60,237 bases of DNA from assembly GCA_045803245.1 (NCBI GenBank), contig JBJMPK010000228.1:1-60237 (forward strand). The letters run 5' to 3'. Origin of the DNA: Gemmatimonadales bacterium. GTDB lineage: Bacteria; Gemmatimonadota; Gemmatimonadetes; Gemmatimonadales; GWC2-71-9. The notes beneath the pieces are model-generated. The model saw only the letters and a program-made list of their open reading frames with translations. It was not told the origin of the DNA and made no database searches. Below are positions 1 to 60,237 of this stretch, one piece after another. How positions within the stretch are numbered: the first letter of the stretch is position 1; the number at the start of each line of letters is the position of its first letter. The position numbers were made by a program, and so were the translations under genes.

Positions 1-237
1 GGTGTTCGATCTGGTCCAGCGGAAGGTGGCCTCGACTGCCTCACGAATGGTGGTTCCCAATGGCTGGTTTCCCGCGGCCGCGAGCGCCGGACCTATAGCT
101 ACCGCGCTGGCCAGGAAATCCTCATATCGGGTATCGTGAAAGTGACGCTCGGGTGAAACGTTCCCCGGCTTTGGGGCGCTGACCTCGAGCAGGCAGGCCA
201 GCTGGCCGGCGGCCGCTACGTCGGATGCAGCGGTCAC
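1..237 (-). CDS. CitG-like (triphosphoribosyl-dephospho-CoA synthase family) protein, N-terminal fragment; gene runs off the left edge
   Basis: Minus-strand frame is open from GTG (237..235) to position 1. Translation: VTAASDVAAAGQLACLLEVSAPKPGNVSPERHFHDTRYEDFLASAVAIGPALAAAG..., resembling the CitG/MdcB N-terminal region (PKPGxV..., D..F..S). GTGA start/stop overlap with the upstream ATP-grasp gene. CitG-like genes are known members of bacterial H4MPT/methanofuran cofactor clusters. Confidence 0.5.
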   Translation of the reverse strand, partial: MTAASDVAAAGQLACLLEVSAPKPGNVSPERHFHDTRYEDFLASAVAIGPALAAAGNQPLGTTIREAVEATFRWTRSNT

Positions 238-1103
238 CGCGCTCGAAGCGCCACATGGTCGAGCAGCCGTCCGCCGATATCAATGCCGGTGGCCTCCTGG
301 AGTCCCCTCCAGCCGGGAATTCCGTTTACCTCCAGCACATAAGTGGTGCCATCACGTGCAGCTAGGAGATCGATCCCGGCATAATCCGCGCCTACCGCCG
401 CCGCGGCGCGCACGGCGAGCGCGGCGTGCTCCTCGCTGAGACACACGGCTCGCGCGGTGCCGCCCCGCGCCAGGTTGGTGCGCCATCCCGTGGCGCGCCG
501 CTCGATGGCACCGACCAACCTGCCACCGATGACGAACGCGCGGACATCCGCCCCGTCGTGATCGACGGTGCGCTGCAGATAAAACACTCCCCGGATCTGC
601 TCCAGCGTGCGAAAAACTCTAAAGGCGATCTCCTCATCGGTGACCCGGACCATTCCCAGCCCCATGGAGCCGAACAGCGGCTTCACGATCACGTCACCCA
701 TGGCGCGGAAGGCAGCGAACGCCTCCTCGACATCGTCGCAAACCACGGTCTCGGGGGTAGGAAGCCCGCACTGCTCCAGGAGCGCGGAGGTCCAGAACTT
801 GTCGACCGTGCGCTCGATAGCCCGGGGCGAGTTGACGACGGGAATGCCCCGGTCTTCCAGGCGGTGCAGAGCATCGACCCGGAAGATGATCTGCTCCAGC
901 GACCCGGACGGAATGATCCGGGCGAGGACCGCATCCATCCCATCCAGATCGCTCCGGCGGCTCCGCAGCGCGGGGGCGGGACCGATGCTGGCGACCAGTC
1001 CCTCGTAGGGGAGCACGGTTGCCTCGTGCCCCCGCTCGAGCGCCGCCCTCTCCAGCTCGCGAGTATGCCAGCCGGCCCGCGCCGCGAGGACGGCGAGCCG
1101 CAT
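234..1103 (-). CDS. RimK-type ATP-grasp ligase, MptN-like (H4MPT:alpha-L-glutamate ligase family)
   Basis: Track ORF 234..1445 trimmed to Met115 (ATG 1103..1101), 1 nt after the TAG stop of the upstream gene (1105). RimK/ATP-grasp signature: VVNSPRAIERTVDKFWTSALLEQCGLPTPET, VIVKPLFGSMGLGMVRV, DVRAFVIGGRLVGAIERRATGWRTNLARGG, LEVNGIPGW. Lies in the H4MPT operon. Confidence 0.8.
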   Translation of the reverse strand: MRLAVLAARAGWHTRELERAALERGHEATVLPYEGLVASIGPAPALRSRRSDLDGMDAVLARIIPSGSLEQIIFRVDALHRLEDRGIPVVNSPRAIERTVDKFWTSALLEQCGLPTPETVVCDDVEEAFAAFRAMGDVIVKPLFGSMGLGMVRVTDEEIAFRVFRTLEQIRGVFYLQRTVDHDGADVRAFVIGGRLVGAIERRATGWRTNLARGGTARAVCLSEEHAALAVRAAAAVGADYAGIDLLAARDGTTYVLEVNGIPGWRGLQEATGIDIGGRLLDHVALRAR

Positions 1104-1104
1104 G

Positions 1105-1890
1105 CTACTTGGTCTCCACCCCGGCCAGAGCGTCGAACCCGCCGGTGGCGAACTTCGGCAGATCGCCAGCGACCTCCTTGAACGCTGGAGTGGCGGTGCC
1201 CTTCTTGAGGGCCTCCAGTGACGGAAAGTAGAGCTCGGCCTGGCGATAGCGTGCCGGCTTGGACCCGTCGAGGTTGGAATCGAACTTGGTGAGCTCCGCT
1301 CGCTCGAATCCAATTTGTCCCTGGCTTGCGACGACCAGGGGGATGTGGGTCTCCGCGTAGTACTTCTCGAAGGCCGCGGTGTCCTTGGGAATCTTGTAAA
1401 TGACGGTAAAGATGGCCGCCGGTGCCTCACCGGAGCCTTTCTCATGCGGATTCGAGGCGGTTGCGATCATGCCCAGCAGGCCGCCGGTTGCGAAGTTCTT
1501 GAGGTCGTCCGCAACCTTCTGGAACCCCGGGGTAGCCACTCCCTTCTTGAGATCGTCCATCGACTTGAAGTAGAGCTCCGCCTGCCGGTAAAACGCCGGC
1601 TTCTTCCCGTCGGCAGTGGAGGAGAACTTCGTCAGGTCCGCACGGACGAAGCCGATCTCACCTTGATTGGCTAGCACCAGGGGGACGTGGGTTGTGCGAT
1701 AGTACTTCTCGAATGCCGCGGTGTCCTTCGGCGGGTTGTAGAGTACCGTTACGATGGCCATCGGCCCGGTGGCTGCCGGGGTGGTCGCGGCCGTGGTGTC
1801 CGCCCCCGGCGTCGCATTCTTATCGCCGCCTTTGCAGGCCGAGGCCAGCGCCAACGCGGAAAGCAGCAACCAGCTCGAGCAGCGTCGCAT
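1105..1890 (-). CDS. Lipoprotein with two tandem EthD-like domains
   Basis: Signal peptide plus lipobox-like MRRCSSWLLLSALALASAC. Two homologous halves follow: VTVLYNPPKDTAAFEKYYRTTHVPLV...DLKNFATGG and FTVIYKIPKDTAAFEKYYAETHIPLV...DLPKFATGG. Both match the EthD-family pattern (F..YY...H.PL ... D..NF). Confidence 0.7.
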   Translation of the reverse strand: MRRCSSWLLLSALALASACKGGDKNATPGADTTAATTPAATGPMAIVTVLYNPPKDTAAFEKYYRTTHVPLVLANQGEIGFVRADLTKFSSTADGKKPAFYRQAELYFKSMDDLKKGVATPGFQKVADDLKNFATGGLLGMIATASNPHEKGSGEAPAAIFTVIYKIPKDTAAFEKYYAETHIPLVVASQGQIGFERAELTKFDSNLDGSKPARYRQAELYFPSLEALKKGTATPAFKEVAGDLPKFATGGFDALAGVETK

Positions 1891-1904
1891 GAAAGCTCCT
1901 GGGA

Positions 1905-2876
1905 TTAAAGAGGGTACAACGAGGCTGCCAGCACCTCAGGGTTCAATCGGCCCGCGTGAAAAGTGCGACCCGACTCGGTGCTGGTGAGCCAGACCTCGCC
2001 GGGACTGAAGAGCAAGGGGTCGATCTTATAGAAATCGCCCCCGTACCGCTGAAAGATCTCGTAAAACGGAATACCGTAGTCGCGGGATGCCGAGGCGGGA
2101 ACCTGTTCCGCTAGCCGTTTCAGCTCCTGATCGCCGGCGTGCACGGTGTACCGCGCCTGTCCTCCGTACAAAATGCAGTCGTTGGTCCGCCCAATCGCGC
2201 GGAGGTCGTCGTTGGCGACAGGGGGTAATGGTGCCGTGCCGATGGCGCTCACTACCCGGCGTACGTCGAAGCCGAGGGTTTCCATCTTGTGCAGCCCGGT
2301 CTCGATAATTCGAGCCGAGATCTGGACGCCGCCGGCGACGCTGGCGGTGGGCGCCACCACGAACGTAAGCGCCGCCGGCTGGAGCCGTGCCTTGTCGGCC
2401 ACCCAGGACGCCACCTCGTCGGTAGGCAGGGTGCGGCCTTCCAGCACCAGTACGCCCTCGTCGGCCTGCTCCTCGTAGCCCAGCTTCTCGAACAGCTCGC
2501 GCTCCACCCTCGCGTGAGCGCGAAGCGGGCCGGAGCCCATCGCGAAGAATTTTCCCACCGATATGGCCCAGCCGGCATACTGCGAGGCCATGCAGGCCAC
2601 GGCAGGCTGGTCGGTCCAGACGATCAGGCCAGGATAGGACTGGTCTCCAATCTCAACCGGCGTGCAGGTTACCTGTCCCAGCCCTCCCATGCAGATCCGG
2701 GCGATCGCAAGCCCGGCTTCGATTCCCCCATCTACCCCAACTCCGGCGTCGATCACCCTCGCGCCCGAGCTGAGCCGGGAAGTTCGAACCCGGAGCGCGT
2801 CGGCCCGGTCCGCCATGCTGTCTGCGATATCACCTGCTGCCTCATTCAGGTTCAGCGACATTACTTGGACGTCCAT
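1905..2876 (-). CDS. mch: Methenyl-tetrahydromethanopterin cyclohydrolase
   Basis: 323-aa ORF with full-length resemblance to Mch (ARICMGGLG, ACMASQYAGW, GSGPLRA, IETGLHKME). An alternative start at Met6 (2861) would give a TAATG overlap with the fhcC stop. Confidence 0.9.
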   Translation of the reverse strand: MDVQVMSLNLNEAAGDIADSMADRADALRVRTSRLSSGARVIDAGVGVDGGIEAGLAIARICMGGLGQVTCTPVEIGDQSYPGLIVWTDQPAVACMASQYAGWAISVGKFFAMGSGPLRAHARVERELFEKLGYEEQADEGVLVLEGRTLPTDEVASWVADKARLQPAALTFVVAPTASVAGGVQISARIIETGLHKMETLGFDVRRVVSAIGTAPLPPVANDDLRAIGRTNDCILYGGQARYTVHAGDQELKRLAEQVPASASRDYGIPFYEIFQRYGGDFYKIDPLLFSPGEVWLTSTESGRTFHAGRLNPEVLAASLYPL

Positions 2877-3625
2877 GCCAGGATCTCTCCTCTGCCCAGC
2901 TCGGCCATGTCGCCGCTATAACGGCGATACCGGCCGGCCAGGTGTTTGCGCTGCACTGGAAGCTGAAATCTGGCCCGCAAACGCATGAGCATGACCAGCA
3001 GGTGTACCGGCTGATAGGTACAAGCGTAGGTGTAGGTGCCCGGGGGCACGATCTTTCCAAGCGCCACCACGGATCCCCGCTTGGACCAGAGTCCGGCATC
3101 TTCGCCGGCGGGACCGAGGAGCACCACGGTCCCTGCGATCATGCCCAGGCCGGCCCGGCGCCCAGCCGAGCCGCCAACCACGAGAAGTCCCCGGCGCATC
3201 GTCGCGCCGGCCTCGTCGCCGGCGGAGCCGTGCACGATGAGCTCGCCGCCGGTCATTCCGCGTTTGAAGCCGAGCGGCGCCGCGCCGGTCCGGTGACCGG
3301 CATCTCCCTCTATCTCCAGGACTCCGCCGGTCATACCCAAGCCGGCTTCGACCCCAACGTTCCCCTCGACCACCACGGTGCCTTGACTCAGGCTCGCGCC
3401 CAGTCGATTGGCCCGACCCAGGTCGCCCAGGAAACGGAGGTTGCCGTCGGGTGAGCCTTCCAGCTGAAAGATGTCGCCGAGTGATACGCGCCCTTGCCGG
3501 TCGAGGTACACCGGCCGGCGCGACAGCTCCGCGGCCGGGAGCCCGGTCCATGGCTCCGCGAAGACCTCCGAGAAATCCGCTCCCTCGTCGAGCGGCGCTT
3601 TCAGCCTGGCTAGAAGGCCGCTCAT
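2861..3625 (-). CDS. fhcC: Formyltransferase/hydrolase complex subunit C (formylmethanofuran dehydrogenase subunit C-like)
   Basis: 254 aa with repeated GxxGxxG beta-helix motifs typical of FwdC/FhcC (GNVGVEAGLGMTGGVLEIEGDAG, GGELIVHGSAGDEAG, LLVVGGSAGRRAGLGMIAGTVV). 4-nt overlap with fhcD. Confidence 0.9.
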   Translation of the reverse strand: MSGLLARLKAPLDEGADFSEVFAEPWTGLPAAELSRRPVYLDRQGRVSLGDIFQLEGSPDGNLRFLGDLGRANRLGASLSQGTVVVEGNVGVEAGLGMTGGVLEIEGDAGHRTGAAPLGFKRGMTGGELIVHGSAGDEAGATMRRGLLVVGGSAGRRAGLGMIAGTVVLLGPAGEDAGLWSKRGSVVALGKIVPPGTYTYACTYQPVHLLVMLMRLRARFQLPVQRKHLAGRYRRYSGDMAELGRGEILAWTSK

Positions 3626-4524
3626 CCCGCCGATTCTTCCATGATCTTTCGCAGGTAGAAGTGGTGCGGTCCCAGTCTCCCGCCATAGTTGCCCGCGCTG
3701 ATCGAAACGATCCCATCCCGACAGGCCGCGTCGATTCCGGTTTTCATGGCGGATGCGATGGCCTGCGCGTCGACGCCGTTGATCACGATCTCGAGCACCG
3801 AATTCACTCCTTCGGGAAGCGCGGTCTGGGTGATCGCCCGGAGGGTGGGGCAGTACGCGTCATTGGTGGACGCGATCATCGATTTGATGCGGCGGGAGCC
3901 CACCTTGCTCCCACTGCGTACCACCCCACCGGGGAACGGGAGAATGACGCCTTGGAGAGAGGCCATCGCATCGGCGGCGGCTTCCGCCGCGGCGAGCGCC
4001 GCGTCGGCGCTTTGCCCCAGGATGAGAAAGTTTCCTCCGCCCACCCCCTTCACCATGCCGAACTTTTCCTGGACCACAAACTCGCCATCCATCACGGGAA
4101 TTCTCCAGAACCGTTCCCCCGAAATGACCTTGCTGGCCTGGAAGCCATCGCCGAAGAACCGCAGGGCCGAGCCCACGCCCACCCGGTCGGGCACCCCGGG
4201 CAAGCCGTCGTAGCAGGCGGTGCTGGGGCAGGTGAGCACCGTCTGCCCGATTCGCTCAATGAGCCGCTTGCCCATGTCGTCCTTGCTGATGGTCATGAGG
4301 AGCACGCTGACACCGGGCCGGCCGTCCGGCGTTTGGTCGGCCGCAAGCTCATGCTCGACGCCAGCCTCGACCTTGCAACCGATGACCGAGGTGGCAAAGC
4401 CGGTCAGCTTCAACGCCGCCGCACGGACCCAGCGCATACTGCGGGCGGTGATCACGATCCGCGCCACTCGCATGGTGAACGCCTCAGCGAAGGTGTCCTC
4501 GATGAGGACTCCGCGAATCTTCAT
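3622..4524 (-). CDS. fhcD: Formylmethanofuran:tetrahydromethanopterin N-formyltransferase
   Basis: 300 aa. The N-terminus IEDTFAEAF..R..ITA and overall length and composition match Ftr/FhcD. Confidence 0.9.
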   Translation of the reverse strand: MKIRGVLIEDTFAEAFTMRVARIVITARSMRWVRAAALKLTGFATSVIGCKVEAGVEHELAADQTPDGRPGVSVLLMTISKDDMGKRLIERIGQTVLTCPSTACYDGLPGVPDRVGVGSALRFFGDGFQASKVISGERFWRIPVMDGEFVVQEKFGMVKGVGGGNFLILGQSADAALAAAEAAADAMASLQGVILPFPGGVVRSGSKVGSRRIKSMIASTNDAYCPTLRAITQTALPEGVNSVLEIVINGVDAQAIASAMKTGIDAACRDGIVSISAGNYGGRLGPHHFYLRKIMEESAG

Positions 4525-4536
4525 GGTTGCTGAATG

Positions 4537-6183
4537 TCAGGGCGACAAGGGAATGGGATCATCGGAAATCCCCTGCACCGGGTAATTCTCAAACGCCACC
4601 GTCGAGTACGCCTCGAAGAACCGCCGCACGTCGGGCAGGAACGATTCGTCGTAGCCCGGACAGAGACGCAGCCTCCGGCCGGTGGGCGCATGGCGCAGCT
4701 GGCCTTCCTCGACCACCAGCGTTCCGGCCTTGATGACATAGCGCGGCGTCGCGAACATGCCGGCGATGTCCGCATTCCTGCTGTACACGGTCACGTCCGC
4801 ATCGGCGCCCGGACCAAGATGTCCCTTTCGGGTGAGACCCAGCAGGCGGGCGGGCCCCGCACGAGTGATGATGGCGATCTCGTTCAAGGTGTATTCGCGA
4901 GCCAGGCCGTCAGCGAGGGCCGACCCGGCCAGAAGCTTGGGGTTGACCTGCTTCAACCTCTCTTCCCGCACGGTGCGATCCATGAGCAGCTGAATCAGGG
5001 CCGGATAGGCGAGAAAAGAGCCGCCGTTCGGATGGTCGGTCGAGAGTACCACGCGCCAGGGGTCAGCGCTGAGGAGAAACAGCTCCAGGCCGATAGCCCA
5101 TTGGAGAGCGGACACGGCGGCCTTGTCCTTATACACCAGCGGTACGATGCCGCAGCCGGTCTCCAGCTCTATATCGATGTTCACCCACCGGCGGCCGCTG
5201 CTCTTGTGGAGCAGGTACTCGACCGGCCCGTCGGCGGTGATGGTCATAGCCGGTCCGAACATCACCTGTCCGACATCCACGCTCAGTTCGGCATGCGCGT
5301 TGACATACTCGATCAGCGGTCTTGCCGCCGAGCTCCAGGGTGGCCCACCGTAGGAATGGAACTGAAGGTGAGTAAGGTGGGCCCGGCGGCCAGCCAGAGC
5401 CTCCATGGTAGCGCGCGTGACAGCCGCGTTCCCGGGCAGGCCCAAGTTGTTGCAATGGATGTGGACCGGATGCGGTAGCTCGAGAGCGTTGGCCGCATCC
5501 GAGAGCGTCTCGAGGATCGCTCGGGGCGTGACGCTCCTGCCCGCGAGAGGTTCGTCGATGCCATTCAGGTTTCGCTGTCCTGACTTCCAGGCTTCGATTC
5601 CGCCGGGATTGACGATCTTGATGGCATACCCGCCGGTCGACCCGAGCAGCCAGGCGGCGTAATCCCGGGCCCGGTCCCGTTCCCCGGCGGCGATCTGGCG
5701 GAGCAGGTATTCGTCGTTGCCCATCAGGACAAAAAACCCACCATCCACGCAAGGGGTATCGTCCAGCTCGCTGTGACTATGCCGGGCCATCAGGGGGGCG
5801 ACAGCGGCGTCGAAGACCGTGGTGTAACCCAGGCCTGCGTAGCGGTATCCGGTGGTGAAGGTCGTGGGTACGGATCCTCCGCTCCCCGATCGTGGGACGG
5901 TCTCGGTGTTCTCCAGGCGGGGTGCCGGCGTGGGATCGGCTGCGCGCTCCTCCGGCACCAGGCGCCGGGCATGGTTGCAGCTGGAGCTGGCCAGGTGCGA
6001 ATGGATATCCACGCCACCGGGCATCACCACCATGCCCTTTGCGTCGATCGACGGCGCGCCTTCGGGCAGGGTCGCCACAATACGCCCGTCCTCGATACAA
6101 ATGTCCCGGATCTCGCCATCGATCCCGTTAGCCGGATCGTGAACGGCGCCACCCGCAATGCGGAGGCGGGCCTTGTCGCTCAT
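4537..6183 (-). CDS. fhcA: Formyltransferase/hydrolase complex subunit A (FwdA-like amidohydrolase)
   Basis: 548 aa. Amidohydrolase metal motif GGVDIHSH near the N-terminus and length typical of FwdA/FhcA. ATGA overlap with the fhcB stop. Confidence 0.9.
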   Translation of the reverse strand: MSDKARLRIAGGAVHDPANGIDGEIRDICIEDGRIVATLPEGAPSIDAKGMVVMPGGVDIHSHLASSSCNHARRLVPEERAADPTPAPRLENTETVPRSGSGGSVPTTFTTGYRYAGLGYTTVFDAAVAPLMARHSHSELDDTPCVDGGFFVLMGNDEYLLRQIAAGERDRARDYAAWLLGSTGGYAIKIVNPGGIEAWKSGQRNLNGIDEPLAGRSVTPRAILETLSDAANALELPHPVHIHCNNLGLPGNAAVTRATMEALAGRRAHLTHLQFHSYGGPPWSSAARPLIEYVNAHAELSVDVGQVMFGPAMTITADGPVEYLLHKSSGRRWVNIDIELETGCGIVPLVYKDKAAVSALQWAIGLELFLLSADPWRVVLSTDHPNGGSFLAYPALIQLLMDRTVREERLKQVNPKLLAGSALADGLAREYTLNEIAIITRAGPARLLGLTRKGHLGPGADADVTVYSRNADIAGMFATPRYVIKAGTLVVEEGQLRHAPTGRRLRLCPGYDESFLPDVRRFFEAYSTVAFENYPVQGISDDPIPLSP

Positions 6184-7448
6184 GCGCGCTTGCGCCGCAG
6201 GGCTGCACCGAGTGCGACGGTGAGCGTCTGCAGCACCTCGAAGGTTCTGCGCGGCGCCTGAATCGGGGGTCGGAGCTGAAGCGGGACCTCGTCCAGGCGG
6301 TATGCCGTTCCACCTTCGTGAATGCCGGCCACGCCGGTATCGATCGCGATTTGTGGCCCCAATCCCGACTGGCTGGCTCGGGGGCCGATGACGATCATGC
6401 TCACTTCGTCGAGGGCGCGAGCTCCGGCCACCTCCAGGTGAGGGGTGCCGACCAGCAGAGCCACCCGGAAACAGCCGCTGCGAAGCCGCTCCAGACCGCG
6501 CTGCCCCGGCACATAGCGCGGGTGTCCCCGGGAGTAGTCCACCGAGAGAGGATATCCGGTCTGCCAGGTAAGGACGGACTCCGCCCCCACGCGGTTCCCA
6601 CCGGCGCGGAGGCTGACGCTGGCGGCACGGGTCGGACCGTTGAGGGCCTCGGCGAGGCCCAGGAGCGCTTCTACCCGAAGGGGATCCCTGGGCTCAGCGG
6701 TTGGTTCGGCATCGTGCACCAGGCCGACGTACCGCGCCGCCGCCAGCCGCTCTGCGATCGCAACCGCTTCCCGTAGCCGGGGGGAGCTCGAGCCGGTTGC
6801 CCGGCCCAGCAGCGAGGCGCGCATCAGCGACAGCACAGCTATCTCCTCCCCGGGCTCCAGAGCAAGCGAGACATCGGCCGCTGGGGGCGCTCGGTCCCGT
6901 CCCACGCTTACCCCGATGATGATCCGGCCAGATCGTCCCTTGGGCAGGTGGGTACCCGGTGGGTCGACATAACGCTCCATGAAGCGAGGATAGCGCTCGG
7001 CTGGATCGACTCCCCAGAACAGGAGAAGGTCCGCCCGGTTTCTGATCTCACCCAAGGTGGCTCCGACCCTCCCGTGTCGCTGCGCCGCCAGCAGGCCGCC
7101 CGCCGCCGTTTCCGAGGTGGCTGTGTCGACCGTGCCTGCCGCGAGATCGGCCAGAGCAACGGCCTGCCGTTGGCTTTGCGAGCTGAGGTCGGGACCGAGA
7201 CAAATGAGAGAACGGCTACCGGCTCGCTCGAGGAACTCAGCCGCGCCGGCGATCGCCCGCTCGAAAGGCGCCGGCTTTCCCTGGATCAGGACCTCCGCCG
7301 GCACCACCCCATCGCCGAACCAGGCGCGTCCCACGGGACAGACGGGCGTCACGTCCGCGATCCGGCCGTCGTCCACACTGACCGTTATGTCGTCGCAACC
7401 GCAGCCACAGCCCAGACAGGTGACGTGCTCCACTCGGGTGGCCCCCAT
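6180..7448 (-). CDS. fhcB: Formyltransferase/hydrolase complex subunit B (FwdB-like, molybdopterin-oxidoreductase fold)
   Basis: 422 aa. N-terminal Cys cluster CLGCGCGCDD as in FwdB/FhcB. Embedded between ATP-grasp and fhcA with overlapping junctions. Confidence 0.85.
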   Translation of the reverse strand: MGATRVEHVTCLGCGCGCDDITVSVDDGRIADVTPVCPVGRAWFGDGVVPAEVLIQGKPAPFERAIAGAAEFLERAGSRSLICLGPDLSSQSQRQAVALADLAAGTVDTATSETAAGGLLAAQRHGRVGATLGEIRNRADLLLFWGVDPAERYPRFMERYVDPPGTHLPKGRSGRIIIGVSVGRDRAPPAADVSLALEPGEEIAVLSLMRASLLGRATGSSSPRLREAVAIAERLAAARYVGLVHDAEPTAEPRDPLRVEALLGLAEALNGPTRAASVSLRAGGNRVGAESVLTWQTGYPLSVDYSRGHPRYVPGQRGLERLRSGCFRVALLVGTPHLEVAGARALDEVSMIVIGPRASQSGLGPQIAIDTGVAGIHEGGTAYRLDEVPLQLRPPIQAPRRTFEVLQTLTVALGAALRRKRA

Positions 7449-8605
7449 CAGGCCGCTCGCCGGCGGACTGGTCGGGCGATGCGGTAGACGGCAGCAGCCA
7501 GTCGAACCAGCCGCTTCATGCAGCCACCGACCCGTCGCTCACTCGCGAAGACGGTACAGATCGGCCGGCCCCGCTCGATGCGCTCTCCCGGATGCGGCAC
7601 GTCGGCGAATGACGGATGGCCGGCCCAGGGGCGGGTCTCACCCACCGTGAGGTCTCGCCGGGCAAAGACGATCGCTTTGCCGTAGATCTCTTCAGCCAGG
7701 GGAACCGGAGCGGGCAATGTTCCCTCACAGGCGCCGGCGTGCACCTCGAATAGTGACAAGCCACGGGCCCGTTCGAGCAGTTCCATCGATGCCGAATAGC
7801 GGGGGTTGATTTCGACCGGGTAGGGCACGCCGCGCCGTGCTATGAAGTCGATGCCGTTCAGTCCCATCAGGCCGAACTCGCGGGCTGCGACCGTTGCCAT
7901 CGCACTCACCCTCCCGAGCAGCTCGAGCTGGCCCGGAAACAACCGGTTGCTTCGTCCAGCCAGCAAGCTCCCGCAGTAGCGGAAGCCATGAGCCCCGAAC
8001 CGGATGTCGCCCACCAACTGGCGGGTGAGACCCAGAACCACCGCACCACGGCCGTTGGCGGCAAACACCACCGAACCGGGGATCCCCTCGATCCGCTCCT
8101 GGAGGTAGCTGCTCCTCGGAAGCAGCGACCCGCGATGCCAGATGGATACTCCATGGCCGCCACCCGAGCGCCGGGACTTGAGAAGCCAATGGGATCGAGA
8201 GCGAGCCGGTGGCGTTGCCCGGGTTTTCGGAGTGGCGAATCCATTGCGCCGCAGCGATCGCATGAGCTCGATCGGGTTGCGCACCCGCACCAGCACCTCC
8301 GGCGGGTTTCCCAGCAGCCGGCGGCCTGACGTCAGCCGTGCCACTTCCTCGGGATAGTTCTCCAGATTCGAAGTGTAGGCGACGAGTCCGGCTGATACGG
8401 GTTCTGCCGAGAGAACCGCCGCGGGGGGATCGAACCGGCTGCCCCCCGACGCAGGCGGCATTATCACGGTAGCCACTGCGCGCAGATCGAGGTCACCGAA
8501 AGCGTCGATGGCTGTGACGCGGTAACCCGCGCGTGCGGCCGAGACCGCGAGCGCCCGGGTGGTTAGCCCGGCAATCAGCAGGTGCGCCCTGGCTCTATCC
8601 GGCAT
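7448..8605 (-). CDS. ATP-grasp domain protein of H4MPT-linked clusters (carboligase-like, cofactor biosynthesis candidate)
   Basis: Track ORF 7448..8809 trimmed to Met69 (ATG 8605..8603). Rossmann-like N-terminus LIAGLTTRALAVSAARAGYRVTAIDAFGD and an ATP-grasp core (WLLKSRRSGGGHGV, YLQERIEGIPGSVVF, GLNGIDFI, VEINPR). 11-nt overlap with the upstream gene. Confidence 0.7.
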   Translation of the reverse strand: MPDRARAHLLIAGLTTRALAVSAARAGYRVTAIDAFGDLDLRAVATVIMPPASGGSRFDPPAAVLSAEPVSAGLVAYTSNLENYPEEVARLTSGRRLLGNPPEVLVRVRNPIELMRSLRRNGFATPKTRATPPARSRSHWLLKSRRSGGGHGVSIWHRGSLLPRSSYLQERIEGIPGSVVFAANGRGAVVLGLTRQLVGDIRFGAHGFRYCGSLLAGRSNRLFPGQLELLGRVSAMATVAAREFGLMGLNGIDFIARRGVPYPVEINPRYSASMELLERARGLSLFEVHAGACEGTLPAPVPLAEEIYGKAIVFARRDLTVGETRPWAGHPSFADVPHPGERIERGRPICTVFASERRVGGCMKRLVRLAAAVYRIARPVRRRAA

Positions 8606-9650
8606 GGGGAATTCCCAGCCGGAGGCGTGCGCTGGCCGGTGATATGAAGACCAGATGATCCAGCACGGTTCCGCTGGCCTGCCGAATCCTGAGCCGGTCC
8701 ACCACTTCGCGGGATGCACCACCGGCCAAGCCATCGGCCAGGAGGGCGGCGCCCTGAGCCCCTTGTTTGGCCACCAGCGCCGCACCCGTGAGAAGCCGTA
8801 CCGGCCCAATGTCGCTCAGACGTGCCGTGAGCGGTTGCCGAACCCTTTCCTCTGCCGCCTGGCGGCCGGACAACAGGATCTCGTCCGCCGATGGGGCGGA
8901 GCATCGCAGCTGCCGGATGGCTTTCTCCGCCCCTTCGACATACGCGTCCAGGCCGATCGAGGCGGCGGCCGGATCTCGTGCGATCAGGGACTCGACCCCG
9001 CCCTGAAAGAGAGCCGCCTTGGAGACCTGCCCTGCCAGGAATGCGACCTCTCCATCGAGAGCTCCCACCGCGCGCCATCCGATGGGTCCGCTGGTTCCGC
9101 CGATCCCGTCGACGACCTGGCCGCGCTCCACGGCCACTGCCGCGGTGAATGCGCCGCCCAGTTCGACGAGAATGAACGACGCCTCCTCGGGCGACCTCCC
9201 CCGCCGGCTGCACTGGTCGTGGATACCCAGGATGACGGCACATAGCTTGTCCGCGCTTCCCATGTCCACCCGGTTGAGCTTTCTATGGGAGGGAACGGTA
9301 TCGAGGTGAATGACGCCAGGTGTGAAGACCACCGGCAGCCCCGAAGCGCCGATCTGGCGGGCAAGACCCCGGAGGCCCCCGATGCCGCCCGGTTCGTCCG
9401 GAGCGGCGAGAAAGGCGAGCCGGAGATCGGCGTCGGTCGCTTCCACGCCCCGCATCAGCGGGAGGCCGTATCCCGAAGGACCGGCGATGAGGTCGGGAGT
9501 CCCACCCGCGCCGAGCAGCTGGATAAAGCTGTCGGGATGCGCCAGCGCCTCCCCGGTGGGGCAGCTCCGATCCAGATACACCCGACCATCGGCCATCCCA
9601 CAGATATCGATGCTGACCGTGCCCGGGTCGATTCCAACGACACGGGGCAT
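8595..9650 (-). CDS. ASKHA-fold (DUF1464/hydantoinase-like) protein, probable H4MPT-linked C1-pathway accessory protein
   Basis: 351 aa. N-terminal phosphate-1 motif VVGIDPGTVSIDICG typical of the sugar-kinase/Hsp70/actin fold. Conserved position next to the ATP-grasp gene and mtd. Confidence 0.6.
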   Translation of the reverse strand: MPRVVGIDPGTVSIDICGMADGRVYLDRSCPTGEALAHPDSFIQLLGAGGTPDLIAGPSGYGLPLMRGVEATDADLRLAFLAAPDEPGGIGGLRGLARQIGASGLPVVFTPGVIHLDTVPSHRKLNRVDMGSADKLCAVILGIHDQCSRRGRSPEEASFILVELGGAFTAAVAVERGQVVDGIGGTSGPIGWRAVGALDGEVAFLAGQVSKAALFQGGVESLIARDPAAASIGLDAYVEGAEKAIRQLRCSAPSADEILLSGRQAAEERVRQPLTARLSDIGPVRLLTGAALVAKQGAQGAALLADGLAGGASREVVDRLRIRQASGTVLDHLVFISPASARLRLGIPHAG

Positions 9651-9653
9651 GGT

Positions 9654-10538
9654 CTAGGACTTCTTTGTGACCAGCTCTCGAGCGATGTCGGCAATTGCCT
9701 CGGCATCGAGGACCAGATCGTTGCGCTGAAACAGGCGCCCCACGCAAGCCTTGTGCAGCTTGGTCTTGAAGTTGCCGACCCCGAATGCGCCAAACACAAC
9801 CACGCCATTCTTCTTGCTGCCGGCATCGTTGACCTCGATCCCTTCGATCCCCAGTGGCGGAACCGCATTGAGGTCAACCGCCACCTTGAGGGTCTTGACC
9901 GCGGTCCATGCGGATTGGGGCACCATCTGCACGCCGGCGGGGCCGGAGTTGAGCAAGACCTCGACGCCTTGCAGTAGCTCAGGCAGCTTCGAAGCATCGT
10001 TGAGGGTGACGGCATCGACGTGCACATTGAACCGGGCGCTGATGAATTGACGCGCCTTTTCCCCCTGCTCCGGTTTGCGCGAGGTGATGGTTACCTTGGC
10101 GCCGGCATTTGCCAGCAGCCCGGCCGCGCGCTGCCCCACCGGTCCGGTTCCAGCCAGGATGAGGACCTTCTTGCCCTTCACGTCTTTCATCGTCTCTTCG
10201 ATCTTAACGACCGCCGCCACCGCGGTCGTGTTGGAGCCATTCGAGTCGAGCATGATCGACACGCAGAAAGGGCCGAACAGCGCATCCTGCGCCATGGCGA
10301 GGAGCTGCTCTCCGGCCGACATGTTGCTCCCGCCAATCCAGACGGCCGTGTTTTTGAGGTCTTTGGGGCCACGGGTGAAGATGCAGCCGTGAATCAGGTC
10401 TCGTACGTCGCCCTCGGTCACACCGCCATAGCTCATGACGACGTCCGCGCCGGCGTCGTAGGCTACTACCTGATCGAAAACGCTCGGCAGCCGCGAGCTG
10501 TCGAGCTGAAGCAGAAGCTTGCGCATTGCAGAAGCCAT
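9654..10538 (-). CDS. mtdB: NAD(P)-dependent methylene-tetrahydromethanopterin dehydrogenase (MtdA/MtdB/MtdC family)
   Basis: 294 aa. Family-typical KLLLQLD..R.PS.FD start and Rossmann motif VLILAGTGPVGQRAAGLLA. The subclass (A/B/C) cannot be assigned by eye. Alternative start at Met5 (10526). Confidence 0.85.
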   Translation of the reverse strand: MASAMRKLLLQLDSSRLPSVFDQVVAYDAGADVVMSYGGVTEGDVRDLIHGCIFTRGPKDLKNTAVWIGGSNMSAGEQLLAMAQDALFGPFCVSIMLDSNGSNTTAVAAVVKIEETMKDVKGKKVLILAGTGPVGQRAAGLLANAGAKVTITSRKPEQGEKARQFISARFNVHVDAVTLNDASKLPELLQGVEVLLNSGPAGVQMVPQSAWTAVKTLKVAVDLNAVPPLGIEGIEVNDAGSKKNGVVVFGAFGVGNFKTKLHKACVGRLFQRNDLVLDAEAIADIARELVTKKS

Positions 10539-10552
10539 TCCCCGGAACGTAA

Positions 10553-10596
10553 TGGATAAAAGACGAGGGGCGCCCCAGTTGCGGGCCGCCCCTCGT
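10553..10596 (-). terminator. Intrinsic terminator between fae and mtd
   Basis: 10-bp GC-rich stem ACGAGGGGCG (10563-10572) / CGCCCCTCGT (10587-10596). On the minus strand it is followed by CTTTTATCC (A-run at 10556-10561 on plus). Located 28 nt after the fae stop. Confidence 0.65.
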
Positions 10597-10623
10597 AGAA
10601 TCTAGGAAAGCGGGACTGTACGA

Positions 10624-11136
10624 TCAGCCTTCGGCGCCGCTCGCGAACGGATGACGCGCGGCCTTGTACTTCTGCAGCACCTCGTCCACCGAGGGCTTGC
10701 CCTGAAGGGCGCGCGCGATCGATTCCTTGGTGGCCTGATAGTTAAAGTCGTAAATCTTCTTGTCGTTCTCGGCCTGCCAGTGGATGAACACGCCCACCAG
10801 AATGCAGAGATCGTTCGCCTTGCTCTTGTCGATGACTCCACTGGCCACGCTGTCCATGACGGCGCGGGCCACCGCCGCCTGAGCCGGACCGAACATCTGG
10901 ACCGCCTGCTTGGCGCCCTTGATGGTGACCTTGTTGAAGAGCACCGTGTCGGGCTTAGCCGGCAGGTTCGGGGTGACGACGGCGAGCAAATGATTGAAGC
11001 CGTCGGTATTGGTTGAGAGCGCGTTCACGAAGGCCGCTCCCATGGGACCACTCTTCGAGCCGATGATCAGATCGATGTGGGCAATCTCATTGCCGTCCCC
11101 AACCAACGATTCACCAATGTAAAATTCCCCGGCCAT
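10624..11136 (-). CDS. fae: Formaldehyde-activating enzyme
   Basis: Track ORF trimmed to Met18 (ATG 11136). GGAGG lies 5 nt upstream on the minus strand. The sequence GESLVGDGNEIAHIDLIIGSKSGP... is the hallmark Fae N-terminus; 170 aa. Confidence 0.9.
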   Translation of the reverse strand: MAGEFYIGESLVGDGNEIAHIDLIIGSKSGPMGAAFVNALSTNTDGFNHLLAVVTPNLPAKPDTVLFNKVTIKGAKQAVQMFGPAQAAVARAVMDSVASGVIDKSKANDLCILVGVFIHWQAENDKKIYDFNYQATKESIARALQGKPSVDEVLQKYKAARHPFASGAEG

Positions 11137-11417
11137 AGCTGCCTCCATATCCGTTTTGTTGAAGAAGGAGAGAATCTGGCGCCACATGGTTAGCTCGACG
11201 TTGGCGAAAGTGAGCTCGGATCAGGAGCAGCGTGAAGACACTCACAACCGGGCCACGCGGTCCTACAAAAGCTGGTAGCTCAACGCACTGAGTGCTTTGC
11301 CGGACGTAGAGAACCCTAGTATGAAACCCGTATGAATCGGTGTCAAGTCGAAGCTGAACCAAGTGCCGCGGTGCGTCTCCCCGGATAGTCGCGAATCCGA
11401 CCTGGGAGGTTGTCTTA

Positions 11418-11450
11418 CCGAATCCCTGACACCGGGGATTCGGCTTTTTC
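11418..11450 (+). terminator. Orphan intrinsic-terminator-like hairpin in the leader of the outer-membrane protein gene
   Basis: CCGAATCCC (11418-11426), 8-nt loop, GGGATTCGG (11435-11443), then CTTTTTC. No plus-strand gene lies upstream; 66 nt precede the ATG at 11516. Confidence 0.5.
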
Positions 11451-11515
11451 ATACCGTGTGCTCCAGGTCACTGCGACGGTTGTCGGACGGGGGGCATTCT
11501 CGCCGTGGAGGTAAT

Positions 11516-14500
11516 ATGCCGTTTCTACGACGCACCGCACTCCTGGCCGCCGCAACGCTGCTCACCGCGCTATCTCCGGCTCACGCCCAGTATTTCGGTC
11601 GCAACAAGGTTCAGTACGAAAAGCTCGACTTTCATGTACTCAAGACCGACCACTTCGATATCTACTTCTATGCCGGCGAGCAAAACGCGGCTGAGCAAGC
11701 TGCACGGATGGCCGAGCGGTGGCGAGCCAGACTGGGAACTGTTTTCCAGCACGAGCTTTCCGGCCGGCAACCGATCATTCTGTATGCCAGCCCGGCGGAA
11801 TTCCAGCAAACCAACGCCATAGGCGGCGATCTCGGCGAAGGCACCGGAGGGGTCACCGAGGCACTGCGCCGGCGGATCGTTCTGCCGGTGGGCGGTACCC
11901 TCAGCGACCTCAATCACGTCGTCGGCCACGAGCTGGTACACGCCTACCAATACGACATAACCGGCGGTGGCCGGCCCACCAACTTGGGCGCCCTCCCCGC
12001 GGCCACCGAGTTGCCATTGTGGTTTATCGAAGGGATGGCGGAGTACCTCTCGTTGGGTCCGGTCAACGCGCCAACGGCGATGTGGATGCGAGGCGCACTC
12101 GAGGACACCACCAAGGATTCGCTTCCCACTTACCGCCAGCTGGACGACCCGCGGTACTTCCCCTATCGCTACGGACATGCGCTGTTGGCGTATATCGCCG
12201 GCCACTGGGGCGATCAGGCAATCGGGCAGTTGCTGCGGCGGGCCGGCCGCCGGAGAGGGGTCGACATAGCCATCAAGGAGGTCCTGTCACTTACACCGGA
12301 CCAGCTGGTAAAACGCTGGCACACCGAGCTACATCAGGCCTACGATCCGATCGCGCCCCAGACCAGGCCGGCGGAGAGCCTAGGCCCTCGGCTGGTTGCT
12401 TCACCGGGCCGCGGCGGCTATAACATTGGACCGTCTCTGAGTCCCGACGGTACCGAGATGATGTTCCTCTCGGATCGCGATCTTTTCTCGATCGATCTCT
12501 TCCTGGCGGATGCCAGGACCGGCAAGGTCAAGAAACAGATCACCAAGACCGCGCTCGATCCTCACCTCCAGAGTCTGGAATTCATCGAGTCTTCCGGGGG
12601 CTGGTCGCCGGACGGCCGCAGGTTCGTCTTTTCCGCGGTCAGCAACGGCCGTCCGCTTCTCGTCTTATACGACGTGAACCGGGGAAAGCGGATACGCGAG
12701 ATCCGATTCCCCAAGCTGGGGGAGATCCTGACACCCAGCTGGTCACCCGACGGCCGCTCGGTCGCATTCTCGGGGATGTCGGGCGGGTTGAGTGACCTTT
12801 ACGTCTACGACCTCGATTCCGGTCACCTGACTCAGCTCACCCAGGATCCATTTGCGGACCTTCAGCCCGCCTGGTCGCCCGACGGCCAAACCATCGCCTT
12901 TGCCACCGACCGCTTCACCACGAATCTGTCTACGCTGCAGGTGGGGCAATACACTTTGGCCCTGATCAACCGGGACGGTGGTGACATCCGTCGAGTAACC
13001 CCCACAGCCAACGCACGGCAGCTCAACCCCCAGTGGACGCCGGACGGAAGAAGCATCTATTTCCTGTCGGATCCCGACGGAATCACCAACATCTACCAGG
13101 TAAACCTCGCTACCGGGCAATCCGGCCGGGTGACCGATCTGTTCACCGGCGTCAGCGGTATCACCGAGACCAGTCCGGCAATCTCGGTGGCCCAACGGTC
13201 GGGCCGGTTGGTTTACAGCGTGTTCCGCGCGAACGGATATCAGCTCTACGCGATCGAGCACCCTGCCCCATCGACGGCAGAGGCGGCAGTGGCATATCGA
13301 GCCTACGGGTCGGGACCCCAGTCGAACGCAACCCTTCCACCAGTGGATCATCCCGATCAGACCCTTCTGGGGCTCTTAAACGATCCGCGGCGGGGACTAC
13401 CGTCTGATACCACGTTTCCGGTTCAACCCTACAAGTCCAAGCTATCGCTGACGTACATCGGCCAGCCTTCCTTGGCCATCGGCAGCAGCTCGTTTGGTAC
13501 CTTTATCGGCGGAGGGACGTCGCTTTACTTCAGCGATCTGCTGGGTAACCACAATCTGGTGACAGGACTTCAGGTCCAGGGTAGCCTGAAGGATGTGAAC
13601 GCACTGGTAGGCTACCAAAATCTGGCGCATCGGTTGAATTGGGGGCTGGTGGCCCAGCAGACGCCCTTCCTGACCGGCGGCTTCGCCGAAGACATCCGCG
13701 ACGTGAACGGCGAGCCGGCGCTGGTAGACCAGCAGCTGCTCCAGCGGCAGACCAATCGTGATGTGTTCGGGCAGCTGGCATATCCATTTAGCCAGGTCCA
13801 GCGGGTTGAGCTTGCTGCGGGCTACAGCAACATCTCGTTCGATAACGAGCTGCAGACCACGGCATTTTCGTTGCTGACGGGCGACCAGCTCACCGACGAC
13901 AAGGTGAACCTCCCGGCTGGCCGCGCGCTCAACCTGGGCGTGGCGAGCGCGGCACTGGTGTACGACAACTCCTTCTTCGGTGCTACCAGTCCCATCCTGG
14001 GACAGCGATACCGGCTCGAAATATCCCCGACGGTGGGCTCGTTGAGCTATATCGGCGGGCTGATCGACTACCGCAAGTACTTCATGCCGGTACGTCCGTT
14101 CACCATCGCCACCCGGCTGATGCACTACGGGCGGTATGGGAAGGATGGAGAAGATCCCCGGCTCCAGCCACTCTTTCTCGGCTTCCCCGGCCTGGTGCGA
14201 GGCTACAGTTTCGGGTCGTTCGATGCTTCCGAGTGCCATGCTTCCGCGCTGGATCCAACCTCATGTCCGGTGTTCGACAGATTGCTCGGAAGCCGGATCG
14301 TGGTGGCCAACGCGGAGCTGAGATTTCCCCTCTTTGGCGTGCTTGGCATCGGCTCGGGATACTACGGCGCCCTCCCCGTCGAGTTTTCCGTTTTCGGCGA
14401 CGGTGGCCTGGCATGGGACTCACAGCACGATCCCTCGGTTTTCGGGTCCGGTACCCGGGACCCGGTGTACAGCGCGGGTGCCGGTCTGCGCCTCAACCTG

Positions 14501-14596
14501 CTGGGGTTCGCCATTGCCGAGGTGGATCTGGTGCACCCCTTTGACCGGCCCGGCAAAGGATGGGTGTGGCAATTCGAGCTGCAGCCGGGATTCTGA
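11516..14596 (+). CDS. Outer-membrane multidomain protein: HExxH (MA-type peptidase-like) module + TolB-like PD40 beta-propeller repeats + C-terminal Omp85/surface-antigen beta-barrel
   Basis: Start at Met52 of the track ORF (GGAGG 5 nt upstream). Signal peptide MPFLRRTALLAAATLLTALSPAHA. HELVH motif. At least 5 PD40 signatures (SPDGTEMMF, WSPDGRRFVF, WSPDGRSVAF, WSPDGQTIAF, WTPDGRSIYF). C-terminal barrel ELRFPLFG...GAGLRLN...FELQPGF ending in Phe. Confidence 0.75.
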   Translation: MPFLRRTALLAAATLLTALSPAHAQYFGRNKVQYEKLDFHVLKTDHFDIYFYAGEQNAAEQAARMAERWRARLGTVFQHELSGRQPIILYASPAEFQQTNAIGGDLGEGTGGVTEALRRRIVLPVGGTLSDLNHVVGHELVHAYQYDITGGGRPTNLGALPAATELPLWFIEGMAEYLSLGPVNAPTAMWMRGALEDTTKDSLPTYRQLDDPRYFPYRYGHALLAYIAGHWGDQAIGQLLRRAGRRRGVDIAIKEVLSLTPDQLVKRWHTELHQAYDPIAPQTRPAESLGPRLVASPGRGGYNIGPSLSPDGTEMMFLSDRDLFSIDLFLADARTGKVKKQITKTALDPHLQSLEFIESSGGWSPDGRRFVFSAVSNGRPLLVLYDVNRGKRIREIRFPKLGEILTPSWSPDGRSVAFSGMSGGLSDLYVYDLDSGHLTQLTQDPFADLQPAWSPDGQTIAFATDRFTTNLSTLQVGQYTLALINRDGGDIRRVTPTANARQLNPQWTPDGRSIYFLSDPDGITNIYQVNLATGQSGRVTDLFTGVSGITETSPAISVAQRSGRLVYSVFRANGYQLYAIEHPAPSTAEAAVAYRAYGSGPQSNATLPPVDHPDQTLLGLLNDPRRGLPSDTTFPVQPYKSKLSLTYIGQPSLAIGSSSFGTFIGGGTSLYFSDLLGNHNLVTGLQVQGSLKDVNALVGYQNLAHRLNWGLVAQQTPFLTGGFAEDIRDVNGEPALVDQQLLQRQTNRDVFGQLAYPFSQVQRVELAAGYSNISFDNELQTTAFSLLTGDQLTDDKVNLPAGRALNLGVASAALVYDNSFFGATSPILGQRYRLEISPTVGSLSYIGGLIDYRKYFMPVRPFTIATRLMHYGRYGKDGEDPRLQPLFLGFPGLVRGYSFGSFDASECHASALDPTSCPVFDRLLGSRIVVANAELRFPLFGVLGIGSGYYGALPVEFSVFGDGGLAWDSQHDPSVFGSGTRDPVYSAGAGLRLNLLGFAIAEVDLVHPFDRPGKGWVWQFELQPGF

Positions 14597-14602
14597 AGAG
14601 AC

Positions 14603-14683
14603 TATTGGCTATTGGCTGTGAGCTATTGGCTGATCGGTGCACGGAGTAGCCCATAGCCCATAGCTAATAGCTCTTAGCTATGC
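14603..14683. repeat. Inverted pair of heptamer arrays (TATTGGC)n / (GCCCATA, GCTAATA...)n
   Basis: Left arm 14603-14637: tattggc tattggc tgtgagc tattggc tgatcgg. Right arm 14649-14683: gcccata gcccata gctaata gctctta gctatgc. The arms are near reverse complements. The pair fills the OMP-helicase intergenic gap. Confidence 0.9.
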
Positions 14684-14689
14684 TTCACC

Positions 14690-17308
14690 ATGCACCCATC
14701 CCGCGACCACCACCTTCCTCCCGATCCCGATGCCTACCGCCACGCTCCCCATCCCAAGGGGCGCATCGTTGTCATCGCCCCGACTCGCGCCGCCTGCGAA
14801 ACGATCGAGCTGGCGCTGGGCACGCACGTGGATACGCTGCTCGAGCGGGAGCATGGGCCGGAGCTCCGGGAGTGGGCCGGCGAGGGGCGCGCGTTCGGCA
14901 TAGTCGCCGGGACCGGGACCGGAAAGACGCTGGGCATTCGCCCCATCGCGGAGGAGATCCTGCGGGAGCCGCTCCGGGTGGGAGTGGTCAACCGGGAGCG
15001 CGAGGCCACACCAGAGACGCCCACTTGGAACGTGGTGATCGTGACGACCGGCATTGCCCGGCGCTGGTTTCAGGACGATCTGATTTCCGGGCGGGACACG
15101 ATCATTGTCGACGAGATCCACCAGACCTCCGCGGAGTTGGAGCTTTGCCTTGCCCTCGGCAAGCGGGCGCGGAGCCGGTTCATCTGGCTCAGCGCGACGG
15201 TGGACCCGTCCTTTTATTCCCAGTATCTCGATAGCTCGAAGGTGCTCGTGACTCAGGCCTTCGACCCCGCCTTGAAGGCCAAGGTTCAGGTGCTTCCCCA
15301 GGTTCCGGAAGAGTTCCTGAACGAGCGTTATGTCCGTCATTTAATGAAGGAGAAGCGGGGCGTCGCAGTGTTCGTTCCTACCCGGGCCGAGGTGGAGAAG
15401 CTTGCCTCCGGCCTGGGGGAACAGTGGCCCCGTCTGACCACCGCCTTTTATCACGGTGGCGAGCCGATCCGCGTCATTCGTCCTTTCCTCGAGGACGAAG
15501 TCGACCGTCCCTTCCTGCTGGCCATGACGGCGGCGGGCCAGTCGGCCCTCAACGTGCGGGGGCTCGACACGGTCATCATCTACGATGCCCGCTACGGCAA
15601 CGTGGTGGATCGGGGCCGGAACGTGCTGCATCGCCTTTACCTTGGTGCCAACGAGATTCTCCAGATGGCCGGCCGGGTGCACGGGCGCGTCGCCAACGGT
15701 GAGGTGGTCATCCTCAGCGACCGCGATCTGGTTTTCGAAGCTCTCCGCCCCGGCCCACCCGAGTTTCAGCTGGCCGGCGACGCGGAGCGGGTGGCGATCA
15801 CCTGCGCCGCGCTCGGTGTCGACGCCCGGGACCTGGATCTGCCGGTGCCCCTCGATCGGATTGCCTATAGCCGTTCGATCGCCACCCTTACGAGCCGGGG
15901 GCTGATCGAGGGCGGAAAGCTGACCGCATATGGAAGAGAGGTCGAGGCGCTCCCGGTCGAGCGGCCCTGGGGTGAGCTGCTGGTTCACGCAGACGAAGAG
16001 TTGATTCCCATGGTAGCCGTCTGCTCCAACATCGAGTCGCTGCATCGTATGACTCGGGAGGAGCGGGACCTTCACGGGGTAATCGTAAACGGCAGCGACC
16101 ATCTGACGGCCTACAACCTGTACGCCGAGGCAGTGAATCAGCACGGTTACCTGGGCCAGGTGTACGGGCTGCCGCGGCATCTGTTCGAGGATGGCTTGGC
16201 TGAATGGGCCGAGCGGCGGGGTGTGCTGGTCAAAGCTATCGAGGACACCGCTCTAGGACTCGCGTCCGTTTACCGGTCGCTCGAGCTCCCCCTTCCCAAG
16301 CAGCTTCCCTACGCTTCAAAGGAGATCCGGCGCCGGTGGGCCGAGCTCATTGCCCGGATAATGCCGTTCGACCTGGTTATCGATGAGCACACCGCCGAAG
16401 GACAGGAAGCGAGAGTGTCCAAGACCTCGGTGGCTGGAAGTTGGGGCGCAGTGGCCGGGAACCTCCGGTACTTTGCCGACCGATTCGGGATCCCGCGAGC
16501 CTCAATAGAGGGCACCACACTTTCCTACGATCTGGTGCGGCAGCATGCCACGCTGGGACCACCCCAGGTAGTGCTGACCGGCCCGCGAAAGCACCAACGC
16601 CTGATGATCGAGCGGCGCCGGACGTACTTCGGCTTCGGTCTCGAAACGGAGCTCGAGCCCATCGACGGCGCGATTCCACCGGAGCTCCAGCCGGCTGCCC
16701 GCGATGTGCTGGCCGACGCCCTCATCGCCGGTGAAACGACCCACCCCGACCAGCAACGGATTCGCCGGACCCTGGCTGAGTTGGACGAGCTGTGGCGCCG
16801 CTCCGGCGGCACGTTGAAGGAGCTGTCCCCGGAGGCGCTTCGGGGCCAGGTTCGCCGGAAATTGAATGGCGGGACCAGCTGGGACGGCTTCCAGCGCACC
16901 CGGATCGTCCTCGACCCCGCTGAGCTGGTCGACCGAAGCACCCGCGAGAAGCTGGAAGCGCTGCCCGGGCGGGTTCACCTTCGTGGTGACGCCGTGCCGC
17001 TCGACTATGAGGTCGAGAATGGCCAGGGAGTGGCGCGAGTACGGCTCAGAGAAGGTCAGGCCAGGCGGCTCCGTCCGGATGAGCTTCCCCAACTGGACCG
17101 CCCGCTGCGCTTTGCCGTGCAACGGGGAAACCATCCGCCGCTGCTGGCCGACACGATTCCCGCTCTGCAAGCGCTGCTCCGCCGTGGACCCAGGGACGCC
17201 GCGGAGCATCACCCGGACCCCCGCAGGGACGGAGGCCGCCAGCGAAAGGGGCACCGCAGGGGGCGCATGCATGGAAGTAGCCGGCCGCGAGGCCGCCCCC
17301 GCCACTGA
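14690..17308 (+). CDS. DEAH-box (HrpA/HrpB-like) ATP-dependent helicase with Arg-rich C-terminal tail
   Basis: Motif I AGTGTGKT, motif II DEIH, motif VI QMAGRVHGR. 872 aa. Tail RRDGGRQRKGHRRGRMHGSSRPRGRPRH. Confidence 0.8.
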   Translation: MHPSRDHHLPPDPDAYRHAPHPKGRIVVIAPTRAACETIELALGTHVDTLLEREHGPELREWAGEGRAFGIVAGTGTGKTLGIRPIAEEILREPLRVGVVNREREATPETPTWNVVIVTTGIARRWFQDDLISGRDTIIVDEIHQTSAELELCLALGKRARSRFIWLSATVDPSFYSQYLDSSKVLVTQAFDPALKAKVQVLPQVPEEFLNERYVRHLMKEKRGVAVFVPTRAEVEKLASGLGEQWPRLTTAFYHGGEPIRVIRPFLEDEVDRPFLLAMTAAGQSALNVRGLDTVIIYDARYGNVVDRGRNVLHRLYLGANEILQMAGRVHGRVANGEVVILSDRDLVFEALRPGPPEFQLAGDAERVAITCAALGVDARDLDLPVPLDRIAYSRSIATLTSRGLIEGGKLTAYGREVEALPVERPWGELLVHADEELIPMVAVCSNIESLHRMTREERDLHGVIVNGSDHLTAYNLYAEAVNQHGYLGQVYGLPRHLFEDGLAEWAERRGVLVKAIEDTALGLASVYRSLELPLPKQLPYASKEIRRRWAELIARIMPFDLVIDEHTAEGQEARVSKTSVAGSWGAVAGNLRYFADRFGIPRASIEGTTLSYDLVRQHATLGPPQVVLTGPRKHQRLMIERRRTYFGFGLETELEPIDGAIPPELQPAARDVLADALIAGETTHPDQQRIRRTLAELDELWRRSGGTLKELSPEALRGQVRRKLNGGTSWDGFQRTRIVLDPAELVDRSTREKLEALPGRVHLRGDAVPLDYEVENGQGVARVRLREGQARRLRPDELPQLDRPLRFAVQRGNHPPLLADTIPALQALLRRGPRDAAEHHPDPRRDGGRQRKGHRRGRMHGSSRPRGRPRH

Positions 17309-17424
17309 CCCCATCCGCATCCGACGATCCATTGTGCACTCTTCCGGCAGGTGCACGTCTTGAATAGAGGACGGCACTCGGCCGTCGTGGAAACCATGGA
17401 GCCAGCCACCGCGTATCTTCAACT

Positions 17425-17880
17425 ATGCCCGACACCTTATCGGTTCATTCCATGCCGGCCGTGTTTTCGCCGTTAGCCAAAGCCCTGCTGGACGGCTTCA
17501 GTGAGGGGGTCGTGGTCTTCGATATCGAAGGCCGGATGCTCTACGCGAACACCCCCGCCCGCGAAGCCCTGATTGGAATGGACCTGTCAGAGGGCGCTCC
17601 GGACCTCCAGCCGCGCCTGGCCGCGCTGGGTGGCCGTCTTCGCCCGCTGAGGGTCGGCGGTCTCGAGCTGGGTGAGGCGATGTTCATTCCCGGTGTCGCG
17701 GGCCCGACCACGTTGGCGGCACGGGAAAAGGAGGCTATCGTCAAGACGCTTGATTCCAACAACTGGAAGCTCGCGGAAACGGCCCGGTCGCTCGGTATCA
17801 GCCGTACTACTCTCTGGCGCCGGCTGAAGGCGTACGGGCTCCATCGCGACGGCCGGAGCAAATGGGCGCAAACTTCCTGA
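17425..17880 (+). CDS. Small PAS-like / Fis-type HTH (HTH_8) transcriptional regulator
   Basis: N-terminus GVVVFDIEGRMLYANTPAREAL (PAS-like). C-terminus EKEAIVKTLDSNNWKLAETARSLGISRTTLWRRLKAYGL (classic Fis/NtrC HTH). Confidence 0.7.
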   Translation: MPDTLSVHSMPAVFSPLAKALLDGFSEGVVVFDIEGRMLYANTPAREALIGMDLSEGAPDLQPRLAALGGRLRPLRVGGLELGEAMFIPGVAGPTTLAAREKEAIVKTLDSNNWKLAETARSLGISRTTLWRRLKAYGLHRDGRSKWAQTS

Positions 17881-18968
17881 TTGCTGTCGCTGCCACCCTA
17901 CTCCTCCAGTCGTCCCAGTCCAATCCCACCACTCAGCCGAAGCAAAACTCCCAGCGTTCCGACACCCTCTGGAGCGACGACTCGGAGCCCGGCTTCGGCT
18001 TTGAGCGCCTCTCCGACCTGGCGCAGTACAACCGGGTACAGGGCTTGTCCCTGGGCGCCGGTTATCATTTGCCGCTATCCCGAACCCAGCAGACCAACCT
18101 GTACGCCACGATCCGTTACGGCTTGAGCGACGAGCGGATCACGGGGCGGCTGAGCGTGCTGTCGGGCGGCAGCCGGAGGCGGCTCATCTTGAGCGGCTAC
18201 GACGATATCGCCGACATCGATCCCTTCTCCGCCGGCCGCAACCTCACCAATAGCTTCAACGCGCTTTTCGTGGCTCACGACAACGGGGACTACTTACTCG
18301 CCCGTGGTGGCTCGGCCAGACTGGAGGCAGCCGCTGGGCCTGGCCTGGAGCTGGTCGTGAGTGGTGGAGTTGAGCGGCAAAGCAGTCTCAGACGGACCGC
18401 GGAGTCCGAGGTGAACGATTTTCTGGGTGGAACTGGCAGCTTTCCTTTAAATCCAGGGGTAACGGAAGGAACCTTCGGGTTGGTATCTGCCGGACTCCGC
18501 AGCGTCCGCCGAGTCCGGTGGCAGGTCACCGTCGACCTGGTGGCCGGTGCCGGCCAGGCAACGCCCCGTCTGTTCGGCGAGATCCGGCGCCACTTAGGTT
18601 GGCTCCAGGGGATAACGCTGAAAGGAAAGGCTGGAATCGGAACCAGCCCGGGCCTGCCCCAGACCCTCTTTCGGCTCGGCGGACTGAATACGGTCCGTGG
18701 GTTCGAGTAGGGGTCCCTCGAGGCTCCAGCGTTCTGGGCAGCACAGGCGGACTTGTCCCTCTTTGGCGGCCGCGTGCGGCCGGTAGTGTTCCTGGATGCC
18801 GGCCAGGCGGCGGCGATCTCCAGTTTGTTTTCCAGTACCGCGTTGGTGGGAGGGGGCCTGGGCTTATCGTTCTTCGGTGGACTGGTCCGGTTCGATTTCA
18901 GCCATCCGATCTCGCCCGACACCGGGGGCAAGGTGCGGTTCGATATCGTCATTCAGGGGGTGCGGTGA
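17862..18968 (+). pseudogene. POTRA-less Omp85/BamA-family beta-barrel gene interrupted by an in-frame TAG (18708-18710)
   Basis: Track ORFs 17862..18710 and 18753..18968 share one frame. The Omp85 C-terminal signature runs across the stop: FRLGGLNTVRGFE*GSLEAPAFW...VVFLDAGQA...GGGLGLSFFGGLVRFDFSHPI. Confidence 0.7.
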
Positions 18969-19522
18969 GAAGGTTCGCGGGTCTATTGTCTCTCGGGTTG
19001 GTTGGGCTTTCGGCCTGCAAGGAGGTCGCGCGGCTCCGCGGGGGTGGCGACGACATCGAGGTCCATTGGACCGGGGCCGATCAGGGCAAAGTCTCGGGCA
19101 CGGCCACGGCGGAGTGGTGTTCCCTATTGCGGCTGCTGGAGGTCCAGGCCCTGGCAGGGGATACGGGAGTGGCCCTGGCCATCTATCCGACTGACACGCT
19201 CGCGGCAGGGAAGTACCCGGTGATGGATCCGGCGAAGGCTGAATCGCTCCCGCCTGCCGCGGGCCTGGCGCTCCGATGGCCCACTCAAACCTCGATTAAA
19301 GGCTTTCAAGGAGAGAGTGGCTCGGTGGTTCTCGAGCGCTCCGGCTCGGGACAGTTATCCGGCAGCGTAGCCGCGGTCGCTCGGTCGATAACCGACAATG
19401 GCCGGCTCCGTGTGACCGGTACCTTCCGAGACCTCACCGTGAGGCCTTCGACCCGGGGCTGCGTCCGAGCGGGTCGGGATACAGCCCGAAATGCTCCGCC
19501 TGCCGACACCCTGATACATTGA
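18965..19522 (+). CDS. Lipoprotein of unknown function
   Basis: GTG at 18965 in a GTGA overlap with the preceding stop. Signal and lipobox RRFAGLLSLGLVGLSAC. The upstream part of track ORF 18518..19522 overlaps the Omp85-like frame and is discounted. Confidence 0.6.
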   Translation: MRRFAGLLSLGLVGLSACKEVARLRGGGDDIEVHWTGADQGKVSGTATAEWCSLLRLLEVQALAGDTGVALAIYPTDTLAAGKYPVMDPAKAESLPPAAGLALRWPTQTSIKGFQGESGSVVLERSGSGQLSGSVAAVARSITDNGRLRVTGTFRDLTVRPSTRGCVRAGRDTARNAPPADTLIH

Positions 19523-19526
19523 CAGC

Positions 19527-20756
19527 ATGGAGCACACCTATTTCCGCAAAGGTTTCGGCCTCAAGAACCAAATCGCCGGCCGGCTCACCGCCGATTATCA
19601 CAGCGCGGTGGTCGAGGCGTTCCGGGGCAATGATTATCGGCTCGTGGCCGGAGGCCTGACTTTCCGCCTGGCGCGCGAGTTCGGCTTCTGTTATGGGGTG
19701 GACCGGGCGGTCGAATACGCGTACGAAACCCGCACCAAGTTTCCTGAGCGGCGGATCTTCCTGGTTGGGGAGATCATCCACAATCCGCATGTGAATGAAA
19801 AGCTCCGCCACATGGGGATCACTCTTCTGGCGCACCACGCCGACAGGGAGTTCGATTTCAGTGTGGTCACGCCCGACGACGTGGTCATCATGCCCGCTTT
19901 TGGCGTGACAATCGGGGATTTTCAGCGGCTTCGGGGCATTGGCTGCATTCTGGTAGACACCACCTGCGGCTCGGTATTGAATGTTTGGAAGCGGGTCGAG
20001 AGCTACGCCAGAGATGGGTTCACCGCCATCATCCATGGGAAACACTATCACGAAGAAACCAAAGCCACCGCCAGCCAGGTCATGAAGTACCCCGGAGGCC
20101 GGTATCTGGTGGTCTTCGACATGGCCGAAGCTCGCAAGATCTGCGACTTCATTGAAGGGGGAAGCGATCTCGCCGGTCTCGAAGCCCGGTTCCGCCAGGC
20201 GGTCTCCCCCGGCTTCGATTTCTCCCGGGATCTGACCCACGTCGGCCTGGCCAATCAGACGACGATGCTGTCGGGCGAGTCGCTGGCCATCGCCGAGGAG
20301 GTACGGAAGAGCATCGTCCGCCGTTACGGCGCCGAAGTGCTCGACCAGCATTTCCGCTCGTTCGATACGATCTGTTCCGCCACTCAGGAGCGGCAGGACG
20401 CGGTGCTGGCGCTGCTGCGCGAGCCGCTCGACCTGATGATCGTCGTCGGGGGGTACAACTCCAGCAACACCTGCCACCTCGCGGCGTTAGTCCAGCAGCA
20501 TGGAGTCTCCGCCTTTCATATCGAAGACGCGGAGGGAATCGACGTCGCCACCGGTACCATCCGCCATCAGCCGATCGGGACCAAGAGCGAAGTGGTGGAG
20601 GAAGCCTGGTTGGGTAACGCGAAGGTCATCGGCATTACCGCCGGTGCTTCCACGCCGAACAACAAGGTGGGCGAGACTATCGCGCGGATCAGCGCGGTGG
20701 CGGGAGTGGAGGCGGAACTGGGCTCGGCATTAGAAGGCGCGAAAGGTGAACAGTGA
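19527..20756 (+). CDS. ispH: 4-hydroxy-3-methylbut-2-enyl diphosphate reductase, long (about 400-aa) form
   Basis: GFCYGVDRAV, VDTTCGSV, ANQTTM and ICSATQERQ motifs, including the three conserved Cys contexts of IspH/LytB. Confidence 0.9.
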   Translation: MEHTYFRKGFGLKNQIAGRLTADYHSAVVEAFRGNDYRLVAGGLTFRLAREFGFCYGVDRAVEYAYETRTKFPERRIFLVGEIIHNPHVNEKLRHMGITLLAHHADREFDFSVVTPDDVVIMPAFGVTIGDFQRLRGIGCILVDTTCGSVLNVWKRVESYARDGFTAIIHGKHYHEETKATASQVMKYPGGRYLVVFDMAEARKICDFIEGGSDLAGLEARFRQAVSPGFDFSRDLTHVGLANQTTMLSGESLAIAEEVRKSIVRRYGAEVLDQHFRSFDTICSATQERQDAVLALLREPLDLMIVVGGYNSSNTCHLAALVQQHGVSAFHIEDAEGIDVATGTIRHQPIGTKSEVVEEAWLGNAKVIGITAGASTPNNKVGETIARISAVAGVEAELGSALEGAKGEQ

Positions 20757-20766
20757 ACGGTAAACA
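20746..20766. repeat. Heptamer array gtgaaca gtgaacg gtaaaca
   Basis: Three 7-nt units. The ispH stop TGA (20754-20756) lies inside the second unit. The array ends 6 nt before the next ATG. Confidence 0.85.
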
Positions 20767-20772
20767 GGTCGC

Positions 20773-21438
20773 ATGCCTTTCGTCGACCTGAGCCATACCA
20801 TCGAGCACGGGATGACCACGTATCCCGGCCTTCCCGGTCCCATCATATGTGATTATCTCAGCCGCGCGGCGTCGCGCGAACATTACGCCGCCGGCGTCGA
20901 GTTCCACATCGGCAAGATCGAGATGGTCGCGAATACCGGCACCTACCTGGATTCCCCGTTCCACCGGTACGCCGACGGCAAGGATCTCTCCCAGCTTGGG
21001 CTGGAATCGTTGGCCGGGCTCGAGGGAGTCGTGGTGCGGCTTTCGCCGGGGCACGGCCGCGCCATCACCAGCCAGGCTTTCACCGGTGCGGACGTCCGGG
21101 GGAAGGCGGTCCTGGTGCATACCGGCTGGGACGCGCACTGGCGAACCGAACGGTACCTGTCAGGCCATCCTTTTCTGACTGGGGACGCGGCGGACTACCT
21201 GCTGACCAGTGGGGCGGTTCTGGTCGGCATCGATTCGCTCAATATCGACGACATTGGCGATCGCAGCCGGCCGGTTCATTCGACCCTGCTCGGCGCCGAG
21301 GTACCCATCGTCGAGCACATGTGCAACCTGGCCGCTCTCCCCGATCGGGATTTTCGATTCTACGCGGTCCCCGCCAAGGTGGCCGGGTTCGGCACCTGGC
21401 CGGTCCGGGCGTTTGGCCATGTCCTTCCGCCAGACTAG
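20773..21438 (+). CDS. Cyclase-family protein (kynurenine formamidase-like fold)
   Basis: 221 aa. DLSH..E.GM..YPG, NTGTYLDSPFH and VGIDSLNID are typical of the putative cyclase family. Confidence 0.7.
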   Translation: MPFVDLSHTIEHGMTTYPGLPGPIICDYLSRAASREHYAAGVEFHIGKIEMVANTGTYLDSPFHRYADGKDLSQLGLESLAGLEGVVVRLSPGHGRAITSQAFTGADVRGKAVLVHTGWDAHWRTERYLSGHPFLTGDAADYLLTSGAVLVGIDSLNIDDIGDRSRPVHSTLLGAEVPIVEHMCNLAALPDRDFRFYAVPAKVAGFGTWPVRAFGHVLPPD

Positions 21439-22381
21439 CGTCTCCGGTTTTCCCGCCATCGCTCTGCGGTCGGCGGAAGTCGAGGTCGTCGCGGTTCCCG
21501 CCCTGGGTATGAAGCTCACCAACCTGCGGCGGCTCGACGGCCGCGAGTGGCTGTGGCGCAGCGATCAGATTCCGCTGGCCCCAGCCCGGGCCGGCGCCTC
21601 CTACGTAGAAACCGCCGACAGCGGTGGCTGGGATGAGTGCTTCCCCACCGTCGCGCCCTGTCCAATCCCCGGCGCACCTCCGGGTACGCCTCCACTCCCC
21701 GACCACGGGGAGCTCTGGAGCGCCGCCTGGAGCAGCTCGGTCCTGGAGGGCGCCGAAGGTACCACGCTCGTCGGCTCGGCAGTCGGAGCGGCGTTCCCCT
21801 ATGAATTTCATCGTCGCGTTACCCTGGACCCCGATCAGCCGCTGGTTCGCTTTCAGTACCTTCTGCGCCACACGGGACTGGAGCCGTTTCCCTGGATATG
21901 GTCGTGCCACCCACTGCTCAACGTGCAGCCGGGAAGCGTACTGTCGGTACCGCATATGACCCACGCTAGAGTCGCTGCCGTGCACGGCCGCACCGATTGG
22001 GATGAGGGCGACGTCATCCGGTGGTCCGATGCGGTCGGCGGGAGCGGTGAAAGGTTCACCTTCCCGGCCTCAGATAACTGGGCGGCCAAGCTCTTCGGCG
22101 ATCTGGGACCCGGCGGGCGCGCGACGCTGACCGACCCACGGCGCGGTGAACGGCTGGAATTCGCCGTCCAGCCCACCGAGGTGCCGCAGCTGGGGATCTG
22201 GATCAATTGTCGCGGATGGGCACCGCCGGGGCGAATCCCGTACTACAATCTCGCCCTGGAGCCGTGCATCGGAGCTCCCGATCGATTGGATCTGGCTCAG
22301 GAAGAGTGGCATACTGCTCAGATCCTTCAACCGGGCGAAGCGCGGCAATGGTCAATGGAGCTACGGCTGCCGGAGCTATGA
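21419..22381 (+). CDS. Aldose-1-epimerase/mutarotase-like superfamily protein
   Basis: Start at Met71 of the track ORF (ATG 21419), a 20-nt overlap with the cyclase gene. GGWDECFP and LPDHGELW motifs resemble the galactose-mutarotase-like fold. Confidence 0.55.
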   Translation: MSFRQTSVSGFPAIALRSAEVEVVAVPALGMKLTNLRRLDGREWLWRSDQIPLAPARAGASYVETADSGGWDECFPTVAPCPIPGAPPGTPPLPDHGELWSAAWSSSVLEGAEGTTLVGSAVGAAFPYEFHRRVTLDPDQPLVRFQYLLRHTGLEPFPWIWSCHPLLNVQPGSVLSVPHMTHARVAAVHGRTDWDEGDVIRWSDAVGGSGERFTFPASDNWAAKLFGDLGPGGRATLTDPRRGERLEFAVQPTEVPQLGIWINCRGWAPPGRIPYYNLALEPCIGAPDRLDLAQEEWHTAQILQPGEARQWSMELRLPEL

Positions 22382-23320
22382 TTCCGAAGATTCGAGCATC
22401 TCCGCTACCGCGGCAATCGTGAGCGGAGCGCTTCCCTCCGCCCGGTTGTTAACCAGGAGATAGGCGGGAATCTTCATCTGTACCGCTTTCTGCACCAGGC
22501 GCGCGAGGTCCCTCCTCAGCTTCGGGTTGGGCTCGCGGATGCGATCGTAGGGAGCGAAGGCGTCAACCGCCTCGTCGTAGGTTCGGCCGGGGCGGAGCAG
22601 GGCCCGCGCCAGAATGAAGGGGCCGGATACTGCGCCGGGAAGATCGAGTTGATGCCCGATCGGTGGCATGCGGGTCCAGGAGTTAAACACGTGAGCGACG
22701 CCGTGCTCCCGCAATACGGCGAAATACATCGGGGTGAGGAACTCTTCGTTCCTGATCTCGACCGCGAACTGGGCATCCCGAGGCAAGGCGCCGAAAAATT
22801 CATCCAACCGGCCCGCAAAGCTCTCGGGTCCAATCCCACTCGACTTGGCGATGGTCTGGAACTCGAACACGAAAGGGCCGGTGTTGCTGACGAAGTGACG
22901 CCGATAGGGCTCGTAGATCTCCTCCACAAACAGCTCGGGATTGAGGAAGTCGGGGTTGAGCTTGCCCGCCTTGTCTGCGTCTTGCGCCTTAGTGAACGTG
23001 TGAATCGTCAGCTGGCCCCAGACCTTACTGACGCAGGGAAACCCCGGAGGCAGGTGCTCGGCGTAGCTTCGAAGGACGGCTTCGGTGGGTGGGCCATAGT
23101 AGCTCGAATCGATTCCCACCGTGCCGAAGAGCGGGAAGGACGCGTATTCCTCCAGCATCCTTGCGGCAGCGCCCTTCGGCCCATAATCGCGGCGGTACAC
23201 CAGTCCCCGCCAGCCGGGATAGTTCCAAGTCGAGGTGCCGAAGCGCACCAGCGGTGGGATACGGCTTCGTAAGCGCTCGAGCTCTCCGGAGCCGACTGAA
23301 TCCGAGCCAACTTCAGTCAC
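22376..23320 (-). CDS. DUF72 (UPF0759) family protein
   Basis: FGTSTWNYPGWRGLVY and IDSSYYGPP are DUF72 hallmarks. The start is proposed at GTG 23320 because the longer ORF would overlap the upstream gene; this start is uncertain. Confidence 0.7.
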   Translation of the reverse strand: MTEVGSDSVGSGELERLRSRIPPLVRFGTSTWNYPGWRGLVYRRDYGPKGAAARMLEEYASFPLFGTVGIDSSYYGPPTEAVLRSYAEHLPPGFPCVSKVWGQLTIHTFTKAQDADKAGKLNPDFLNPELFVEEIYEPYRRHFVSNTGPFVFEFQTIAKSSGIGPESFAGRLDEFFGALPRDAQFAVEIRNEEFLTPMYFAVLREHGVAHVFNSWTRMPPIGHQLDLPGAVSGPFILARALLRPGRTYDEAVDAFAPYDRIREPNPKLRRDLARLVQKAVQMKIPAYLLVNNRAEGSAPLTIAAVAEMLESSES

Positions 23321-23327
23321 GTCAGGC

Positions 23328-24503
23328 TCAGGGACTGGGAACGATCTTGGACACCCGGCCTGAGCTCTCGAGCAGGTACAACTCGCCGGCCGCATCCTCA
23401 CCGAAACTGGTGAGCGAGGTGGGTGTGCCAAGCTCCGGCCAGTTAGTCATGTCGGTGGCCGCGCTGCCGTCATAACGGAAGCTGTGAACCCAGCGCTGGC
23501 AGTAGTCCCCATAGAAGTACGTCCCCTGAAGATCCGGCAGTGTGCTACCCCGGTAGACGTATCCCCCGATCACCGAGCAGCCCTCGCCATGACCATATTG
23601 AAACGTCGGCGAGGTCAGACCGGTCTGATCGCACTGGCCGCCGCCCAGGCACTGGTTTCCTTCCATGACACTCCATCCATAGTTCACACCCCTTCCTCCG
23701 CCACTGGAAGCGGTAGCGACATCGATCTCTTCCAGATTGTCCTGGCCCACATCGGCAATGTAGAGATCCCCGCTCGCTCGATCGAAGCTGAACCGCCAGG
23801 GATTTCGAAGGCCATAGCTCCAGAGCTCCGGCCGCACCGCGGGTTGCTGGCCGACGAAGGGGTTGTCGGAGGGCACTGTGTATGCGGTTCCCGGTGAAAC
23901 GTCCAGACGCAGAATGGAGCCTAGCAGGTCGGATCGATCCTGGCCTCGTCCTTGGGGATCATTCGCGGACCCACCGTCCCCAAGGCCCAGGTACAAGAAG
24001 CCGTCGGGTCCAAAGCCGATCTGACCGCCATTGTGATTGGGGAAGGGTTGATCGGCGGTGAGGATTACCTGCTCGCTCGTCCCGTCCGCCACATCCGGAT
24101 CGCTCGAGACCTGAAACACCGAGAGGCGAGTATTGCCGGAAAGGTCGGTGTAGTGGACGAGAAAGCGACCGGAGGTGGCGTAATCGGGATAAAAAGCCAA
24201 CCCCAGGAGCCCCTGTTCGCTGCCTCCAGACACTTGCCCACTGAGGTCGAGAAAGGCGGTTGGAAGAAGCGTTCCATTCTTGACGATGCGGATGCCCCCG
24301 GTCTTTTCTACAATGAAGAGCCGGCCGAGGTCGCCTGGGGGAGCGGTGAGGTAGAGCGGAAAGCTCAATCCATTGGCAATCTCAGCCAGATGGATCCCGG
24401 TTCCCGAGGGTATAGTGGAGTGGGCCTCCGATCCGCAGGAACCGGCCCCCCCGGCAACGATGGGCGGGAGCACTATCCAGGCGAGCAGGTGGGGGAACCG
24501 CAT
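23328..24503 (-). CDS. PQQ-dependent soluble sugar (glucose/sorbosone) dehydrogenase, beta-propeller
   Basis: 391 aa with a signal peptide. Motifs EQGLLGLAF, HNGGQIGFGPDGFLYLGLGDGG, GLRNPWRFSFD, DVGQDNLEEI and NYGW are typical of the sGDH family. Confidence 0.8.
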   Translation of the reverse strand: MRFPHLLAWIVLPPIVAGGAGSCGSEAHSTIPSGTGIHLAEIANGLSFPLYLTAPPGDLGRLFIVEKTGGIRIVKNGTLLPTAFLDLSGQVSGGSEQGLLGLAFYPDYATSGRFLVHYTDLSGNTRLSVFQVSSDPDVADGTSEQVILTADQPFPNHNGGQIGFGPDGFLYLGLGDGGSANDPQGRGQDRSDLLGSILRLDVSPGTAYTVPSDNPFVGQQPAVRPELWSYGLRNPWRFSFDRASGDLYIADVGQDNLEEIDVATASSGGGRGVNYGWSVMEGNQCLGGGQCDQTGLTSPTFQYGHGEGCSVIGGYVYRGSTLPDLQGTYFYGDYCQRWVHSFRYDGSAATDMTNWPELGTPTSLTSFGEDAAGELYLLESSGRVSKIVPSP

Positions 24504-24532
24504 GGCTAATCCTTTCGGCCAGATCGAGTCTA

Positions 24533-25018
24533 ATGATAGCTAGCCCTTGGATCCGGACCGTGGCGCTGATACCTCTGCTCGGCTGCACCCCACTGGGATT
24601 CTGGGTGTATGGCGACCCGGTGGTGAGCGTTTCCCGGGTTACGCTACGACTCGAGCGCCTGAGATACCGGGGGGAATCGCCTGTCGTGGTGGCCCTCGCG
24701 GTGGAGAATCCCAACGATTACGCGCTATCCAGCGAGCGAGTCGAGCTTTCCCTCCGGCTCGACGGCGTGCCCATCGGGAAACTCAGGCGGGACAGTACGG
24801 TGCCGGTCGAGATGGCAGCGGTCTCAACCCTGGCGTTGGCCGTGCCGTTGGAGAAGCAGGCCACTCCCGAGCATCTGGCGGCGCTGGGCTCGGGCACCCA
24901 CAGCTTCGCGGTGCGGGGACGCGCTACCTTCCGGACTCCATTTGGGATGCGAAAGGTGCGTTTTGAACAAGAAGGCGCGATGAAATTCGGCGGGCGAATC
25001 ACCGATTCAGTGCCGTAG
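24533..25018 (+). CDS. LEA type-2 (NDR1/HIN1-like) domain lipoprotein
   Basis: Signal and lipobox ALIPLLGC. Beta-sandwich LEA_2-like pattern (VALAVENPNDYALSSERVELSLRLDGVPIG). 12-nt convergent overlap with the dnaE2 3' end. Confidence 0.55.
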   Translation: MIASPWIRTVALIPLLGCTPLGFWVYGDPVVSVSRVTLRLERLRYRGESPVVVALAVENPNDYALSSERVELSLRLDGVPIGKLRRDSTVPVEMAAVSTLALAVPLEKQATPEHLAALGSGTHSFAVRGRATFRTPFGMRKVRFEQEGAMKFGGRITDSVP

Positions 25019-28000
25019 TCTGGCCTGGACTCGTTCCAGGCGATCCAGCCGGGTAATAGTAAGGGTCACCACTCCAAACTCCTGCTCCACCTTTCCTCGA
25101 AAGATGAACGGTCCCTGGTCGAACAAGACGTGGCCGCGTTCCCGATAGATCCGGGGGAAGAGTACCGCCTCGATCAGTCCGTGACCATCATCGAAGGTGG
25201 CAAACTCCATCGGCTCCTCGTTCTGCGTGTGTACCGGCTTGGCGGTCGTGAGCATGCCGGCCGCCAGGATATGCCGGCCCACGTGACGGTGCAGATCGGT
25301 GCTTCGGCACAGACGAAGCCGCCGGATATGATCGGCGTGGAGCTGCATCGGATGCGCATCGGTCATGAACCCCAGCGCTTGGTACTCTTCCCTGCGGCGG
25401 CGCTCGGGGGAGTACTCCTTGAGAGTTGGAACCGCAGCAGGTAGTTGACTGAACCAATCGTCCAATGGAGCTTCGGCCCCTTCGCTGCACTCAGGGTGAC
25501 AATCAACAGACTCGTCTCTAAACCGCCCCGCCGCCCCGCCGCCCCGCTGCCCCGCTGAATCCACCATCCACAGCATCATCGGCCGGGTCCACCCCTGCGC
25601 GATCGAATCGAGGGCGCCGACCTTGATCAGAAGACGCAGATCTGATGGAGCGATGCCGGTGCGCGCCCGGAAGTCGAAGATGCTTTGGTACGGATGCGAA
25701 GGTGCACGGTCGGTCCAGCCGTCCGCCCGTCCGCCCGTCCGCCCGTCCACCCGCGCAGCGAACACCCGCTCCACCGCGTCCGCCGACAGCCCCTTCACGA
25801 ACTGCAATCCAATCCGGATCTCTTTCCCCTGACCGGTGCAACGGAACTCACTGGCGTTGACATCAGGCGGGAGGATGGTGAGGCCCATCCGCATGGCTTC
25901 CGCTATATACGCGAACGGCTGATAAAACCCACCACCGTTCGACAGCACCGCCGCCATGAACTCCGCCGGATGATTGGCCCGGAGAGCGCAGGCATGCTGC
26001 GCGATCTGGATATAGGAGCACGAGTGTCCTTTGCAGAAGCTGTACCCCGCAAACGACATGATCATCTCCCAGACCTGCTTGGCCGCATCCGGAGCGCGGC
26101 CCAGACGCGCTGCCCCGGCGAAGAATTCCTCCGCATACGCGGCGAGGTGCTTAGTCGGGCGCTTCTTGGAAAGCGCCTTGCGGAGCCCATCGCCTGTGGC
26201 AGGCGACATTCCGGCAAACGTGGCACAGACGTTCACCACGTCCTCCTGGTACACCATGATCCCGAACGATTCGAGGAGGGTGTCCCGCAGCGATGGATCG
26301 AGCGGCTGGTACGGCTGTTTGTTGCGCAGTCGCTCGAGGTAGATGTGTATGTACTTGTTCGACGCCGGACGGATCATGCTGGTATTGAGGACCAGCAGCT
26401 CGAAGGTATCCGCCTGGCTTCTGGCGCAGAGGAGGCGGGAGGCCGGAGATTCGGTGTAAAAAACCCCCATGGTTTGGCCGGTGCGGAACAGAGCCTTGGC
26501 TCCCTCGTCCTCGCCCGCCTCCGCTGAGGTGTAGTCAATGCGATGACTTGTGTTCCCATGCACCGCCGCGATGGCGTCGCGAATCACTGCCAGCGACCGA
26601 TTTCCCAGGAGATCGATCTTCACCAGCCCGGCATCCTCGGTGCCGTCTTTCTCGAACTGAATGACCGGCACCTGGAGATCGGGATCGTCGCTCAGCTGCT
26701 TGGCCGCGGGCTCCACCGGTACGTAATCGGTGAGCGGCGTCGGCGTGATCACCACCCCCCCGGCATGGACCGACAAGTGACGCGGGATGCCAACCAGACT
26801 CTCGGCAGACCGGGCATACTCCTGCCAGGCGGCCGGCAGGCTGAGTCCCCGAAAGTTGGGATGACTCGCCACTAAATCCGGTAGCCGCGCGCCGGTCTCA
26901 TAGAAAAAGGGGATACGCCGCGTCACCTCCCGAATCTCGCCGGCCGGGCGGCCATGCACCTTGGCCACCTCCCGGAGAGCTCCGCGGGGCTGAAAGGTGT
27001 TGTGGTTGGCCACCATGGCAGCATGCAACCGGGGATACCGGCGAAACACGTACGCCAGCACCTTATCCCGCTCGTCCCAGGGAAAATCCAGATCGATATC
27101 GGGCGGGTCACGCCGCTCGAGATTGAGAAAACGCTCGAAGACGAGCTTGGATCCGATCGGGTCCACGTGCGTGATGCCGAGACAGTAGCTTACGACCGAA
27201 TTGGCGACCGAGCCTCGCCCGCAGTGAGTGGGGCCGTTCCGGACAATGTCACGAACCACCAGGAAGTAGTCGGCAAAACCCTTCTGAGCGATGACCCCGA
27301 GCTCCAGGTCGAGCCGCTGCTGCAGCTCCCGGGTGATGACGGGATAGCGCCATCGAGCGCCATCGAGGGTCAAGCCGCGGAGCTGATCGAAGGCACCCGC
27401 GGTGTCGGCCATACGAGGCGGCACGATACGGTTTCCGACCGGAATCTGATAGCGGCATCGCTCCGCGATCTGGGCCGCGGCGAGAATGGCCTCGGGACAA
27501 TCGGGGAAGTGGCGCGCCAGGTCGGGGGTGGAGCAGAGCCAGGCACCGGTGGGCCAGACTGCTTCGGACGGTAGCGCCGATAGCGTGGTGTTCAACGCAA
27601 TGGCGCGAAGCAGGCGGTGTCGGCTCCACTGCTCCGCCTGCGCCGCCACGACGCCGTTGGTGGCGACAACCGGCAGCCGGAGCCGGCGTGCCGCGGCGAG
27701 CACCGCGTGTCGCTCGCGTCCGGGCCGGAGCTCCGCGTAGAGATTCTCCGGGCCACTCAGGCGGAGAACCTGCTCCAGGAAACCCGGGTTGCGCGAGAGA
27801 AGGATGAGGCCATCGCGGTCGTGCGCGAGGAGGGAGGGCAGGCGGACGGGCGTCCGCCAGTGAATTGCGGTGATCGCTCGACACAAGGCCGCCCACCCGC
27901 ATTCATTGGACGCTAATGCCACCACTTCCTGGTCATCTACGACGAGATGGGCCCCCAGTATGGGCCGTACACCAACAGCGGCACAGGCGCGCTGAAACTC

Positions 28001-28138
28001 CACCGCGCCATAGACGCCGTTGGTGTCGGTGCAGGCGAGGGCAGGGAACCCCTGGCTGGCCGCTGCCTCAGCCAGAGCCTCGGGACTCGAGACGCCGATG
28101 CCGAAGGAGAAGTGGGAGTGGACGTGAAGGTGGATCAT
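25007..28138 (-). CDS. dnaE2: Error-prone DNA polymerase III alpha homologue (DnaE2/ImuC)
   Basis: PHP-domain start MIHLHVHSHFSF (Met11 of the track ORF). Pol III alpha core (GRGSVANSVVSYCLGIT, DIDLDF). About 1040 aa, no tau/beta-binding C-terminal extension, OB-fold C-terminus. Confidence 0.85.
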   Translation of the reverse strand: MIHLHVHSHFSFGIGVSSPEALAEAAASQGFPALACTDTNGVYGAVEFQRACAAVGVRPILGAHLVVDDQEVVALASNECGWAALCRAITAIHWRTPVRLPSLLAHDRDGLILLSRNPGFLEQVLRLSGPENLYAELRPGRERHAVLAAARRLRLPVVATNGVVAAQAEQWSRHRLLRAIALNTTLSALPSEAVWPTGAWLCSTPDLARHFPDCPEAILAAAQIAERCRYQIPVGNRIVPPRMADTAGAFDQLRGLTLDGARWRYPVITRELQQRLDLELGVIAQKGFADYFLVVRDIVRNGPTHCGRGSVANSVVSYCLGITHVDPIGSKLVFERFLNLERRDPPDIDLDFPWDERDKVLAYVFRRYPRLHAAMVANHNTFQPRGALREVAKVHGRPAGEIREVTRRIPFFYETGARLPDLVASHPNFRGLSLPAAWQEYARSAESLVGIPRHLSVHAGGVVITPTPLTDYVPVEPAAKQLSDDPDLQVPVIQFEKDGTEDAGLVKIDLLGNRSLAVIRDAIAAVHGNTSHRIDYTSAEAGEDEGAKALFRTGQTMGVFYTESPASRLLCARSQADTFELLVLNTSMIRPASNKYIHIYLERLRNKQPYQPLDPSLRDTLLESFGIMVYQEDVVNVCATFAGMSPATGDGLRKALSKKRPTKHLAAYAEEFFAGAARLGRAPDAAKQVWEMIMSFAGYSFCKGHSCSYIQIAQHACALRANHPAEFMAAVLSNGGGFYQPFAYIAEAMRMGLTILPPDVNASEFRCTGQGKEIRIGLQFVKGLSADAVERVFAARVDGRTGGRADGWTDRAPSHPYQSIFDFRARTGIAPSDLRLLIKVGALDSIAQGWTRPMMLWMVDSAGQRGGGAAGRFRDESVDCHPECSEGAEAPLDDWFSQLPAAVPTLKEYSPERRRREEYQALGFMTDAHPMQLHADHIRRLRLCRSTDLHRHVGRHILAAGMLTTAKPVHTQNEEPMEFATFDDGHGLIEAVLFPRIYRERGHVLFDQGPFIFRGKVEQEFGVVTLTITRLDRLERVQARLRH
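25523..25554. repeat. Octamer array ccgccccg x3 + ctgccccg inside dnaE2
   Basis: Four 8-nt units read directly. They encode SAGQRGGGAAGRF in the dnaE2 frame. Confidence 0.9.
25719..25750. repeat. Octamer array ccgtccgc x3 + ccgtccac inside dnaE2
   Basis: Four 8-nt units read directly. They encode DGRTGGRADGWTDR in the dnaE2 frame. Confidence 0.9.
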
Positions 28139-28148
28139 ACCCAACAGC

Positions 28149-28193
28149 GTGAGCGGGAAAAGACACAACGTGAGCGGTGAGCGGCCCGCTCAC
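28149..28193. repeat. Composite GTGAGCG element with terminal hairpin
   Basis: gtgagcg (28149-55), 14-nt spacer, gtgagcg gtgagcg (28170-83), gcc, cgctcac (28187-93). The last two units form a 7-bp hairpin. Lies between the hydrolase stop and the dnaE2 start. Confidence 0.85.
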
Positions 28194-28199
28194 GCTGTG

Positions 28200-28997
28200 T
28201 CACTTCCCGCTCAGGCTGTCCAGAAACTCATCGAGTATTCGGTTGAATTCATCCGGCTTGTCCAGCTGGATCCAGTGGCCCGTTCCGGCCACCACGCGGT
28301 GGGGGAATCCGTTTCCCAGACGATGGAGGCTGAACGCCTGATCGTTATATGGTGTGACCACCGATAGCTTGGGCCCTTGGTACCGGGCCAGCGAGGAATC
28401 GGGGTCGAACTGCATCACACTCCGGAGGACCGGCAGAACTGTTTCCCGGGGGGTGGCCCGGAGATCTGCGAGGAGCCGGCTTCGGACCGTGCTGTCGGGT
28501 CCGGCTATTTCAGTCCAATACTTCTGGCTCCCGCGGTCGTAGTCCAACTCGAACCCTTCCAGAAACGACTGGATATCGGACGGGGGAATCGCCTTGCTGT
28601 CTCCAATGGGATCCACCAGCAGAAGCCCAGCCACACGGCCCGGATGGTTGCCGGCATACACCAGCGCGGCGCCCCCACCCATACTGTGGCCTACCAGGAC
28701 GAACTGCTGAAGGCCGAGAGAGTTGGCCACCGCGCTGACATCACTGGCCATGGCATCGATTGAATAGTCTCCGTTTCTGGCCGGCTCAGACCGGCCGTGT
28801 CCCCGGAAATCGAAGGCGATGGCGCGGCGCTGTGGCCGCAAGCGCTCCAGCTGCGCCTTCCACTGCCTTGTGTTGCCCGCCACAGAATGCACCAACACGA
28901 CCGGCAAATCTCCCCCTAGCTCGGCAGGGGGACCGCCGTCGTCGACGACCAGGGTTCCTGCCGGACCTACGACCCGAATACCCCGCTCACCGCTCAC
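28200..28997 (-). CDS. Alpha/beta-fold hydrolase
   Basis: 265 aa. HSVAGN oxyanion region, nucleophile elbow GHSMGG, C-terminal His context GTGHW. The proposed GTG start lies within a repeat unit. Confidence 0.8.
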   Translation of the reverse strand: MSGERGIRVVGPAGTLVVDDGGPPAELGGDLPVVLVHSVAGNTRQWKAQLERLRPQRRAIAFDFRGHGRSEPARNGDYSIDAMASDVSAVANSLGLQQFVLVGHSMGGGAALVYAGNHPGRVAGLLLVDPIGDSKAIPPSDIQSFLEGFELDYDRGSQKYWTEIAGPDSTVRSRLLADLRATPRETVLPVLRSVMQFDPDSSLARYQGPKLSVVTPYNDQAFSLHRLGNGFPHRVVAGTGHWIQLDKPDEFNRILDEFLDSLSGK

Positions 28998-29018
28998 GCT
29001 TTTCTCTCCCGCTTACGC
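28984..29018. repeat. Heptamer array cgctcac cgctcac + degenerate units
   Basis: Covers the tag stop (TGA, 28987-89 on minus) and the hydrolase GTG start (28995-97). Confidence 0.85.
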
Positions 29019-29553
29019 TTTGGTACGACCAGGCAGGCCGCTGCTTCAGGATCGACGGATACACGGGACAGCGCTTCACATGGGCCCCAGGCAGATACCC
29101 GATGCTCATGAGAAACTCGCCTACAATCTCGCCGCCGGTAAAGCGAAACGTTTGCTTGAAGAGCTTGACCCACTCTTCCTTCGAGCGAGGATGATGCGCG
29201 GCCAGCCACGCGGCGAAGGAGCGGTGCGTTTTCCGAAGCTCGAGAATGCGCTGGGCATTGGCGATAGCGGCGTCGACCTTGAGCCGGTTGCGAATGATCC
29301 CCGCATCGGCCAACAGCCGCTTGCGGTCGGCAGCGCCATAGCAGGCTACGATGTCGGGATCGAATCCATCGTAGGCCCGCCGGAACGCCTCCCGCTTCTT
29401 GAGAATGGTGAGCCAGGAGAGACCGGCCTGATTGATTTCCAGCACCAACCGCTCGAACAGCGCCGAGTCATCCTCGAGCGGGAAGCCGTACTCGTGATCG
29501 TGGTAGGGTCCGTGCCACTCATGACCTGGTGCGGCATCGCAGTAGGTGGTCAT
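28987..29553 (-). CDS. tag: DNA-3-methyladenine glycosylase I
   Basis: HDHEYGFP, LFE.L.LE..QAGLSW..IL.KR..FR and FRFTGGEIVGEFLMSIG match the Tag family. The tail SVSGREKRER is repeat-encoded. Confidence 0.9.
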   Translation of the reverse strand: MTTYCDAAPGHEWHGPYHDHEYGFPLEDDSALFERLVLEINQAGLSWLTILKKREAFRRAYDGFDPDIVACYGAADRKRLLADAGIIRNRLKVDAAIANAQRILELRKTHRSFAAWLAAHHPRSKEEWVKLFKQTFRFTGGEIVGEFLMSIGYLPGAHVKRCPVYPSILKQRPAWSYQSVSGREKRER

Positions 29554-29555
29554 AG

Positions 29556-29658
29556 TATTGGCTATTCGCTAAGGGCTGTTGGCAAAGCTATATGTAGCAG
29601 ATATCTCATTGTTCGCGCTGTAGCCAATAGCCAATAGCCAATAGCCAATAGCCAACAT
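29556..29658. repeat. Inverted pair of heptamer arrays (TATTGGC-like x4) ... (CCAATAG x4 + ccaacat)
   Basis: Left arm 29556-29583: tattggc tattcgc taagggc tgttggc. Right arm 29624-29658: four perfect ccaatag units running into the qor ATG (29657). Fills the divergent tag/qor intergenic region. Confidence 0.9.
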
Positions 29659-30634
29659 GCGTGCTGTGATCTACGAGGGAGCAGGAGGCCCCGAAGTCAT
29701 CACCATCGGCGAAGTGCCCAAGCCCGAAGTGGGCAAGGAGCACATCAGGGTAAAGGTTCACGCCGCGGGATTGAACCGGGCCGACTTGATTCAGCGGCGG
29801 GGCCACTACGCGGCGCCGCACGGCTGGCCGGCGAACATCCCGGGCCTCGAATACGCCGGCGAAGTCGAAGCGGTCCGTCCCGGCGTGACTCGCTGGAAGG
29901 TGGGCGACCGGGTGATGGGACTCGTTGGCGGAGGTGCCCAGGCGGAATTTGTCGTCGTGCACCAGGATGAGGTGTTTCCCATTCCGGCGGGATTGACGTA
30001 TCAGGAAGCTGCGGCGATTCCCGAGGCATTTCTCACTGCCTATGATGCCCTGGTAACTCGGGGCCGGCTCCAGTCGGGTGAGCGAGTGGTGATCCACGCC
30101 GCCGGAAGCGGGGTGGGGACCGCCGCCTCGCAGGTGGCCAAGCAGCTCGGCGCCACGGTGCTCGGAACATCCCGCAGCGGCGACAAGCTGGCCCGGGCTC
30201 TGGTCTATGGCCTCGACGTCGGGATCGACGTTAGCCGGACGCCTTTTCGCGACGCAGTCGGCGAGCCCGTCGATGTGATTCTCGACGTACTCGGCGGACC
30301 CGCCTTTGCCGACAACCTGGCGGTGCTCGCGCAGCGGGGGCGGCTGGTCCTGCTGGGTTTCCTGGCCGGCAGCCGGACCGAAGCTGACCTGGGACCGCTT
30401 CTCGGGAAGAGACTCGAGGTCATCGGCACCGTCATGAGGACTCGTGGTCATGAGGAACGAGTTGCACTGGTCCGCGAGTTCAGTCAGCGAATGCTGCCGC
30501 TGTTCGAGCCCCGCGAGGGAGGGGCAACTCTCCGTCCAGTCCTGGAGCGAAGCTATCCGATGACTCAACTGGCGGAGGCGCATCGGGTTCTCGAGGATAA
30601 CGCCAGCTTCGGAAAGATCGTCGTCGTCTGGTGA
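29657..30634 (+). CDS. qor: NAD(P)H:quinone oxidoreductase (zeta-crystallin/MDR family)
   Basis: 325 aa. MDR pattern: N-terminal GroES-like part, Rossmann motif VVIHAAGSGVGTAA, C-terminal FGKIVV. Confidence 0.8.
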   Translation: MRAVIYEGAGGPEVITIGEVPKPEVGKEHIRVKVHAAGLNRADLIQRRGHYAAPHGWPANIPGLEYAGEVEAVRPGVTRWKVGDRVMGLVGGGAQAEFVVVHQDEVFPIPAGLTYQEAAAIPEAFLTAYDALVTRGRLQSGERVVIHAAGSGVGTAASQVAKQLGATVLGTSRSGDKLARALVYGLDVGIDVSRTPFRDAVGEPVDVILDVLGGPAFADNLAVLAQRGRLVLLGFLAGSRTEADLGPLLGKRLEVIGTVMRTRGHEERVALVREFSQRMLPLFEPREGGATLRPVLERSYPMTQLAEAHRVLEDNASFGKIVVVW

Positions 30635-31911
30635 GGGGGGAGCGGTGAGCGGTGAGCGGTGAGCGGGCCACCCCGCAGCGCTCCAGCGCCGTATCGATCA
30701 CGAATACGGTCGAGGGCGTGCTGAAGGGCGGACGGTCGGACGGTCGGACGGTCGGAGGAGGTCACGGCAAGGTCTCCCATTGCCTGTCCGCCGGTACGCC
30801 CGTCCGTCCGTCCGCCCCACAGCTCCAGCTGCGTCTCCCCTTCCATCAGTCGGTCCAATGTGAGCGACACCGACCGGACCGCCAGGCGCTTGGTATTGGC
30901 GAGCGCAAAAGCACGTCGCGCGGCGTCCCATAGCTCGGTATCCAGCACCGCGGCATTGAGCGGCAGGGCTCGAGCTGTGGCGGTATAGTCGGCATACGTC
31001 GCCTCCAGCCGGAGCTGTCCCGCGACCAGGCCACGCGCACGCACCCGACGTCCGAGACGCTCGCTCAGGGCACGAAGTAGCGGATGCAGGATGCCGAGGT
31101 CGTTGGTGTCGGTAGCCAGAGTGTGGACCACATAAAATTCCCTCTGGCGCTCGGGTGGCAGCACTGGCCGCGGGTCGATGCCCCGGGCCCGGGCCCGAAG
31201 TATCCGGCCACTGCGGCCGAAGACAGCACATAACGCGTCTTCGTGAATGGCGGCGATTTCTCCGATGAGATCGAGCTGATAATCCTCCAGTCTCTCGCGC
31301 ATGCGTGGATCCAGCTCCGGGAGCACCTCGATTGGATGAGGAGCCAGAAAGCTCCGTTCGTTGCCGAGGGGGACGCACAGTAATTCGGAACCGGCTTGCC
31401 CCCACCCGCTACGCGGGTACCCGGCCCGTCCGACTATCCACCGGTCTGCCCGAATCGCCGCCTGACTCACAAGCTTGTTGGCCGCGACCCCAACCGACAG
31501 AGGCAACCCCAGCCGCTCGCTTGCCTCCCGCCGGATCCGTGCGGCGACGTCTTCGGGAGGACCGAAGAGGCGGCCGGTTCCGGTGAGGTCGAGGAAAGCG
31601 TGACCGTAGCCCCGCGGCTCGATGGCCGGCGCGTAAGCCCGTAAGATCTCGTGCAGCGCACGAGAAGCCCGAGCATAGAGCCTTGGGTTGGGTGGCAGGA
31701 CAATGAGATCGGGACAGAGCCGCTGGGCCTTGCGGACGGCCATTCCCCGCTGGAGGCCGGCCGATCGCGCCTCTGCCGAGAGCGCGAGGATCGTGGCGCG
31801 ATCGGCGCCCGGCGGTGCCACAGCCAGAGGACGCGTTCTCAGCTCGGGCGCGACCATGCCTTCCAGGGTGGTGCAGAAGGCGGGAGGGTCCACGAAGAGA
31901 ACGGAGCGCAT
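30565..31911 (-). CDS. imuB: ImuB: Y-family polymerase homologue lacking catalytic carboxylates
   Basis: DinB-like fold (RPLAV, LCPDL, LPLSVGVAANKLVSQAA). The catalytic sites are replaced: VDMD becomes VDPP and SLDEAYLD becomes GYGHAFLD. The 3' end is uncertain; the last ~35 codons read through a repeat array and antisense qor. Confidence 0.75.
   Translation of the reverse strand: MRSVLFVDPPAFCTTLEGMVAPELRTRPLAVAPPGADRATILALSAEARSAGLQRGMAVRKAQRLCPDLIVLPPNPRLYARASRALHEILRAYAPAIEPRGYGHAFLDLTGTGRLFGPPEDVAARIRREASERLGLPLSVGVAANKLVSQAAIRADRWIVGRAGYPRSGWGQAGSELLCVPLGNERSFLAPHPIEVLPELDPRMRERLEDYQLDLIGEIAAIHEDALCAVFGRSGRILRARARGIDPRPVLPPERQREFYVVHTLATDTNDLGILHPLLRALSERLGRRVRARGLVAGQLRLEATYADYTATARALPLNAAVLDTELWDAARRAFALANTKRLAVRSVSLTLDRLMEGETQLELWGGRTDGRTGGQAMGDLAVTSSDRPTVRPSALQHALDRIRDRYGAGALRGGPLTAHRSPLPPHQTTTIFPKLALSSRTRCASAS
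30631..30665. repeat. Heptamer array gtgaggg gggagcg gtgagcg x3
   Basis: The qor stop TGA (30632-34) lies in the first unit. The opposite strand is stop-free and is read through by the imuB ORF. Confidence 0.9.
30731..30815. repeat. Inverted pair of octamer arrays (gacggtcg x3) ... (ctgtccgc cggtacgc ccgtccgt ccgtccgc) inside imuB
   Basis: Left arm 30731-30754, right arm 30784-30815. Translated in the imuB frame as GGRTDGRTGGQAMGDLAVTSSDRPTVRPS. Confidence 0.9.
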
Positions 31912-31926
31912 GAGATACCAAAAAAC

Positions 31927-32015
31927 GTGAACAGTAAACGGTGAACGGTGAACAGGATTGATGTCAGGGATTTTCGTGGAATCCCCCTGTTAACTGTTCA
32001 CCGTTCACGGTTCAC
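31927..32015. repeat. 89-bp imperfect palindrome of GTGAACR heptamers with inner hairpin
   Basis: Left arm 31927-31954: gtgaaca gtaaacg gtgaacg gtgaaca. Right arm 31988-32015: tgttaac tgttcac cgttcac ggttcac. Inner stem GGGATT (31967-72) / AATCCC (31980-85). Lies between the VOC stop and the imuB start. Confidence 0.9.
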
Positions 32016-32349
32016 TCTTATCTGACCACACGGCCAGCTCGTTGCCGCTAGGATCGGTAAAGTGGAACCGCCGGCCACCGGGAAAGCTGAAGATGGGCTT
32101 TACAATGGTGCCCCCGGCCTGGCTGACCTGTTGCTCCATGGCCTCGAGATCAGCCGCATAGATGATCACCAGCGGGCCGCCGGGTCGAACCTTTTCTTGC
32201 GTCTGGAAGCCGCCGCTCAGCCGGCCATCGGCGAAGCTGGCATAGTCGGGCCCGTAGTCCTCGAAGGTCCAGCCGAATGCGCTGCCGTAAAACTGCTTTG
32301 CCTCCGGCACGTTCTGGACGGAAAACTCGATGTAATCGATGCGGTTCAT
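32005..32349 (-). CDS. VOC/glyoxalase-bleomycin-resistance family protein
   Basis: 114 aa. IDYIEF.V.N...A..FY..AFGW.F and FHF.DPSGNELAVW are typical of the single-domain VOC fold. 4-nt overlap with the radical SAM gene. Confidence 0.75.
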   Translation of the reverse strand: MNRIDYIEFSVQNVPEAKQFYGSAFGWTFEDYGPDYASFADGRLSGGFQTQEKVRPGGPLVIIYAADLEAMEQQVSQAGGTIVKPIFSFPGGRRFHFTDPSGNELAVWSDKSEP

Positions 32350-33734
32350 AACAGTATTGCCTGCTCGTTTGCGGGGTCAGGACTGGGGTTGGACTGCGCG
32401 GCAGCTTCCATCCGCCGCCGGCGTCTATAATTCGCTTCATCGCCCCCAAAGCCAAATGCGGTTCGCAGGGCGTTGAGCCGGCGAGTAAGGGCCTCCTGAT
32501 AATCCTGACTGGCCAAATCACTTCGGGCGTAATGTCGCCGATACCGCTCGGCCAATTGTGGAAACTCTTTCTCGAGGACGGGAAGAAAGCGATGTCGCGC
32601 CGCGGGACCGAGCCGGAGCGCCGACCCGATGACATAGCGTGCACCCGCCTCCTTCGCCGCCTCGATCAGCCGGGCTAATCCAGCCCAGTCATCGGTGATC
32701 CCGGGAAGGATCGGGGCTACTATGAGCCCCGCATGGACGCCCCCTTCAATGAGCCGTCGCAGCGCCCGCAGCCTAGCCGACGGCACGGGGGATCGGAGCT
32801 CCAGCCGGCGGGCGAGCCCCGGATCGGCCGTGGCGAGCGAAATGTTCACACTCATTTCGTTCCGTTCCGAAATCCCCCGTAGGAGATCCAGATCTCGGGT
32901 GACGAGGGGAGACTTGGTGATAATCTCGATCGATAGTCCGTGATAGGAACGCAAGACCTCGAGAATTCGACGGGTGAGCTGGAACTTCCGCTCCGCCGGC
33001 TGATAGGGATCGGTGGCGGTGCCGATGACCAATGAGTGACCGGCTACCCGCGCAGGATTGAGCGTGCGCGCAAGCACCTCGGCGACCCCCGATTTGACCA
33101 GGATCTCCTTTTCGAAGGCCTCCCAAGGCGGCAGGCGGCCGACCGACTGTCCGCCCGTCCGCCTGCCCGCCCGCTCCATCACCCACCGATGCGTGTCCCG
33201 GGCGTAACAGTAGGTGCAGCCGAACTCACAGCCGACATACGGGTTGATCGACCAGAAACCCATGCCGGTAGAAGCCGGCGTGTTGAGGACGGAGCGCACC
33301 GGCAACCCGATGAAGCTGGTGCCTCGGGAACGTTGGTCCAGAACCGGCAGCGGGGCAGCGGGGCTGCGGGGTAGTATCAGCGTTTCTGGGAAGAGATCGG
33401 CCGGTAGGTCGATTTGCTTCCCTGCTGCCCCGCTGTCCCGCTGCCCCGCTTTCACCCGCACAGCCCCCACCCACACTGAGTGCAGCTGATACATCCCGAA
33501 GAGCGGACGAGCAGGCCTGCGCATTCGGGACATTTGCCCAGTGGCTTGGTAGCGTTGCTGCCCTGCAAGGTCGGCTGGGTGGGAAGTGGAGTGGGGTAGG
33601 TCTGATATGGCGACACGGGAGTCCCCCGATCTTCTTCGGTCTTTATTCGGTACGCTATCCGAATATAGGCCGAAGCTCAGGGGGACGTCAAGATGCCCAA
33701 ATAGAGGATGGGCCTTCCAGGCCATTGACCCCAC
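32346..33734 (-). CDS. Radical SAM protein, SplB-like (COG1533, 'DNA repair photolyase' type); start uncertain
   Basis: SINPYVGCEFGCTYCYAR carries the CxxxCxxC radical SAM cluster motif in the context typical of this family. The N-terminal ~100 codons of the track ORF may not be translated. Confidence 0.75.
   Translation of the reverse strand: MGSMAWKAHPLFGHLDVPLSFGLYSDSVPNKDRRRSGDSRVAISDLPHSTSHPADLAGQQRYQATGQMSRMRRPARPLFGMYQLHSVWVGAVRVKAGQRDSGAAGKQIDLPADLFPETLILPRSPAAPLPVLDQRSRGTSFIGLPVRSVLNTPASTGMGFWSINPYVGCEFGCTYCYARDTHRWVMERAGRRTGGQSVGRLPPWEAFEKEILVKSGVAEVLARTLNPARVAGHSLVIGTATDPYQPAERKFQLTRRILEVLRSYHGLSIEIITKSPLVTRDLDLLRGISERNEMSVNISLATADPGLARRLELRSPVPSARLRALRRLIEGGVHAGLIVAPILPGITDDWAGLARLIEAAKEAGARYVIGSALRLGPAARHRFLPVLEKEFPQLAERYRRHYARSDLASQDYQEALTRRLNALRTAFGFGGDEANYRRRRRMEAAAQSNPSPDPANEQAILL
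33147..33170. repeat. Octamer array ctgtccgc ccgtccgc ctgcccgc inside the radical SAM gene
   Basis: Read directly. Encodes AGRRTGGQSVGR, located just after the CxxxCxxC motif. Confidence 0.85.
33417..33456. repeat. Octamer array cttccctg ctgccccg ctgtcccg ctgccccg ctttcacc
   Basis: Read directly. Lies in the 5' region of the radical SAM ORF (KAGQRDSGAAGKQ). Confidence 0.85.
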
Positions 33735-33820
33735 TTATCTCTTACCGAAATTGTATTACCGACTGGCGTTCTTCGGGCCAGCTTCCCGTCACCATCATTT
33801 TTACGTTCGTAGATTCTGCC

Positions 33821-34450
33821 ATGGCAGCACGAGCTTCTCCATCCTCGTATTCCCCGGCCTGGGGAACAGCCACCGGGTCGACCATCCTGATCGCCGATGA
33901 TGATGCGGTCATTCGCAGCCTTTGTTGCCGAACCCTGCAACAAGATGGCGCGACGGTATTGGAGGCGGAGGATGGTGAAGCAGCGCTCAGGCTGATAGAA
34001 GACCACGATGATATCGACCTGGTCATTACGGACCTGACCATGCCCCGATTGGGCGGGCATGAAGTGGCCGAAGTCCTCTCGGTGTTCCGGCCCGGTCTCC
34101 CGGTTCTGGCCATGTCGGGCACGGCCCACAAAATGGAGCCGGACCGCCGCCTGCCGGTTCTGGCCAAACCGTTCTCCGCTGCAGCGCTGATAGCGGTAAC
34201 CCGGGAAATGCGTCTTCGGGCGCGTGAGGTGCGGATCTGGGCCGACGAAAAACGGGCCCAGGCTCGAGAGCTCTACCAGATTGCCGCTGCCATGCAGAAA
34301 ACCAACCCAGGCCCGCCGGAAAAAATCGATCTGGTGGCAGTCGGGCGGGAGCTGATGAAACGAGGACATCCGAATCTGACCCGCGCAGCCGCCCGTCCTC
34401 CTCTACGTTCGCGAGCGCCGTCTCCCACGATTTCGGGCCCTGGTAGTTAA
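33821..34450 (+). CDS. CheY-like response regulator (receiver domain + unstructured C-terminal region)
   Basis: Start at Met33 of the track ORF. ILIADDD, DLVITDLTMPRLGG and LAKPF are receiver hallmarks. Confidence 0.75.
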   Translation: MAARASPSSYSPAWGTATGSTILIADDDAVIRSLCCRTLQQDGATVLEAEDGEAALRLIEDHDDIDLVITDLTMPRLGGHEVAEVLSVFRPGLPVLAMSGTAHKMEPDRRLPVLAKPFSAAALIAVTREMRLRAREVRIWADEKRAQARELYQIAAAMQKTNPGPPEKIDLVAVGRELMKRGHPNLTRAAARPPLRSRAPSPTISGPGS

Positions 34451-34535
34451 GCCCTCCCGCACTGCCTGGCTCACCACGCCCATCTAGCATCGCTTCCGTT
34501 GAGCACTCGCGCGGTCGGCAAGGCTAAGATTCCGG

Positions 34536-35768
34536 GTGTCCATGAATCGCCGTGTCGCCATTATCGGAGCCGGCGCCGCCGGCTCGATGGCAGCAATCTT
34601 TGCGGCTTCGGCGGGCGCCGAGACGCTGCTACTCGAGAGCACCAGGGATGGCGGGCGCAAGATCCTCATCAGCGGCGGCGGCCGCTGCAATATTCTCCCA
34701 GCCCGGGTGGACGAACGGCGCTTCGTCACTGATTCCTCGCCGAACACCCTCCGCAAGATTCTCCGTTCGTGGCCACTGGCCGAGCAGGTCGACTTCTTCG
34801 CCCGGGACCTGGACCTGCCATTGGTCGAGGAAGAAGAAACGGCCAAGCTCTTCCCGGTATCGAACCGCGCCCGCGACGTACGCGACGGACTCCTGGCGCT
34901 GGCGGCCCGCCGGGGCACCCGCTTCATGCCCAAGACAACGGTTGTCGGTATCGCTCCCACATCGAACGGCTGGAGAGTGGAGAGCGATGGCGCGCCGCCG
35001 CTCTCGGTGGACGCTGTGGTCGTGGCGAGTGGTGGCCTCTCGGTGCCGGCCACCGGCAGCGATGGGCGGGGGCTCGCGATGCTCGCCCAACTGGGCCATA
35101 CCGTCCATCCGACCTATCCGGCGCTCACTCCCGTCGTAGCGGAGCCGTCGCCTTTTGCCGCCCTCGCCGGCATCTCCCTCCCGGTAACGGTCACAGCACG
35201 GGAGGACGGCAGGAGCGCAACCTCCACCGGCGGATTCCTCTTTACCCACCGAGGATACAGCGGGCCCGCGGTGCTGGATGTCTCCCACGTCCTGGTGCGC
35301 TCACGGATGGAAGGAGAATCGGGAGCCCGCCTTCTCGTACGGTGGACCGGGCTCGACGCGAGGGCTTGGGAGGCCGCCCTCAAGCCTGAGGGCACTGGAT
35401 CCGTAATGGGCGTGCTCCGGCGTGAGCTACCCGATCGGCTGGCCGGAGAGATAGCCGGCATGGCCGGTGTCCCGCTCTCCCGTACTCTGGCGCAACTGCG
35501 TCGGGACGAGCGGGTCAGGTTGATCGAGGCACTAGTCCGTGGTGAGCTTCGCTGGACCTCTGACGAGGGCTATAAGAAGGCGGAGGTGACAGGGGGCGGT
35601 GTAAGTCTGGCCGAGATCGATACCGGGACCATGGAGAGCCGACGCCATCGCGGCCTCTTTCTCTGTGGGGAGGTGCTGGATGCCTTCGGTCCGATCGGGG
35701 GGTACAATTTTCTCTGGGCCTGGGCTACCGGCCGCGCGGCGGGCAGTGCCGCTGCGCGCCGTCCCTGA
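34536..35768 (+). CDS. HI0933/BaiN-like NAD(P)/FAD-dependent oxidoreductase
   Basis: VAIIGAGAAG dinucleotide fold, GGGRCN motif, TGGGVSL, and GEVLDAFGPIGGYNF C-terminal signature of the family. Confidence 0.8.
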   Translation: MSMNRRVAIIGAGAAGSMAAIFAASAGAETLLLESTRDGGRKILISGGGRCNILPARVDERRFVTDSSPNTLRKILRSWPLAEQVDFFARDLDLPLVEEEETAKLFPVSNRARDVRDGLLALAARRGTRFMPKTTVVGIAPTSNGWRVESDGAPPLSVDAVVVASGGLSVPATGSDGRGLAMLAQLGHTVHPTYPALTPVVAEPSPFAALAGISLPVTVTAREDGRSATSTGGFLFTHRGYSGPAVLDVSHVLVRSRMEGESGARLLVRWTGLDARAWEAALKPEGTGSVMGVLRRELPDRLAGEIAGMAGVPLSRTLAQLRRDERVRLIEALVRGELRWTSDEGYKKAEVTGGGVSLAEIDTGTMESRRHRGLFLCGEVLDAFGPIGGYNFLWAWATGRAAGSAAARRP

Positions 35769-35791
35769 GTGCCGCTAGACTTGGATGTATC

Positions 35792-36325
35792 GTGAACTTC
35801 ACCTTGAGCGATAGCCTACCTGTCCTGCGGCGCAGTCCCGCCGTCCTCCGCGCCTGGCTGTGGGACCTTCCCCCCTCGTGGACGGAATCGAACGAAGGGG
35901 CGGAGAGTTGGAGTCCCTACGATGTGGTGGGACACCTCATCCACGGGGAGCGCACTGACTGGATTACCCGAACGGAGCTCCTGCTGTCATATGGACCATC
36001 CCGGGCGTTCGTTCCGTTCGACCGGTTTGCCCAATTCAAGGACTCGCGAGGCAAGTCGCTCCGGGAGCTGCTCGAGACGTTTGCCGAGCTGAGAGCGGCA
36101 AACCTGGCCCGGCTCGAGTCGTTCCAGCTCAGCCCTCAGGATCTCGACCGCCCAGGTCTGCACCCGGAACTGGGTCCGGTTACCCTGAGCCAGCTCCTGG
36201 CCACCTGGGTGGCACACGACCTCAACCATCTTGGCCAGATTGCCCGAGTCATGGCCAAGCAATACACCGAAGCTGTCGGCCCCTGGCGGCCCTACCTGCC
36301 CCTCCTGGAAGACCGGCAGCGGTAA
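35792..36325 (+). CDS. DinB-superfamily (DinB_2-like) four-helix-bundle protein
   Basis: 177 aa. His triad context (VVGHLIHGE, WVAHDLNHLGQI) is typical of the DinB/YfiT-like family. Confidence 0.65.
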   Translation: MNFTLSDSLPVLRRSPAVLRAWLWDLPPSWTESNEGAESWSPYDVVGHLIHGERTDWITRTELLLSYGPSRAFVPFDRFAQFKDSRGKSLRELLETFAELRAANLARLESFQLSPQDLDRPGLHPELGPVTLSQLLATWVAHDLNHLGQIARVMAKQYTEAVGPWRPYLPLLEDRQR

Positions 36326-36355
36326 CAACTCTGAGACCTGACCTCCGCCACAGGA

Positions 36356-36805
36356 TCAGGTCGCCTTCCGACGCAGGTTTCGAGCTTCCTCGTGGGGGAC
36401 GATGAAATCTTCCTCTGTCGGCGGCCGCACCAATAAATCGAAGGCCAGAAAGATGGTTTTGGAGTAGGGGAAAAAGACCACCGGTACTACGATCATCAGG
36501 ACGATGGTGGTGATCTGAAACAGCTCCCAGGGCGGCGAAGGCCAGGTCAACAGCAAAAACGCCACGAACCAGATGCTGAATACCGTCTCCATGGCCATGA
36601 GGTTGAAGAAGTAAGCCCCCAGCCAATAGCCCTGCTCCCCGCGTTCAAACCCCAGACCGCAGACCGGACAGTTCGGTACCAGATGGGACCAGGTGACGAA
36701 CACCGGGCCCCCGCCACAATGCGGGCAGCGCAGCCGTAGAGCGCGCCCGAACAGGGAGAGTACGCGTCGGGTAAGGGAGGGGTGGGGTGGAATAGCGCCG
36801 GCCAT
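36356..36805 (-). CDS. DUF983 family membrane protein with zinc-ribbon-like CxxC pairs
   Basis: CPHCGGG...CPVCG followed by two hydrophobic helices. Confidence 0.6.
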   Translation of the reverse strand: MAGAIPPHPSLTRRVLSLFGRALRLRCPHCGGGPVFVTWSHLVPNCPVCGLGFERGEQGYWLGAYFFNLMAMETVFSIWFVAFLLLTWPSPPWELFQITTIVLMIVVPVVFFPYSKTIFLAFDLLVRPPTEEDFIVPHEEARNLRRKAT

Positions 36806-36865
36806 CGGCTCTCGAGCGAGAGTGTCGGGTCTAAAGTACAGCGCCGGGCCGGCGGTGACGAGGCT

Positions 36866-37726
36866 TCAGGTCACCTTACCCGCAGGAAGGTGGGTGTCGA
36901 CCCAGCGCTCCAGGTCTCGCAGCACCTCCTCATGATTCAGGTCGGCGAACAAGCCGTGGTACCCGCCGAGATATTCCCGGTACTCCCGGTCAGCCTGACG
37001 CACCTTGGCAAAGAAGCTGCGGCTTCCTTGGGGTGGAACCATGCGGTCGTCGGAGCCGTGGAGCAGGAGCAGGGGTACCGCGAGCTGTCCGGCCATCTCC
37101 TGGACCCGCCGGATCGCGGCCGTGACCTCGGTCGAAAGGCGAGCGGTACCCCGCCGGTGAAAGAGTGGGTCTGCCAGTACCGCTTCCACCACGGCCGGGT
37201 CTCGCGCCAGTCCATTCAGATCCATCCCCACATTCAGCGAAAAACGGGGGAACACGACGGACATGATTCGGCCCATGGTCATGAGGAACGAGGGCACGCC
37301 GACCTCCCCCAGAGGGGCTGCCGCAGCGATCACGCCGGCGATTCCCACTGGGTAGTGCAGGGCGTAATCGAGCACAACCAGGCCACCGAGACTGTTGCCC
37401 AGCAGGAACAGCGGCAGATCCGGCTGCCACTCTCTCACTGAATCGACGAACGCACGGAGATCTCCGCGATACTCGTCCCAATGTCGCACGTAGGCACGTT
37501 GGCCCGGTGAACGGCCGTTACCCCGCATGTCGAATCCGTAAAGCACGATTCCTCTGGCGGGCAAGTGATCTGCGAGATGGGGATAGAGGCCACTGTGGTC
37601 GCCGAGGCCGTGCAGGTTGACCACCACGGCGCGGCGGTTATCAGTGGGTGGGATCCAGGCCTGGTAATAGAGCCGAAGGCCGCCCGCCCCGGAAAATGTG
37701 CCTTCTCGATGCTCCTGCGAGCCCAT
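36866..37726 (-). CDS. Alpha/beta hydrolase (lysophospholipase/monoacylglycerol-lipase-like)
   Basis: HGLGDHSG, nucleophile elbow GNSLGG, C-terminal GGYHGLF. Confidence 0.8.
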   Translation of the reverse strand: MGSQEHREGTFSGAGGLRLYYQAWIPPTDNRRAVVVNLHGLGDHSGLYPHLADHLPARGIVLYGFDMRGNGRSPGQRAYVRHWDEYRGDLRAFVDSVREWQPDLPLFLLGNSLGGLVVLDYALHYPVGIAGVIAAAAPLGEVGVPSFLMTMGRIMSVVFPRFSLNVGMDLNGLARDPAVVEAVLADPLFHRRGTARLSTEVTAAIRRVQEMAGQLAVPLLLLHGSDDRMVPPQGSRSFFAKVRQADREYREYLGGYHGLFADLNHEEVLRDLERWVDTHLPAGKVT

Positions 37727-37776
37727 CTATCCCTCGTTCTCCCTGGGGAGCTCGTCGCGCGGAATTTGAGCTGGGA

Positions 37777-38295
37777 TCAACCGACGACTGTGGGTGTGGC
37801 CTCTATCAGCCACCGCTCGGGGTCGAGTCGGACTTCCTGGGGCGAGCGGGTCACGATACCTGATCCGACGGTCCTCTGGGGCTGATCCGGCTGGGATGTG
37901 AACTCGAGAAGGTAGAGTGTCGGCCCGGCGTTCCGGGCATGCTCGGCCACGAAGCCGGCCAGCGCCTCAGGCCAACCGGACGAGGGTACCGGCCGGGGTA
38001 ATGGCCCTCGCCGATGGCGCTCCAGCGCCTGGATGATCTCGGTGCGGGAGAGCTTCGATCGACCATACCGGGCTCGCAAGTCCCGCTCGTCCTGGATTGG
38101 GTCGGCGTGACGAAGCCGGAACAGGTCGCAGGAACAGGCCCCAACCAGCAGCTGCGCCACGGTGCGGGCGCTGGGGTGGAGCCGGTGGAGGGCAGCCCGA
38201 TGGCTGGGAGCGAGGTCGGCGGTAAGCCCTGGCGGCAGCATCGACCGAACCTCGCTCAGGGTGAGCGGGCTGGCCAGGTATAGGAAGTAGCACAT
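37777..38295 (-). CDS. Hypothetical protein (no domain recognised)
   Basis: The ORF has coding-like composition. The start is set at Met23 (ATG 38295) because the longer start (38361) lies in the centre of a repeat palindrome. Confidence 0.4.
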   Translation of the reverse strand: MCYFLYLASPLTLSEVRSMLPPGLTADLAPSHRAALHRLHPSARTVAQLLVGACSCDLFRLRHADPIQDERDLRARYGRSKLSRTEIIQALERHRRGPLPRPVPSSGWPEALAGFVAEHARNAGPTLYLLEFTSQPDQPQRTVGSGIVTRSPQEVRLDPERWLIEATPTVVG

Positions 38296-38340
38296 CGGAA
38301 AGGGCGGCTGATACTTTCGTCCGAGAAGGTCGAAAGCCGA

Positions 38341-38389
38341 GGGTCTAGAGTCTAGTTGCATGACCCTAGACCCTTGACCCTAGACCCTC
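38341..38389. repeat. Inverted pair of heptamer arrays (gggtcta gagtcta) / (gacccta gaccctt gacccta gaccctc)
   Basis: Read directly; the units contain CTAG. Lies between the GroES-like stop (38392) and the next gene. Confidence 0.9.
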
Positions 38390-38391
38390 AC

Positions 38392-38760
38392 TCAAATCGG
38401 CAGATCATCCCGCACCAGCACCAGAATCGCCGCTTGGGGCACCACCAGATATTTCTTGTCCTCAAAGGTGATCTCCACCGCGGCCTTGCGAAAAAAAATC
38501 GCGTGATCGCCGACCCGCGCCTGCATGCCGCGGCTGCGGTGTTCTCGGGTGTCCAACTTCCACGGCTCGTCGTCGAGGCTGCTGAGGTCCGCGACCGGGG
38601 TTCCCGGTCCGGTGGCTACGATCAACCCGGTCTGGACCTGCTGGGAATCGATCGCGGTGGCCGGCAGATAGAGACCCACCCGGGTTCGCTCGTCTCCATC
38701 CTCCGGAGTGATCAGAACCCTGTCGCCCACGACCAGCAGCTGCTTCTTGGGGAACTCCAT
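38392..38760 (-). CDS. GroES/Cpn10-like protein with internal insertion
   Basis: LLVVGDRVLI...E.T..GLYLP and GLIVATGPG are Cpn10-like. 122 aa, longer than typical GroES. TAATG coupling to the greA stop. Confidence 0.6.
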   Translation of the reverse strand: MEFPKKQLLVVGDRVLITPEDGDERTRVGLYLPATAIDSQQVQTGLIVATGPGTPVADLSSLDDEPWKLDTREHRSRGMQARVGDHAIFFRKAAVEITFEDKKYLVVPQAAILVLVRDDLPI

Positions 38761-39260
38761 TATGCCTTTCCGTTTCCCGACTTCTCGATGGCCTCCGTCT
38801 GGTGCACGGTGACTAGATCAACGATGCGAAGATGCCTGGCTCCGTGGGGAAGCCGAAGGCTCACCTCTTCTCCCACCTTTTTACCACCCAATGCCCGGCC
38901 CAGTGGGGAGGCCAGGGAAATGTGGCCGGCATCGATATCCATCATCTCGGCGAGCACCACCATGTAGACGTCGGTTTCCTTGGTCTCCAGATCCAACACC
39001 GTCACCCGCGATCCCAAACCGACTTTATCGGTCGGCGCCTCGGTATTGGCGAGCTGACCCAGTTGATTCAGCCGCTGATGCAGCTGCCCCAAACGCGCCT
39101 GCACGAACTGCTGCCGTTCGAGGGCAGCCTTGTACTCTGAGTTCTCGCGCAAGTCGCCCAGTTCGACGGCCTGGGCGATGGCCTGAGGGAGGAGAATGTT
39201 CAACTCATGGCTGAGCTGATCGATCTCGCGGCCCAGCTTCTCTCGCATTTCACGAATCAT
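38760..39260 (-). CDS. greA: Transcription elongation factor GreA
   Basis: Start at Met26 of the track ORF (ATG 39260). DLRENSEYKAALERQ, SPLGRALLGKKVGE-type motif (ASPLGRALGGKKVGEEV). 166 aa. Confidence 0.85.
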   Translation of the reverse strand: MIREMREKLGREIDQLSHELNILLPQAIAQAVELGDLRENSEYKAALERQQFVQARLGQLHQRLNQLGQLANTEAPTDKVGLGSRVTVLDLETKETDVYMVVLAEMMDIDAGHISLASPLGRALGGKKVGEEVSLRLPHGARHLRIVDLVTVHQTEAIEKSGNGKA

Positions 39261-39511
39261 CGGTGAGACCAGACATAAAAAAGGATCGGCCCGGAGACTG
39301 TCATCTCCCGGCATAGGAGGAGAATCACTGGCCAAAAAGATACACCGCCGCCGGAAGAGGCGGAATGGTGGTTCGTGCTAAGACAATGGTTTCGAACGCC
39401 TTAGTATCTTGACCGACAATGCGTACCAGACTCGGGCTGGCCATCGGGTTGGGCCTGTTCGCCGCCGCGAAGCATTGACGAGATCGAGTAGAGCATGCGG
39501 CACGAACTTCC

Positions 39512-39540
39512 TTGACACCTTGGAAGCCAAAGGGTAAAGT
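39512..39540 (+). promoter_or_regulatory. Sigma-70-like promoter candidate for the cytochrome oxidase operon
   Basis: TTGACA (39512-17), 17-nt spacer, TAAAGT (39535-40), 62 nt upstream of the ctaC ATG. Prediction by eye only. Confidence 0.4.
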
Positions 39541-39601
39541 GCGGCTTGCTCAGGCTTTCCGTGTGGCTCGCCCGGGATTCTATCGACAGGATGAACGCGT
39601 A

Positions 39602-40720
39602 ATGGCCCTCAGGACCGCTGCCCAGCGCCCTCTCCGCTTGGTCACCGCGCTCTGCCTACTCTCACTCGTGCTGGCCGGCTGCAGTCCGGAGCACTATCCC
39701 CAGACTACGCTGCTCCCCCGGGGCGACTTCGCCCGGATCGCCGACAATCTTCTGGATACCACGGTCAAGTGGGCCTTGCTCGTGTTCGTGCTGGTCGAAG
39801 GGGTCCTGATCTATGCCATCTTCCGATTCCGGGGTAAGCCGGGAGATCCCGAGCCGCATCAGATCCACGGCAATACTACGGTCGAGATCATCTGGACCAT
39901 CATTCCGGCGTTGATTCTCGCAGCCATCGCGGTTCCCACCGTGAAGGCCATCTTCGAGACGAACTCGTCTCCCAAGCAAGGGGCCCTGGTGATCGAGGTG
40001 GTGGGACACCAGTGGTGGTGGGAGTTCCGGTACCCCGAATACAACCTGACGACCGCCAATGAGATGCATGTGCCTGTCGGCCGGACGGTGGCCCTCCGAA
40101 TGGGGAGCAACGACGTCATTCACAGCTTCTGGGTGCCCCAGTTTGCGGCCAAGCGCGATGTGTTTGCCAATCGCGAGTCCCGGATGTGGTTCAAGGCCGA
40201 GGTGGACGGAGAGTACCCCGGCCAGTGTGCCGAGTTCTGCGGGATCCAACACGGGCGCATGGGATACCGGATCCGGGCCCAGATGCCCGAGGAGTTCCGG
40301 GCTTGGGTAGCTCACATGCAGACGTTGAAGGCCAAGCCGGCGTCAACGGCCCAAGCCGACAGCGGGGTTCGCACCGCAAGCCAGGGCGCCACGATTCAGC
40401 AGCCCTCGTCATCGCCAGCGGCTGCCGCCGGGCAGGGAGCGCTCTACGCTTCGGGTGAGAAGCTGTTCACCGCCAAGGGTTGCGTGGCGTGCCACACGCT
40501 ATACGCCGTCAATGCACCCAAGGGCATGGTCGGCCCCAATCTCGCAAACGTGGGCGCCCGGTCTTATATAGCGGCCGGTACTCTCAAAAACACTGACGAG
40601 AATCTGGCGCACTGGATCCGCGATCCCCAGGGCATCAAAAAGGGTGTGCTGATGCCCAACTTGGGGGTGAATGAGACCGATGCAAAGGCTCTCGTCGCCT
40701 TTCTCCGGGCCCATAAATAG
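39602..40720 (+). CDS. ctaC: Cytochrome c oxidase subunit II with C-terminal cytochrome c domain (caa3 type)
   Basis: Start at Met31 of the track ORF. Lipoprotein-like signal LVLAGC. CuA site HSFWVP...CAEFCGIQHGRM. Haem c motif CVACH. Confidence 0.85.
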   Translation: MALRTAAQRPLRLVTALCLLSLVLAGCSPEHYPQTTLLPRGDFARIADNLLDTTVKWALLVFVLVEGVLIYAIFRFRGKPGDPEPHQIHGNTTVEIIWTIIPALILAAIAVPTVKAIFETNSSPKQGALVIEVVGHQWWWEFRYPEYNLTTANEMHVPVGRTVALRMGSNDVIHSFWVPQFAAKRDVFANRESRMWFKAEVDGEYPGQCAEFCGIQHGRMGYRIRAQMPEEFRAWVAHMQTLKAKPASTAQADSGVRTASQGATIQQPSSSPAAAAGQGALYASGEKLFTAKGCVACHTLYAVNAPKGMVGPNLANVGARSYIAAGTLKNTDENLAHWIRDPQGIKKGVLMPNLGVNETDAKALVAFLRAHK

Positions 40721-40777
40721 AATCGTGGGTCCGACGGGAAAATCGGGCCTGCAATTACAACACCGACAAGGGTTCGT

Positions 40778-42625
40778 ATGGCAACCAGGGTTCTAGATCA
40801 GCATCAGGTGGACGCGGCAGCCGGCCACGGCGAAAAGACCGGGCTGTGGAGCTGGCTGACGACGGTCGACCACAAACGCATCGGAATCCTGTATGGCACC
40901 ACCGCCTTCATCTTTTTCCTGATGGGAGGGGTGGAAGCGTTATTGCTCCGGATTCAGCTGGGCACACCGAACAACACCTTTCTGTCGCCCGAAACGTACA
41001 ATCAGCTGTTCACCATGCACGGCACCACCATGATCTTTCTCGCGATCATGCCGCTGTCCGCGATGTTCTTCAACTATATGATCCCGCTCCTGATCGGCGC
41101 GCGGGATGTAGCCTTTCCCCGACTGAACGCGTTCAGCTACTGGCTGTTCCTGGCGGGCGGTCTGTTCCTGAACGCGAGCTGGCTGGTTGGCAAGGCGCCG
41201 GACCAGGGATGGTTCGGGTATGCCAACCTGACCTCAAGACAGTTCTCCCCCGGCCCCAACGTGGACTTCTGGATGCTCGGCCTCCAGATCCTCGGCATCG
41301 CCTCGCTGGCCGCGGCGGTGAATTTCTTCGTGACCATCATCAACCTGCGCGCGCCGGGCATGAAGCTGATGCGGATGCCGATGTTCGTCTGGATGAGCTT
41401 CATCACCCAGGTGCTGCTGCTGCTCGCGTTCCCGGTCATCACAGTCGCCCTGATACTCCTCATGTTCGACCGGTTCTTTGGAACCCACTTCTTCGTGCCC
41501 GCCGGCGGCGGAGATCCGATCCTGTGGCAGCACTTCTTCTGGATCTTCGGGCATCCCGAGGTGTACATCCTGATTCTGCCGGCCTTCGGCATCATCTCCG
41601 AGGTCCTGCCGGTGTTCTCCCGCAAGCCGCTGTTCGGGTATGCGGCCATGGTCTTCTCCGGCGTCTTCATCGCCTTTCTGGGGTTTGGGGTCTGGAGCCA
41701 CCACATGTTCTCCACCGCCATGGGGCCGATCGCCGACACCTTCTTCGCCCTCACCACCATGCTGATCGCGGTTCCCACCGGGGTGAAGATTTTCAACTGG
41801 ATCGGCACGATGTGGGGCGGCTCGCTGCAGTTCCGTACCCCGATGTACTTCGCGGTCGGGTTCATCGCGATGTTCATCATCGGTGGGCTGTCAGGCGTGA
41901 TGCACTCCTCCCCGCCGGCCGACCTGCAGCAGACCGACACCTATTTCGTGGTGGCGCACTTCCACTACGTGCTGTTCGGCGGGAGCATATTCGGCCTCAC
42001 GGCCGGAGCCTACTACTGGTGGCCCAAGATGTTCGGCCGGATGCTGGATGAGAGGTTGGGCAAGCTGCACTTCTGGCTGATGCTGATTGGCTTCAACCTG
42101 ACGTTCTTCCCCATGCACTTTCTGGGACTGAACGGAATGCCCCGGCGGGTGTACACCTACCCTGAGGGTCTGGGATTCGAAACGTTGAACCAGCTGGAGA
42201 CTGCCGGCTCCTTCCTCCTGGCGGCGGGCTTTCTGGTGTTCCTGATCAACATCTTCCAGAGCTGGCGCAAGCCCGCGAACGCTCCTGCCGACCCCTGGAA
42301 CGGTGCCACGTTGGAATGGGCTATTCCCTCGCCTCCCCAGGAGTTCAACTTCCCGGACACGCCAGTGGTTCACGGGCGCGATGCCCATTGGGAAACCAAG
42401 CGCGGCCGTACCACACCGCTTCCCGAGCCGGTCCGGGTGAGTGGAGCGGGAATCCACCTCCCCAACCCGTCGTACTGGCCCCTGGTCACCGCGCTGGGAG
42501 TCACCGCCGTGTTCATTGCTCTGATGGTCTTGGGACACACCGGCACCCACGTGTGGGCAGTCGTTGCCGCGGTGGCGCTCATGTTTTTCGGGGTATACCG
42601 CTGGGCCTTCGAGCCGGCCGGGTGA
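40778..42625 (+). CDS. ctaD: Cytochrome c oxidase subunit I
   Basis: 615 aa. WLTTVDHKRIG, FFWIFGHPEVYILILP, VWSHHMF and HFHYVL are hallmark haem-copper oxidase motifs. Confidence 0.95.
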   Translation: MATRVLDQHQVDAAAGHGEKTGLWSWLTTVDHKRIGILYGTTAFIFFLMGGVEALLLRIQLGTPNNTFLSPETYNQLFTMHGTTMIFLAIMPLSAMFFNYMIPLLIGARDVAFPRLNAFSYWLFLAGGLFLNASWLVGKAPDQGWFGYANLTSRQFSPGPNVDFWMLGLQILGIASLAAAVNFFVTIINLRAPGMKLMRMPMFVWMSFITQVLLLLAFPVITVALILLMFDRFFGTHFFVPAGGGDPILWQHFFWIFGHPEVYILILPAFGIISEVLPVFSRKPLFGYAAMVFSGVFIAFLGFGVWSHHMFSTAMGPIADTFFALTTMLIAVPTGVKIFNWIGTMWGGSLQFRTPMYFAVGFIAMFIIGGLSGVMHSSPPADLQQTDTYFVVAHFHYVLFGGSIFGLTAGAYYWWPKMFGRMLDERLGKLHFWLMLIGFNLTFFPMHFLGLNGMPRRVYTYPEGLGFETLNQLETAGSFLLAAGFLVFLINIFQSWRKPANAPADPWNGATLEWAIPSPPQEFNFPDTPVVHGRDAHWETKRGRTTPLPEPVRVSGAGIHLPNPSYWPLVTALGVTAVFIALMVLGHTGTHVWAVVAAVALMFFGVYRWAFEPAG

Positions 42626-42662
42626 CAACTACTCACCGTTCACGCTCTTTACCGGAGTACCT

Positions 42663-43301
42663 GTGACCGCAGTAGCCCACGACGTGCCGCACGGACTCGA
42701 GCACGCAACCTCGACCGGGTTGGACAGCCGAAAGGTGGCCATTTGGACCTTCATCGGGTCCGAGTGCATGTTTTTCGCCACGCTGATCTCGAATTACCTG
42801 GTCCAGAAGGGGCGGAGTCTGGTCGGCCCGTTTCCCCACGAGCCGTGGACCTCGCCCAGCGGCGAGCATTTCAAACCCATCCTCGAGATCCCGCTGGTAA
42901 CGCTGGGCACGGCGTTGCTTCTGTTCAGCTCGCTGTTTGTGGTGCTGGCCTTGAGTGGCGCGCAACGGGGGAGCCGCAAGGCCCTGGTGGGCTGGCTCGG
43001 AGCCACCATCGCATGCGGCGTTTTCTTCGTCGGTATGCAGGTGTACGAGTTCACCCATTTCGTGCATGAAGGGCTGAAGCTCTCGACCAACCTGTTCGGC
43101 GCCAGCTTTTATACCCTGACCGGGTTTCACGGCACCCACGTCACCATAGGCGTGATCTGGCTGGTAACACTCTGGATTCTTGCGATCCGGGGGAAGATTC
43201 CTCCGTCCAAGTCGCTCAATCTCGAGATGGCAGCGCTGTACTGGCACTTCGTCGACGTGGTCTGGATCATCATCTTTCCGGTCGTCTACCTCATCAAGTG
43301 A
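42663..43301 (+). CDS. ctaE: Cytochrome c oxidase subunit III
   Basis: GTG at 42663 (codon 34 of the track ORF, after the ctaD stop). FYTLTGFHGTHVTIG and YWHFVDVVWI motifs. Confidence 0.85.
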   Translation: MTAVAHDVPHGLEHATSTGLDSRKVAIWTFIGSECMFFATLISNYLVQKGRSLVGPFPHEPWTSPSGEHFKPILEIPLVTLGTALLLFSSLFVVLALSGAQRGSRKALVGWLGATIACGVFFVGMQVYEFTHFVHEGLKLSTNLFGASFYTLTGFHGTHVTIGVIWLVTLWILAIRGKIPPSKSLNLEMAALYWHFVDVVWIIIFPVVYLIK

Positions 43302-43311
43302 GCCTGCCGTC

Positions 43312-43674
43312 ATGGACGCCCACGTGAGCACCGCCGCTCATTCCGAGCACTCCCATCCCAGTGCCGCCATGTATGCCAAGGTGGGCCTGGTGCTGTTCGT
43401 GCTCACCGCGCTCGAGGTCGGGTTGTACGAGATCACCTACGGAGACCACGCTGGACCGTTTTCGCAGAACATTATGCCGTTCTTCGTGCCGATGTTGTTG
43501 CTCCTGTCGGCCGCAAAGTTCGCGCTCGTAGCCATGTTCTACATGCACCTGAAGCAGGACAGCAAGCTGTTCACCGGGGTGTTCGTCTTCCCTCTCACCA
43601 TCGCCGCCGTCATCATCCTGGGCCTGATCGTTCTGATGTCCTATCACATGGCGTTCGCCCGGTCGGGGGGATGA
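43312..43674 (+). CDS. ctaF: Cytochrome c oxidase subunit IV (prokaryotic caa3-type small subunit)
   Basis: Start at Met45 of the track ORF. 120 aa with three hydrophobic helices. KFALVAMFYMHLK matches the family motif. Confidence 0.7.
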   Translation: MDAHVSTAAHSEHSHPSAAMYAKVGLVLFVLTALEVGLYEITYGDHAGPFSQNIMPFFVPMLLLLSAAKFALVAMFYMHLKQDSKLFTGVFVFPLTIAAVIILGLIVLMSYHMAFARSGG

Positions 43675-43683
43675 GGCGCTGCG

Positions 43684-43704
43684 CCAATAGCCAATAGCCA
43701 CCCA
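43684..43704. repeat. Heptamer array ccaatag ccaatag ccaccca
   Basis: Read directly. Ends 2 nt before the ctaG ATG (43707). Confidence 0.8.
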
Positions 43705-43706
43705 CC

Positions 43707-44504
43707 ATGGACGACCGCCCCCGACCTACCGTGCCGTACGAAGCGAGCTGGTCGCTTCATCCCAGCGTTCTCATAGGCACCGGGCTTCTCGGTGCCTTGT
43801 ACTTTTACGGCATTGGACCGATGCGCCGGCGGCTGGGCCTGGGCCCGCCTGCTTCACCGTGGCAGGTCGCCTCCTTCTGCGCCGCGCTGCTGGTGCTGCT
43901 GCTGTCGCTCAACGGGCCAGTGCACGATCTGAGCGATTACTACCTCTTTTCGATCCACATGGTCCAGCACCTGGTGCTGACGCTCGTCTTTCCGCCCCTT
44001 CTGCTGGCCGGCATTCCATCGTGGCTGCTGCGCCCGCTCGTGCTCCGGCCGGGGGTGTTGTCGGTGGCGCGGCTCGTAACCCGCCCGTGGGTGGCTGCCC
44101 TTCTGTTCAGTGTATCGATTGCGGTTTGGCACCTCGGGCCGTTTTACGATCTCATGATGCGGAGCCACGAGGTTCACATCGGTACCCATCTGATGTTCAT
44201 GGTCACGGCAACCATCATGTGGTGGCCGGTCATGAGTCCCATGCCGGAGCTACCCCGGCTCTCCCCCGGGATTGGAATACTCTACCTCTTCCTGGTGGGG
44301 ATTCCGATGCAGCTGGTAGGCGCCTTCGTCACCTTCGCCGACGACGTGCTCTATCCCTGGTACGTGGCAGCGCCGCGCACCTGGGGTCTCACGCCGCTCG
44401 ACGATCAGCGGCTCGGCGGGCTATTGATGTGGATTCCGGGGAACCTGTGGCTGTTCGGGGCCATCGCCATTCTGTTCTTCCAATGGGCCAAGCAGGATGG
44501 CTAG
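43707..44504 (+). CDS. ctaG: Cytochrome c oxidase assembly factor CtaG (Bacillus/caa3 type membrane protein)
   Basis: 265 aa, polytopic. HMVQHLVL and MWWPVMSP motifs are typical of the family. Last gene of the cox cluster. Confidence 0.7.
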   Translation: MDDRPRPTVPYEASWSLHPSVLIGTGLLGALYFYGIGPMRRRLGLGPPASPWQVASFCAALLVLLLSLNGPVHDLSDYYLFSIHMVQHLVLTLVFPPLLLAGIPSWLLRPLVLRPGVLSVARLVTRPWVAALLFSVSIAVWHLGPFYDLMMRSHEVHIGTHLMFMVTATIMWWPVMSPMPELPRLSPGIGILYLFLVGIPMQLVGAFVTFADDVLYPWYVAAPRTWGLTPLDDQRLGGLLMWIPGNLWLFGAIAILFFQWAKQDG

Positions 44505-44525
44505 CGGACTATTTGCCGCTACAGT

Positions 44526-44897
44526 TCATTGGCTCCTCCTGACCGACAGTAACAAGCAAAGCCAGCCCGTCAGAAAGGCCACACCGCCAAGGGGAGTTAT
44601 GGCGCCCAGCCACCGCACGCCGGTCAACCCGAGGGCGTAGAGACTTCCGGAAAAGAGTACCGTCCCCGAAACGAATAACCATCCAGCCCATACGGTAAGC
44701 GTTCCTGGCCACCGGGCTGAAGCCCAGGCGACAGCCAGAAGAGCCAGCGCGTGATACATCTGGTATCGCGCCGCAGTTTCAAAGATGGCGAGCGACGCCG
44801 GAGCCAGCCGGGCCCGGAGTGCGTGGGCTCCGAATGCTCCGGCGCCGACGGCGATGAAGGCGGAAGATGCGCCGAGAGAGAAGAAGAGCCGGTCCAT
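44526..44897 (-). CDS. DUF423 family membrane protein
   Basis: 123 aa. GAFGAH, YQMYHALALL and FSGSLY are DUF423 hallmarks. Confidence 0.75.
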   Translation of the reverse strand: MDRLFFSLGASSAFIAVGAGAFGAHALRARLAPASLAIFETAARYQMYHALALLAVAWASARWPGTLTVWAGWLFVSGTVLFSGSLYALGLTGVRWLGAITPLGGVAFLTGWLCLLLSVRRSQ

Positions 44898-45599
44898 CTA
44901 GGGGTGGGGCGAGAGTCGCTGAGCCGCGAGCTCTTGGGGTCTCGCGCGCCGGTCGGCCCATCCGGCCAGCACCGCCAGCACCAGGATCAATAGAATATCG
45001 CTCGCGGCCACAACCGTCATGCTGGGTGGCAACGGACCATAGGTGGCGGCGAAGTAGGTGCCGAGCAGCACCAGCACCACCACGGCGAGTCGTGCGATGC
45101 GAACCGGGTGGCGGTGCGACTTCAGCGTTGTGTACAGCGCCAGCCCGATGCCGAATACTAAAAGCTCGGCGACCACCGTTGCCGTGGGGTTGTTCCACAG
45201 CCCGAGCCCGATTTTGGGTGAGTCGTTGCCCAGGATCGGCAGGTCACGGACATGAACCAGTACGTCGAGCGGGTAGTGTGAGAACACTGCCACCGCCACG
45301 ATGGCGGAAGCCTGCCAGTGCCGAGTCGTGTCCCGCGTGGGCCAGGAGTAGTAGGCCGCCGCGGCTACGACGCTCCACGCGAACACGCCGATCAGACTAT
45401 GGGAGATGGGATAGTCGATGAACTCGAATGGTGTGACCGCTGTGGCGCCCGGAACGATCCTCGCGTGCTCCCACCCGAGCAGCACAAAAATTCCCCACAA
45501 CAGATCGGCCAGCTGAGCCGCAACGAACAGGGTACCGAGCGACAGCTTAGGCTCGGCGCGCTTCAAGGCGAAGGCAATACCGTAGTGGCCTAGGAACAT
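44898..45599 (-). CDS. Integral membrane protein, possibly YdjM/DUF457-like metal-dependent hydrolase
   Basis: 233 aa, about 7 hydrophobic segments, conserved His residues (MFLGHYG, PISHSL, FSHYPLD). The family assignment is tentative. Confidence 0.5.
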   Translation of the reverse strand: MFLGHYGIAFALKRAEPKLSLGTLFVAAQLADLLWGIFVLLGWEHARIVPGATAVTPFEFIDYPISHSLIGVFAWSVVAAAAYYSWPTRDTTRHWQASAIVAVAVFSHYPLDVLVHVRDLPILGNDSPKIGLGLWNNPTATVVAELLVFGIGLALYTTLKSHRHPVRIARLAVVVLVLLGTYFAATYGPLPPSMTVVAASDILLILVLAVLAGWADRRARPQELAAQRLSPHP

Positions 45600-45603
45600 G
45601 GCA

Positions 45604-45643
45604 GGGAAGCGGGGAAGCGGGGAAGCGGGGAAGCGGGAAGTAG
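45604..45643. repeat. Octamer array gggaagcg x4 + ggaagtag
   Basis: Four perfect 8-nt units immediately upstream of the start codon at 45599 (minus-strand gene). Confidence 0.95.
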
Positions 45644-45748
45644 ACGATCGGCCCTCTTCACGAGACCTCCATTCGGCTGTTGGACTCCAGCAACTCGGGG
45701 GAGAACATACGCCAATGTGCGGCCTGCGCCAATGAACGTCGCTGCTCT

Positions 45749-46594
45749 CTACTTCCCCGCCTCCCCGCTTCCCCGCTTACCCACTACCCCGCCTCCCAGC
45801 CAGGCCCCGCCATCCACCACCATGATCGCACCGGTAATCCACTCTCCGGCTGGGCTGGCCAGGTAAGTCACCATCTGGCCGATGTCCTCGGGCCGTCCCC
45901 AGCGGCCCAGCGGGATCGAGTCGGCGGCGTACCTCTCCATTCCGAACAGATCCGGCCCCGCGCTGCCGGAAGGGGTAAAGGCTTTCTTCACACCCTCGGT
46001 GGGGATCGGACCGGGCGCCACGGCGTTGACTGTGATGCGATCTGGAGCCCACTCGAGCGCCAGGGTTCGCGTGAGCGCATCCACGCCGGCCTTGGCAGCA
46101 GTGGCGTGCGCCATCAGCGGCCAGCCGCGGTAGTGCAGCGTCATCGAGATCGAGACGATGCGGCCGGCGCCTTGCGCCTTCATGACGGGATAGACCGCCT
46201 GGCTGCAATAAAAGGTGCCGTATAGGTCGGTTTCGATTACCGCTTTCCATCCGTTGGAAGAGAGCGTGGCAGTGGGTGCATAGAAGTTTCCGGCGGCGTT
46301 GTTGACCAGGATGTCCAGCCGGCCGTGCTCTTGTGCCACCCGGTCCACCATGCGTGACACCGATTCCGGCTCTCGTACGTTGACTTCAATGGCGCTCACC
46401 TTGGCTCCGCTCGCGCGCAGCTGCTCCGCCGCCGGGGCGAGATGCTCCGGCTTGCGGCTTGCGATGGCCACCGACGCTCCCGCCCGCGCCAGTGACGACG
46501 CGATGCCCAGGCCTATGCCAGTCCCCCCACCCGTGATCAGGGCTACCTGGCCCGCCAGCACATCCGGCCGGAAGACGCTGGCCGGTTGGCTCAC
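45749..46594 (-). CDS. Short-chain dehydrogenase/reductase (2,4-dienoyl-CoA/enoyl-CoA reductase-like)
   Basis: ITGGGTGIG cofactor motif and an SDR core. 4-nt overlap with the upstream crotonase gene. Confidence 0.8.
   Translation of the reverse strand: MSQPASVFRPDVLAGQVALITGGGTGIGLGIASSLARAGASVAIASRKPEHLAPAAEQLRASGAKVSAIEVNVREPESVSRMVDRVAQEHGRLDILVNNAAGNFYAPTATLSSNGWKAVIETDLYGTFYCSQAVYPVMKAQGAGRIVSISMTLHYRGWPLMAHATAAKAGVDALTRTLALEWAPDRITVNAVAPGPIPTEGVKKAFTPSGSAGPDLFGMERYAADSIPLGRWGRPEDIGQMVTYLASPAGEWITGAIMVVDGGAWLGGGVVGKRGSGEAGK
45752..45797. repeat. Octamer array cttccccg cctccccg cttccccg cttaccca ctaccccg (reverse complement of the 45604 array)
   Basis: Read directly. Overlaps the last 15 codons of the SDR gene (GGVVGKRGSGEAGK*). 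Confidence 0.9.
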
Positions 46595-47379
46595 GTACCC
46601 TCACTTCGGGCGGACGCACGCATGGTGAATGCCTCCAGCCGCAGGAGGAATTCAGGACCCTGCAAGGCCTGAAGCTGGGCGGCACCCTCGCTCGACAGGG
46701 CCTGTTCCAGCGCCCCAACCTCGGGGGCACGCAAGAGCCGCTTGATGGCCCGGATGCTGGATTCAGCGGAGGACATCAGCTCACCCACTATACGCAGCAC
46801 TCCTTCCTCCAGTACCGAATCGTCGATCACCTCTTCCACCAGTCCGATCGAATGCGCCGTCGCGGCGTCGAGCGTCTGGTTGGTCAGGAGCACGCGCAGG
46901 GCCCGGCCGACGCCGACCAGCCGGGGCAGGGTAAAGGTCGAGCCGCCGTCGGGCACCAGTCCCATTCTGGCGAACGCGGAGGTGAAACTCGCGCTGGATC
47001 CGGCGAGCCGCATGTCGCACGCCAGTGCAAGGTCGAGCCCGAATCCCGCGGCGGTGCCCTGGACCACGGCGATAACCGGGATGGCGCAGCGCACGATGGC
47101 GATCACTGCCGATTGAAAGTCGCTCAGACCGTGCTGCAGATCGGCGATATCGGGTGCCGTTTGGAGCGAGGTAAGCCAATGCAGGTCCAGGCCGGCGCAG
47201 AAATGCCCACCTGCGCCGGAGAGTAGGATGACTCGGGCTTCACCGGCCTCCTCGACCTGGTCGATCTCCTGCGCCAGCTCCCGGGCCAGCGCCGGGCTTA
47301 GCGCGTTCCGCCGAGTGGGCCGGCTCAGCGTCAGCCGGTGGATGGGACCGGTCCCCTGCGACAGCAACTCGTCAGACAT
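46591..47379 (-). CDS. Enoyl-CoA hydratase/isomerase (crotonase) family protein
   Basis: RPTRRNAL, FCAGLDL and AVVQGTAAGFGLDLALACD are crotonase-fold motifs. Confidence 0.85.
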   Translation of the reverse strand: MSDELLSQGTGPIHRLTLSRPTRRNALSPALARELAQEIDQVEEAGEARVILLSGAGGHFCAGLDLHWLTSLQTAPDIADLQHGLSDFQSAVIAIVRCAIPVIAVVQGTAAGFGLDLALACDMRLAGSSASFTSAFARMGLVPDGGSTFTLPRLVGVGRALRVLLTNQTLDAATAHSIGLVEEVIDDSVLEEGVLRIVGELMSSAESSIRAIKRLLRAPEVGALEQALSSEGAAQLQALQGPEFLLRLEAFTMRASARSEGT

Positions 47380-47393
47380 ATGGCTCTCGCTCG

Positions 47394-47945
47394 ATGTGTG
47401 CCGCTGACTCGCTTCTTCCCGGCGGGCCGATTCAGAATAGTATTATACGAAGAAGCTGGAGTTCACACCCGCGGGTCCCCCTGCCCGATCATATCAGCCT
47501 CGGCTTGAGCGCGGCCCAATTGGCACGCACCGATCCTACGGCACCAGACCAGGCAGCCGCCGCCCGCCAGCGGCGCGCCCTGGTTGTCGACGACGAGCCG
47601 ACCATTCGCTCGGCGCTGGTGCGGTATCTGAGAAAGCGGGGTTGGCACGCCGATGAGGCGGAGGACGGCAGGGCGGCGCTGCGAACGCTGGGGCGATCTT
47701 CTCCCGGGGATTATGGAGTGGTGATCTCCGACATCAGGATGCCACACTACTCCGGAGTGGAGCTCCACGACTGGCTGGCCGAACACCGTCCCGATCTCTT
47801 TGCCGGCCTGATCATCACCACTGCCGATCTGTCGGCGCCGAATCTGACTGACTTCGTGGCCCGGACTCCGAGGCCGCTCATCGAGAAGCCGTTCGAGCTG
47901 GCGGTATTGGCTCAGCTCATGGAAGCGGTCACCCGGGGACGGTAA
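47394..47945 (+). CDS. Stand-alone CheY-like response regulator; start uncertain
   Basis: ALVVDDEP, VVISDIRMPHYSG and IEKPF are receiver hallmarks. A ~60-aa N-terminal extension of doubtful reality. Confidence 0.7.
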   Translation: MCAADSLLPGGPIQNSIIRRSWSSHPRVPLPDHISLGLSAAQLARTDPTAPDQAAAARQRRALVVDDEPTIRSALVRYLRKRGWHADEAEDGRAALRTLGRSSPGDYGVVISDIRMPHYSGVELHDWLAEHRPDLFAGLIITTADLSAPNLTDFVARTPRPLIEKPFELAVLAQLMEAVTRGR

Positions 47946-47950
47946 GCTCC

Positions 47951-48853
47951 TCAGCTGCCTTCCCCGTCGACGACAGCCATTCCCATAGCGTGATAGCCGT
48001 TGTCCACGTATACCACGCTGCCGGTGATGGCGCGGGCCAGTGGGCTGCAGAGGAAGGCTGCGGTGCTGCCGACGTCGGTGGCGTCCATTGGCCGGGGCAG
48101 CGGCGAATTGCTTGCGGTGTACTTGATCATGGTATCGATGAAGCCGATGGCGCTTGCTGCGCGGGAGGCCCAGGGACCGGCGGAGATGGCGTTGACCCGA
48201 ACGCCCCAGCGGCGTCCCGCCTCGAACGCCAGAGTCCGAGTATCGGCCTCCAGCGCCGCCTTGGCCGAGGACATGCCTCCGCCGTATCCGGGGATTACCC
48301 GCTGACCCGCCATATAGGTCAAGGACAGAAACGCTCCTCCCGGCCGCATCAGGGGCGAGAGGTGACGCACCAGCGAGATGTTGCTGTACGCGCTGACGCT
48401 GATGGCGGAGAGATATCCCTGCCGGGAGGTGTCGACCAGCGGCGACTTGACCTCGGGCGCATTGGCCAGGCTGTGCACCACGATGTCGAGCGATTCCGGA
48501 CCGAAGTCGGCGCGGATCCGCTCGGTCATGCCCTGGATGCTGAAGTCGCCCACGTCCTTGTAGCGCTTGTTCTCCCGCACCTCGGCCGGCGTGTCGGCCA
48601 GGGTGTCGAACGCCGCGTCCAGCGGATAGATCCGCTCGAACTGCAGCCTGCCGCCATCGGCGAGCTGCATCGACTCATCCATTTTGCCGCGCTCGAGCAG
48701 CTTGGTGAAGATTCCGAGCGCGGGCGGCCAGCTCCCAAGGCATATGGATGCGCCGGCTTCGGCGAGCGCCTTGGCAATGGCGAATCCGAATCCTCCGTCG
48801 TCGGAAACGCCGGCCACCAGGGCACGTTTTCCGCTGAGGTCGATTGCAAGCAT
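47951..48853 (-). CDS. fabI: Enoyl-[acyl-carrier-protein] reductase (NADH), long FabI form
   Basis: GKRALVAGV.DD.GFG.AIAK, catalytic context YGGGMSSAKAALE, VNAISAGP. Confidence 0.85.
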   Translation of the reverse strand: MLAIDLSGKRALVAGVSDDGGFGFAIAKALAEAGASICLGSWPPALGIFTKLLERGKMDESMQLADGGRLQFERIYPLDAAFDTLADTPAEVRENKRYKDVGDFSIQGMTERIRADFGPESLDIVVHSLANAPEVKSPLVDTSRQGYLSAISVSAYSNISLVRHLSPLMRPGGAFLSLTYMAGQRVIPGYGGGMSSAKAALEADTRTLAFEAGRRWGVRVNAISAGPWASRAASAIGFIDTMIKYTASNSPLPRPMDATDVGSTAAFLCSPLARAITGSVVYVDNGYHAMGMAVVDGEGS

Positions 48854-48864
48854 GCGGTAAGCTA

Positions 48865-51408
48865 CTACTCCTCTCGCAGCACCTCCAGCGGAGCACGCCG
48901 CACGACATCCCGGCTGTTGGCCAGCCCCACGAGTACGGTGAGCGCCACCAAGGTCGCGCCGAGGGCTGCCACCCAGAGTACCGGCACCGAATAGCTGCTT
49001 CCGAACAGAAAGCGGGCCACTGCCCAGCCGGCGACTGCCGCCAGCACGCCGGCGACCGAGGCGGACAGCACTCCCAGCGCGAGATACTCCGCGAGGACCA
49101 CGCGGTAGACCTGGCTCCGGGTAGCTCCCAATGCCCGGAGCACAGCCCCTTCACGGATCCTTTGAAATCGGCTGGTAGCCAGGGCACCGATGAGTACGAG
49201 AGCGCCTACGATCAAGCTGAAAAGAGCCATGAAGCGGATGGCCAGCGCCACCCGATCGACCATGCGTTCGAGCGCTTCCTGGAGCAGTGAGAGGTCGAGA
49301 GTGGAGACGTTGGGAAATCGTTCGGCCAAACGGCGCTGAAAGCGTCCCCGGTCGGCGGCGCCCGCAATGCGGCTGAGAGTCACGTAGGTGTGCGGCGCGC
49401 CTTCCAGCGTTCCCGGTGAGAACACCACGAAAAAGTTCGGCTCGAACCGAGCCCATTCCACGTCGCGCAGGCTCGCCACCCGCGAGGCCACCGAGACCCC
49501 CTGCACGTCCCAGACGATTTGGTCGCCTACCTTCACTCCAAGCTCCCGGGCCACATCCTGCTCCACCGAGATCTGGCCGGGCCTTTCGTTTTTCTTGGTC
49601 CACCAACTCCCTTGGACCACTCGTTCCGAGGCGACCATCGTATCCCGATAGGTCGACCGGTACTCACGCCGGAAGGCCCAGGCGTTGGACCGTTCCGGTC
49701 CAGTGTCAGGGGAGCTATCAGCGAGGAGGGCGGCCACCGGATGTCCGTTGATCGAGCCGATCCGCATTGGGACGATCGGCGTGCGGTTAACACTGGGCAG
49801 GCCGGCGGCGTTGAGCTCGTGCTCGACTGCGGCGAGCTGGTCCGGCTGAATATCAAACAGCACCAGATTGGGGCGGGCCGGCCCGCCCGTGAGCCTCAGC
49901 TGACGGAGCAGGTTGTACTGGACCAGGTAGAGGGTCCCCAGCAGAAACGCTCCCAAGCCGATCGCGAGCACCAGAGTGACGGTCTGATTGGCGGGCCGGT
50001 ACAAATTGGAGAGCCCCTGCCGCCAGACGTAGGGCCAGCGTTGGGGCAGCCATCGACGCACCATTCTTACCAGGGCCCATGATGTTGCCCAGAGCACCAG
50101 CAAGGCAACGGCAATCGCGCCGGCGAAGATCGCACCCTGGCGCCAGCTCCCCACCTGAAGGCGGGCGAGCGCCACCGTGGTCCCGGCCAACGTAAGAGCG
50201 CCCAGCCACCACCAGCGGTCGCGCGGAGAGCGCTCCGGCTCGAAGGGGCGGCGCAGCGCCGAAAGCGGTGAGATCCGACGCACCGAGATGATCGGCAGAG
50301 CAGCAAAGGCCACTCCCGCCCAGAAGCCGGTTCCGATTCCCAACGCGACGGCATTCCAGGAGACTGCCGGAACGACATCGAGTGAAAGGAATCCGGCGAA
50401 CATCCCGGGTAACAGCTGCTGGAGGCCCACGCCTAAGGCCGCTCCCGCGATGCTGCCGACCAGAGCCATGGCGCCGGCTTCCAGCAGGTAAACCGCGAAG
50501 ACAGTCGCCGCCGTTGCTCCCAGACATCGCAGCACCGCGATGCTTTCCCTCCTCTGGCGGATGAACGCGGTAGCTGCACTGCCGAGCCCGATGCCGCCCA
50601 GCAACAAGGCAATCAACGCCACCAGTCCCAGATAGCCGGTGAGGCGGGTGAGAACATCGTTCAGACTTCGCTGATCGTCCGCCACGGTCCGGATTTGAAC
50701 CCGCTCCGGTGCGAAAACCCGCCGGTATCGGTCGGCCAACATCTGGGACGAGACCCCGGCCGGCAACTTCACGAACGCCTCGTACTGGACCCGTGCCCCT
50801 AAGCCGAGCAGCCCGGTTTGGCGAAGATATCGGGCCGGGATGTACACCCGGGGGCCGAACGCGAAACGGAGTCCGACGTCGCTGGGTGCGCTCTGAATCG
50901 TGCCGGTAATGAGGAACCGGGCATCCCCCAGCACGACGGTGTCGCCGATGTGCGCGCTCAGGGCGGTTAGAAGCGCGGGGTCGACCACCACGTGAGGGCC
51001 TGATTGCAGTTCAGCCCAGGCGGGACCTGGCTTCGTCGTGATCGAGCCGTAGAAGGGGAAACCGCCGAGCACGGCGGCAACCTGCACCAACCGGGTGCCG
51101 GCCGTGCGGGGCACGTAGGCCATGGCGGAGAAACTGGTCACTCGGGCTGCTGGCGACGCGCGGGACAACGTGTCGAGGACGGCCTCGACCTTGGCCGCGA
51201 ACGGCTGCCGGCCGGAGAACGAAAGGTCGGCGCCCAGCAGGACTCGCGCCTGCCGCCTGACCGAGTCCTCCAGGTTATCGGTGAAGGAGTTGATTGCCAC
51301 CAGCGCCGCCACCCCGACGGCAACCGTGCCTATCAACAGAAGCAGCCGGCGCGGCGTCGCCCGGAGCTCCCGGGCCGCCATCCGAAATGGAAAAGCCGCC
51401 CCGGTCAC
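48865..51408 (-). CDS. ABC transporter permease, duplicated FtsX-like domains (YbbP-like)
   Basis: 847 aa with two 4-TM FtsX-type modules separated by large periplasmic loops. 4-nt overlap with the ATPase gene. Confidence 0.8.
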   Translation of the reverse strand: MTGAAFPFRMAARELRATPRRLLLLIGTVAVGVAALVAINSFTDNLEDSVRRQARVLLGADLSFSGRQPFAAKVEAVLDTLSRASPAARVTSFSAMAYVPRTAGTRLVQVAAVLGGFPFYGSITTKPGPAWAELQSGPHVVVDPALLTALSAHIGDTVVLGDARFLITGTIQSAPSDVGLRFAFGPRVYIPARYLRQTGLLGLGARVQYEAFVKLPAGVSSQMLADRYRRVFAPERVQIRTVADDQRSLNDVLTRLTGYLGLVALIALLLGGIGLGSAATAFIRQRRESIAVLRCLGATAATVFAVYLLEAGAMALVGSIAGAALGVGLQQLLPGMFAGFLSLDVVPAVSWNAVALGIGTGFWAGVAFAALPIISVRRISPLSALRRPFEPERSPRDRWWWLGALTLAGTTVALARLQVGSWRQGAIFAGAIAVALLVLWATSWALVRMVRRWLPQRWPYVWRQGLSNLYRPANQTVTLVLAIGLGAFLLGTLYLVQYNLLRQLRLTGGPARPNLVLFDIQPDQLAAVEHELNAAGLPSVNRTPIVPMRIGSINGHPVAALLADSSPDTGPERSNAWAFRREYRSTYRDTMVASERVVQGSWWTKKNERPGQISVEQDVARELGVKVGDQIVWDVQGVSVASRVASLRDVEWARFEPNFFVVFSPGTLEGAPHTYVTLSRIAGAADRGRFQRRLAERFPNVSTLDLSLLQEALERMVDRVALAIRFMALFSLIVGALVLIGALATSRFQRIREGAVLRALGATRSQVYRVVLAEYLALGVLSASVAGVLAAVAGWAVARFLFGSSYSVPVLWVAALGATLVALTVLVGLANSRDVVRRAPLEVLREE

Positions 51409-52088
51409 GCGGCGGTGTCGGCCACGATTCTCCCGTCGGCCAGGCGGATGGTTCGACGGGCGCGGCGGGCCAGATCGGGATCGTGGGTGACCAGTACGAG
51501 GGTAGTACCCAGATCGGAGTTCAGCTCCACCATGAGGTCGATGATGGTAGACCCGGTGGCCGCGTCGAGGTTACCGGTGGGCTCGTCGGCAAAGAGAACT
51601 TTGGGCCGGCTGCTGAAGCCCCGTGCGAGCGCCACCCGCTGCTGCTCGCCGCCCGACAACTGCGCCGGATAGTGATGTCTCCGTCCCTCCAGACCCACCC
51701 GGGCAAGCAGCTCCCGAGCCCTGGTCGACGCATTGGCAGCGCCCCGGAGCTCGAGCGGCACTTGCACGTTTTCCTGGGCCGTGAGGGTAGGAATCAATTG
51801 GAACGCCTGAAATACGAAGCCTATTTTCGCCCCCCGGAGCCGGGCCCGTTCATCCTCGTTTAAAGCGCCGAGCTCCTGCCCGTCGAGTCGGACCGTGCCC
51901 GTCGTAGGCTGGTCCAGCCCAGCGAGAAGACCGAGGAGCGTGGTCTTTCCGCTTCCCGACGGTCCCAGGATCGCCAGAAATCCGCCTGGCTCAAGACTGA
52001 AGGTGATATCCTTCAGCACCGTGAGATCCCGGCCTCCCGAGCGGTAGGTCCGGCTGAGCGATTGGCTATGCAGCATGGCGTCAGGCAT
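51405..52088 (-). CDS. ABC transporter ATP-binding protein (YbbA/LolD-like)
   Basis: Walker A GPSGSGKTT, signature LSGGEQQRVALAR, Walker B VLFADEPTGNLD. Confidence 0.9.
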   Translation of the reverse strand: MPDAMLHSQSLSRTYRSGGRDLTVLKDITFSLEPGGFLAILGPSGSGKTTLLGLLAGLDQPTTGTVRLDGQELGALNEDERARLRGAKIGFVFQAFQLIPTLTAQENVQVPLELRGAANASTRARELLARVGLEGRRHHYPAQLSGGEQQRVALARGFSSRPKVLFADEPTGNLDAATGSTIIDLMVELNSDLGTTLVLVTHDPDLARRARRTIRLADGRIVADTAA

Positions 52089-52093
52089 TTGGA

Positions 52094-52765
52094 ATGATAG
52101 TCAAATCTGTTATCGTCTTCGGACTGGTCGCTGCACTCTCCAGTTGCGAGCAGCCGCGAAAGGAACTTGCGGCGGGGACCGAGCCTTCGGCTGAGAAGTC
52201 CGGCCTGCCCACGGTTCTCTTTCTGGGCACCAGTCTCACCGCCGGATTGGGTATCGACCCCGACCAGGCCTATCCCGCGCTGATCCAGCAAAAGATCGAT
52301 TCTGCGGCTCTCAGGTATCGGGTCGTCAACGCAGGCGTCAGCGGAGAGACCTCGGCGGGAGCGCTCCGGCGGACCGATTGGCTCTTCCGGCAGCCGGTAT
52401 CGGTTCTCGTGGTTGAAACCGGTGCCAACGACGGCCTGCGAGGCTTACCGGCCGACACTCTCCGCGCCAACATTCAGGGCATCTTCGACCGGGCCAAACG
52501 GCTTCAACCCCGGCCCAAGCTCGTGCTGCTGGGCATGCGAGTGCCGCCGAATTACGGCAAGGCCTACAGCCAGCGGTTCCAAGCGGTGTACCAGGAGCTG
52601 GCTCGGGCAAACGCTGCCGCTCTGGTACCGTTTCTGCTCGAAGGTGTGGGCGGGATTCCCTCCCTGAATCAACCGGACGGCATTCATCCTACGGCGGCGG
52701 GACAGCGAAAGTTGGCCGAGACGGTATGGCGGGTGCTGGAGCCGGTCCTACGAGAAAAACCGTGA
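52094..52765 (+). CDS. SGNH/GDSL hydrolase (TesA/arylesterase-like), secreted or lipoprotein
   Basis: Block I LFLGTSLTAG (Ser nucleophile), block III ETGANDGLRG, block V DGIHP. Divergent from the ABC pair, as in the tesA-ybbA-ybbP arrangement known from E. coli. Confidence 0.8.
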   Translation: MIVKSVIVFGLVAALSSCEQPRKELAAGTEPSAEKSGLPTVLFLGTSLTAGLGIDPDQAYPALIQQKIDSAALRYRVVNAGVSGETSAGALRRTDWLFRQPVSVLVVETGANDGLRGLPADTLRANIQGIFDRAKRLQPRPKLVLLGMRVPPNYGKAYSQRFQAVYQELARANAAALVPFLLEGVGGIPSLNQPDGIHPTAAGQRKLAETVWRVLEPVLREKP

Positions 52766-52797
52766 GCGGGAACTGCAAACAGCGTGAGCGGTAAGCG
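52762..52797. repeat. Composite GTGAGCG element (gtgagcg, 15-nt spacer, gtgagcg gtaagcg)
   Basis: Near-copy of the 28149-28183 element. The tesA-like stop TGA (52763-65) lies inside the first unit. Confidence 0.85.
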
Positions 52798-52810
52798 GAA
52801 TAAACCGATG

Positions 52811-54019
52811 TCACCCTGACCGAGCGCAGAGGATCTCCTCCAACGCCTCGACCGCGGCATCGACCTCCTCCTTGGTATTGTAGTAATGCGGCGAGATCCG
52901 AAGCGCCGAGCTGGTTTTCTTCTCGTCCATGTCGATGACGGCGTCTTCCCGGTGAGGCGAGCTGGTATTGATGCCGCGGGCGCGGAGAGCGAGCTTGATC
53001 TCGTCGGTGTCCCTGTTCCTGACCGAAACCGTTACGATGGCGCAGAGCTCGGGGCCGCGGTCGAGAAGCCGAACTCCCGGCACGGCAGCCAGCCGTTGCC
53101 GGGCGTAGGTTGCCAGCTCGCGGGCTCGATCCCGCGCCACATCGAGCCCCACCTCGAGTGCGTAGCGCGCCGCTGCGCCGAGGCCGAGCACCAGGGCGTA
53201 AGGAGACTCCCAGGTCTCGAACCGCCGCGCATCCGGAGTCAGCTCAAACCGGTCGGGTTCGGTCCAGTTGGCACCGTGCATGTCGACCAGCAGCGGATAG
53301 GCGCCGGCGGATAGGGTATCATCGGACACGTACAAGAAGCCCACCCCCCGGGGTCCCCGCAGGAACTTGCGGGAGGTCGCCGCCAGGTAGTCGCAATGCA
53401 GACGCTGCACGTCGATCGGTATCTGACCGACGGCCTGGCACGCATCCACCAGATACCGGATTCCGGCATCACGGCAGATGCGGCCGACGAGCTCGACCGG
53501 CTGCACCAGCCCGGAGTTGGTCGGCACCCAGGTGAGCGCCACCAGGGCCGGCCTCCGGCGACTCACGATCTGCTTCACCGCGTCAGGGTCGACGCCCCCC
53601 TCCGAGGCATCCGGGGCTCGAATGATCTCTATCCCCCGGCGACGCGCGAGCGACAGGTACATGATCTGGTTAGAGGCGTAATCCGAGCGGCTGGTCAGCA
53701 GGACGTCGCCCGGCCGGAAGTCGATCGTCTGGATCGCCTGAGCAAAGGCTACGGTGGAATTCTGCATCAGGGCGATGTTCCGTGACTGCGTCTGGAGCAG
53801 GCCCGCCACCGCGGCATACGCCGCCTGGATCTCACCTTCCCGAGCGTCGGCGGCTTCGTAGCCACCCAGCTGTTCCTCCAGATCGAGGTGCTGGTTGATG
53901 GCTTCCCGAACCGGACGGGGTGCCAGTGCGGCGCCGGCGTTGTTGAGGTGCACCAGGCGATCGACACCCGGGGTGTCCGAGCGCCAGCGCGCAATTTCCG
54001 GAGTGATGGAAAGCGTCAT
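52811..54019 (-). CDS. Class V (PLP-dependent) aminotransferase / cysteine-desulfurase-like enzyme
   Basis: 402 aa. Fold-type I pattern with DACQAVGQIPIDV and SRKFLRGPRGVGFLY (PLP-Lys context). Confidence 0.75.
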   Translation of the reverse strand: MTLSITPEIARWRSDTPGVDRLVHLNNAGAALAPRPVREAINQHLDLEEQLGGYEAADAREGEIQAAYAAVAGLLQTQSRNIALMQNSTVAFAQAIQTIDFRPGDVLLTSRSDYASNQIMYLSLARRRGIEIIRAPDASEGGVDPDAVKQIVSRRRPALVALTWVPTNSGLVQPVELVGRICRDAGIRYLVDACQAVGQIPIDVQRLHCDYLAATSRKFLRGPRGVGFLYVSDDTLSAGAYPLLVDMHGANWTEPDRFELTPDARRFETWESPYALVLGLGAAARYALEVGLDVARDRARELATYARQRLAAVPGVRLLDRGPELCAIVTVSVRNRDTDEIKLALRARGINTSSPHREDAVIDMDEKKTSSALRISPHYYNTKEEVDAAVEALEEILCARSG

Positions 54020-54651
54020 GGTGCGATCCAGGCGCCGATCTCCTCGATCCCGCGGTGCCAGTGATGCCTGAAACGCTGCTCCGCCTCCGCGCGATCGCTT
54101 CGTCTCAGCGCTTCGATGATACGGGCATGGTGCTGGGTCGAAAGGGTTACCCGGCCGGCATCACGGAGATAGGCTCGCATGTACCGGCTTGGCACCTGCC
54201 AGAGGGTAGAGATCATAGCCAGCAACCGCGCATTGGGGCAGCCTTCCAGGAGAGTCCGGTGCCACTCCTCGTCCAGGCGGACCGAACGATCGATGTCGCC
54301 CCTGGTAGCCGCGAGCTCGCGATCGATCACGCTCAGCCGGGCCAAACGGTCGGACGGAATATCGCCGGAAAGCTCCAGGGCAAGACATTCGAGCGTCGAG
54401 AGGATGGCGCCGGTCTCTCGCATCTCTCCCGGATCCAACGCCCTGACCCTGAAACCCCGGCCCATATCGGCCTCGAGAACCCCCTCGCGCGACAAGCGCA
54501 GCAACGCCTCGCGTACCGGCGTCCGGCTGACCCCAAGTTGAGCCGCCACTTCGGTGTCTCGAACCCGGTTGCCGGCGGGGATCTCTCCCCGGTATATCTG
54601 GCCCAGGAGGTCCGAGTAGACTTGATCGCGCAGCGGGGTTCGGGTGATCAT
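54016..54651 (-). CDS. GntR-family transcriptional regulator with FCD domain
   Basis: Winged HTH (E.A.QLGVSRTPVREAL.RL..EG) plus a C-terminal FCD-like helical domain. Start at Met14 (54651) is preferred; the long start is 54690. Confidence 0.8.
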   Translation of the reverse strand: MITRTPLRDQVYSDLLGQIYRGEIPAGNRVRDTEVAAQLGVSRTPVREALLRLSREGVLEADMGRGFRVRALDPGEMRETGAILSTLECLALELSGDIPSDRLARLSVIDRELAATRGDIDRSVRLDEEWHRTLLEGCPNARLLAMISTLWQVPSRYMRAYLRDAGRVTLSTQHHARIIEALRRSDRAEAEQRFRHHWHRGIEEIGAWIAP

Positions 54652-54733
54652 TGGCGCCCTTGGTGGTAGTGAATGGTATTTTGTATACAATATTCCACGA
54701 CGCGCGTCAACCCATTACTCCCTTGGAGGATCC

Positions 54734-55636
54734 GTGGCTAAGTGGCTGGTAACAGTGGCATTGGCGATCGGGTCCGCGGCATCCTCCCTGGCAGCCCAAT
54801 CCGAACCCGCGCTCAAGGAATACTTCGAAGGAAAGACCGTTTCTCCCAAGCTGGCGATGCCAGGTACCGAGGATGGGGTGGATATCTATCCCGGAACCCC
54901 GCGGCCACTGGACTACCCCAAATACGCCGGCCGGCTGAAAGCCAATGGCACGGCCATCCGCGCAGGCGAGCCGGTGGTAGTCACCAAGATCAAAGTCAAA
55001 TCCAAGCTGGTCGAATTCCAGCTCGGTGGAGGTGGATATGGCACCTTCGGTGACGAGACCTCCAGCAACGTCAGTACGGCAGAGGCGCCGAAGACAAAAC
55101 GGGAGCAAAACCTGGAGGTGGATCTCAAGCGCGAGACCGATCCGGCTCGGAAGCGCGCGATGAAGGAGGAGCTGGACGACCTTAAGTCCGGACGGGAGCG
55201 CGAGAATGCGCGGAACCGGGCGAGCGTAGCCGAGGCCGAGGAGCACAGAAAGGAGAACGTGCGCCAGCGCCGGTTGGAGGGCGGCTCGCGGTTCAACATC
55301 CGGTACCCCGCTGGTGTACCGGCTGGAGGTCTGACCCCCGAGGGCATCATGACCGCGTTGGCCCAGTACGTAGAGTTCGGGGACATCCGGACCGCCGGGG
55401 GTGCTACGGAGCCGTCCACTCCGCTTCAGGCGGCCTCACCCGCCAGGAGTGGACTGCCACGCAAAGGAATGCTACTCCAGGATGTCGATGCCTCATTGGG
55501 CGCCCCTTCGGCGGCTAGCGAGCGGAAGGAAGGAACCCTGCGGGTCCAGACCCGCGAGTACACCACGCCGGATGGGCGAGTGACAGCCGAGTTCGTAGAA
55601 GGGGTCTTGATCCGCTATCGCATCACCTCGGAGTAG
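54734..55636 (+). CDS. Secreted hypothetical protein with central highly charged (K/E/R) segment
   Basis: GTG at 54734, preceded by GGAGGA. Signal peptide KWLVTVALAIGSAASSLAAQ. No domain recognised. Confidence 0.5.
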   Translation: MAKWLVTVALAIGSAASSLAAQSEPALKEYFEGKTVSPKLAMPGTEDGVDIYPGTPRPLDYPKYAGRLKANGTAIRAGEPVVVTKIKVKSKLVEFQLGGGGYGTFGDETSSNVSTAEAPKTKREQNLEVDLKRETDPARKRAMKEELDDLKSGRERENARNRASVAEAEEHRKENVRQRRLEGGSRFNIRYPAGVPAGGLTPEGIMTALAQYVEFGDIRTAGGATEPSTPLQAASPARSGLPRKGMLLQDVDASLGAPSAASERKEGTLRVQTREYTTPDGRVTAEFVEGVLIRYRITSE

Positions 55637-55637
55637 C

Positions 55638-56066
55638 TTATTCGAGTTTCGCATCCAGATCGAACTGGACGTTACCCTGCAGTGCCCCCGACACGGGGCA
55701 ACCCTTCTTGGCATCCTCCGCGGCCTTGGCGAACCCGCCCTGGTCCATCCCCGGGACCTTACCCCTCACCTCGAGTCGCATTCGGGTAATCTTGAAGCCG
55801 TCGCCGGCCTTCTCGATGGTGCATGAAGCCTTGGTCGCGATGCGGGTAGCCGGCGTACCACTCTTTTCCAACCCAGCGGACAACGCCATGCTGAGACAGG
55901 CGGCGTGGGCCGCCGCCAGGAGCTCCTCGGGATTGGTGCCCGTCGCGCCCTCGAAGCGGGTACGGAACGAGTAATCTCCCTCGAATGCACCGGAGCCGGC
56001 CTTGAAGTGACCCCGGCCGGCCCGGAGGCCGCCCTCCCACACTGCATTTGCGCTGCTGGTCGGCAT
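55638..56066 (-). CDS. osmC: OsmC-family peroxiredoxin
   Basis: 142 aa. TNPEELLAAAHAACLSMAL and KGCPVS carry the two conserved Cys contexts of OsmC. Confidence 0.85.
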   Translation of the reverse strand: MPTSSANAVWEGGLRAGRGHFKAGSGAFEGDYSFRTRFEGATGTNPEELLAAAHAACLSMALSAGLEKSGTPATRIATKASCTIEKAGDGFKITRMRLEVRGKVPGMDQGGFAKAAEDAKKGCPVSGALQGNVQFDLDAKLE

Positions 56067-56092
56067 GATTCTCTCCTGGATGTTTTGAATTC

Positions 56093-56581
56093 TCAGACGC
56101 TCCGAGCGGCGACCGGTACCGGGACCTGATTCAGGCCCAGCCAGTACCTACCAATAGCCTGTATGGCTGCCCGGAACTCCTCGTGTCGGACTGGTTTCTG
56201 AACGCAGCTATTGGCGCCGAGCTGGTAGCATTGAGCCAGCTCGCGGGGATCGTTGGATGAGGTAAGGACAACGACTGGCGCCATGCTGGTGCGGGCGTTG
56301 GCCCGCAGGGCACCGAGAACCTCTAAGCCGTCCACCTTGGGGAGCTTGAGGTTCAACAGCACCAGCCGGGGCACCGGCGCCCCGGAACGATGTCGAAAGG
56401 CGCCCCGGCCAAGAAGAAAGTCCAGCGCCTCCTCACCATCACGAACCACTTCTATCCGGCCGTCGGGATACAGCTCATGAAGCGGCTTGACTGTGAGCTC
56501 TACATCCAGCGCACTATCCTCGACCAGGAGGATGTCGGTAGGCAGCGCGACAGCGGGTAAGCGGGTAAGTTCGGCGCTCAC
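56093..56581 (-). CDS. Stand-alone CheY-like response regulator
   Basis: ILLVEDS, LVLLNLKLPKVDG and VQKP are receiver hallmarks. GTG start in a GTGA overlap with the kinase stop. Confidence 0.8.
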   Translation of the reverse strand: MSAELTRLPAVALPTDILLVEDSALDVELTVKPLHELYPDGRIEVVRDGEEALDFLLGRGAFRHRSGAPVPRLVLLNLKLPKVDGLEVLGALRANARTSMAPVVVLTSSNDPRELAQCYQLGANSCVQKPVRHEEFRAAIQAIGRYWLGLNQVPVPVAARSV

Positions 56582-56642
56582 GACGATGATGCGCCGTTAC
56601 TACCCACCTGCTTCCCCGCTTCCCCGCCGACCCGCTTACCTG
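56553..56642. repeat. Inverted octamer arrays (gcgggtaa x2) ... (cttccccg x2, ccgacccg, cttacctg) spanning the kinase/regulator junction
   Basis: Left arm 56553-56568, within the regulator 5' codons. Right arm 56611-56642, within the kinase 3' codons (AAAGKRVGGEAGKQVG). Confidence 0.85.
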
Positions 56643-59355
56643 CCGCCGCGCCCAGCGTCAGGTAAAACGTTGCCCCGGCATCCGGCTCCGATTCGGCCCA
56701 CACCCGGCCCCCGTGCTTCTGCGCGATCCGCTGAACCATCGCCAGGCCGGCGCCGTTGCCTTCGAACTCATCAGTCCGGTGCAGCCGCTGGAATACCCCA
56801 AACAGCTTTCCCGCATATGCCATCTTGAATCCGACGCCGTTGTCCTGAATGGCCAGCCCCACCTGTCCGTCGGCCTCGACTGAGCGGATCCGAATGGTCG
56901 CGTGCGGCCGTGGGCGGGTGAACTTGACTGCGTTCGCGAGGAGATTGCTGACCGCGATCTTCGTCAGCGCCGGGTCGCACTCGATGGTCGGAAGCTCCTC
57001 GATCTGCCAGTCGATCGAGCGGCCGTCGTCGGGAGACCGGAAGCCCTCTATCACATCCTCTACCAGTGTGGTCAGTCTGACTTCCCGGCGGAGCAAGTCC
57101 TGCCGGCCGATGCGTGACAATCCGATGAGGTCCTCGACCAGGCTCGCCATATGGTCGGCTGCCTGGTGGATCCGGGTGGCGTAATGGAGGCCTGCCGGGT
57201 CGAGCCGTTGGCTGGATTCATCGAGGAGCTGCCGGGAAAATCCGATCAGTTGCCGCAAGGGAGCACGCAAATCGTGCGACACCGAGTAGAGCAGGGTCTC
57301 CAGCTCGGCGGTGATGGCCCGGAACGCCGCTCCCCGATCGGCCAGGCGGCGTTCGAGATCAGCCCGTTGGCGGGAGAGCTCCTCCCGGAGCCGCGCCTGC
57401 TGAATGGCCACCGCAATAGGCGTTGCGATCTCCTGGGCAATGTCTCCATGCTCGGCGTTAAACTCCGACGGACGCGACCCTGCCAGCCGTATCTCTCCAA
57501 TGGCTTCGCCCTCCACCAGCAGAGGAACCGTAAGCACCGAGCGCAGCCCTTCCGCCAGCAGCAGCCGGAACATAGGTGCAGGGTCCTTCACGGCGCCGAG
57601 GTCTTCGATGTAACGGATGGTGCTATGGCGGAGCACCTCGACCGGAGCGATGTCGGTGAGCGGCATCGAGCTCGCCGGCAGGTGCGATCCACCCGCGTAC
57701 CCGGCAATCACCTGAGCCTGGCCGGAATCAAAGTCGAACAGCGTGACCGTACAGCGCTCGCAGGGGACCATCCGCCGCATTCTGGCCAATGCTGCTCGTC
57801 CGATTTCGGCAGGGGATCGGGCGGCCAGAATCGCTTGATCCATGTCGTGGAGCATGGTCAGGCGCTCGGCCGATCGGCGAAGCTGATCTTCCGCCTGTTT
57901 CCGTTCGGTGATGTCGGTGACCATCCCAACGGTGCCCACCAGCGCTCCATCCTTGCCAACGATAGCGCTCGACGAGACCAGCCCCCAGAGCTGGGTCCCA
58001 TCTCGCCGCCGGAAGCGCAGGTCCTGGCTCTGGTTCGAGCGCAAGCCCCGGCGAGTCCAGGTCCGCTGAGCGCCGGCGCGGGAATCGGCCTCCATGAAGT
58101 CGTAGACCGGCCGGCCCAGCAGGTCGCCATTGGTATAGCCCAGCAGGTCGGCCAAACGCTGGTTCACGTAGGTCATGACTCCCCGGTCATCGGCTACCCA
58201 GATCCCTTCCTGGGCCACATCGACCAGCTGTTTGAATCGTTGTTCGCTTTCCTGCAGTGCGCGGGTACGCTCCTCCAGCCGGGTCTGGCGTCCCTCGTAA
58301 GCCGCGGCGTGCCCCAGCGCGGCACCCATGAGGCCGCCCAGCAGACGTAGGGCCTTAGCATCCCGTTCCGAAAAGGCGTGGGGCTGGGGGGACACGACCT
58401 TGAGGACACCAAGCGTGCGGTGCTCGTCACGCAGCGGCACGACCAGGAGCGAACGGATTCCGAGCTCACGGTAATGAGGATGGTTCACCCGCGGGTCGTT
58501 GAAGGTGTCATCCGAACGCTGAAGCTCGCCGGTTTGGATTGAAATGCCGGACAGACTGGTGCTCAGCTTAAGCCGGGGAGCCTCGGTGCCGACGTGCACG
58601 ACGGGTACCAGGTCTTCACCCTCGACGACCTCGATGACCGCGCCGCTGGCTCCGGTCAGCGCGCTGCTGCGCTCGGTGATGACTCTCATGACGGTATCGG
58701 AATCGAGACCGGCCGCGGTGACCGCCTGCTCGACCTCGAGCACGGCCTGAAACAGCTCGGTATCGAGCCGCATCGCCTCTTCCGCGAGCTTGCGCTCGGT
58801 AATGTCGAACTCCGTGCCCATGTACCCGATCTGCCGGCCGGTCTCGTCCCGCATCGGCTCCCAGGAGCTGGAGCACCAGCGGGTCTGGCCGAACCGGGTA
58901 ACCACCCGGTACTCCTGGTCCCGGAGCGCGCCACCCTCTGCCAGACGGTCCCACTCGCCCAGGATCGCCGGCCGGTCTTCGGGATGGATGTAGGAGAGGA
59001 ACTCCTGGTCTCGCAGCTCCTCGTCGGGATACCCGGTGAGCCGCTCGAACGCCGGATTGATGAACTTGAGCCGCCGGTCCATGTCGTAGGCGATGACCGC
59101 CTCGCGCATGGTAGCCGTGACCGTCTGCAGCTGGCTGCGAACTTCTCCCCGTGAGCGCTCTGCCCGGCGGCGCCCGCGGTGTTCCCGCCAGAGAAGCGCC
59201 ACCAGGACGACGACCAGTCCGGCGCCGCCGGGTACCAGCAGATTATCGGGTATCTGGGTGAGTGGAACCACGAATCCTGCACGGGTTGTAGTCAGGAGTC
59301 GGGACTCGAGGCGTATGCTCCTGACCTCAGGCTCCCGACTACCCCGAAGATACAT
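56578..59355 (-). CDS. Sensor histidine kinase: TM anchor, PAS-GAF-PAS-GAF, HisKA, HATPase_c
   Basis: Start is set at Met54 (ATG 59355) so that the gene does not overlap the divergent transporter. H-box SHDLRAPL, N/G boxes (NLLANAVKF, DNGVGF, GNGAGLA). Two PAS (FERLTGY, LADLLGY) and two GAF-like segments. Confidence 0.8.
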   Translation of the reverse strand: MYLRGSREPEVRSIRLESRLLTTTRAGFVVPLTQIPDNLLVPGGAGLVVVLVALLWREHRGRRRAERSRGEVRSQLQTVTATMREAVIAYDMDRRLKFINPAFERLTGYPDEELRDQEFLSYIHPEDRPAILGEWDRLAEGGALRDQEYRVVTRFGQTRWCSSSWEPMRDETGRQIGYMGTEFDITERKLAEEAMRLDTELFQAVLEVEQAVTAAGLDSDTVMRVITERSSALTGASGAVIEVVEGEDLVPVVHVGTEAPRLKLSTSLSGISIQTGELQRSDDTFNDPRVNHPHYRELGIRSLLVVPLRDEHRTLGVLKVVSPQPHAFSERDAKALRLLGGLMGAALGHAAAYEGRQTRLEERTRALQESEQRFKQLVDVAQEGIWVADDRGVMTYVNQRLADLLGYTNGDLLGRPVYDFMEADSRAGAQRTWTRRGLRSNQSQDLRFRRRDGTQLWGLVSSSAIVGKDGALVGTVGMVTDITERKQAEDQLRRSAERLTMLHDMDQAILAARSPAEIGRAALARMRRMVPCERCTVTLFDFDSGQAQVIAGYAGGSHLPASSMPLTDIAPVEVLRHSTIRYIEDLGAVKDPAPMFRLLLAEGLRSVLTVPLLVEGEAIGEIRLAGSRPSEFNAEHGDIAQEIATPIAVAIQQARLREELSRQRADLERRLADRGAAFRAITAELETLLYSVSHDLRAPLRQLIGFSRQLLDESSQRLDPAGLHYATRIHQAADHMASLVEDLIGLSRIGRQDLLRREVRLTTLVEDVIEGFRSPDDGRSIDWQIEELPTIECDPALTKIAVSNLLANAVKFTRPRPHATIRIRSVEADGQVGLAIQDNGVGFKMAYAGKLFGVFQRLHRTDEFEGNGAGLAMVQRIAQKHGGRVWAESEPDAGATFYLTLGAAAGKRVGGEAGKQVGSNGASSS

Positions 59356-59422
59356 CTCTAGAGTCCTCGGGGCGAGGAGCGTCCCGCTGGCGGCTCCTTC
59401 CGGTACGGCATACTCTTCCCCG

Positions 59423-60237
59423 ATGGCCTTCCTCGACACCAAACAGGACCGCGCAGCCTTCCTGATCTTCGTGTTGGGGTTGGGTTTGGTGTGGGCGCTT
59501 TGGCCTTTCAGCACCGGGCTGGTCGGTGCCCCCGTCCTCTATGTGGTTTTCGCGCCGGTCCACCGCTGGCTGGCCCGGCGGATAAGCTCCCGGATTGCCG
59601 CCGGACTGGTCGTCCTCCTGGGAATCATCCTGGTTCTGGGCCCGGGCGCCGCCTTCGTTGGCGTGATTGCCGGGGAAGCCCAGGACATGGCGACCGGCGT
59701 GATTCGTAGCCCCCTTGTCGCCCGGCTCCGGGAGCTTCGTATCGGGCCCTACGACGTGGGCGCCCAGATCGAAGCGTTTGGATCCCGGATGCTCGCCTGG
59801 ATCGGGGCCAGTGCCCTGGGGCTGATCGGCACCGCCACCCGGCTCGGGATTCAGCTGACCATCTCGTTCTTTGGGCTCTTCTATCTCCTTCTGGCACCAG
59901 AGAGTACCTGGAAGAGTGTGCGGCCGTTCATCCCTTTCTCGGTCAAGAACGCGGAACGGCTGCGGGAGCGGTTCCGCGACGTTACCATCTCGACGCTTAT
60001 CGGGACCGGACTGACCGCGGCGGTGCAGGGGGTCCTTGTCGGGCTGGCCTTCTGGATGGCCGGCATCCCCAATGCCCTGTTCTGGGGTGTGGTGACGGTC
60101 ATCCTGGCCATCCTTCCGGTGGTTGGAAGCGGACTGGTCTGGGGGCCGGGAGCCCTGGCGTTGGCGATCGAAGGACGCTACGGCATGGCCATCGCCCTGA
60201 CGCTATGGGGCCTCGTTGTGGTAGGAAACGTCGATAA
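59423..60237 (+). CDS. AI-2E (PerM/UPF0118) family transporter, N-terminal part; runs off the right edge
   Basis: Not in the ORF track because it is open-ended. ATG at 59423, and the frame stays open to 60237. Translation MAFLDTKQDRAAFLIFVLGLGLVWALWPF...FFGLFYLLL...ALFWGVVTVILAILPVVGSGLVWGP matches the AI-2E family. Confidence 0.7.
   Translation, partial: MAFLDTKQDRAAFLIFVLGLGLVWALWPFSTGLVGAPVLYVVFAPVHRWLARRISSRIAAGLVVLLGIILVLGPGAAFVGVIAGEAQDMATGVIRSPLVARLRELRIGPYDVGAQIEAFGSRMLAWIGASALGLIGTATRLGIQLTISFFGLFYLLLAPESTWKSVRPFIPFSVKNAERLRERFRDVTISTLIGTGLTAAVQGVLVGLAFWMAGIPNALFWGVVTVILAILPVVGSGLVWGPGALALAIEGRYGMAIALTLWGLVVVGNVD

Follow-up and report, generated by a model that had tools for sequence, protein, structure and literature searches.

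The window analysed here, a stretch of 60,237 nt from an uncultured Gemmatimonadales soil bacterium, contains many tandem repeats with units of 7 or 8 nt, mostly paired with a reverse-complement array, and so does the corresponding DNA of its relatives. The repeats are real: a direct check of the letters and TRF found the repeat at every position given in a first-pass annotation, although its list was incomplete, as the array at 33346-33371, the partner of 33417-33450, had been missed. Exact period-7 runs numbered 5 in the window versus 0.15 in dinucleotide shuffles, and exact period-8 runs 7 versus 0.1, far above the shuffled control; with 0-2 exact runs at each other period, 7 and 8 are the only enriched periods. 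When 14 close relatives were added to the window (260 kb in total), there were 41 period-7 and 58 period-8 arrays, and periods 5, 6, 9, 10, and 11 gave 4, 6, 4, 0, and 0; shuffles of this set gave none at periods 7 and 8, which speaks against chance. The annotation had raised the possibility of assembly artefacts, but the arrays recur in 14 syntenic relatives, each from an independent assembly, and are present at orthologous sites in short-read and other independent assemblies, and therefore they are not artefacts of this kind. Its statements that the arrays are not CRISPR and that the window has no transposase proved correct: Pfam searches of the approximately 57 ORFs revealed no transposase, RAYT, or reverse transcriptase. 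Rfam gave no match for the arrays.

Arrays at gene borders

Placement mostly at gene borders, as first described, applies to about half of the arrays, and over the window and its close relatives, 53 of 102 are within called ORFs. Heptamers are mostly intergenic, octamers consisting only of G and C are mostly inside ORFs, and arrays often adjoin stop and start codons. At least six facing array pairs had been recognized, and we found nine in the window. The pair at 14600-14685, a GGCTATT arm followed by a CCAATAG/CCCATAG arm (RNA fold -40.4 kcal/mol, z -4.45), fills the gap between a PD40/Omp85-like stop (14596) and a helicase-like start (14690). At 28144-28219, a GTGAGCG-family pair with 34-nt arms (-61.3 kcal/mol, z -9.97) lies between a hydrolase stop (28200) and the DnaE2 start (28138), a junction whose orthologs were examined in relatives. 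Between the divergent starts of a glycosylase (29553) and an ADH-like gene (29657), a degenerate TATTGGC arm faces five perfect TAGCCAA units (29556-29655, z -6.85), and the loop contains the conserved motif CATTGTTC at 29607. The GTGAACG-family pair at 31927-32015 (z -7.02) separates a glyoxalase-like stop (32005) from the ImuB start (31911), and a terminator-like TTTTTT comes directly after its stem on the minus strand. In the GGGTCTA/GACCCTA-family pair at 38325-38389 (z -7.10), the hairpin loop contains the ATG of the minus-strand gene 37777-38361, and the other arm occupies the gap up to a Cpn10-like stop (38392). A pair of GCGGGTAA and GGGGAAGC units at 56545-56651 (z -5.43) covers the overlap of a histidine-kinase stop and a response-regulator start (56578-56581).

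Single arrays occupy similar positions. On the plus strand, a short GTGAACA/GTGAACG array (20746-20766) covers the LytB/IspH stop (20756) and the 16 nt that separate this gene from the next start (20773); four GTGAGCG units (30631-30666) are found immediately 3' of the ADH-like stop (30634), where the opposite strand is read through by the tail of the ImuB ORF; a weak C-rich array (CTCACCG TTCACGC, 42630-42650) lies between the COX1 stop and the COX3 start; 2.6 GCCAATA units (43683-43704) end a few nucleotides 5' of the CtaG start (43707); and GTGAGCG/GTAAGCG units (52762-52797) fill the convergent gap between a GDSL lipase stop (52765) and an aminotransferase stop (52811). On the minus strand, a CGCTCAC/CGCTTAC array (28983-29018) is located where the glycosylase stop (28987) and the hydrolase start (28997) overlap.

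Arrays inside coding sequences

The border rule fails for the DnaE2, ImuB, and radical-SAM arrays, which lie inside long ORFs, and many intra-ORF arrays of the window and close relatives are in-frame insertions. In the minus-strand DnaE2-like gene, the octamer array at 25523-25557 (CCGCCCCG on the plus strand, G-rich in the gene sense) is translated as SAGQRGGGAAGRF at a hypervariable insertion site, and the array at 25719-25753 (CCGTCCGC on the plus strand) is in frame as VDGRTGGRADGWTD at a second hypervariable site; these two arrays show no mutual complementarity. A third position, DnaE2 site 1, carries a minimal one-unit palindrome, GGCGGACG-GG-CGTCCGCC, in the window (27841-27858) and in L007, and 3-4 units per arm with a 17-60-nt loop in L009, L010, and L004. 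The GGACGGTC/GTCCGTCC-family pair at 30720-30823 (minus strand, z -5.30) is read in frame, with the conserved segments QLELW and ALQHALDRIRDRYG of the ImuB-like protein on either side. At ImuB site 1, the unit tracks the local codons, with RADR giving GGCGGACN units and KAGR giving GGCGGGAA units, and in L005, L006, and L008, the ImuB C-terminal coding segment sits between the arms. In the radical-SAM ORF, a short CTGTCCGC/CCGTCCGC array on the minus strand (33147-33170) lies in the 5' part, and a GGCAGCGG/GCTGCCCC octamer pair (33346-33450, z -5.44) lies in the 5' part or the leader. Short tandem units can vary in copy number, and relatives indeed differ in unit number, as would be expected of phase-variation (contingency) switches. 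However, the inserts are in frame with conserved protein flanks in 7/7 aligned species for ImuB and 7/7 for DnaE2, and the genes are housekeeping genes, so that such switches, like chance or misassembly, are a highly improbable explanation.

Inverted pairs

Each paired locus consists of a G-rich 7-/8-nt array, a loop of 8-140 nt, and a C-rich array. As the C-rich array is the reverse complement of the G-rich one, every single strand, whether DNA or RNA, folds back into a stem of 25-44 bp, predicted to be about 85% Watson-Crick. The long hairpins proposed initially are strongly predicted by folding: eight pairs reached z-scores of -4.45 to -9.97, and 0/200 dinucleotide shuffles folded equally well. 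Array pairs, at six loci, account for all of the eight longest inverted-repeat rows listed for the window. In 56/61 pairs, and in 13/14 pairs of an independent second set, the G-rich arm is located 5' of the C-rich arm. Both arms at one locus always belong to the same unit family, but their complementarity (0.84) is no higher than with same-family arms elsewhere (0.83), and therefore it is the family consensus that is constrained. No homology was seen among the loops of different loci.

The polarity is strand-symmetric regardless of context, and this agrees better with a mechanistic or DNA-level cause than with one tied to gene orientation. Pairs are also conserved at a divergent promoter, a place that is unlikely to yield an RNA hairpin. 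The arrays could thus act as DNA, as putative cruciforms or G-quadruplex/hairpin switches that would absorb supercoiling at gene borders, as recombination signals with Chi-like units facing the loop and quick repair of a hairpin cut, or as putative nucleoid-protein binding sites of the kind proposed for Geobacter. Some families (GGGGAAGC, GGGGCAGC, GGGTCTA) contain G3-4 tracts, and many units contain AGCGG or GAAGCGG, which serve as Chi sequences in Bacillus subtilis and Staphylococcus aureus. However, outside the arrays AGCGG has no strand skew (130 vs 134) and therefore does not behave like Chi, several families (GGCTATT, GTGAACA) have neither G tracts nor a GCGG core, and the unit diversity speaks against a single DNA-binding protein, which makes a DNA-level role quite unlikely.

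The SDR/YdjM-like junction

The ninth pair, of the octamer family GGGGAAGC, spans 45599-45802, with a loop of approximately 118 nt between arms that reach 42 nt; its fold (-124.9 kcal/mol, z -9.1) was compared with mononucleotide shuffles only. One arm encodes the C-terminal tail of the SDR, and the other adjoins the YdjM-like start (45599). A comparison of 44 orthologous junctions showed that an ancestral GCGGGTGGGAGG...TGAcATG was replaced by forms with only the G-rich arm or by full pairs. In the loop, a 23-codon upstream ORF (45590-45661, minus strand) has a Shine-Dalgarno (SD) sequence GGAGG and a GTG start, crosses the C-rich arm, and ends with a TAG that overlaps the main ATG (ATGTTCCTAG). 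Loop ORFs in the same frame are present in L082, L083, L086, L098, L100, L102, and L104, and an SD-bearing ORF running from the loop through the C-rich arm to the main start is seen at 8 related loci. L098 and L102 have nearly identical loops but differ by whole units in their arrays, and their unit variants, GGGGCAGC versus GGGACAGC, are mirrored in both arms.

Such loop ORFs, the T6 following the GTGAACG pair, and the high array occupancy of orthologous junctions despite family turnover would suit selected cis-regulatory elements. The long stems, which are within the size range of RNase III substrates, would then serve RNase III processing, 3'-end stabilization, termination, or cistron insulation, the C-rich, G-poor tandem leaders would support SD-independent or protein-assisted (S1, cold-shock-domain) initiation, and the units would be putative binding registers for an RNA- or single-strand-DNA-binding protein. 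A comparable proposal exists for TAACTGA repeats (MacGregor, 2015; PMC4679880). Among arrays adjacent to a start codon, those that are C-rich in the gene sense predominate 25:1, and many of these genes lack an SD, but the bias follows automatically from the pair polarity and is therefore not independent evidence. Furthermore, G-U versus A-C mismatches in the stems show no clear sense-strand bias (65 vs 51), the pairs were not detected by a canonical terminator scan and most lack a T-run, and the genes involved are unrelated housekeeping genes. Pairs also occur in coding sequences and at divergent promoters, and as a divergent-promoter transcript probably carries one arm only, an RNA hairpin cannot be the common function. 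We consider selected cis-regulation rather unlikely as a general explanation.

Unit families across loci and species

The families GGCTATT, GTGAGCG, GTGAACG, GGGGAAGC, GGGGCAGC, GGACGGGC, and others reappear at numerous unlinked loci, also in genomes that are only about 70-80% identical in DNA. At a given junction, however, the family differs between species, and one orthologous junction has seven families among 16 species, which, judged from the sequences, looks like replacement and not gradual change. These observations, together with the family-level constraint, could point to a sequence-specific trans-acting system that writes or maintains the arrays, such as a REP/RAYT-like single-strand DNA enzyme, another mobilizing activity, or homology-driven copying from existing arrays. 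Units would be recognition or template sequences, which would agree with a vocabulary kept over many loci and genomes at about 25% DNA divergence and with single families found at several unlinked junctions of one genome, such as GGGAGCT at three loci of L002. The arm polarity, near-absolute as in terminal inverted repeats, would reflect how ends are processed, and in Geobacter metallireducens, comparable paired sites have the IS elements ISGme8/9 at a constant distance (Aklujkar et al., 2009; PMC2700814). On the other hand, the 60 kb encode none of the enzymes sought, loops are not shared, arms may flank conserved host sequence as in ImuB, DnaE2 site 1 shows a graded one- to four-unit series, and a comparison of occupied with empty sites revealed no target-site duplications. 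Such a system is possible, although we regard it as doubtful.

Discussion

The initial suggestion of a common generating or selecting mechanism is supported by three features: a periodicity restricted to 7 and 8, a uniform architecture, and the polarity rule across families and species. Our preferred explanation, to which we assign a probability of roughly 40%, is that the arrays are lineage-wide, self-complementary minisatellites, enlarged by slippage and fold-back copying, and that being folded away makes them tolerable. Arrays lengthen and shorten in place by whole units, they originate from one-unit palindromes or local G-rich seeds, and their sites, intergenic gaps and disordered protein linkers in which the frame is kept, tolerate extra sequence. 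Replication slippage would extend the arrays, and fold-back (intrastrand template-switch) copying would make the second arm and keep it matched. Removal of the insert into a hairpin would explain why the elements persist: the base of the stem may keep the upstream stop and downstream start codons of an operon mRNA together, and in proteins, the insert would form a low-complexity loop. Some copies may secondarily be used as RNA stem-loops for 3'-end protection, termination, or processing, and others as G-poor leaders just 5' of start codons.

The minisatellite explanation is favored by the specific periodicity, the predicted stems, the graded DnaE2 series, the local seeding in ImuB, the whole-unit differences between L098 and L102, the unrelated loops, the absence of a transposase from the window, the in-frame inserts, the adjoining stop and start codons, and the orthologous recurrence in independent assemblies. 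Against it, slippage and drift should make unit families diverge, yet the families recur; they also switch at one junction, constraint acts at the level of the family consensus, and polarity has no basis in simple slippage. The divergent promoters, which argue against an RNA hairpin as the general function, and the lack of a clear sense-strand bias among the G-U and A-C mismatches also count against it. As the recurrence of the same dozen or so units across loci and species and the 5' position of the G-rich arm are thus left unexplained, a sequence-specific factor is a serious rival.

STRR and REP/BIME elements had been named as the closest analogues, but neither holds. The STRR of heterocystous cyanobacteria are likewise tandem heptamers, mostly intergenic and in several families per genome, but they have other units and belong to another phylum, and few inverted pairs are reported for Nostoc G-rich heptamers; to our knowledge, neither octamers nor an in-frame coding class have been described. 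In the RNase P RNA gene, a helix is extended by STRR arrays, which, if true, would parallel hairpin arrays inserted in functional genes. REP/BIME/REPIN are abundant extragenic elements that act as RNA stabilizers or terminators and share inverted doublets, long hairpins, and genome-specific families with our pairs. However, a REP unit is a 20-40-nt imperfect palindrome with a 5' GTAG-type motif, whereas our arms are tandem 7/8-mers without an internal palindrome or a consistent GTAG motif; REPIN spacers are conserved, unlike our loops, and REP/REPIN come with RAYT transposases. Rickettsia palindromic elements are inserted in frame at permissive protein-coding sites and translated, as are our intra-ORF arrays, but they are 100-150-nt dispersed copies of one sequence, without tandem short units or unit-by-unit growth. 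The TAACTGA repeats of Beggiatoaceae, Cyanobacteria, and Bacteroidetes, for which S1, Csp, or CsrA binding was proposed, are a single AT-rich unit and, unlike our pairs, almost always direct, with one inverted in 170 (MacGregor, 2015).

The closest precedents are found in Xanthomonas and G. metallireducens. In Xanthomonas, tandem G-rich GGGAATC heptamers are strongly over-represented between genes, with 70-75 cases per genome in which a plus-strand array faces a minus-strand one ("convergent", G-rich arm first); orthologous positions are retained between species with differing lengths, and some copies are coding (Rehm et al., 2015; PMC4692102). All this resembles the Gemmatimonadales arrays, but Xanthomonas has one dominant unit, whereas at least a dozen families of 7 and 8 nt occur in this different phylum, with family switching at orthologous sites, a heptamer/octamer split between intergenic and intragenic positions, and only some G4-prone units. 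The "global regulator sites" of G. metallireducens consist of three to five tandem 7-9-nt units, mostly as two on opposite strands at variable distance, in several lineage-specific classes between and inside genes (Aklujkar et al., 2009). They are similar to our pairs in all these respects, and three Desulfuromonadales loci that we examined contain such pairs, in which the consensus unit richer in G comes first; the Gemmatimonadales units are, however, unrelated in sequence to those sites, which were read as binding sites of IHF/HU-type proteins.

In conclusion, the Gemmatimonadales arrays belong to an already known kind of repeat that has never been explained in Xanthomonas or Geobacter. New here are the change of family between species at a given junction with both arms still of one family, the 5' polarity of the G-rich arm, the location split between heptamers and octamers, and the in-place growth from one-unit palindromes or local seeds, and these strict rules make the question testable.

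Occurrence and structure of the arrays

In the window, Tandem Repeats Finder returned 24 rows with a period of 7 or 8, and the first-pass annotation had placed its arrays correctly, as the repeat it described was present at every one of its coordinates; its list, however, lacked the partner array at 33346-33371. Exact runs numbered 5 at period 7 and 7 at period 8, where dinucleotide shuffles of the window yielded 0.15 and 0.1; each of the remaining periods from 2 to 20 gave 0-2. Proteins of uncultured Gemmatimonadales MAGs share 81-87% identity with the ADH-like protein (29657-30634), and 14 loci from other assemblies (numbered L001-L012, L029 and L031; GC 0.62-0.65) are syntenic with window positions 19-42 kb at ~70-80% DNA identity and carry 4-20 period-7/8 arrays per 10 kb. 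The window and its close relatives together (260 kb) contain 41 period-7 and 58 period-8 arrays, compared with 4, 6, 4, 0 and 0 arrays at periods 5, 6, 9, 10 and 11, and with none at periods 7 and 8 in shuffles of the same 260 kb, which answers for this set the earlier caveat that the density might not exceed that of shuffled controls. Further-off Gemmatimonadota and other phyla mostly have 0-2 such arrays per 10 kb; longer pairs with 7-10 units per arm (GTGAGAG, GGTGTTG) occur in four more distant Gemmatimonadota loci (L034, L038, L039 and L041), and octamer pairs in three Desulfuromonadales loci. An assembly artefact is excluded, because the array contigs stem from several independent projects and assemblies. 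With regard to copy-number heterogeneity, same-species contigs were sought by exact protein match and none was found, and our literature search found no specific report on Gemmatimonadota repeats. The whole of 1-14.4 kb, in contrast to the remaining window, is devoid of 7/8-nt arrays. Positions 234-11187 hold a compact minus-strand cluster for tetrahydromethanopterin-linked C1 metabolism, comprising Fae, Mpt_N/Mtd-like, Mch, FTR and ATP-grasp proteins, DUF1464, and the GXGXG and amidohydrolase subunits of the formyltransferase/hydrolase complex.

Among the inverted-repeat rows reported for the window, the eight longest all represent array pairs and map to six loci. Arms comprise 2.5-6 units of at least 12 families and enclose loops of 8-140 nt; within an arm the units follow one another as direct repeats and form no palindrome, and pairing occurs only between the two arms. 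RNA folding predicts long stems for eight pairs (z from -4.45 to -9.97), as well as which none of 200 dinucleotide-preserving shuffles folded, and a ninth and largest pair (45599-45802) reaches a predicted -124.9 kcal/mol (z -9.1, against mononucleotide shuffles), so that the predicted folds of nine pairs agree with the long hairpins proposed earlier. The stems are 25-44 bp long and ~85% Watson-Crick paired, their mismatches relative to the sense strand being G-U in 65 and A-C in 51 cases, and G3-4 tracts are seen only in some families (GGGGAAGC, GGGGCAGC, GGGTCTA). Loops show homology at orthologous loci only, and none between different loci of one genome. The window had no Rfam match at gathering score on either strand, and neither a tRNA/tmRNA search nor a canonical promoter/terminator scan gave any coincidence with arrays. 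At L011 9916-9985, about 10 GACTCCT units upstream of the ADH start face only about 3 AGCTGGG units, and this very asymmetric pair shows that arms can expand independently.

Polarity and gene context

The G-rich arm is the 5' arm in 56 of 61 pairs; three pairs are exceptions, two of them with loops >130 nt, and two further pairs are tied. An independent set of metagenome loci gave the same order in 13 of 14 pairs. Since an inverted pair reads alike on both strands, polarity belongs to the pair itself, whatever the orientation of the genes, and it holds in ORFs, at co-directional junctions and at divergent junctions. A consequence of pair polarity is that arrays adjacent to start codons are C-rich in the sense of the gene (25 to 1). 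The Xanthomonas pairs called 'convergent' by Rehm et al. have the same arm arrangement (PMC4692102). A Chi-like reading, considered because units contain AGCGG and GAAGCGG, which the polarity would turn toward the loop, is not supported, as there is no strand skew outside the arrays (AGCGG 130 vs CCGCT 134). An SD-seed origin of the G-arms fits the junction of the SDR and YdjM-like genes, but it predicts the wrong arm order at divergent junctions. An early impression of an orientation bias among single intragenic arrays was dropped, as 13 of them are G-rich in the sense of the gene and 10 are C-rich. We found no strand-symmetric selective reason for the polarity that would include the intragenic pairs.

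The first-pass annotation had located the arrays mostly at gene borders. This was right for the window pairs at 14600, 28144, 31927, 38325, 45599 and 56545, which fill the space from a stop to the next start, and the pair at 29556 lies between two divergent starts; but about half of the arrays are inside long ORFs, which had been overlooked, among them the pairs at 30720 and 33346. In the window and its close relatives, 49 of 102 arrays fall in the ~14% of the sequence not called coding. Period is strongly linked with context, as 47 of the 8-mers are in ORFs vs 10 intergenic, and 6 of the 7-mers are in ORFs vs 35 intergenic. A stop triplet is present in nearly all 7-mers and in none of the 8-mers, which consist of G and C only and mostly share a GCGG core. 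Because ORFs necessarily traverse GC-only octamers, some 'CDS' calls, such as the 5' region of the radical-SAM gene, may be leaders. At 38359-38361, the ATG of an unannotated gene without Pfam match (37777-38361) is situated in the loop of a GGGTCTA/GACCCTA hairpin, and the first codons of this gene form the 3' arm.

The DnaE2-like and ImuB-like genes

Between the dnaE2-like gene and the imuB-like gene (25007-31911) lie genes for an alpha/beta hydrolase, a methyladenine glycosylase and the ADH-like protein, so that the two are not adjacent; no imuA-like gene was recognised, and a gene for a glyoxalase-like protein is found upstream of imuB. The ImuB-like ORF reads through the inverted pair 30720-30823 as QLELW-GGRTDGRTGGQAMGDLAVTSSDRPTVRPS-ALQHALDRIRDRYG. 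In seven species, the conserved ImuB flanks are in one frame around an insert of variable length and unit family; another variable site follows AAIRADR, and DnaE2 has three in-frame insert sites. The frame is kept through arrays of unequal length in 7 of 7 aligned species, for ImuB and DnaE2 each, and to judge from these alignments the arrays inside genes are real in-frame inserts. At DnaE2 site 1 (window 27816-27864), the loci L001, L002, L008 and L012 have a different in-frame insert of 100-115 nt. Its inverted ends (GCGGATCCCGGACGGGCGTGCC ... GGCATGCCCGTCCGGGCGGAGC) are non-tandem and its interior is shared, so that it looks like a palindromic insert of a second kind. After its conserved C-terminal motif the ImuB-like ORF lacks a stop, in the window (30565-30634, minus strand) and at the same place in L002, L004, L007, L009, L010 and L011. 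It continues through the GTGAGCG array, overlaps the 3' end of the ADH-like gene in antisense over 70 nt, and ends in 7 of 7 species in a conserved tail, TTIFPKVALPSRTRCASAS.

Proposed growth in place and turnover of unit families

Several sites display arrays at different sizes. The window and L007 have at DnaE2 site 1 a palindrome of one unit, GGCGGACG-GG-CGTCCGCC (window 27841-27858), where L009, L010 and L004 have 3-4 units per arm around a 17-60-nt loop; at ImuB site 1, the unit matches the local codons. Across 44 metagenome loci, the SDR/YdjM junction forms a graded series whose ancestral state is a stop 1 nt from the start, followed by a G-arm alone and then by pairs with 45-120-nt loops. 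Two of these junctions (L098 and L102) have nearly identical loops and differ by whole units, and the unit variant differs too, mirrored in both arms. The absence of a transposase from the window was confirmed and extends to RAYT, integrase and reverse transcriptase (~57 ORFs). The graded series, the whole-unit differences, the unrelated loops and the lack of a transposase lead us to favour growth of the arrays in place, at a probability of about 0.4: slippage together with fold-back copying would enlarge arrays wherever a self-folding insert is tolerated. In the SDR/YdjM hairpin loop, a short ORF (45590-45661, minus strand) traverses the C-rich arm and ends in a TAG that overlaps the main start (ATGTTCCTAG). 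This loop ORF is also found in L082, L083, L086, L098, L100, L102 and L104, with an SD-like sequence upstream in most, and, as the SDR and YdjM genes are 1 nt apart in array-free relatives, it looks like restored translational coupling.

At one and the same junction, the unit family differs between species, and both arms always belong to one family. The divergent glycosylase/ADH junction has, in 16 species, GGCTATT, GGGAGCT (with a GACTCCT variant), CACGAAGG, CACGAAA, CACAGAGG, CACGGAGG or GGTGTTG, always in the order start codon, G-rich arm, loop, C-rich arm, start codon. Comparable turnover is seen at the junctions 28139, 31912 and 38341 and at the ImuB site, and about twelve families are shared by many loci and most genomes. 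Arms are no more complementary within a locus (0.84) than between loci of the same family (0.83), and locus-specific co-evolution of the arms was therefore rejected; mirrored changes are single examples (L098/L102, and CACGAAGG/CACAGAGG/CACGGAGG at one junction). These complementarity values, like the conserved vocabulary and the replacement of one family by another at a fixed site, are at odds with pure slippage and drift and indicate a sequence-specific component. The same three observations would be expected of a trans-acting writer or mobiliser of arrays, for which the window provides no transposase, RAYT, integrase or reverse transcriptase, and which we regard as somewhat unlikely. Between the arms of the glycosylase/ADH junction, a loop motif (CATTGTTC / TTATTGTT / AATGTTGTA; window 29601-29615) is kept regardless of unit family, also in L003, L004, L008, L010, L012, L013, L019, L021 and L027; it may belong to a promoter or an operator.

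Discussion

CRISPR arrays consist of ~23-50-nt repeats with unique spacers of similar length between them; the units here are of 7-8 nt and directly abut, which bears out the earlier statement that the arrays are not CRISPR. The STRR units of heterocystous cyanobacteria (CCCCAGT, TTGGTCA, CAACAGT) are tandem heptanucleotides, which also occur here, but the numerous period-8 arrays are outside STRR, the units here are GGCTATT, GTGAGCG, GTGAACG, GGGAGCT and others, and the host belongs to the Gemmatimonadales. The basic unit of REP/BIME/REPIN elements is a 20-40-nt imperfect palindrome with a cognate RAYT (a Y1 transposase), and the replicating unit is the REPIN, in which the spacer between two inverted REPs is conserved per family; here, in contrast, the arms are direct tandem arrays and not palindromic units, and the loops are not conserved between loci. 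Units, arm structure and spacers thus speak against STRR and REP/BIME, which the first-pass annotation had named as the closest analogues. MITEs have terminal inverted repeats, a target-site duplication and a family-specific interior, whereas the interiors here are unrelated, the arms can flank conserved host coding sequence, and a comparison of occupied with empty sites gave no target-site duplication. An intrinsic (Rho-independent) terminator is a GC-rich short-loop hairpin with an immediate U-tract; a terminator scan of 26-46 kb returned zero pairs, and T6 follows the stem in the GTGAACG pair 31927-32015 only. In contingency loci, a change in repeat number puts a surface or virulence gene out of frame or alters the spacing of its promoter, and we rejected a phase-variable locus of this kind, as the frame is preserved in ImuB and DnaE2 and the genes are housekeeping genes. 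The arrays lack the defining features of all the systems named in this paragraph.

Over-representation of heptamers in bacteria has been noted since 2007. As with the convergent heptamers of Xanthomonas, G-rich tandem 7-mers are over-represented between genes here and form facing pairs with the G-rich arm first, but the Xanthomonas unit GGGAATC or GGGNATC, with its G-quadruplex potential, was not found. The arrays here also match the description of the paired sites of Geobacter metallireducens, in which 3-5 units of 7-9 nt stand in tandem on each of the two opposite strands, the distance varies and several classes exist. The arrays share their architecture with these Xanthomonas (PMC4692102) and G. 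metallireducens (PMC2700814) pairs, both of which were described earlier. What is new here is the multi-family 7/8 vocabulary, the split into intergenic 7-mers and intragenic 8-mers, the turnover of families at orthologous sites, the quantified polarity rule, and the in-frame colonisation of dnaE2 and imuB.

Growth in place and a secondary use can coexist, and in practice our confidences in the readings are therefore not mutually exclusive. That the arrays are selected cis-regulatory elements seems rather improbable to us, and DNA-level or other readings share what is left. Quite improbable in our estimation is a dedicated sequence-specific machinery that, at breaks, gaps or hairpins in the DNA, would write G-rich 7-8-nt repeats onto 3' ends. 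It could work by templated, telomerase-like repeat addition, or as an ssDNA enzyme with few templates, and two facing 3' ends, if extended in this manner, would give pairs with the G-arm before the C-arm. If true, such a machinery would account together for the strict polarity, for units of 7-8 nt and for a small vocabulary that is conserved between species, and it could underlie the Xanthomonas and Geobacter convergent arrays as well. Growth in place, like any other mechanism, must account for the restriction to 7 and 8 nt, for the G-rich arm being 5', for the same family in both arms, and for the replaceability of a family at a fixed site.

On the practical side, the arrays will mislead gene callers, as ORFs run through GC-only octamers, and they will break short-read assemblies. 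The lineage is a rich comparative system, with many families and with syntenic genomes at graded distances, in which the arrays are visible at all stages, from a one-unit palindrome to 40-bp stems. With in-frame arrays in the mutasome genes dnaE2 and imuB, proteins would be reshaped as well as intergenic space.

Follow-up and report, generated by a model that had tools for sequence, protein, structure and literature searches.

We interpret an island of DNA-damage genes in a soil Gemmatimonadales bacterium (genome 92% complete), with a probability of about 0.75, as an SOS translesion island with an ImuA-free DnaE2B–iPolY–RecA core, the ancestral operon of which has been taken apart. The island lies in the window, the whole stretch of 60,237 nucleotides that was analyzed. 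The gene identities and motifs, the lack of any detectable imuA or ImuB-C, the operator motif and its distribution, the conservation of gene order, and the co-occurrence of iPolY (the inactive Y-family polymerase) and dnaE2 were observed directly. A preliminary description had presented an ImuA-less, split pair of a dead Y-family protein and DnaE2 among DNA-damage genes, and this central claim is supported here. Relative to the published module, the SOS box motif, the pairing of a zinc-ribbon gene with a radical SAM (rSAM) gene, the dependence of the iPolY box on rSAM adjacency, and the split gene order are new.

Organization of the island

ORF calls and domain matches gave the same genes, order, and strands as the preliminary description. 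On the minus strand, a previously uncalled small zinc-ribbon gene (33452..33616; 54 aa, ending with KCPECAGLLVRSSGCISCTQCGWGLCG and the stop) is followed by the genes of a radical SAM enzyme (32346..33455; 369 aa), a VOC/glyoxalase-fold protein (32005..32349; 114 aa), and iPolY (30565..31911). The rSAM ORF had been reported to start at 33734; the gene is present, but its real start is the GTG at 33455, the ORF is over-extended, and 33452–33616 is the separate small gene in a different frame. The rSAM/VOC junction indeed overlaps by 4 nt, and VOC, inserted between rSAM and iPolY, is specific to the clade. On the plus strand, qor (29657..30634) encodes a PIG3-family NAD(P)H quinone oxidoreductase (327.7 bits versus a cut-off of 296.8). 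The divergent qor–tag spacer (29554..29656) contains an inverted pair of TAGCCAA-type heptamer arrays around a core of ~43 nt. The minus strand then carries tag (28987..29553), encoding a Tag-like DNA-3-methyladenine glycosylase I (Pfam 139.9 bits, under the NCBIfam cut-off), an alpha/beta hydrolase gene (28200..28997), which is a clade-specific insertion, and dnaE2 (ORF 25007–28168). Because the relatives begin with MF/IHLHVH, dnaE2 likely starts at ATG 28138, not 28168, and its true extent is likely 25007..28138. The gap between the iPolY gene and dnaE2 is 2397 nt, in agreement with the 2.4 kb reported earlier.

A repeat array was found at each junction (28170, 28983, 29621, 30630, 31927, and 31996), as had been described. 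Six heptamer arrays lie in the island, which places it in the top 1.7% of genome windows (the genome averages 1.25 per 8.7 kb), and its seven octamer arrays are the genome maximum. Arrays are frequent throughout the genome, with 483 heptamer loci, and the unit sequence of the junction arrays varies between species. Between VOC and iPolY, inverted GTGAACN heptamer arrays on the minus strand (31916..32020) form a predicted hairpin (−48 kcal/mol, z −5) followed by U6; the element stops 9 nt short of the iPolY ATG, and the SOS transcript could end there. More than 20 relatives have GTTCAC-type arrays at this position, and a T-run is found in only 4 of 57. A long GTGAGCG-type hairpin (28139..28215, minus strand; −66.6 kcal/mol, z −9.6) lies between the hydrolase gene and dnaE2. 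In the folding test, no hairpin was obtained for the (GGTGAGC)5 array (30630..30666; z +1.3), which is located at the convergent iPolY/qor junction within the nonconserved tail of the iPolY ORF.

The inactive Y-family protein and its polymerase partner

The catalytic Asp and Glu of the protein first named ImuB are lost, as the preliminary description had noticed. GYGHAFLD replaces the catalytic D-E stretch (Asp–Glu to Gly–His) and is invariant across 13 relatives; the active Y-family polymerase of the same genome reads SLDEGYLD at this site. The protein carries a β-clamp motif (QLELW) and a RecA-N-terminus-like motif (LQHALDRIRDRYGAGAL), and it lacks the ImuB-C domain. Over its full length, it is 34% and 31% identical to published gbDinB2-like iPolYs (E values of 1e-53 and 9e-50), and it shares with them the disrupted active site, the clamp motif, and the terminal RecA-NT motif. 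Judged from these sequence features, it is a gbDinB2-like inactive Y-family polymerase. An ImuB identity was rejected since the protein is gbDinB2-like and without ImuB-C. Its conserved part ends near 30667, and the last ~33 residues of the ORF, antisense into qor, are not conserved in the relatives compared.

No imuA was detected beyond the island either: the NCBIfam ImuA model had no match in the 92% complete assembly, and phmmer searches with three ImuA and two ImuB-C queries had none in the six-frame ORFs of the genome and 80 related loci.

The polymerase aspartates of DnaE2 are intact (PDIDLDF and KIDLLG), and its PHP motif is TDTNG in place of TDHGN. Its identity is 43% to Citrifermentans DnaE2B, as measured on the N-terminal part of DnaE2, versus 31% to the DnaE1 of its own genome, and it scores under the NCBIfam cut-offs of the DnaE and error-prone models alike. 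We class it as DnaE2B-like. That it is not the replicative DnaE, as the preliminary description required, is evident from a separate DnaE1 encoded on contig C141 (1325 bits versus a cut-off of 1002). Of 101 high-quality genomes from the order, 16 have iPolY, and each of these encodes this DnaE2 too.

SOS box and promoter

The motif TTCGG-N5-RTTCGG, an order-wide SOS box, precedes lexA, recA, and another rSAM gene for DNA repair. Both RecA and LexA are encoded in the genome, and the search for lexA located it outside the island with a box in its promoter. The exact form TTCGG-N5-ATTCGG occurs five times in the whole genome: once in the lexA promoter, twice in the rSAM promoter of the island, once in the promoter of the second DNA-repair rSAM gene, and once probably in coding sequence; recA has a one-mismatch copy upstream. 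In relatives from three families, the motif is present in the promoters at 26 of the 30 lexA loci examined, mostly as two tandem copies (locus counts here and below represent related species, not independent events).

The preliminary description had suggested deriving the LexA box and scanning the island for it. The scan located two boxes within 33635–33691, but the qor–tag spacer (29554..29656) and the tag, hydrolase, and dnaE2 genes had none. SOS box 1 (TTCGGCCTATATTCGG; 33659..33674, minus strand), a candidate LexA operator, has the structure of a direct repeat whose period is 11 bp. SOS box 2 (TTCGGTCTTTATTCGG; 33635..33650, plus strand) is inverted relative to box 1, lies over the expected transcription start, and has the top PWM score in the genome (29.8). 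Both overlap the sigma-70-like promoter of the island, together with which they occupy 33635–33691, and the −10 hexamer of TTGACG-18-TATATT (33662..33691, minus strand; 10 of 12 matches) sits within box 1. In a crude consensus scan of 24800–34600, the minus strand yielded no other promoter of this type.

Nearly all of the 80 related loci with the region on the contig have the box upstream of the rSAM unit. iPolY has a box of its own at none of 57 loci with an adjacent rSAM unit, at 12 of 13 where the unit is separated, and at 7 of 9 without rSAM on the contig. This comparison argues for one SOS unit of zinc-ribbon, rSAM, VOC, and iPolY genes instead of the units rSAM–VOC and imuB proposed earlier, and the four genes probably constitute one transcript. 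Neither an SOS box nor a recognizable promoter precedes tag, hydrolase, or dnaE2 in the host genome and the close clade, and qor has no SOS box. In some relatives, a box lies at −29 to −90 of tag or dnaE2.

The zinc-ribbon gene and the radical SAM enzyme

The rSAM protein is of the PA0069/Rv2578c (COG1533) type, with the cluster motif CEFGCTYC. Its best NCBIfam models, Rv2578c and PA0069, are both sub-threshold (213.8 versus a cut-off of 430 and 199.9 versus 360, in this order). The solved structure most like its predicted fold is that of spore photoproduct lyase, which accounts for all six best PDB matches (TM 0.49–0.59) of the AlphaFold model (pLDDT 81). Rv2578c and PA0069 are LexA/SOS genes (PMC3381160; bioRxiv 10.1101/2022.03.14.484287, citing Cirz 2006), and COG1533 rSAM recurs as an SOS regulon member (PMC8565304). 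The RNA evidence consists of a single metatranscriptome contig of 191 nt that lies within the rSAM gene.

The TGA stop of the zinc-ribbon gene overlaps the GTG start of rSAM. The gene was found in 65 loci, and the six Cys residues are invariant. This zinc ribbon is similar to the redox tail at the C-terminus of class II ribonucleotide reductase (RNR), and a profile built from the small proteins retrieves RNR C-termini. No precedent for a six-Cys gene overlapping an rSAM start was found in the literature searched.

Gene order in relatives

The order rSAM–(VOC)–iPolY–qor–tag–(hydrolase)–dnaE2 occurs in tens of species (56–83% identity), with VOC in only about one-third of the related loci. At 47 of 61 loci, qor is the convergent neighbor of iPolY, and their 3′ ends overlap in many species; the dnaE2–tag coupling is kept at 24 of 32. 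The two halves are 1.5 to 8.7 kb apart in relatives, dnaE2 is off-locus in many, and the qor–tag spacer is just 25 nt in four. In divergent genera of the same family, box, iPolY, and dnaE2 are adjacent, and the zinc-ribbon–rSAM unit stands apart with its own box. Because these genera keep the adjacency, the iPolY/dnaE2 split is derived but old, common to many species; the earlier claim of a derived rearrangement thus agrees with the synteny.

Proposed mechanism and alternatives

We propose that iPolY is tethered to the β clamp via QLELW and to RecA via its RecA-N-terminus-like motif and would recruit DnaE2, which is active but error-prone, to stalled forks, RecA standing in for ImuA; the proteins would form a complex. 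The ancestral box–iPolY–dnaE2 operon has been dismantled in this lineage. iPolY now lies behind the two-gene SOS unit (zinc-ribbon and spore-photoproduct-lyase-like rSAM), with VOC inserted later, and would use the LexA-type operator and promoter of that unit. dnaE2 is 2.4 kb off, behind tag and hydrolase, across the opposite-strand qor. As tag–hydrolase–dnaE2 has no SOS box, we can only infer that dnaE2 is still damage-induced in the host genome.

It is very improbable that a canonical imuA–imuB–dnaE2 operon was recently broken by recombination at the arrays, with loss of imuA and formation of a new damage-tolerance module, as the preliminary description had it. The arrays at all junctions, their enrichment in the island, the derived split, and the canonical ImuA–ImuB1–DnaE2 operon of cultured Gemmatimonas aurantiaca (supplement of PMC6511836) would fit this history, but the Y-family protein is gbDinB2-like rather than ImuB, this group had previously been reported to lack ImuA (PMC6511836, PMC12926913), and the inferred family ancestor is box–iPolY–dnaE2 with no imuA. 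The arrays are also an implausible cause of rearrangement, since the order is common to tens of species, the array units differ among them, and arrays occur genome-wide. Independence of the halves is unlikely. An SOS operon of zinc-ribbon, rSAM, VOC, and iPolY would then lie beside a constitutive or otherwise regulated tag–hydrolase–dnaE2 by inherited synteny, consistent with the missing boxes upstream of tag and dnaE2 in the close clade, the opposite-strand gene in between, and the variable distances with dnaE2 often off-locus. The strict co-occurrence, the adjacency in divergent genera, and the boxes before tag or dnaE2 in other relatives argue against this, as does the lack of any known role for a dead polymerase that has no catalytic partner (PMC12926913).

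A transcript may instead read from the SOS promoter through iPolY, antisense over qor, into tag–hydrolase–dnaE2 (excludon-like, 8.6 kb), which we consider possible if doubtful. One promoter-like and zero terminator-like sites on the minus strand from 33691 to 25007, the array at the iPolY end that does not fold, the overlapping iPolY/qor 3′ ends, and the 25-nt spacers, which leave no room for a tag promoter, are in its favor; however, three junctions have strong hairpins, a promoter within qor is equally possible, and the scan behind this reading is a crude one. As to the regulator, LexA probably binds the TTCGG-N5-RTTCGG box. Damage regulators other than LexA occur in other phyla. Binding by such a regulator is nevertheless decidedly unlikely here: the motif is in lexA's own promoter in three families, as autoregulation predicts, it precedes recA and classic SOS genes, and its 11-bp-period direct repeat resembles the alphaproteobacterial LexA box GTTC-N7-GTTC (PMC8565304).

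Comparison with known systems

ImuA-less DnaE2–iPolY–RecA modules have been published (PMC6511836, PMC12926913); the ImuA-less state is not new, and the island matches the DnaE2B–iPolY–RecA module, a putative mutasome. The published gbDinB2-like operon is LexA→iPolY→DnaE2 (Timinskas and Venclovas 2019, PMC6511836; 2026, PMC12926913), and the description of this group covers Spirochaetes, Nitrospirae, and Deltaproteobacteria but not Gemmatimonadota (PMC6511836, PMC12926913). An inactive Y-family protein with clamp and C-terminal RecA-NT motifs, a genome without ImuA and ImuB-C, a DnaE2B-like polymerase, and SOS-type control are common to both. In contrast to that module, lexA is here elsewhere in the genome, iPolY follows the zinc-ribbon–rSAM(–VOC) unit, and dnaE2 is distant, behind tag and hydrolase, with no box of its own. 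Like the canonical ImuA–ImuB–DnaE2 system (Mycobacterium, Pseudomonas, and Caulobacter), the island pairs a nonreplicative C-family polymerase with a dead Y-family scaffold that bears clamp and RecA-NT motifs, in a damage context, whereas it has no ImuA and no ImuB-C, fused or free, its DnaE2 falls under the error-prone polymerase cut-off, and the genes are not adjacent.

The SOS-regulated COG1533 rSAM genes (P. aeruginosa PA0069 and M. tuberculosis Rv2578c; "SplB") resemble the island rSAM in the best-matching family models, the LexA-type operator upstream, and spore photoproduct lyase as the nearest solved fold. The island enzyme differs in scoring under both family cut-offs, in the small six-Cys gene directly 5′ with overlapping stop and start, and in its apparent co-transcription with iPolY. 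The candidate box and the alphaproteobacterial LexA box both have a TTC core, repeated with the same period, and overlie promoters of lexA, of recA, and of translesion genes; the half-site TTCGG, the conserved T-W-T spacer, and the lineage are different. The zinc ribbon is similar to the C-terminal zinc finger of NrdJ, C-x2-C-x9-C-x2-C-x2-C-x5-C (Loderer et al. 2017, PMC5704485), in having six Cys at the extreme C-terminus with nearly identical spacing and a partner enzyme that uses 5′-deoxyadenosyl radical chemistry. Unlike in NrdJ, it is a free-standing protein of ~50 aa without the TSCPD part, its last Cys spacing is x4 instead of x5, its redox role is putative, and it is partnered with a radical SAM enzyme in place of an RNR.

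Y-family protein and its partner polymerase

The Y-family protein encoded at 30565–31911 (−) keeps the first catalytic aspartate, but its motifs are VDPPAF, with DPP in place of DxD, and GYGHAFLD, in which the catalytic Asp–Glu pair is thus replaced by Gly–His. Both motifs are constant across 13 aligned relatives. The catalytic triad is disrupted, a feature common with canonical ImuB, and the loss of catalytic residues noted in the preliminary description is confirmed. Downstream of the little-finger domain, a β-clamp motif (QLELW) is followed by a variable linker and a motif resembling the N terminus of RecA (LQHALDRIRDRYGAGAL). Conservation ends just past the latter, indicating that there is no ImuB-C domain. 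The last 33 residues of the ORF are not conserved; their coding sequence consists of a heptamer array and the antisense strand of the 3′ end of qor (29657–30634, +), with which the ORF overlaps convergently by 70 nt. Over its full length, the protein is 34% identical to the gbDinB2-like inactive polymerase of Citrifermentans bremense (E = 1e-53) and 31% identical to that of Nitrospira japonica (E = 9e-50), and QLELW and LQHALDRIRDRYG align with the clamp and terminal RecA-NT motifs of gbDinB2-like members. Judged from these sequences, it is not a typical ImuB, and it is called iPolY (inactive Y-family polymerase) here. Because a homologue search with iPolY returned close Gemmatimonadales relatives only, its distant context was taken from the literature. 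A second Y-family polymerase (contig C147:5515, ORF to 6687) is apparently active (HVDLDAFF and SLDEGYLD); it has a RecA-NT-like C terminus (LTAAVDKLRGKFGFDAV) and lacks an SOS box upstream.

The C-family polymerase of the island (25007–28138, −) has intact polymerase aspartates (PDIDLDF and KIDLLG) and a degenerate PHP motif. It shares 33% identity with a second DnaE of the genome (1167 aa, contig C141), which is DnaE1, scoring 1325 bits against the NCBIfam replicative DnaE cutoff of 1002. The N-terminal 420 residues of the island enzyme are 43% identical to Citrifermentans DnaE2B, the reference being a fragment, versus 31% to the DnaE1 of the same genome. The partner polymerase is therefore predicted to be a member of the DnaE2B group, distinct from the replicative enzyme.

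The reported lack of imuA was upheld. The host genome is metagenome-assembled (3.1 Mb, 282 contigs, 92% complete). With the NCBIfam ImuA model, its best match had E = 0.52, but the control was weak, the model missing its cutoff even in Caulobacter; phmmer was therefore used with the ImuA proteins of P. aeruginosa, T. terrifontis, and M. tuberculosis. No ImuA was found among the six-frame ORFs of this 92% complete assembly (best E = 0.065) or of 80 related loci, and two ImuB-C sequences likewise detected no ImuB-C in either set. The supplement of PMC12926913 was the source of the ImuA and ImuB-C queries. Searches with PF20114 (DUF6504) in place of ImuB-C carry no weight, since the controls gave no match. 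The weak top match of the ImuA model is a 317-aa RecA-fold/DnaB-C-terminal-like protein (C281:24518–25471, GDISSGKSALGLGIA...), which is not ImuA by that test; a (GCGGGGCA)n array precedes its gene. RecA is present, its gene being split across two contig ends (C53:13068–13212 and C33:22566–22970). Among 101 high-quality genomes sampled across the order, iPolY was found in 16 and this DnaE2 in 18. None of the 16 with iPolY lacks DnaE2, and of the two genomes that seem to have DnaE2 alone, one does contain iPolY, cut at a contig end. The DnaE2B–iPolY–RecA module has been described by Timinskas and Venclovas as lacking ImuA genome-wide (PMC6511836, PMC12926913). The island mutasome is most probably this module, a predicted complex, and the ImuA-less state, which headed the preliminary description, was thus already known.

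Candidate SOS operator

The motif TTCGG-N5-ATTCGG occurs both in the lexA promoter and ahead of the radical SAM gene of the island (rSAM). Of the five exact copies in the genome, the rSAM promoter has two, inverted, and the lexA promoter and that of a second radical SAM gene of DNA-repair type (contig C18) have one each; the fifth probably falls within coding sequence. Contig C53 ends in the 5′ part of recA, whose promoter carries a box with one mismatch (CTTCGGCTTGCTTTCGGTAT). Across the order, the box reads TTCGG-N5-RTTCGG. In relatives from three families, 26 of the 30 lexA loci examined have the box in the lexA promoter, usually in two tandem copies that occupy the −35/−10 spacer and the stretch that follows. 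The consensus is TTCGG-NN-T-W-T-R-TTCGG. We regard this motif, which lexA has in common with recA and further repair genes, as a candidate LexA box. A literature search found no papers on LexA or SOS in Gemmatimonadota.

The two boxes in the window overlap a sigma-70-like promoter (TTGACG-18-TATATT, 33691–33662) at its −10 element and expected start; it is the sole promoter of this type found on the minus strand of 24800–34600. Since GTTC recurs in the heptamer arrays, a LexA box hidden in them was considered; it was rejected, as their period is 7 and not 11 and the PWM scores were strongly negative. The C18 gene (C18:2022–3329, LRILMTNACSYNCHYCPMR...), apparently of the "DNA modification/repair radical SAM" type, has a helix–hairpin–helix-like C terminus; a top-scoring SOS box separates its −35 and −10 elements. 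Divergent from the SOS promoter of the window, an apparent stand-alone CheY-like receiver gene can be read from the sequence at ~33859–34450 (+; ILIADDDAVIRS...DLVITDLTMP...). Relatives do not conserve it there.

Zinc-ribbon protein and radical SAM enzyme

The long rSAM ORF from 33734 was an artifact, and 33616–33452 codes in another frame for a separate 54-aa protein with the C-terminal end KCPECAGLLVRSSGCISCTQCGWGLCG. An equivalent zinc-ribbon ORF precedes rSAM in 65 related loci with six cysteines and CGWG invariant, and its stop codon and the rSAM start codon usually overlap within GTGA or ATGA. The conservation of this ORF and the stop/start overlap place the start of the rSAM protein at 33455 (gene 32346–33455, −). 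The genes of the preliminary description are real and in their places, with the left end corrected.

The cysteine pattern of the small protein is C-x2-C-x9-C-x2-C-x2-C-x4-C-G-stop. In the C-terminal zinc finger of class II ribonucleotide reductase (NrdJ), C-x2-C-x9-C-x2-C-x2-C-x5-C, four cysteines bind zinc and two carry electrons to the active site (PMC5704485). The spacing is thus alike except for the last one, x4 versus x5, and the peptide appears to carry an NrdJ-type six-Cys pattern, one residue off, at its extreme C terminus. Its NCBIfam match covers the final 37 positions of an NrdJ model (E = 4e-6). A profile built from 37 of the peptides matched 905 clusters, and small proteins made up most of the best 150 of the 905. 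Nine of ten long matches scanned were ribonucleotide reductases with the motif at the extreme C terminus; in the tenth, the match was confined to an intein splicing domain. Two more small homologues, encoded in different genomic surroundings, each overlap a downstream rSAM gene of Rv2578c type (54–56% identical), and the same box lies upstream of both pairs. Two low-GC homologues occur in phage-like contexts without an rSAM gene. Six-Cys homologues of 35–47 aa were seen in phage-like clusters of low-GC organisms (loci L119–L121 and L125, with RusA, methyltransferase, terminase, and portal genes), and none of these four loci has an rSAM neighbor. In P0148, a metagenomic gene call, the motif is fused in frame to the rSAM N terminus with one cysteine lost; this is either a genuine fusion or a frameshifted call.

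The best-matching families for rSAM are Rv2578c and PA0069, although both scores are below the cutoffs (213.8 bits against 430 and 199.9 bits against 360, respectively). C76, C80, and C83 of the CX3CX2C cluster motif are invariant, and there is no other invariant cysteine. In the AlphaFold model (pLDDT 81), the fold is predicted to be spore photoproduct lyase (SPL)-like: the top six Foldseek matches are all SPL (best E = 3.7e-7, TM 0.49–0.59). Neither rSAM nor the zinc-ribbon profile had a significant match in PDB sequence searches. Rv2578c is a LexA target in M. tuberculosis (PMC3381160), and PA0069 is an SOS gene of P. aeruginosa (bioRxiv 10.1101/2022.03.14.484287, citing Cirz 2006).

Here, we tentatively propose that the free-standing ribonucleotide reductase-type redox tail serves the SPL-like rSAM in trans, as a thiol or electron relay missing from rSAM itself, which has no invariant cysteine outside the cluster ligands. 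The two proteins would form a two-component, SOS-induced radical DNA-repair enzyme whose promoter, in this lineage, captured the scaffold subunit of the mutasome. We put the probability of this proposal at roughly one in four.

Transcription of iPolY and its separation from dnaE2

The rSAM gene overlaps the VOC gene (32005–32349, −) by 4 nt. A box belonging to iPolY itself, scored ~40 nt upstream of the gene, was absent from all 57 related loci in which the rSAM unit (zinc-ribbon and rSAM genes) lies directly upstream of iPolY, with or without VOC, and present in 12 of 13 in which the unit is >700 nt away. Where the unit is off the contig, the box was found in seven of nine loci, and both exceptions are contigs cut just upstream of VOC. 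The absence of the box where rSAM adjoins and its presence where the two are apart argue that the zinc-ribbon gene, rSAM, (VOC), and iPolY are read from a shared promoter. A GTGAACN-array hairpin (−48 kcal/mol) followed by U6 lies between VOC and iPolY. As a conserved intrinsic terminator it was rejected as a general feature: just 4 of 57 relatives have a T-run, and the spacer is 2–30 nt in many, so that the hairpin is at most an attenuator. The array family directly 5′ of the iPolY start (31927–32015) keeps GTTCAC/GTTTAC units in >20 species, with VOC or not. Public runs holding the window sequence are soil DNA metagenomes; one metatranscriptome has a single identical 191-nt contig, inside rSAM, which is too little for operon structure.

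Three divergent genera within the family (genomes G111, G092, and G068) have iPolY and dnaE2 adjacent in the order box–iPolY–dnaE2, the box region being off-contig in G068, and in two of the three the zinc-ribbon–rSAM unit is separate with its own box. In the clade of the window, the two genes are adjacent in none of the 32 loci holding both, at distances of 1.5–8.7 kb; qor is the convergent neighbor of iPolY in 47 of 61 loci, and tag (28987–29553, −), alone or with the α/β-hydrolase gene (28200–28997, −), directly precedes dnaE2 in 24 of 32. The contrast with the divergent genera indicates that the present arrangement is derived. The split is old and common to many species, and the ancestral cassette probably lacked imuA. 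Of the rearranged imuA-containing cassette proposed previously, the rearrangement therefore stands, but imuA in the ancestor does not.

Repeat arrays do occupy the reported sites at the gene junctions, and the island is rich in them. TRF located 483 heptamer and 355 octamer array loci genome-wide; the six heptamer arrays of the island rank in the top 1.7% of 8.7-kb windows, and its seven octamer arrays per 8.7 kb are the genome maximum (mean 0.9). G/C-rich octamer arrays lie in frame within dnaE2 (25523–25555 and 25713–25753), iPolY (30729–30817), and rSAM (33139–33173 and 33346–33450), where orthologues have low-complexity inserts of varying length (GRTGG, GQRGGGAAGQ, and the like). In the qor–tag spacer (29554–29656 in the window; loci L004–L047), two heptamer arrays in inverted orientation flank a core of ~40 nt in many species, and the heptamer varies by species (TAGCCAA, GGAGCTG, CACGAAA, CTTCGTG, CACAGAGG, and GTGAACA). 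Arrays made of different heptamers in relatives indicate turnover on a fixed gene order. The proposed repeat-associated rearrangement is thus not supported; on this comparison, the arrays mark the junctions without accounting for the rearrangement.

The box precedes tag or dnaE2 in some relatives, but at neither gene was it found in the genome of the window or its close clade, where dnaE2 appears to have lost its own operator. Induction of dnaE2 could come from transcription that reads through antisense to qor or from a qor-internal promoter; the qor–tag spacer is only 25 nt in four relatives. Alternatively, dnaE2 may not be damage-induced at all in the genome of the window.

Comparison with known SOS mutagenesis systems

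The island is probably an SOS-controlled DnaE2B–iPolY–RecA locus, that is, a new arrangement of a described module. The interpretation in the preliminary description holds in part. What appears to be new is a putative LexA box for the phylum, an iPolY promoter presumably shared with a zinc-ribbon and SPL-like rSAM pair, and the apparent loss of an operator proper to dnaE2. A poorly studied soil phylum thereby joins the SOS map with a candidate operator and a core regulon of lexA, recA, two radical SAM repair units, and iPolY. The small, uncalled gene ties RNR-type cysteine-tail chemistry to the uncharacterized PA0069/Rv2578c repair family. The loci form an ImuA-free rearrangement series, from the adjacent operon through the unit fused to a repair enzyme to the split form. 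Gain and loss of the operator track gene adjacency in this series, which provides useful evidence on how mutasome expression stays coupled to DNA damage.

The canonical ImuA–ImuB–DnaE2 mutasome has ImuA and ImuB-C, neither of which was detected in the Gemmatimonadales host. The typical operon of the DnaE2B–iPolY–RecA module is LexA→iPolY→DnaE2 (supplement of PMC6511836). The operator proposed here resembles the alphaproteobacterial LexA box, GTTC-N7-GTTC (PMC8565304), in being a direct repeat with an 11-bp period.

Follow-up and report, generated by a model that had tools for sequence, protein, structure and literature searches.

Octamer arrays in a Gemmatimonadales dnaE2 gene as probable surviving arms of decayed tandem-repeat palindromes

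Frameshift-prone repeats within genes usually mark contingency loci. The two octamer arrays found in frame in the dnaE2 gene of a Gemmatimonadales bacterium raise the question of whether they are switches of this kind or have another origin. The window, i.e., the whole 60,237-nt stretch of DNA that was analyzed, comes from an organism whose nearest relative shares about 84-88% protein identity with it. By inspection of the window letters, positions 25523-25554 read (CCGCCCCG)3-CTGCCCCG and positions 25719-25750 read (CCGTCCGC)3-CCGTCCAC, each array consisting of three perfect units and one variant unit rather than a long perfect tract. TRF assigns both arrays a period of 8 with 96% matches (4.1 and 4.4 copies; scores 59 and 63). 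The minus-strand ORF 25007-28168 contains the two arrays in frame, and they are translated there as part of the peptides ...DSAGQRGGGAAGRFRDES... and ...ARVDGRTGGRADGWTDRAPS...; the letters, TRF, and the ORF translation match exactly the positions and translations given by an earlier, sequence-only reading of this DNA.

One alternative is that the arrays arose by chance as low-complexity stretches of GC-rich coding DNA, or that they reflect errors in the sequencing or assembly of this contig. In its favor, the genome has a G+C content of 61-68%, and short G/C-rich repeats are commoner in such DNA. However, five mononucleotide shuffles of the window yielded 0 period-8 arrays and 1 period-7 array of at least three copies, and the actual window holds 7 and 4, respectively. 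In addition, arrays of this type are found again at both sites in dozens of independently made assemblies, and the ORF runs unbroken through both arrays. We consider the probability of chance or artefact to be negligible.

The host gene (25007..28168, minus strand) encodes a DnaE2-like homologue of PolIII alpha. The ORF has 1053 codons and the called product (P0001) 1043 aa, which places the called start about 10 codons in. Pfam identifies PHP, DNA_pol3_alpha, finger, and HHH_6 domains, and its PDIDLDF and KIDLLG catalytic motifs can be aligned with E. coli alpha. This alignment spans residues 6-1054 of 1160 and stops there, with no tau-binding C-terminal domain; a DnaE-type architecture without that domain, at 1043-1053 aa, falls in the length range of DnaE2 (about 1000-1100 aa). 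The NCBIfam models for error-prone DNA polymerase (NF004225, 551 bits) and for the DnaE1 equivalog (NF004226, 597 bits) score under their respective cut-offs of 939 and 1002. Since both cut-offs are failed in what is a divergent lineage, the DnaE2 assignment is made by context. At a distance of 2.4 kb upstream, the same strand carries an ImuB-like gene, a synteny kept in most of the loci listed. Gemmatimonadetes are listed as carriers of both DnaE1 and DnaE2 (PMC3919608). Altogether, a DnaE-type polymerase of the DnaE2 kind is supported as the host. An AlphaFold2 model built on a 48-sequence alignment (mean pLDDT 47, pTM 0.32) was unusable for structure comparison.

The ImuB-like gene (30565..31911, minus strand) matches Pfam IMS and IMS_C and encodes a putatively inactive Y-family polymerase homologue, which scores under the cut-off of the NCBIfam Pol IV models. 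Its acidic catalytic residues are presumably replaced (“FVDPPAF” and “GHAFLD”), judged against DinB. The cluster also holds a radical SAM gene of the Rv2578c/PA0069 family (32346..33734, minus strand; Pfam Radical_SAM, with NCBIfam rSAM_Rv2578c below cut-off). Between dnaE2 and these partners lie tag, hydrolase, and glyoxalase genes and an opposite-strand Zn-ADH gene, and no ImuA or ImuA′-like gene was recognized with Pfam and NCBIfam near the window dnaE2 or in the gene calls of locus L161. A minus-strand ORF at 29606-30697 (“unk363”) was dropped as a cluster gene, given that the L161 gene calls place the opposite-strand Zn-ADH gene there; the arrays once assigned to it sit at the ends of this ORF.

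In orthologous dnaE2 genes, the two array sites carry ~100-nt palindromes made of four G-rich octamers, a 30-60-nt loop, and four complementary C-rich octamers, and these inserts are predicted to fold as near-perfect DNA hairpins (-30 to -60 kcal/mol). The window array at site 1 (25719..25750, minus strand; codons 807-817; sense (GGACGGGC)x4) aligns with a complete hairpin of identical unit in L161, and it is followed by GACCGACCG, a remnant of the C-rich arm. The array at site 2 (25523..25554, minus strand; codons 872-882; sense GCGGGGCA + (GCGGGGCG)x3) corresponds in alignments to the left arm of the full hairpins that L020, L009, L014, and L084 have, and stands alone, without loop and C-rich arm. 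The place of the lost right arm at site 2 is taken by the segment “DCHPECSEGAEAPLD” (25460..25504, minus strand), a half-copy from another family of palindromic repeats (CHPERSEG ... LRSAQGD/PRFARDD); CHPERSEG-type motifs also occur at site 2 of L013, L016, and L156 and at site 1 of L024, L026, L042, and P0005/P0038. These alignments indicate that the window arrays are most probably the surviving G-rich arms of decayed palindromic elements, not free-standing microsatellites. The loop-start sequence AACAGCACACC is translated as NSTP at site 1 and as QEHT at site 2, and, since it is read in different frames at the two sites, the element appears to be defined at the DNA level. A universal core motif at the loop start, GCACAC, was rejected, being present in only 11 of 52 hairpins.

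Between nearly invariant flanks, the orthologue alignments show 0 to about 70 extra residues at each of the two sites. Compared with E. coli alpha and with distant DnaE2 proteins, site 1 is an insertion, located between the two HhH motifs; site 2 is an indel hot spot in the linker before the OB fold, at which six of the genome loci listed have a common 153-nt segment with differing units. The sequence-only reading had placed both arrays in variable linkers of the C-terminal third of DnaE2 and had proposed that they are lineage-specific insertions, and the alignments bear this out, since the insertion sites that hold the two arrays are hypervariable and lineage-specific. It had also predicted that gain or loss of a unit would truncate the polymerase before the OB domain. 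In simulation, changes of ±8 or ±16 nt at either array indeed give products of 841-937 aa vs 1053, and changes of ±24 nt keep the frame.

The two arms of the palindromes co-vary. For a 33-bp stem compared across 20 orthologues, 81.6% of cells pair, vs 67.9 ± 1.2 when shuffled, and double-sided stem changes number 96, vs 50.8 in shuffles. The covariation score is 0.343, vs 0.155 in shuffles (0 of 500 as high), with slid controls at 0.04-0.14. This preservation of arm pairing by compensatory changes is consistent with selected structures, whereby hairpins, or G-quadruplexes of orphan G-rich arms, would affect, in cis, how the gene is transcribed or translated or how stable its mRNA is, and so restrain or gate expression of the error-prone module. 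The sense strand of both window arrays fits the quadruplex motif G3+N1-7 x4 (a motif match from which folding is predicted), and in 88 of 99 two-armed hairpins the G-rich arm comes first, an order in which it would pair with the C-rich arm once transcribed, in either direction. The concentration of the elements in three DNA-damage genes, described below, would also suit selection. However, the stem mismatches carry no sense-RNA wobble signature, since G.T mismatches (38) are not above A.C mismatches (59). Occupancy of the sites is also patchy, with many orthologues free of hairpins, and the window dnaE2 is intact despite the loss of both of its hairpins. Moreover, many units (heptamers and GGACGGTC) are incapable of forming quadruplexes, and no Rfam family matched anywhere in the window at gathering thresholds. 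On this evidence, we regard selected structures as an unlikely explanation.

The arrays crowd in frame into three DNA-damage genes across the order Gemmatimonadales. Our clade data comprise 161 loci, with each genome represented by 7-23-kb pieces. The density of 7/8-nt arrays over these loci is 0.55-1.03 per kb in the Rv2578c-type radical SAM, ImuB-like, and DnaE2-like genes; it is 0-0.19 per kb in six neighboring genes, four of which are at zero in both data sets, and 0.11 per kb in the remaining flanking DNA (genome set). In total, 251 period-8 and 180 period-7 arrays were counted in 1.42 Mb, where about 0 are expected. The modal arm of the two-armed hairpins has four units. The idea that all hairpins are tied to SOS genes was rejected: those between genes are found next to LytB, cyclase, Cpn10, OsmC, and helicase genes, and the few intragenic hairpins outside the cluster lie in unrelated proteins. 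Several contigs terminate at or near the hairpin sites. Our literature search found no description of such repeats in Gemmatimonadota, nor of repeat-laden dnaE2, imuB, or radical SAM genes.

Further elements of this build are present in the window. In the ImuB-like gene, an octamer-armed hairpin of GGACGGTC units (E3, 30720..30823; 37-nt arms, 81% complementary) lies in frame right behind the QLELWG motif, and the site after QLELW is hypervariable among ImuB-like orthologues; a heptamer array, (GGTGAGC)x5.3, is found at the 3′ end of the same ORF (30630..30666; TRF). The radical SAM gene carries, in frame at about codons 95-130, an octamer-armed hairpin of GGGGCAGC units (E5, 33346..33450) and, in addition, a one-armed C-rich array (33139..33174, “RRTGGQSVGR”; TRF). 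Three hairpins have heptamer arms. The first, with GTGAGCG units (28144..28219; 34-nt arms, 88% complementary), lies downstream of the hydrolase gene and across the 5′ boundary of the dnaE2 ORF; of the 28 closest relatives listed, nearly all have a similar hairpin with co-varying units. The second, TTGGCTA / TAGCCAA x5 (29556..29655; TRF), is intergenic, and the third, with GTGAACG units (E4, 31927..32015; TRF), lies upstream of the ImuB-like gene. Outside the cluster, an octamer-armed hairpin with GGGGAAGC x4 and a 118-nt loop (E1, 45599..45802) has an SDR gene on one side and a weak, sub-threshold YdjM-like match on the other, and another with GGGTAAGC units (E8, 56545..56651) is located at the 3′ end of the gene for a PAS/GAF histidine kinase.

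Such related hairpins in intergenic DNA would be expected of mobile, non-autonomous elements (MITE/REPIN-like), moved by some enzyme preferring certain G-rich targets in these genes. A sub-family with the loop start GC-AACAGCACACC, found in different genomes at dnaE2 sites 1 and 2, in imuB after QLELWG, and in the radical SAM gene, points in the same direction, as does the difference of roughly an entire site-2 hairpin between L003 and L084, which are 98.7% identical. Nevertheless, units and loops are heterogeneous, the shared loop motif being limited to just 11 of the 52 hairpins, and the 153-nt segment at site 2, with its different units in six loci, looks like evolution in place. Unsystematic inspection of the 7-23-kb pieces brought up neither a transposase nor a target-site duplication (the latter at site 2). 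We consider mobility of this kind unlikely.

The arrays change in length between close strains. In near-identical strain pairs, all located indels of at least 5 nt fall in 7/8-nt arrays. Two of these changes shift the frame, both between strains at least 99% identical: in sister species, L120 lacks 16 nt (two units) at dnaE2 site 1 relative to L081/L082, and L065 lacks 8 nt (one unit) in imuB relative to L092. Sister species also show several in-frame array changes. When the L120 frameshift allele was sought elsewhere by means of its out-of-frame junction peptide, no scored match came back, in-frame relatives being equally missing from the results.

Natural frameshift alleles that differ by exact unit steps are what a contingency switch would produce, in which non-triplet arrays are maintained in mutasome genes and slipped-strand gain or loss of units reversibly toggles error-prone synthesis. 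A single 7- or 8-nt unit change always shifts the frame, and the at least 10-fold concentration of arrays in the three DNA-damage genes, seen in two independent data sets, would also suit such a role. Yet there are only about four units per array (three perfect and one variant in the window), the attached complementary arm is superfluous for switching, 25 of 75 full-length dnaE2 genes are without any array, and within dnaE2 the arrays are placed in the final quarter and not close to the 5′ end. In addition, a single reading frame is kept in 158 of the 161 dnaE2 copies, and only one copy is off through a unit change, so that on and off states are not both common; both off alleles, in dnaE2 and in imuB, are deletions in short-read assemblies, in which repeats may have collapsed. 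Two of the three broken dnaE2 frames come from error-prone assemblies that have frameshifts in array-free genes too. L020 and L029 were rejected as off alleles: in both, a 1-nt indel within a G/C run breaks the frame, and their MAGs also have frame breaks in array-free genes such as those for the PQQ dehydrogenase and orf351. We take these MFD MAGs to be long-read assemblies.

The sequence-only reading had proposed the arrays as candidate slipped-strand switches of the contingency type. The unit-step frameshifts of sister lineages, at dnaE2 site 1 and in imuB, lend indirect support to the slippage part of this proposal; the arrays are, by all indications, palindrome arms and not free-standing repeats. 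Since just 3 of 161 frames are broken, two of them in error-prone assemblies, the orthologues lack the mixture of on and off states that marks a contingency locus, and we judge a contingency switch to be improbable. A broader proposal is that the repeat-armed palindromes are a selected feature of the Gemmatimonadales error-prone module (radical SAM, ImuB, and DnaE2), in which slippage or hairpin loss would lead to reversible, heritable or structure-gated polymerase expression, with the window arrays representing one state. The module would have been colonized by the palindromes or have evolved them, and they would add a level of contingency or regulation to the control of mutation rate. This we likewise hold to be improbable.

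The explanation that we favor, with a confidence slightly above even, is that the two arrays are the coding-strand G-rich arms of half-decayed, tandem-repeat-armed palindromes, i.e., relics that are prone to frameshifts and need not be evolved switches. In the intact form, as seen at the two sites in orthologues, a G-rich arm of about four octamers (GGGGNNGC or GGACGGGC types) is followed by a loop of 30-60 nt and by a C-rich arm of about four octamers complementary to the first. The palindrome as a whole is inserted in frame and read as a Gly/Arg/Ala/Lys-rich and then a Pro/Ser/Leu-rich peptide, with the frame set by the site. The polymerase appears, judging from the alignments, to tolerate such inserts because each site falls in a segment that accepts insertions: for site 1 the loop that joins the HhH motifs, and for site 2 the linker immediately preceding the probable clamp-binding motif and the OB fold. 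Unit number would be altered by replication slippage, the arms would be kept or restored complementary via intrastrand template switching or replacement, and entire hairpins would be deleted between their arms, while purifying selection on the reading frame would purge most out-of-frame products. Given that the C-rich arm has been lost from both elements in this genome, the arrays would be relics, and we infer that their turnover is neutral. Three points count against this relic explanation. First, tolerance and neutral turnover leave the three-gene enrichment and the G-arm-first polarity unaccounted for. Second, the persistence of arm complementarity at 75-84% protein identity could mean structural selection rather than mutational bias. 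Third, no transposase, target-site duplication, or master copy from which the elements could have arisen was recognized in the pieces covered, and the shared loop motif is confined to 11 of the 52 hairpins.

Simple-sequence contingency loci, as in Haemophilus, Neisseria, and Campylobacter, have long perfect tracts that are usually 5′-proximal, lie in surface or restriction genes, and are frequently switched on and off. The elements described here share with them a non-triplet tandem repeat in an ORF, frame-shifting unit changes, and unit-step alleles between close strains, but differ in having about four, often imperfect, units with a paired inverted copy, near the 3′ end of dnaE2 and almost always in frame.

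A closer parallel in way of working, with no sequence relationship or homology claimed, is found in Rickettsia palindromic elements (RPEs; Ogata et al. 2000, 2002), which the summary in PMC10969869 describes as insertions predicted to be compatible with protein conformation and function. RPEs are ~100-150-bp palindromic repeats, in frame in coding genes and translated as extra segments, as are the orthologue inserts and the window hairpins E3 and E5; the window dnaE2 arrays are single arms. However, RPEs form defined consensus families, each with a conserved peptide, in many unrelated genes, whereas the elements here have variable 7/8-nt tandem-repeat arms and varying loops, one DNA motif is read in several frames depending on the site, and those copies that lie within genes cluster in three DNA-damage genes.

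REP and REPIN sequences lie outside genes, follow a family consensus that includes a GTAG or CGTC tag, and are associated with RAYT transposases (PMC3116915, PMC3733652). They resemble our elements as short, GC-rich, dispersed palindromes, often between genes, a description that the heptamer-armed hairpins of the window fit. Tandem-repeat arms, the many intragenic in-frame copies, and the rarity of a loop-side GTAG (in a few elements only) set our elements apart. Long inverted repeats within coding sequence, with both arms translated, are also described for the mitochondrial palindromes of Nematomorpha in PMC6649704, whose abstract notes that inverted repeats rarely overlap coding sequence; those palindromes belong to a eukaryotic organelle, and their arms are not tandem short repeats and have no link to DNA-damage genes. 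Finally, the gene context resembles the ImuA′-ImuB-DnaE2 cassette (PMC3919608, PMC10421592) in combining a DnaE2-type polymerase with a nearby, apparently inactive Y-family homologue, but differs in that ImuA/ImuA′ was not recognized, that other genes intervene, and that a radical SAM gene is in the cluster.

In practical terms, these elements break assemblies, inflate or scramble DnaE2 and ImuB alignments, and can yield apparent pseudogenes in MAGs. For the biology of the group, one bacterial order carries such repeats in three DNA-damage genes, always at the same hot spots, and two of these genes code for proteins of error-prone repair. If this concentration is a mutational footprint, it would point to an unusual local mutation process that combines slippage with template switching. 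Were it instead a product of selection, it would amount to a heritable, possibly reversible control on mutagenesis, which would bear on the evolution of mutation rates.

The dnaE2-like gene, a minus-strand open reading frame at 25007-28168, carries two octamer arrays: (CCGCCCCG)3-CTGCCCCG at 25523-25554 (site 2) and (CCGTCCGC)3-CCGTCCAC at 25719-25750 (site 1). The coordinates, repeats, and in-frame translations proposed in the sequence-only reading all agree with direct reading of the DNA, and translation places the peptides ...ARVDGRTGGRADGWTDRAPS... and ...DSAGQRGGGAAGRFRDES... at codons 807-817 and 872-882, respectively. Tandem Repeats Finder reports a period of 8 for both, with 4.1 copies (score 59) at site 2, 4.4 copies (score 63) at site 1, and 96% matches. 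Period-8 arrays of at least three copies occur seven times in the window, versus none in five shuffles of it. That a one-unit change would shift the frame and truncate the polymerase was borne out by simulation: adding or removing 8 or 16 nt at either array leaves a product of 841-937 aa instead of the intact 1053, and the frame is kept with ±24 nt.

We compared the gene with 161 orthologous loci (L001-L161) from other Gemmatimonadales genomes and metagenomes. At both sites, the orthologue inserts are long, near-perfect DNA hairpins consisting of four to five G-rich octamers, a 30-60-nt loop, and then complementary C-rich octamers, with DNA folding energies of -30 to -60 kcal/mol. The unit varies by genome (GGGGAAGC, GGGTAAGC, GGGGCGGC/GGGGCAGC, or GGACGGGC), and more distant relatives use others, including heptamers. 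L020, L009, L014, and L084 have complete hairpins at site 2 whose left arm matches the window array base for base; where the loop and right arm would come next, the window copy instead has half of another repeat family (DCHPECSEGAEAPLD), an arrangement shared with L013 and L016. Similarly, the array at site 1 matches the left arm of the complete L161 hairpin, its right arm being reduced to a GACCGACCG remnant. Therefore, both window arrays are orphan arms of decayed palindromes. The sequence that begins the loop, AACAGCACACC, encodes NSTP in the site-1 frame and QEHT in that of site 2; the hairpin element is a DNA-level entity.

Alignments of 48, 81, and then 161 orthologues place both arrays in indel hot spots between nearly invariant flanks, and the alignment to E. 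coli alpha likewise upholds the proposal that they occupy variable linkers, after an HhH-like segment and before the OB fold. Site 1 lies after ...AVERVxAAR and before ...SIFDFR, inside a Pfam HHH_6 match that spans 96 residues for 84 profile positions. E. coli alpha lacks this segment, which is inserted between the two HhH motifs, and in the 10 distant DnaE2 representatives inspected (35-47% identity) the insertion is small or absent ('AR..GGPF.S..DF', two of them having a few extra residues). Site 2 lies after RPMMLWxVDSAG and before DWFxxLP...EYSPERRR, which in the E. coli alignment puts it directly ahead of the internal clamp-binding motif and upstream of the OB fold; the DWF is probably equivalent to the E. 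coli motif.

The host protein has PHP, DNA_pol3_alpha, finger, and HHH_6 domains (Pfam) and keeps the catalytic motifs PDIDLDF and KIDLLG when aligned to E. coli Pol III alpha (5fku). This alignment stops near residue 1054 of 1160, indicating that the tau-binding domain is absent. Its nearest relatives are Gemmatimonadales MAG proteins of 1009-1108 aa (76-84% identity). The product falls short of the curated NCBIfam cut-offs for DnaE1 and for the error-prone model alike; despite this, we accept the name 'DnaE2-like', given the ImuB-pattern Y-family neighbor and the entry of Gemmatimonadetes as carriers of DnaE1 and DnaE2 (PMC3919608). The neighbor, a Y-family homologue by Pfam match (30565-31911), lies on the same strand 2.4 kb upstream. 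Compared with DinB, it appears to lack the catalytic Asp/Glu residues (FVDPPAF, GHAFLD), and it contains QLELWG, which presumably resembles the clamp-binding motif of mycobacterial ImuB; missing acidic residues together with QLELWG suggest the ImuB pattern. Palindromes of this clade insert directly behind this QLELWG. Two mirror ORFs of 325 aa each occupy 29606-30583 on the minus strand and 29657-30634 on the plus strand. Gene calls of the syntenic locus L161 identify the real gene as one for a Zn-dependent alcohol dehydrogenase, encoded in the opposite orientation to dnaE2, and thus the cluster is not one operon.

Strain-level variation bears on the proposal that the arrays are contingency switches. 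Among 24 near-identical locus pairs, all located indels of at least 5 nt fall within an array or hairpin. L003 and L084 (98.7% identical) differ by approximately the whole site-2 hairpin, as judged from an alignment-block break and the site-2 peptides; in imuB, the L095-L096 pair shows a 21-nt difference that keeps the frame, and upstream of dnaE2, L043 and L113 differ by a heptamer block of 22 nt. Over 3.96 kb at 99.4% identity to L082, L120 has a single indel: at dnaE2 site 1 the hairpin has lost two CCCCGCTT units from its right arm, which brings a stop ~45 codons on. In L065 (99.2% identical to L092), imuB is split by the absence of one GGGAGGCC unit. These last two are unit-number variants of the kind expected, but they come from sister species and both are deletions in short-read assemblies; the collections searched contain no relative of the window organism near enough for strain comparison. 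A single frame is kept in 158 of the 161 dnaE2 copies, and 25 of 75 full-length copies have no array. Like the arrays here, classical contingency loci have a non-triplet repeat and alleles that differ by whole units, but their tract length, position, and on/off frequency are different. A true contingency switch is accordingly improbable in our estimate; the earlier observation holds, and its interpretation survives in part, the window arrays being relics.

Frame breaks in L020, L029, and others were considered as off alleles and rejected, as they are 1-nt indels in MAGs also broken in array-free genes; we treat them as sequencing errors. The 'MFD'-named MAGs (L020, L029, L072, L066, L052, L016, L026, and L060) show such breaks in many genes, array-free ones included, and are unsuitable for inferring pseudogenes or phase variation. 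The short-read contigs of L048, L057, L062, and L065 end in dnaE2 site 1 or 2 or no more than a few tens of codons away, and the repeats may break assemblies.

Covariation was computed for 20 non-identical site-2 hairpins over a 33-bp stem, with shuffled 3' partners as the control. Paired cells amount to 81.6% (67.9 ± 1.2 shuffled), double-sided changes to 96 (50.8 shuffled), and the covariation score to 0.343 (0.155 shuffled), a value reached in 0 of 500 shuffles; slid-register controls give 0.04-0.14. These comparisons suggest that arm pairing is maintained at the DNA level or that whole elements are replaced, and they would be compatible with a function. A sense-RNA wobble excess was sought among the stem mismatches and not found: G.T (38) is not commoner than A.C (59), and hence there is no signature of sense-RNA selection. 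We regard a selected cis-acting structure as unlikely.

At 28144-28219, immediately ahead of the dnaE2 start or spanning it, is a hairpin with heptamer arms, (GTGARCG)n ... (CGYTCAC)n, and a T-rich stretch behind it. Of the 28 closest relatives listed, nearly all have it; the 170 nt upstream of dnaE2 were covered in L001-L161. Both arms change unit together (GTGAGCG, GTGAACG, GTAAGCG). It could serve as a terminator for the upstream hydrolase gene, form a structure in the 5' UTR, or act as an operator array, and its GAAC/GTTC content presumably recalls some LexA boxes. A second palindromic family (GTCACCCTGAGCGAAGCGAAGGG..., window 25460-25504) is found both in frame and between genes, with the peptides CHPERSEG, LRSAQGD, PRFARDD, and ILSEAKDL, similar to peptides that presumably occur in spurious ORFs of soil metagenomes. 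It occupies site 1 in L024, L026, L042, L031, and L012, site 2 in L013, L016, and L156, and the region upstream of dnaE2 in L021, L057, L062, L016, and L023. The 5' end of an ORF whose match to YdjM is weak and sub-threshold (20.9 bits, cut-off 29) is where the largest window hairpin is located (GGGGAAGC x4, 118-nt loop, 45599-45802). The ydjM gene is LexA-regulated in E. coli; a general SOS link of the intergenic hairpins was not found, the others flanking unrelated genes. In L064, ~18 tandem heptamers (GGGGAAC/GGAACGG; 4974-5111), the longest array seen, are in frame at site 1, read (GERGTxN)x6, and have no obvious partner arm.

Mobility would be another explanation. REP/REPIN elements resemble the intergenic heptamer hairpins here, and coding palindromes are otherwise reported to be rare (PMC6649704). 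The nearest system in mode of working is the Rickettsia palindromic element, likewise in frame and translated (PMC10969869), but RPEs have family consensus peptides and enter many unrelated genes. MITE/REPIN-like mobile elements seem to us a doubtful account. We lean, with some reserve, toward the arrays being relic arms of in-frame, repeat-armed palindromes that form tolerated loop sequence and genuine frameshift weak points. Palindromes would be tolerated as additional loops of the protein; slippage would shape the arrays, arm-to-arm correction or replacement the arms, and hairpin deletion the elements, while selection would hold the reading frame.

A census of arrays of at least three copies over 1.42 Mb (80 genome loci plus the window) yields 251 arrays of period 8, 180 of period 7, 26 of period 9, and 5 of period 10. 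Ninety-nine pair into hairpins, with a modal arm of four units, and the G-rich arm is 5' of the C-rich arm in 88 of these 99, an order that reads alike on both strands and is therefore independent of gene or replication direction. Octamer hairpins lie inside long open frames in 81% of cases and heptamer hairpins in 24%. In the genome set, the Rv2578c-type radical SAM gene has 1.03 arrays per kb, the ImuB-like gene 0.83, dnaE2 0.55, and uncovered DNA of the cluster span 0.79 (mostly heptamers). Densities are 0-0.04 for tag and for the hydrolase and glyoxalase genes, 0 for three conserved genes further downstream, and 0.11 for the remaining DNA. The 81 metagenome loci, an independent set, give 0.68, 0.96, and 0.70 in radical SAM, ImuB-like, and dnaE2 genes; of the six poor genes, tag is at 0.19 and the other five are at 0. 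The few hot spots lie at nt 300-450, 600-750, and 2400-2850 of dnaE2, after the AIKAG loop and directly after QLELWG in imuB, and in the N-terminal part of the radical SAM protein. In the window itself, nine repeat features (sites 1 and 2, the repeat-armed hairpins E2-E6, and arrays at 30630 and 33139) fall in the ~9-kb cluster versus four in the other 51 kb.

None of the readings explains why arrays are concentrated at least 10-fold in three genes of DNA damage, or why the G-rich arm comes first. No description of this repeat class in Gemmatimonadota genes was found in the searchable literature, and the class and its concentration in error-prone repair genes appear to be undescribed. Altogether, the array class and its bias to error-prone repair genes are worth following up.
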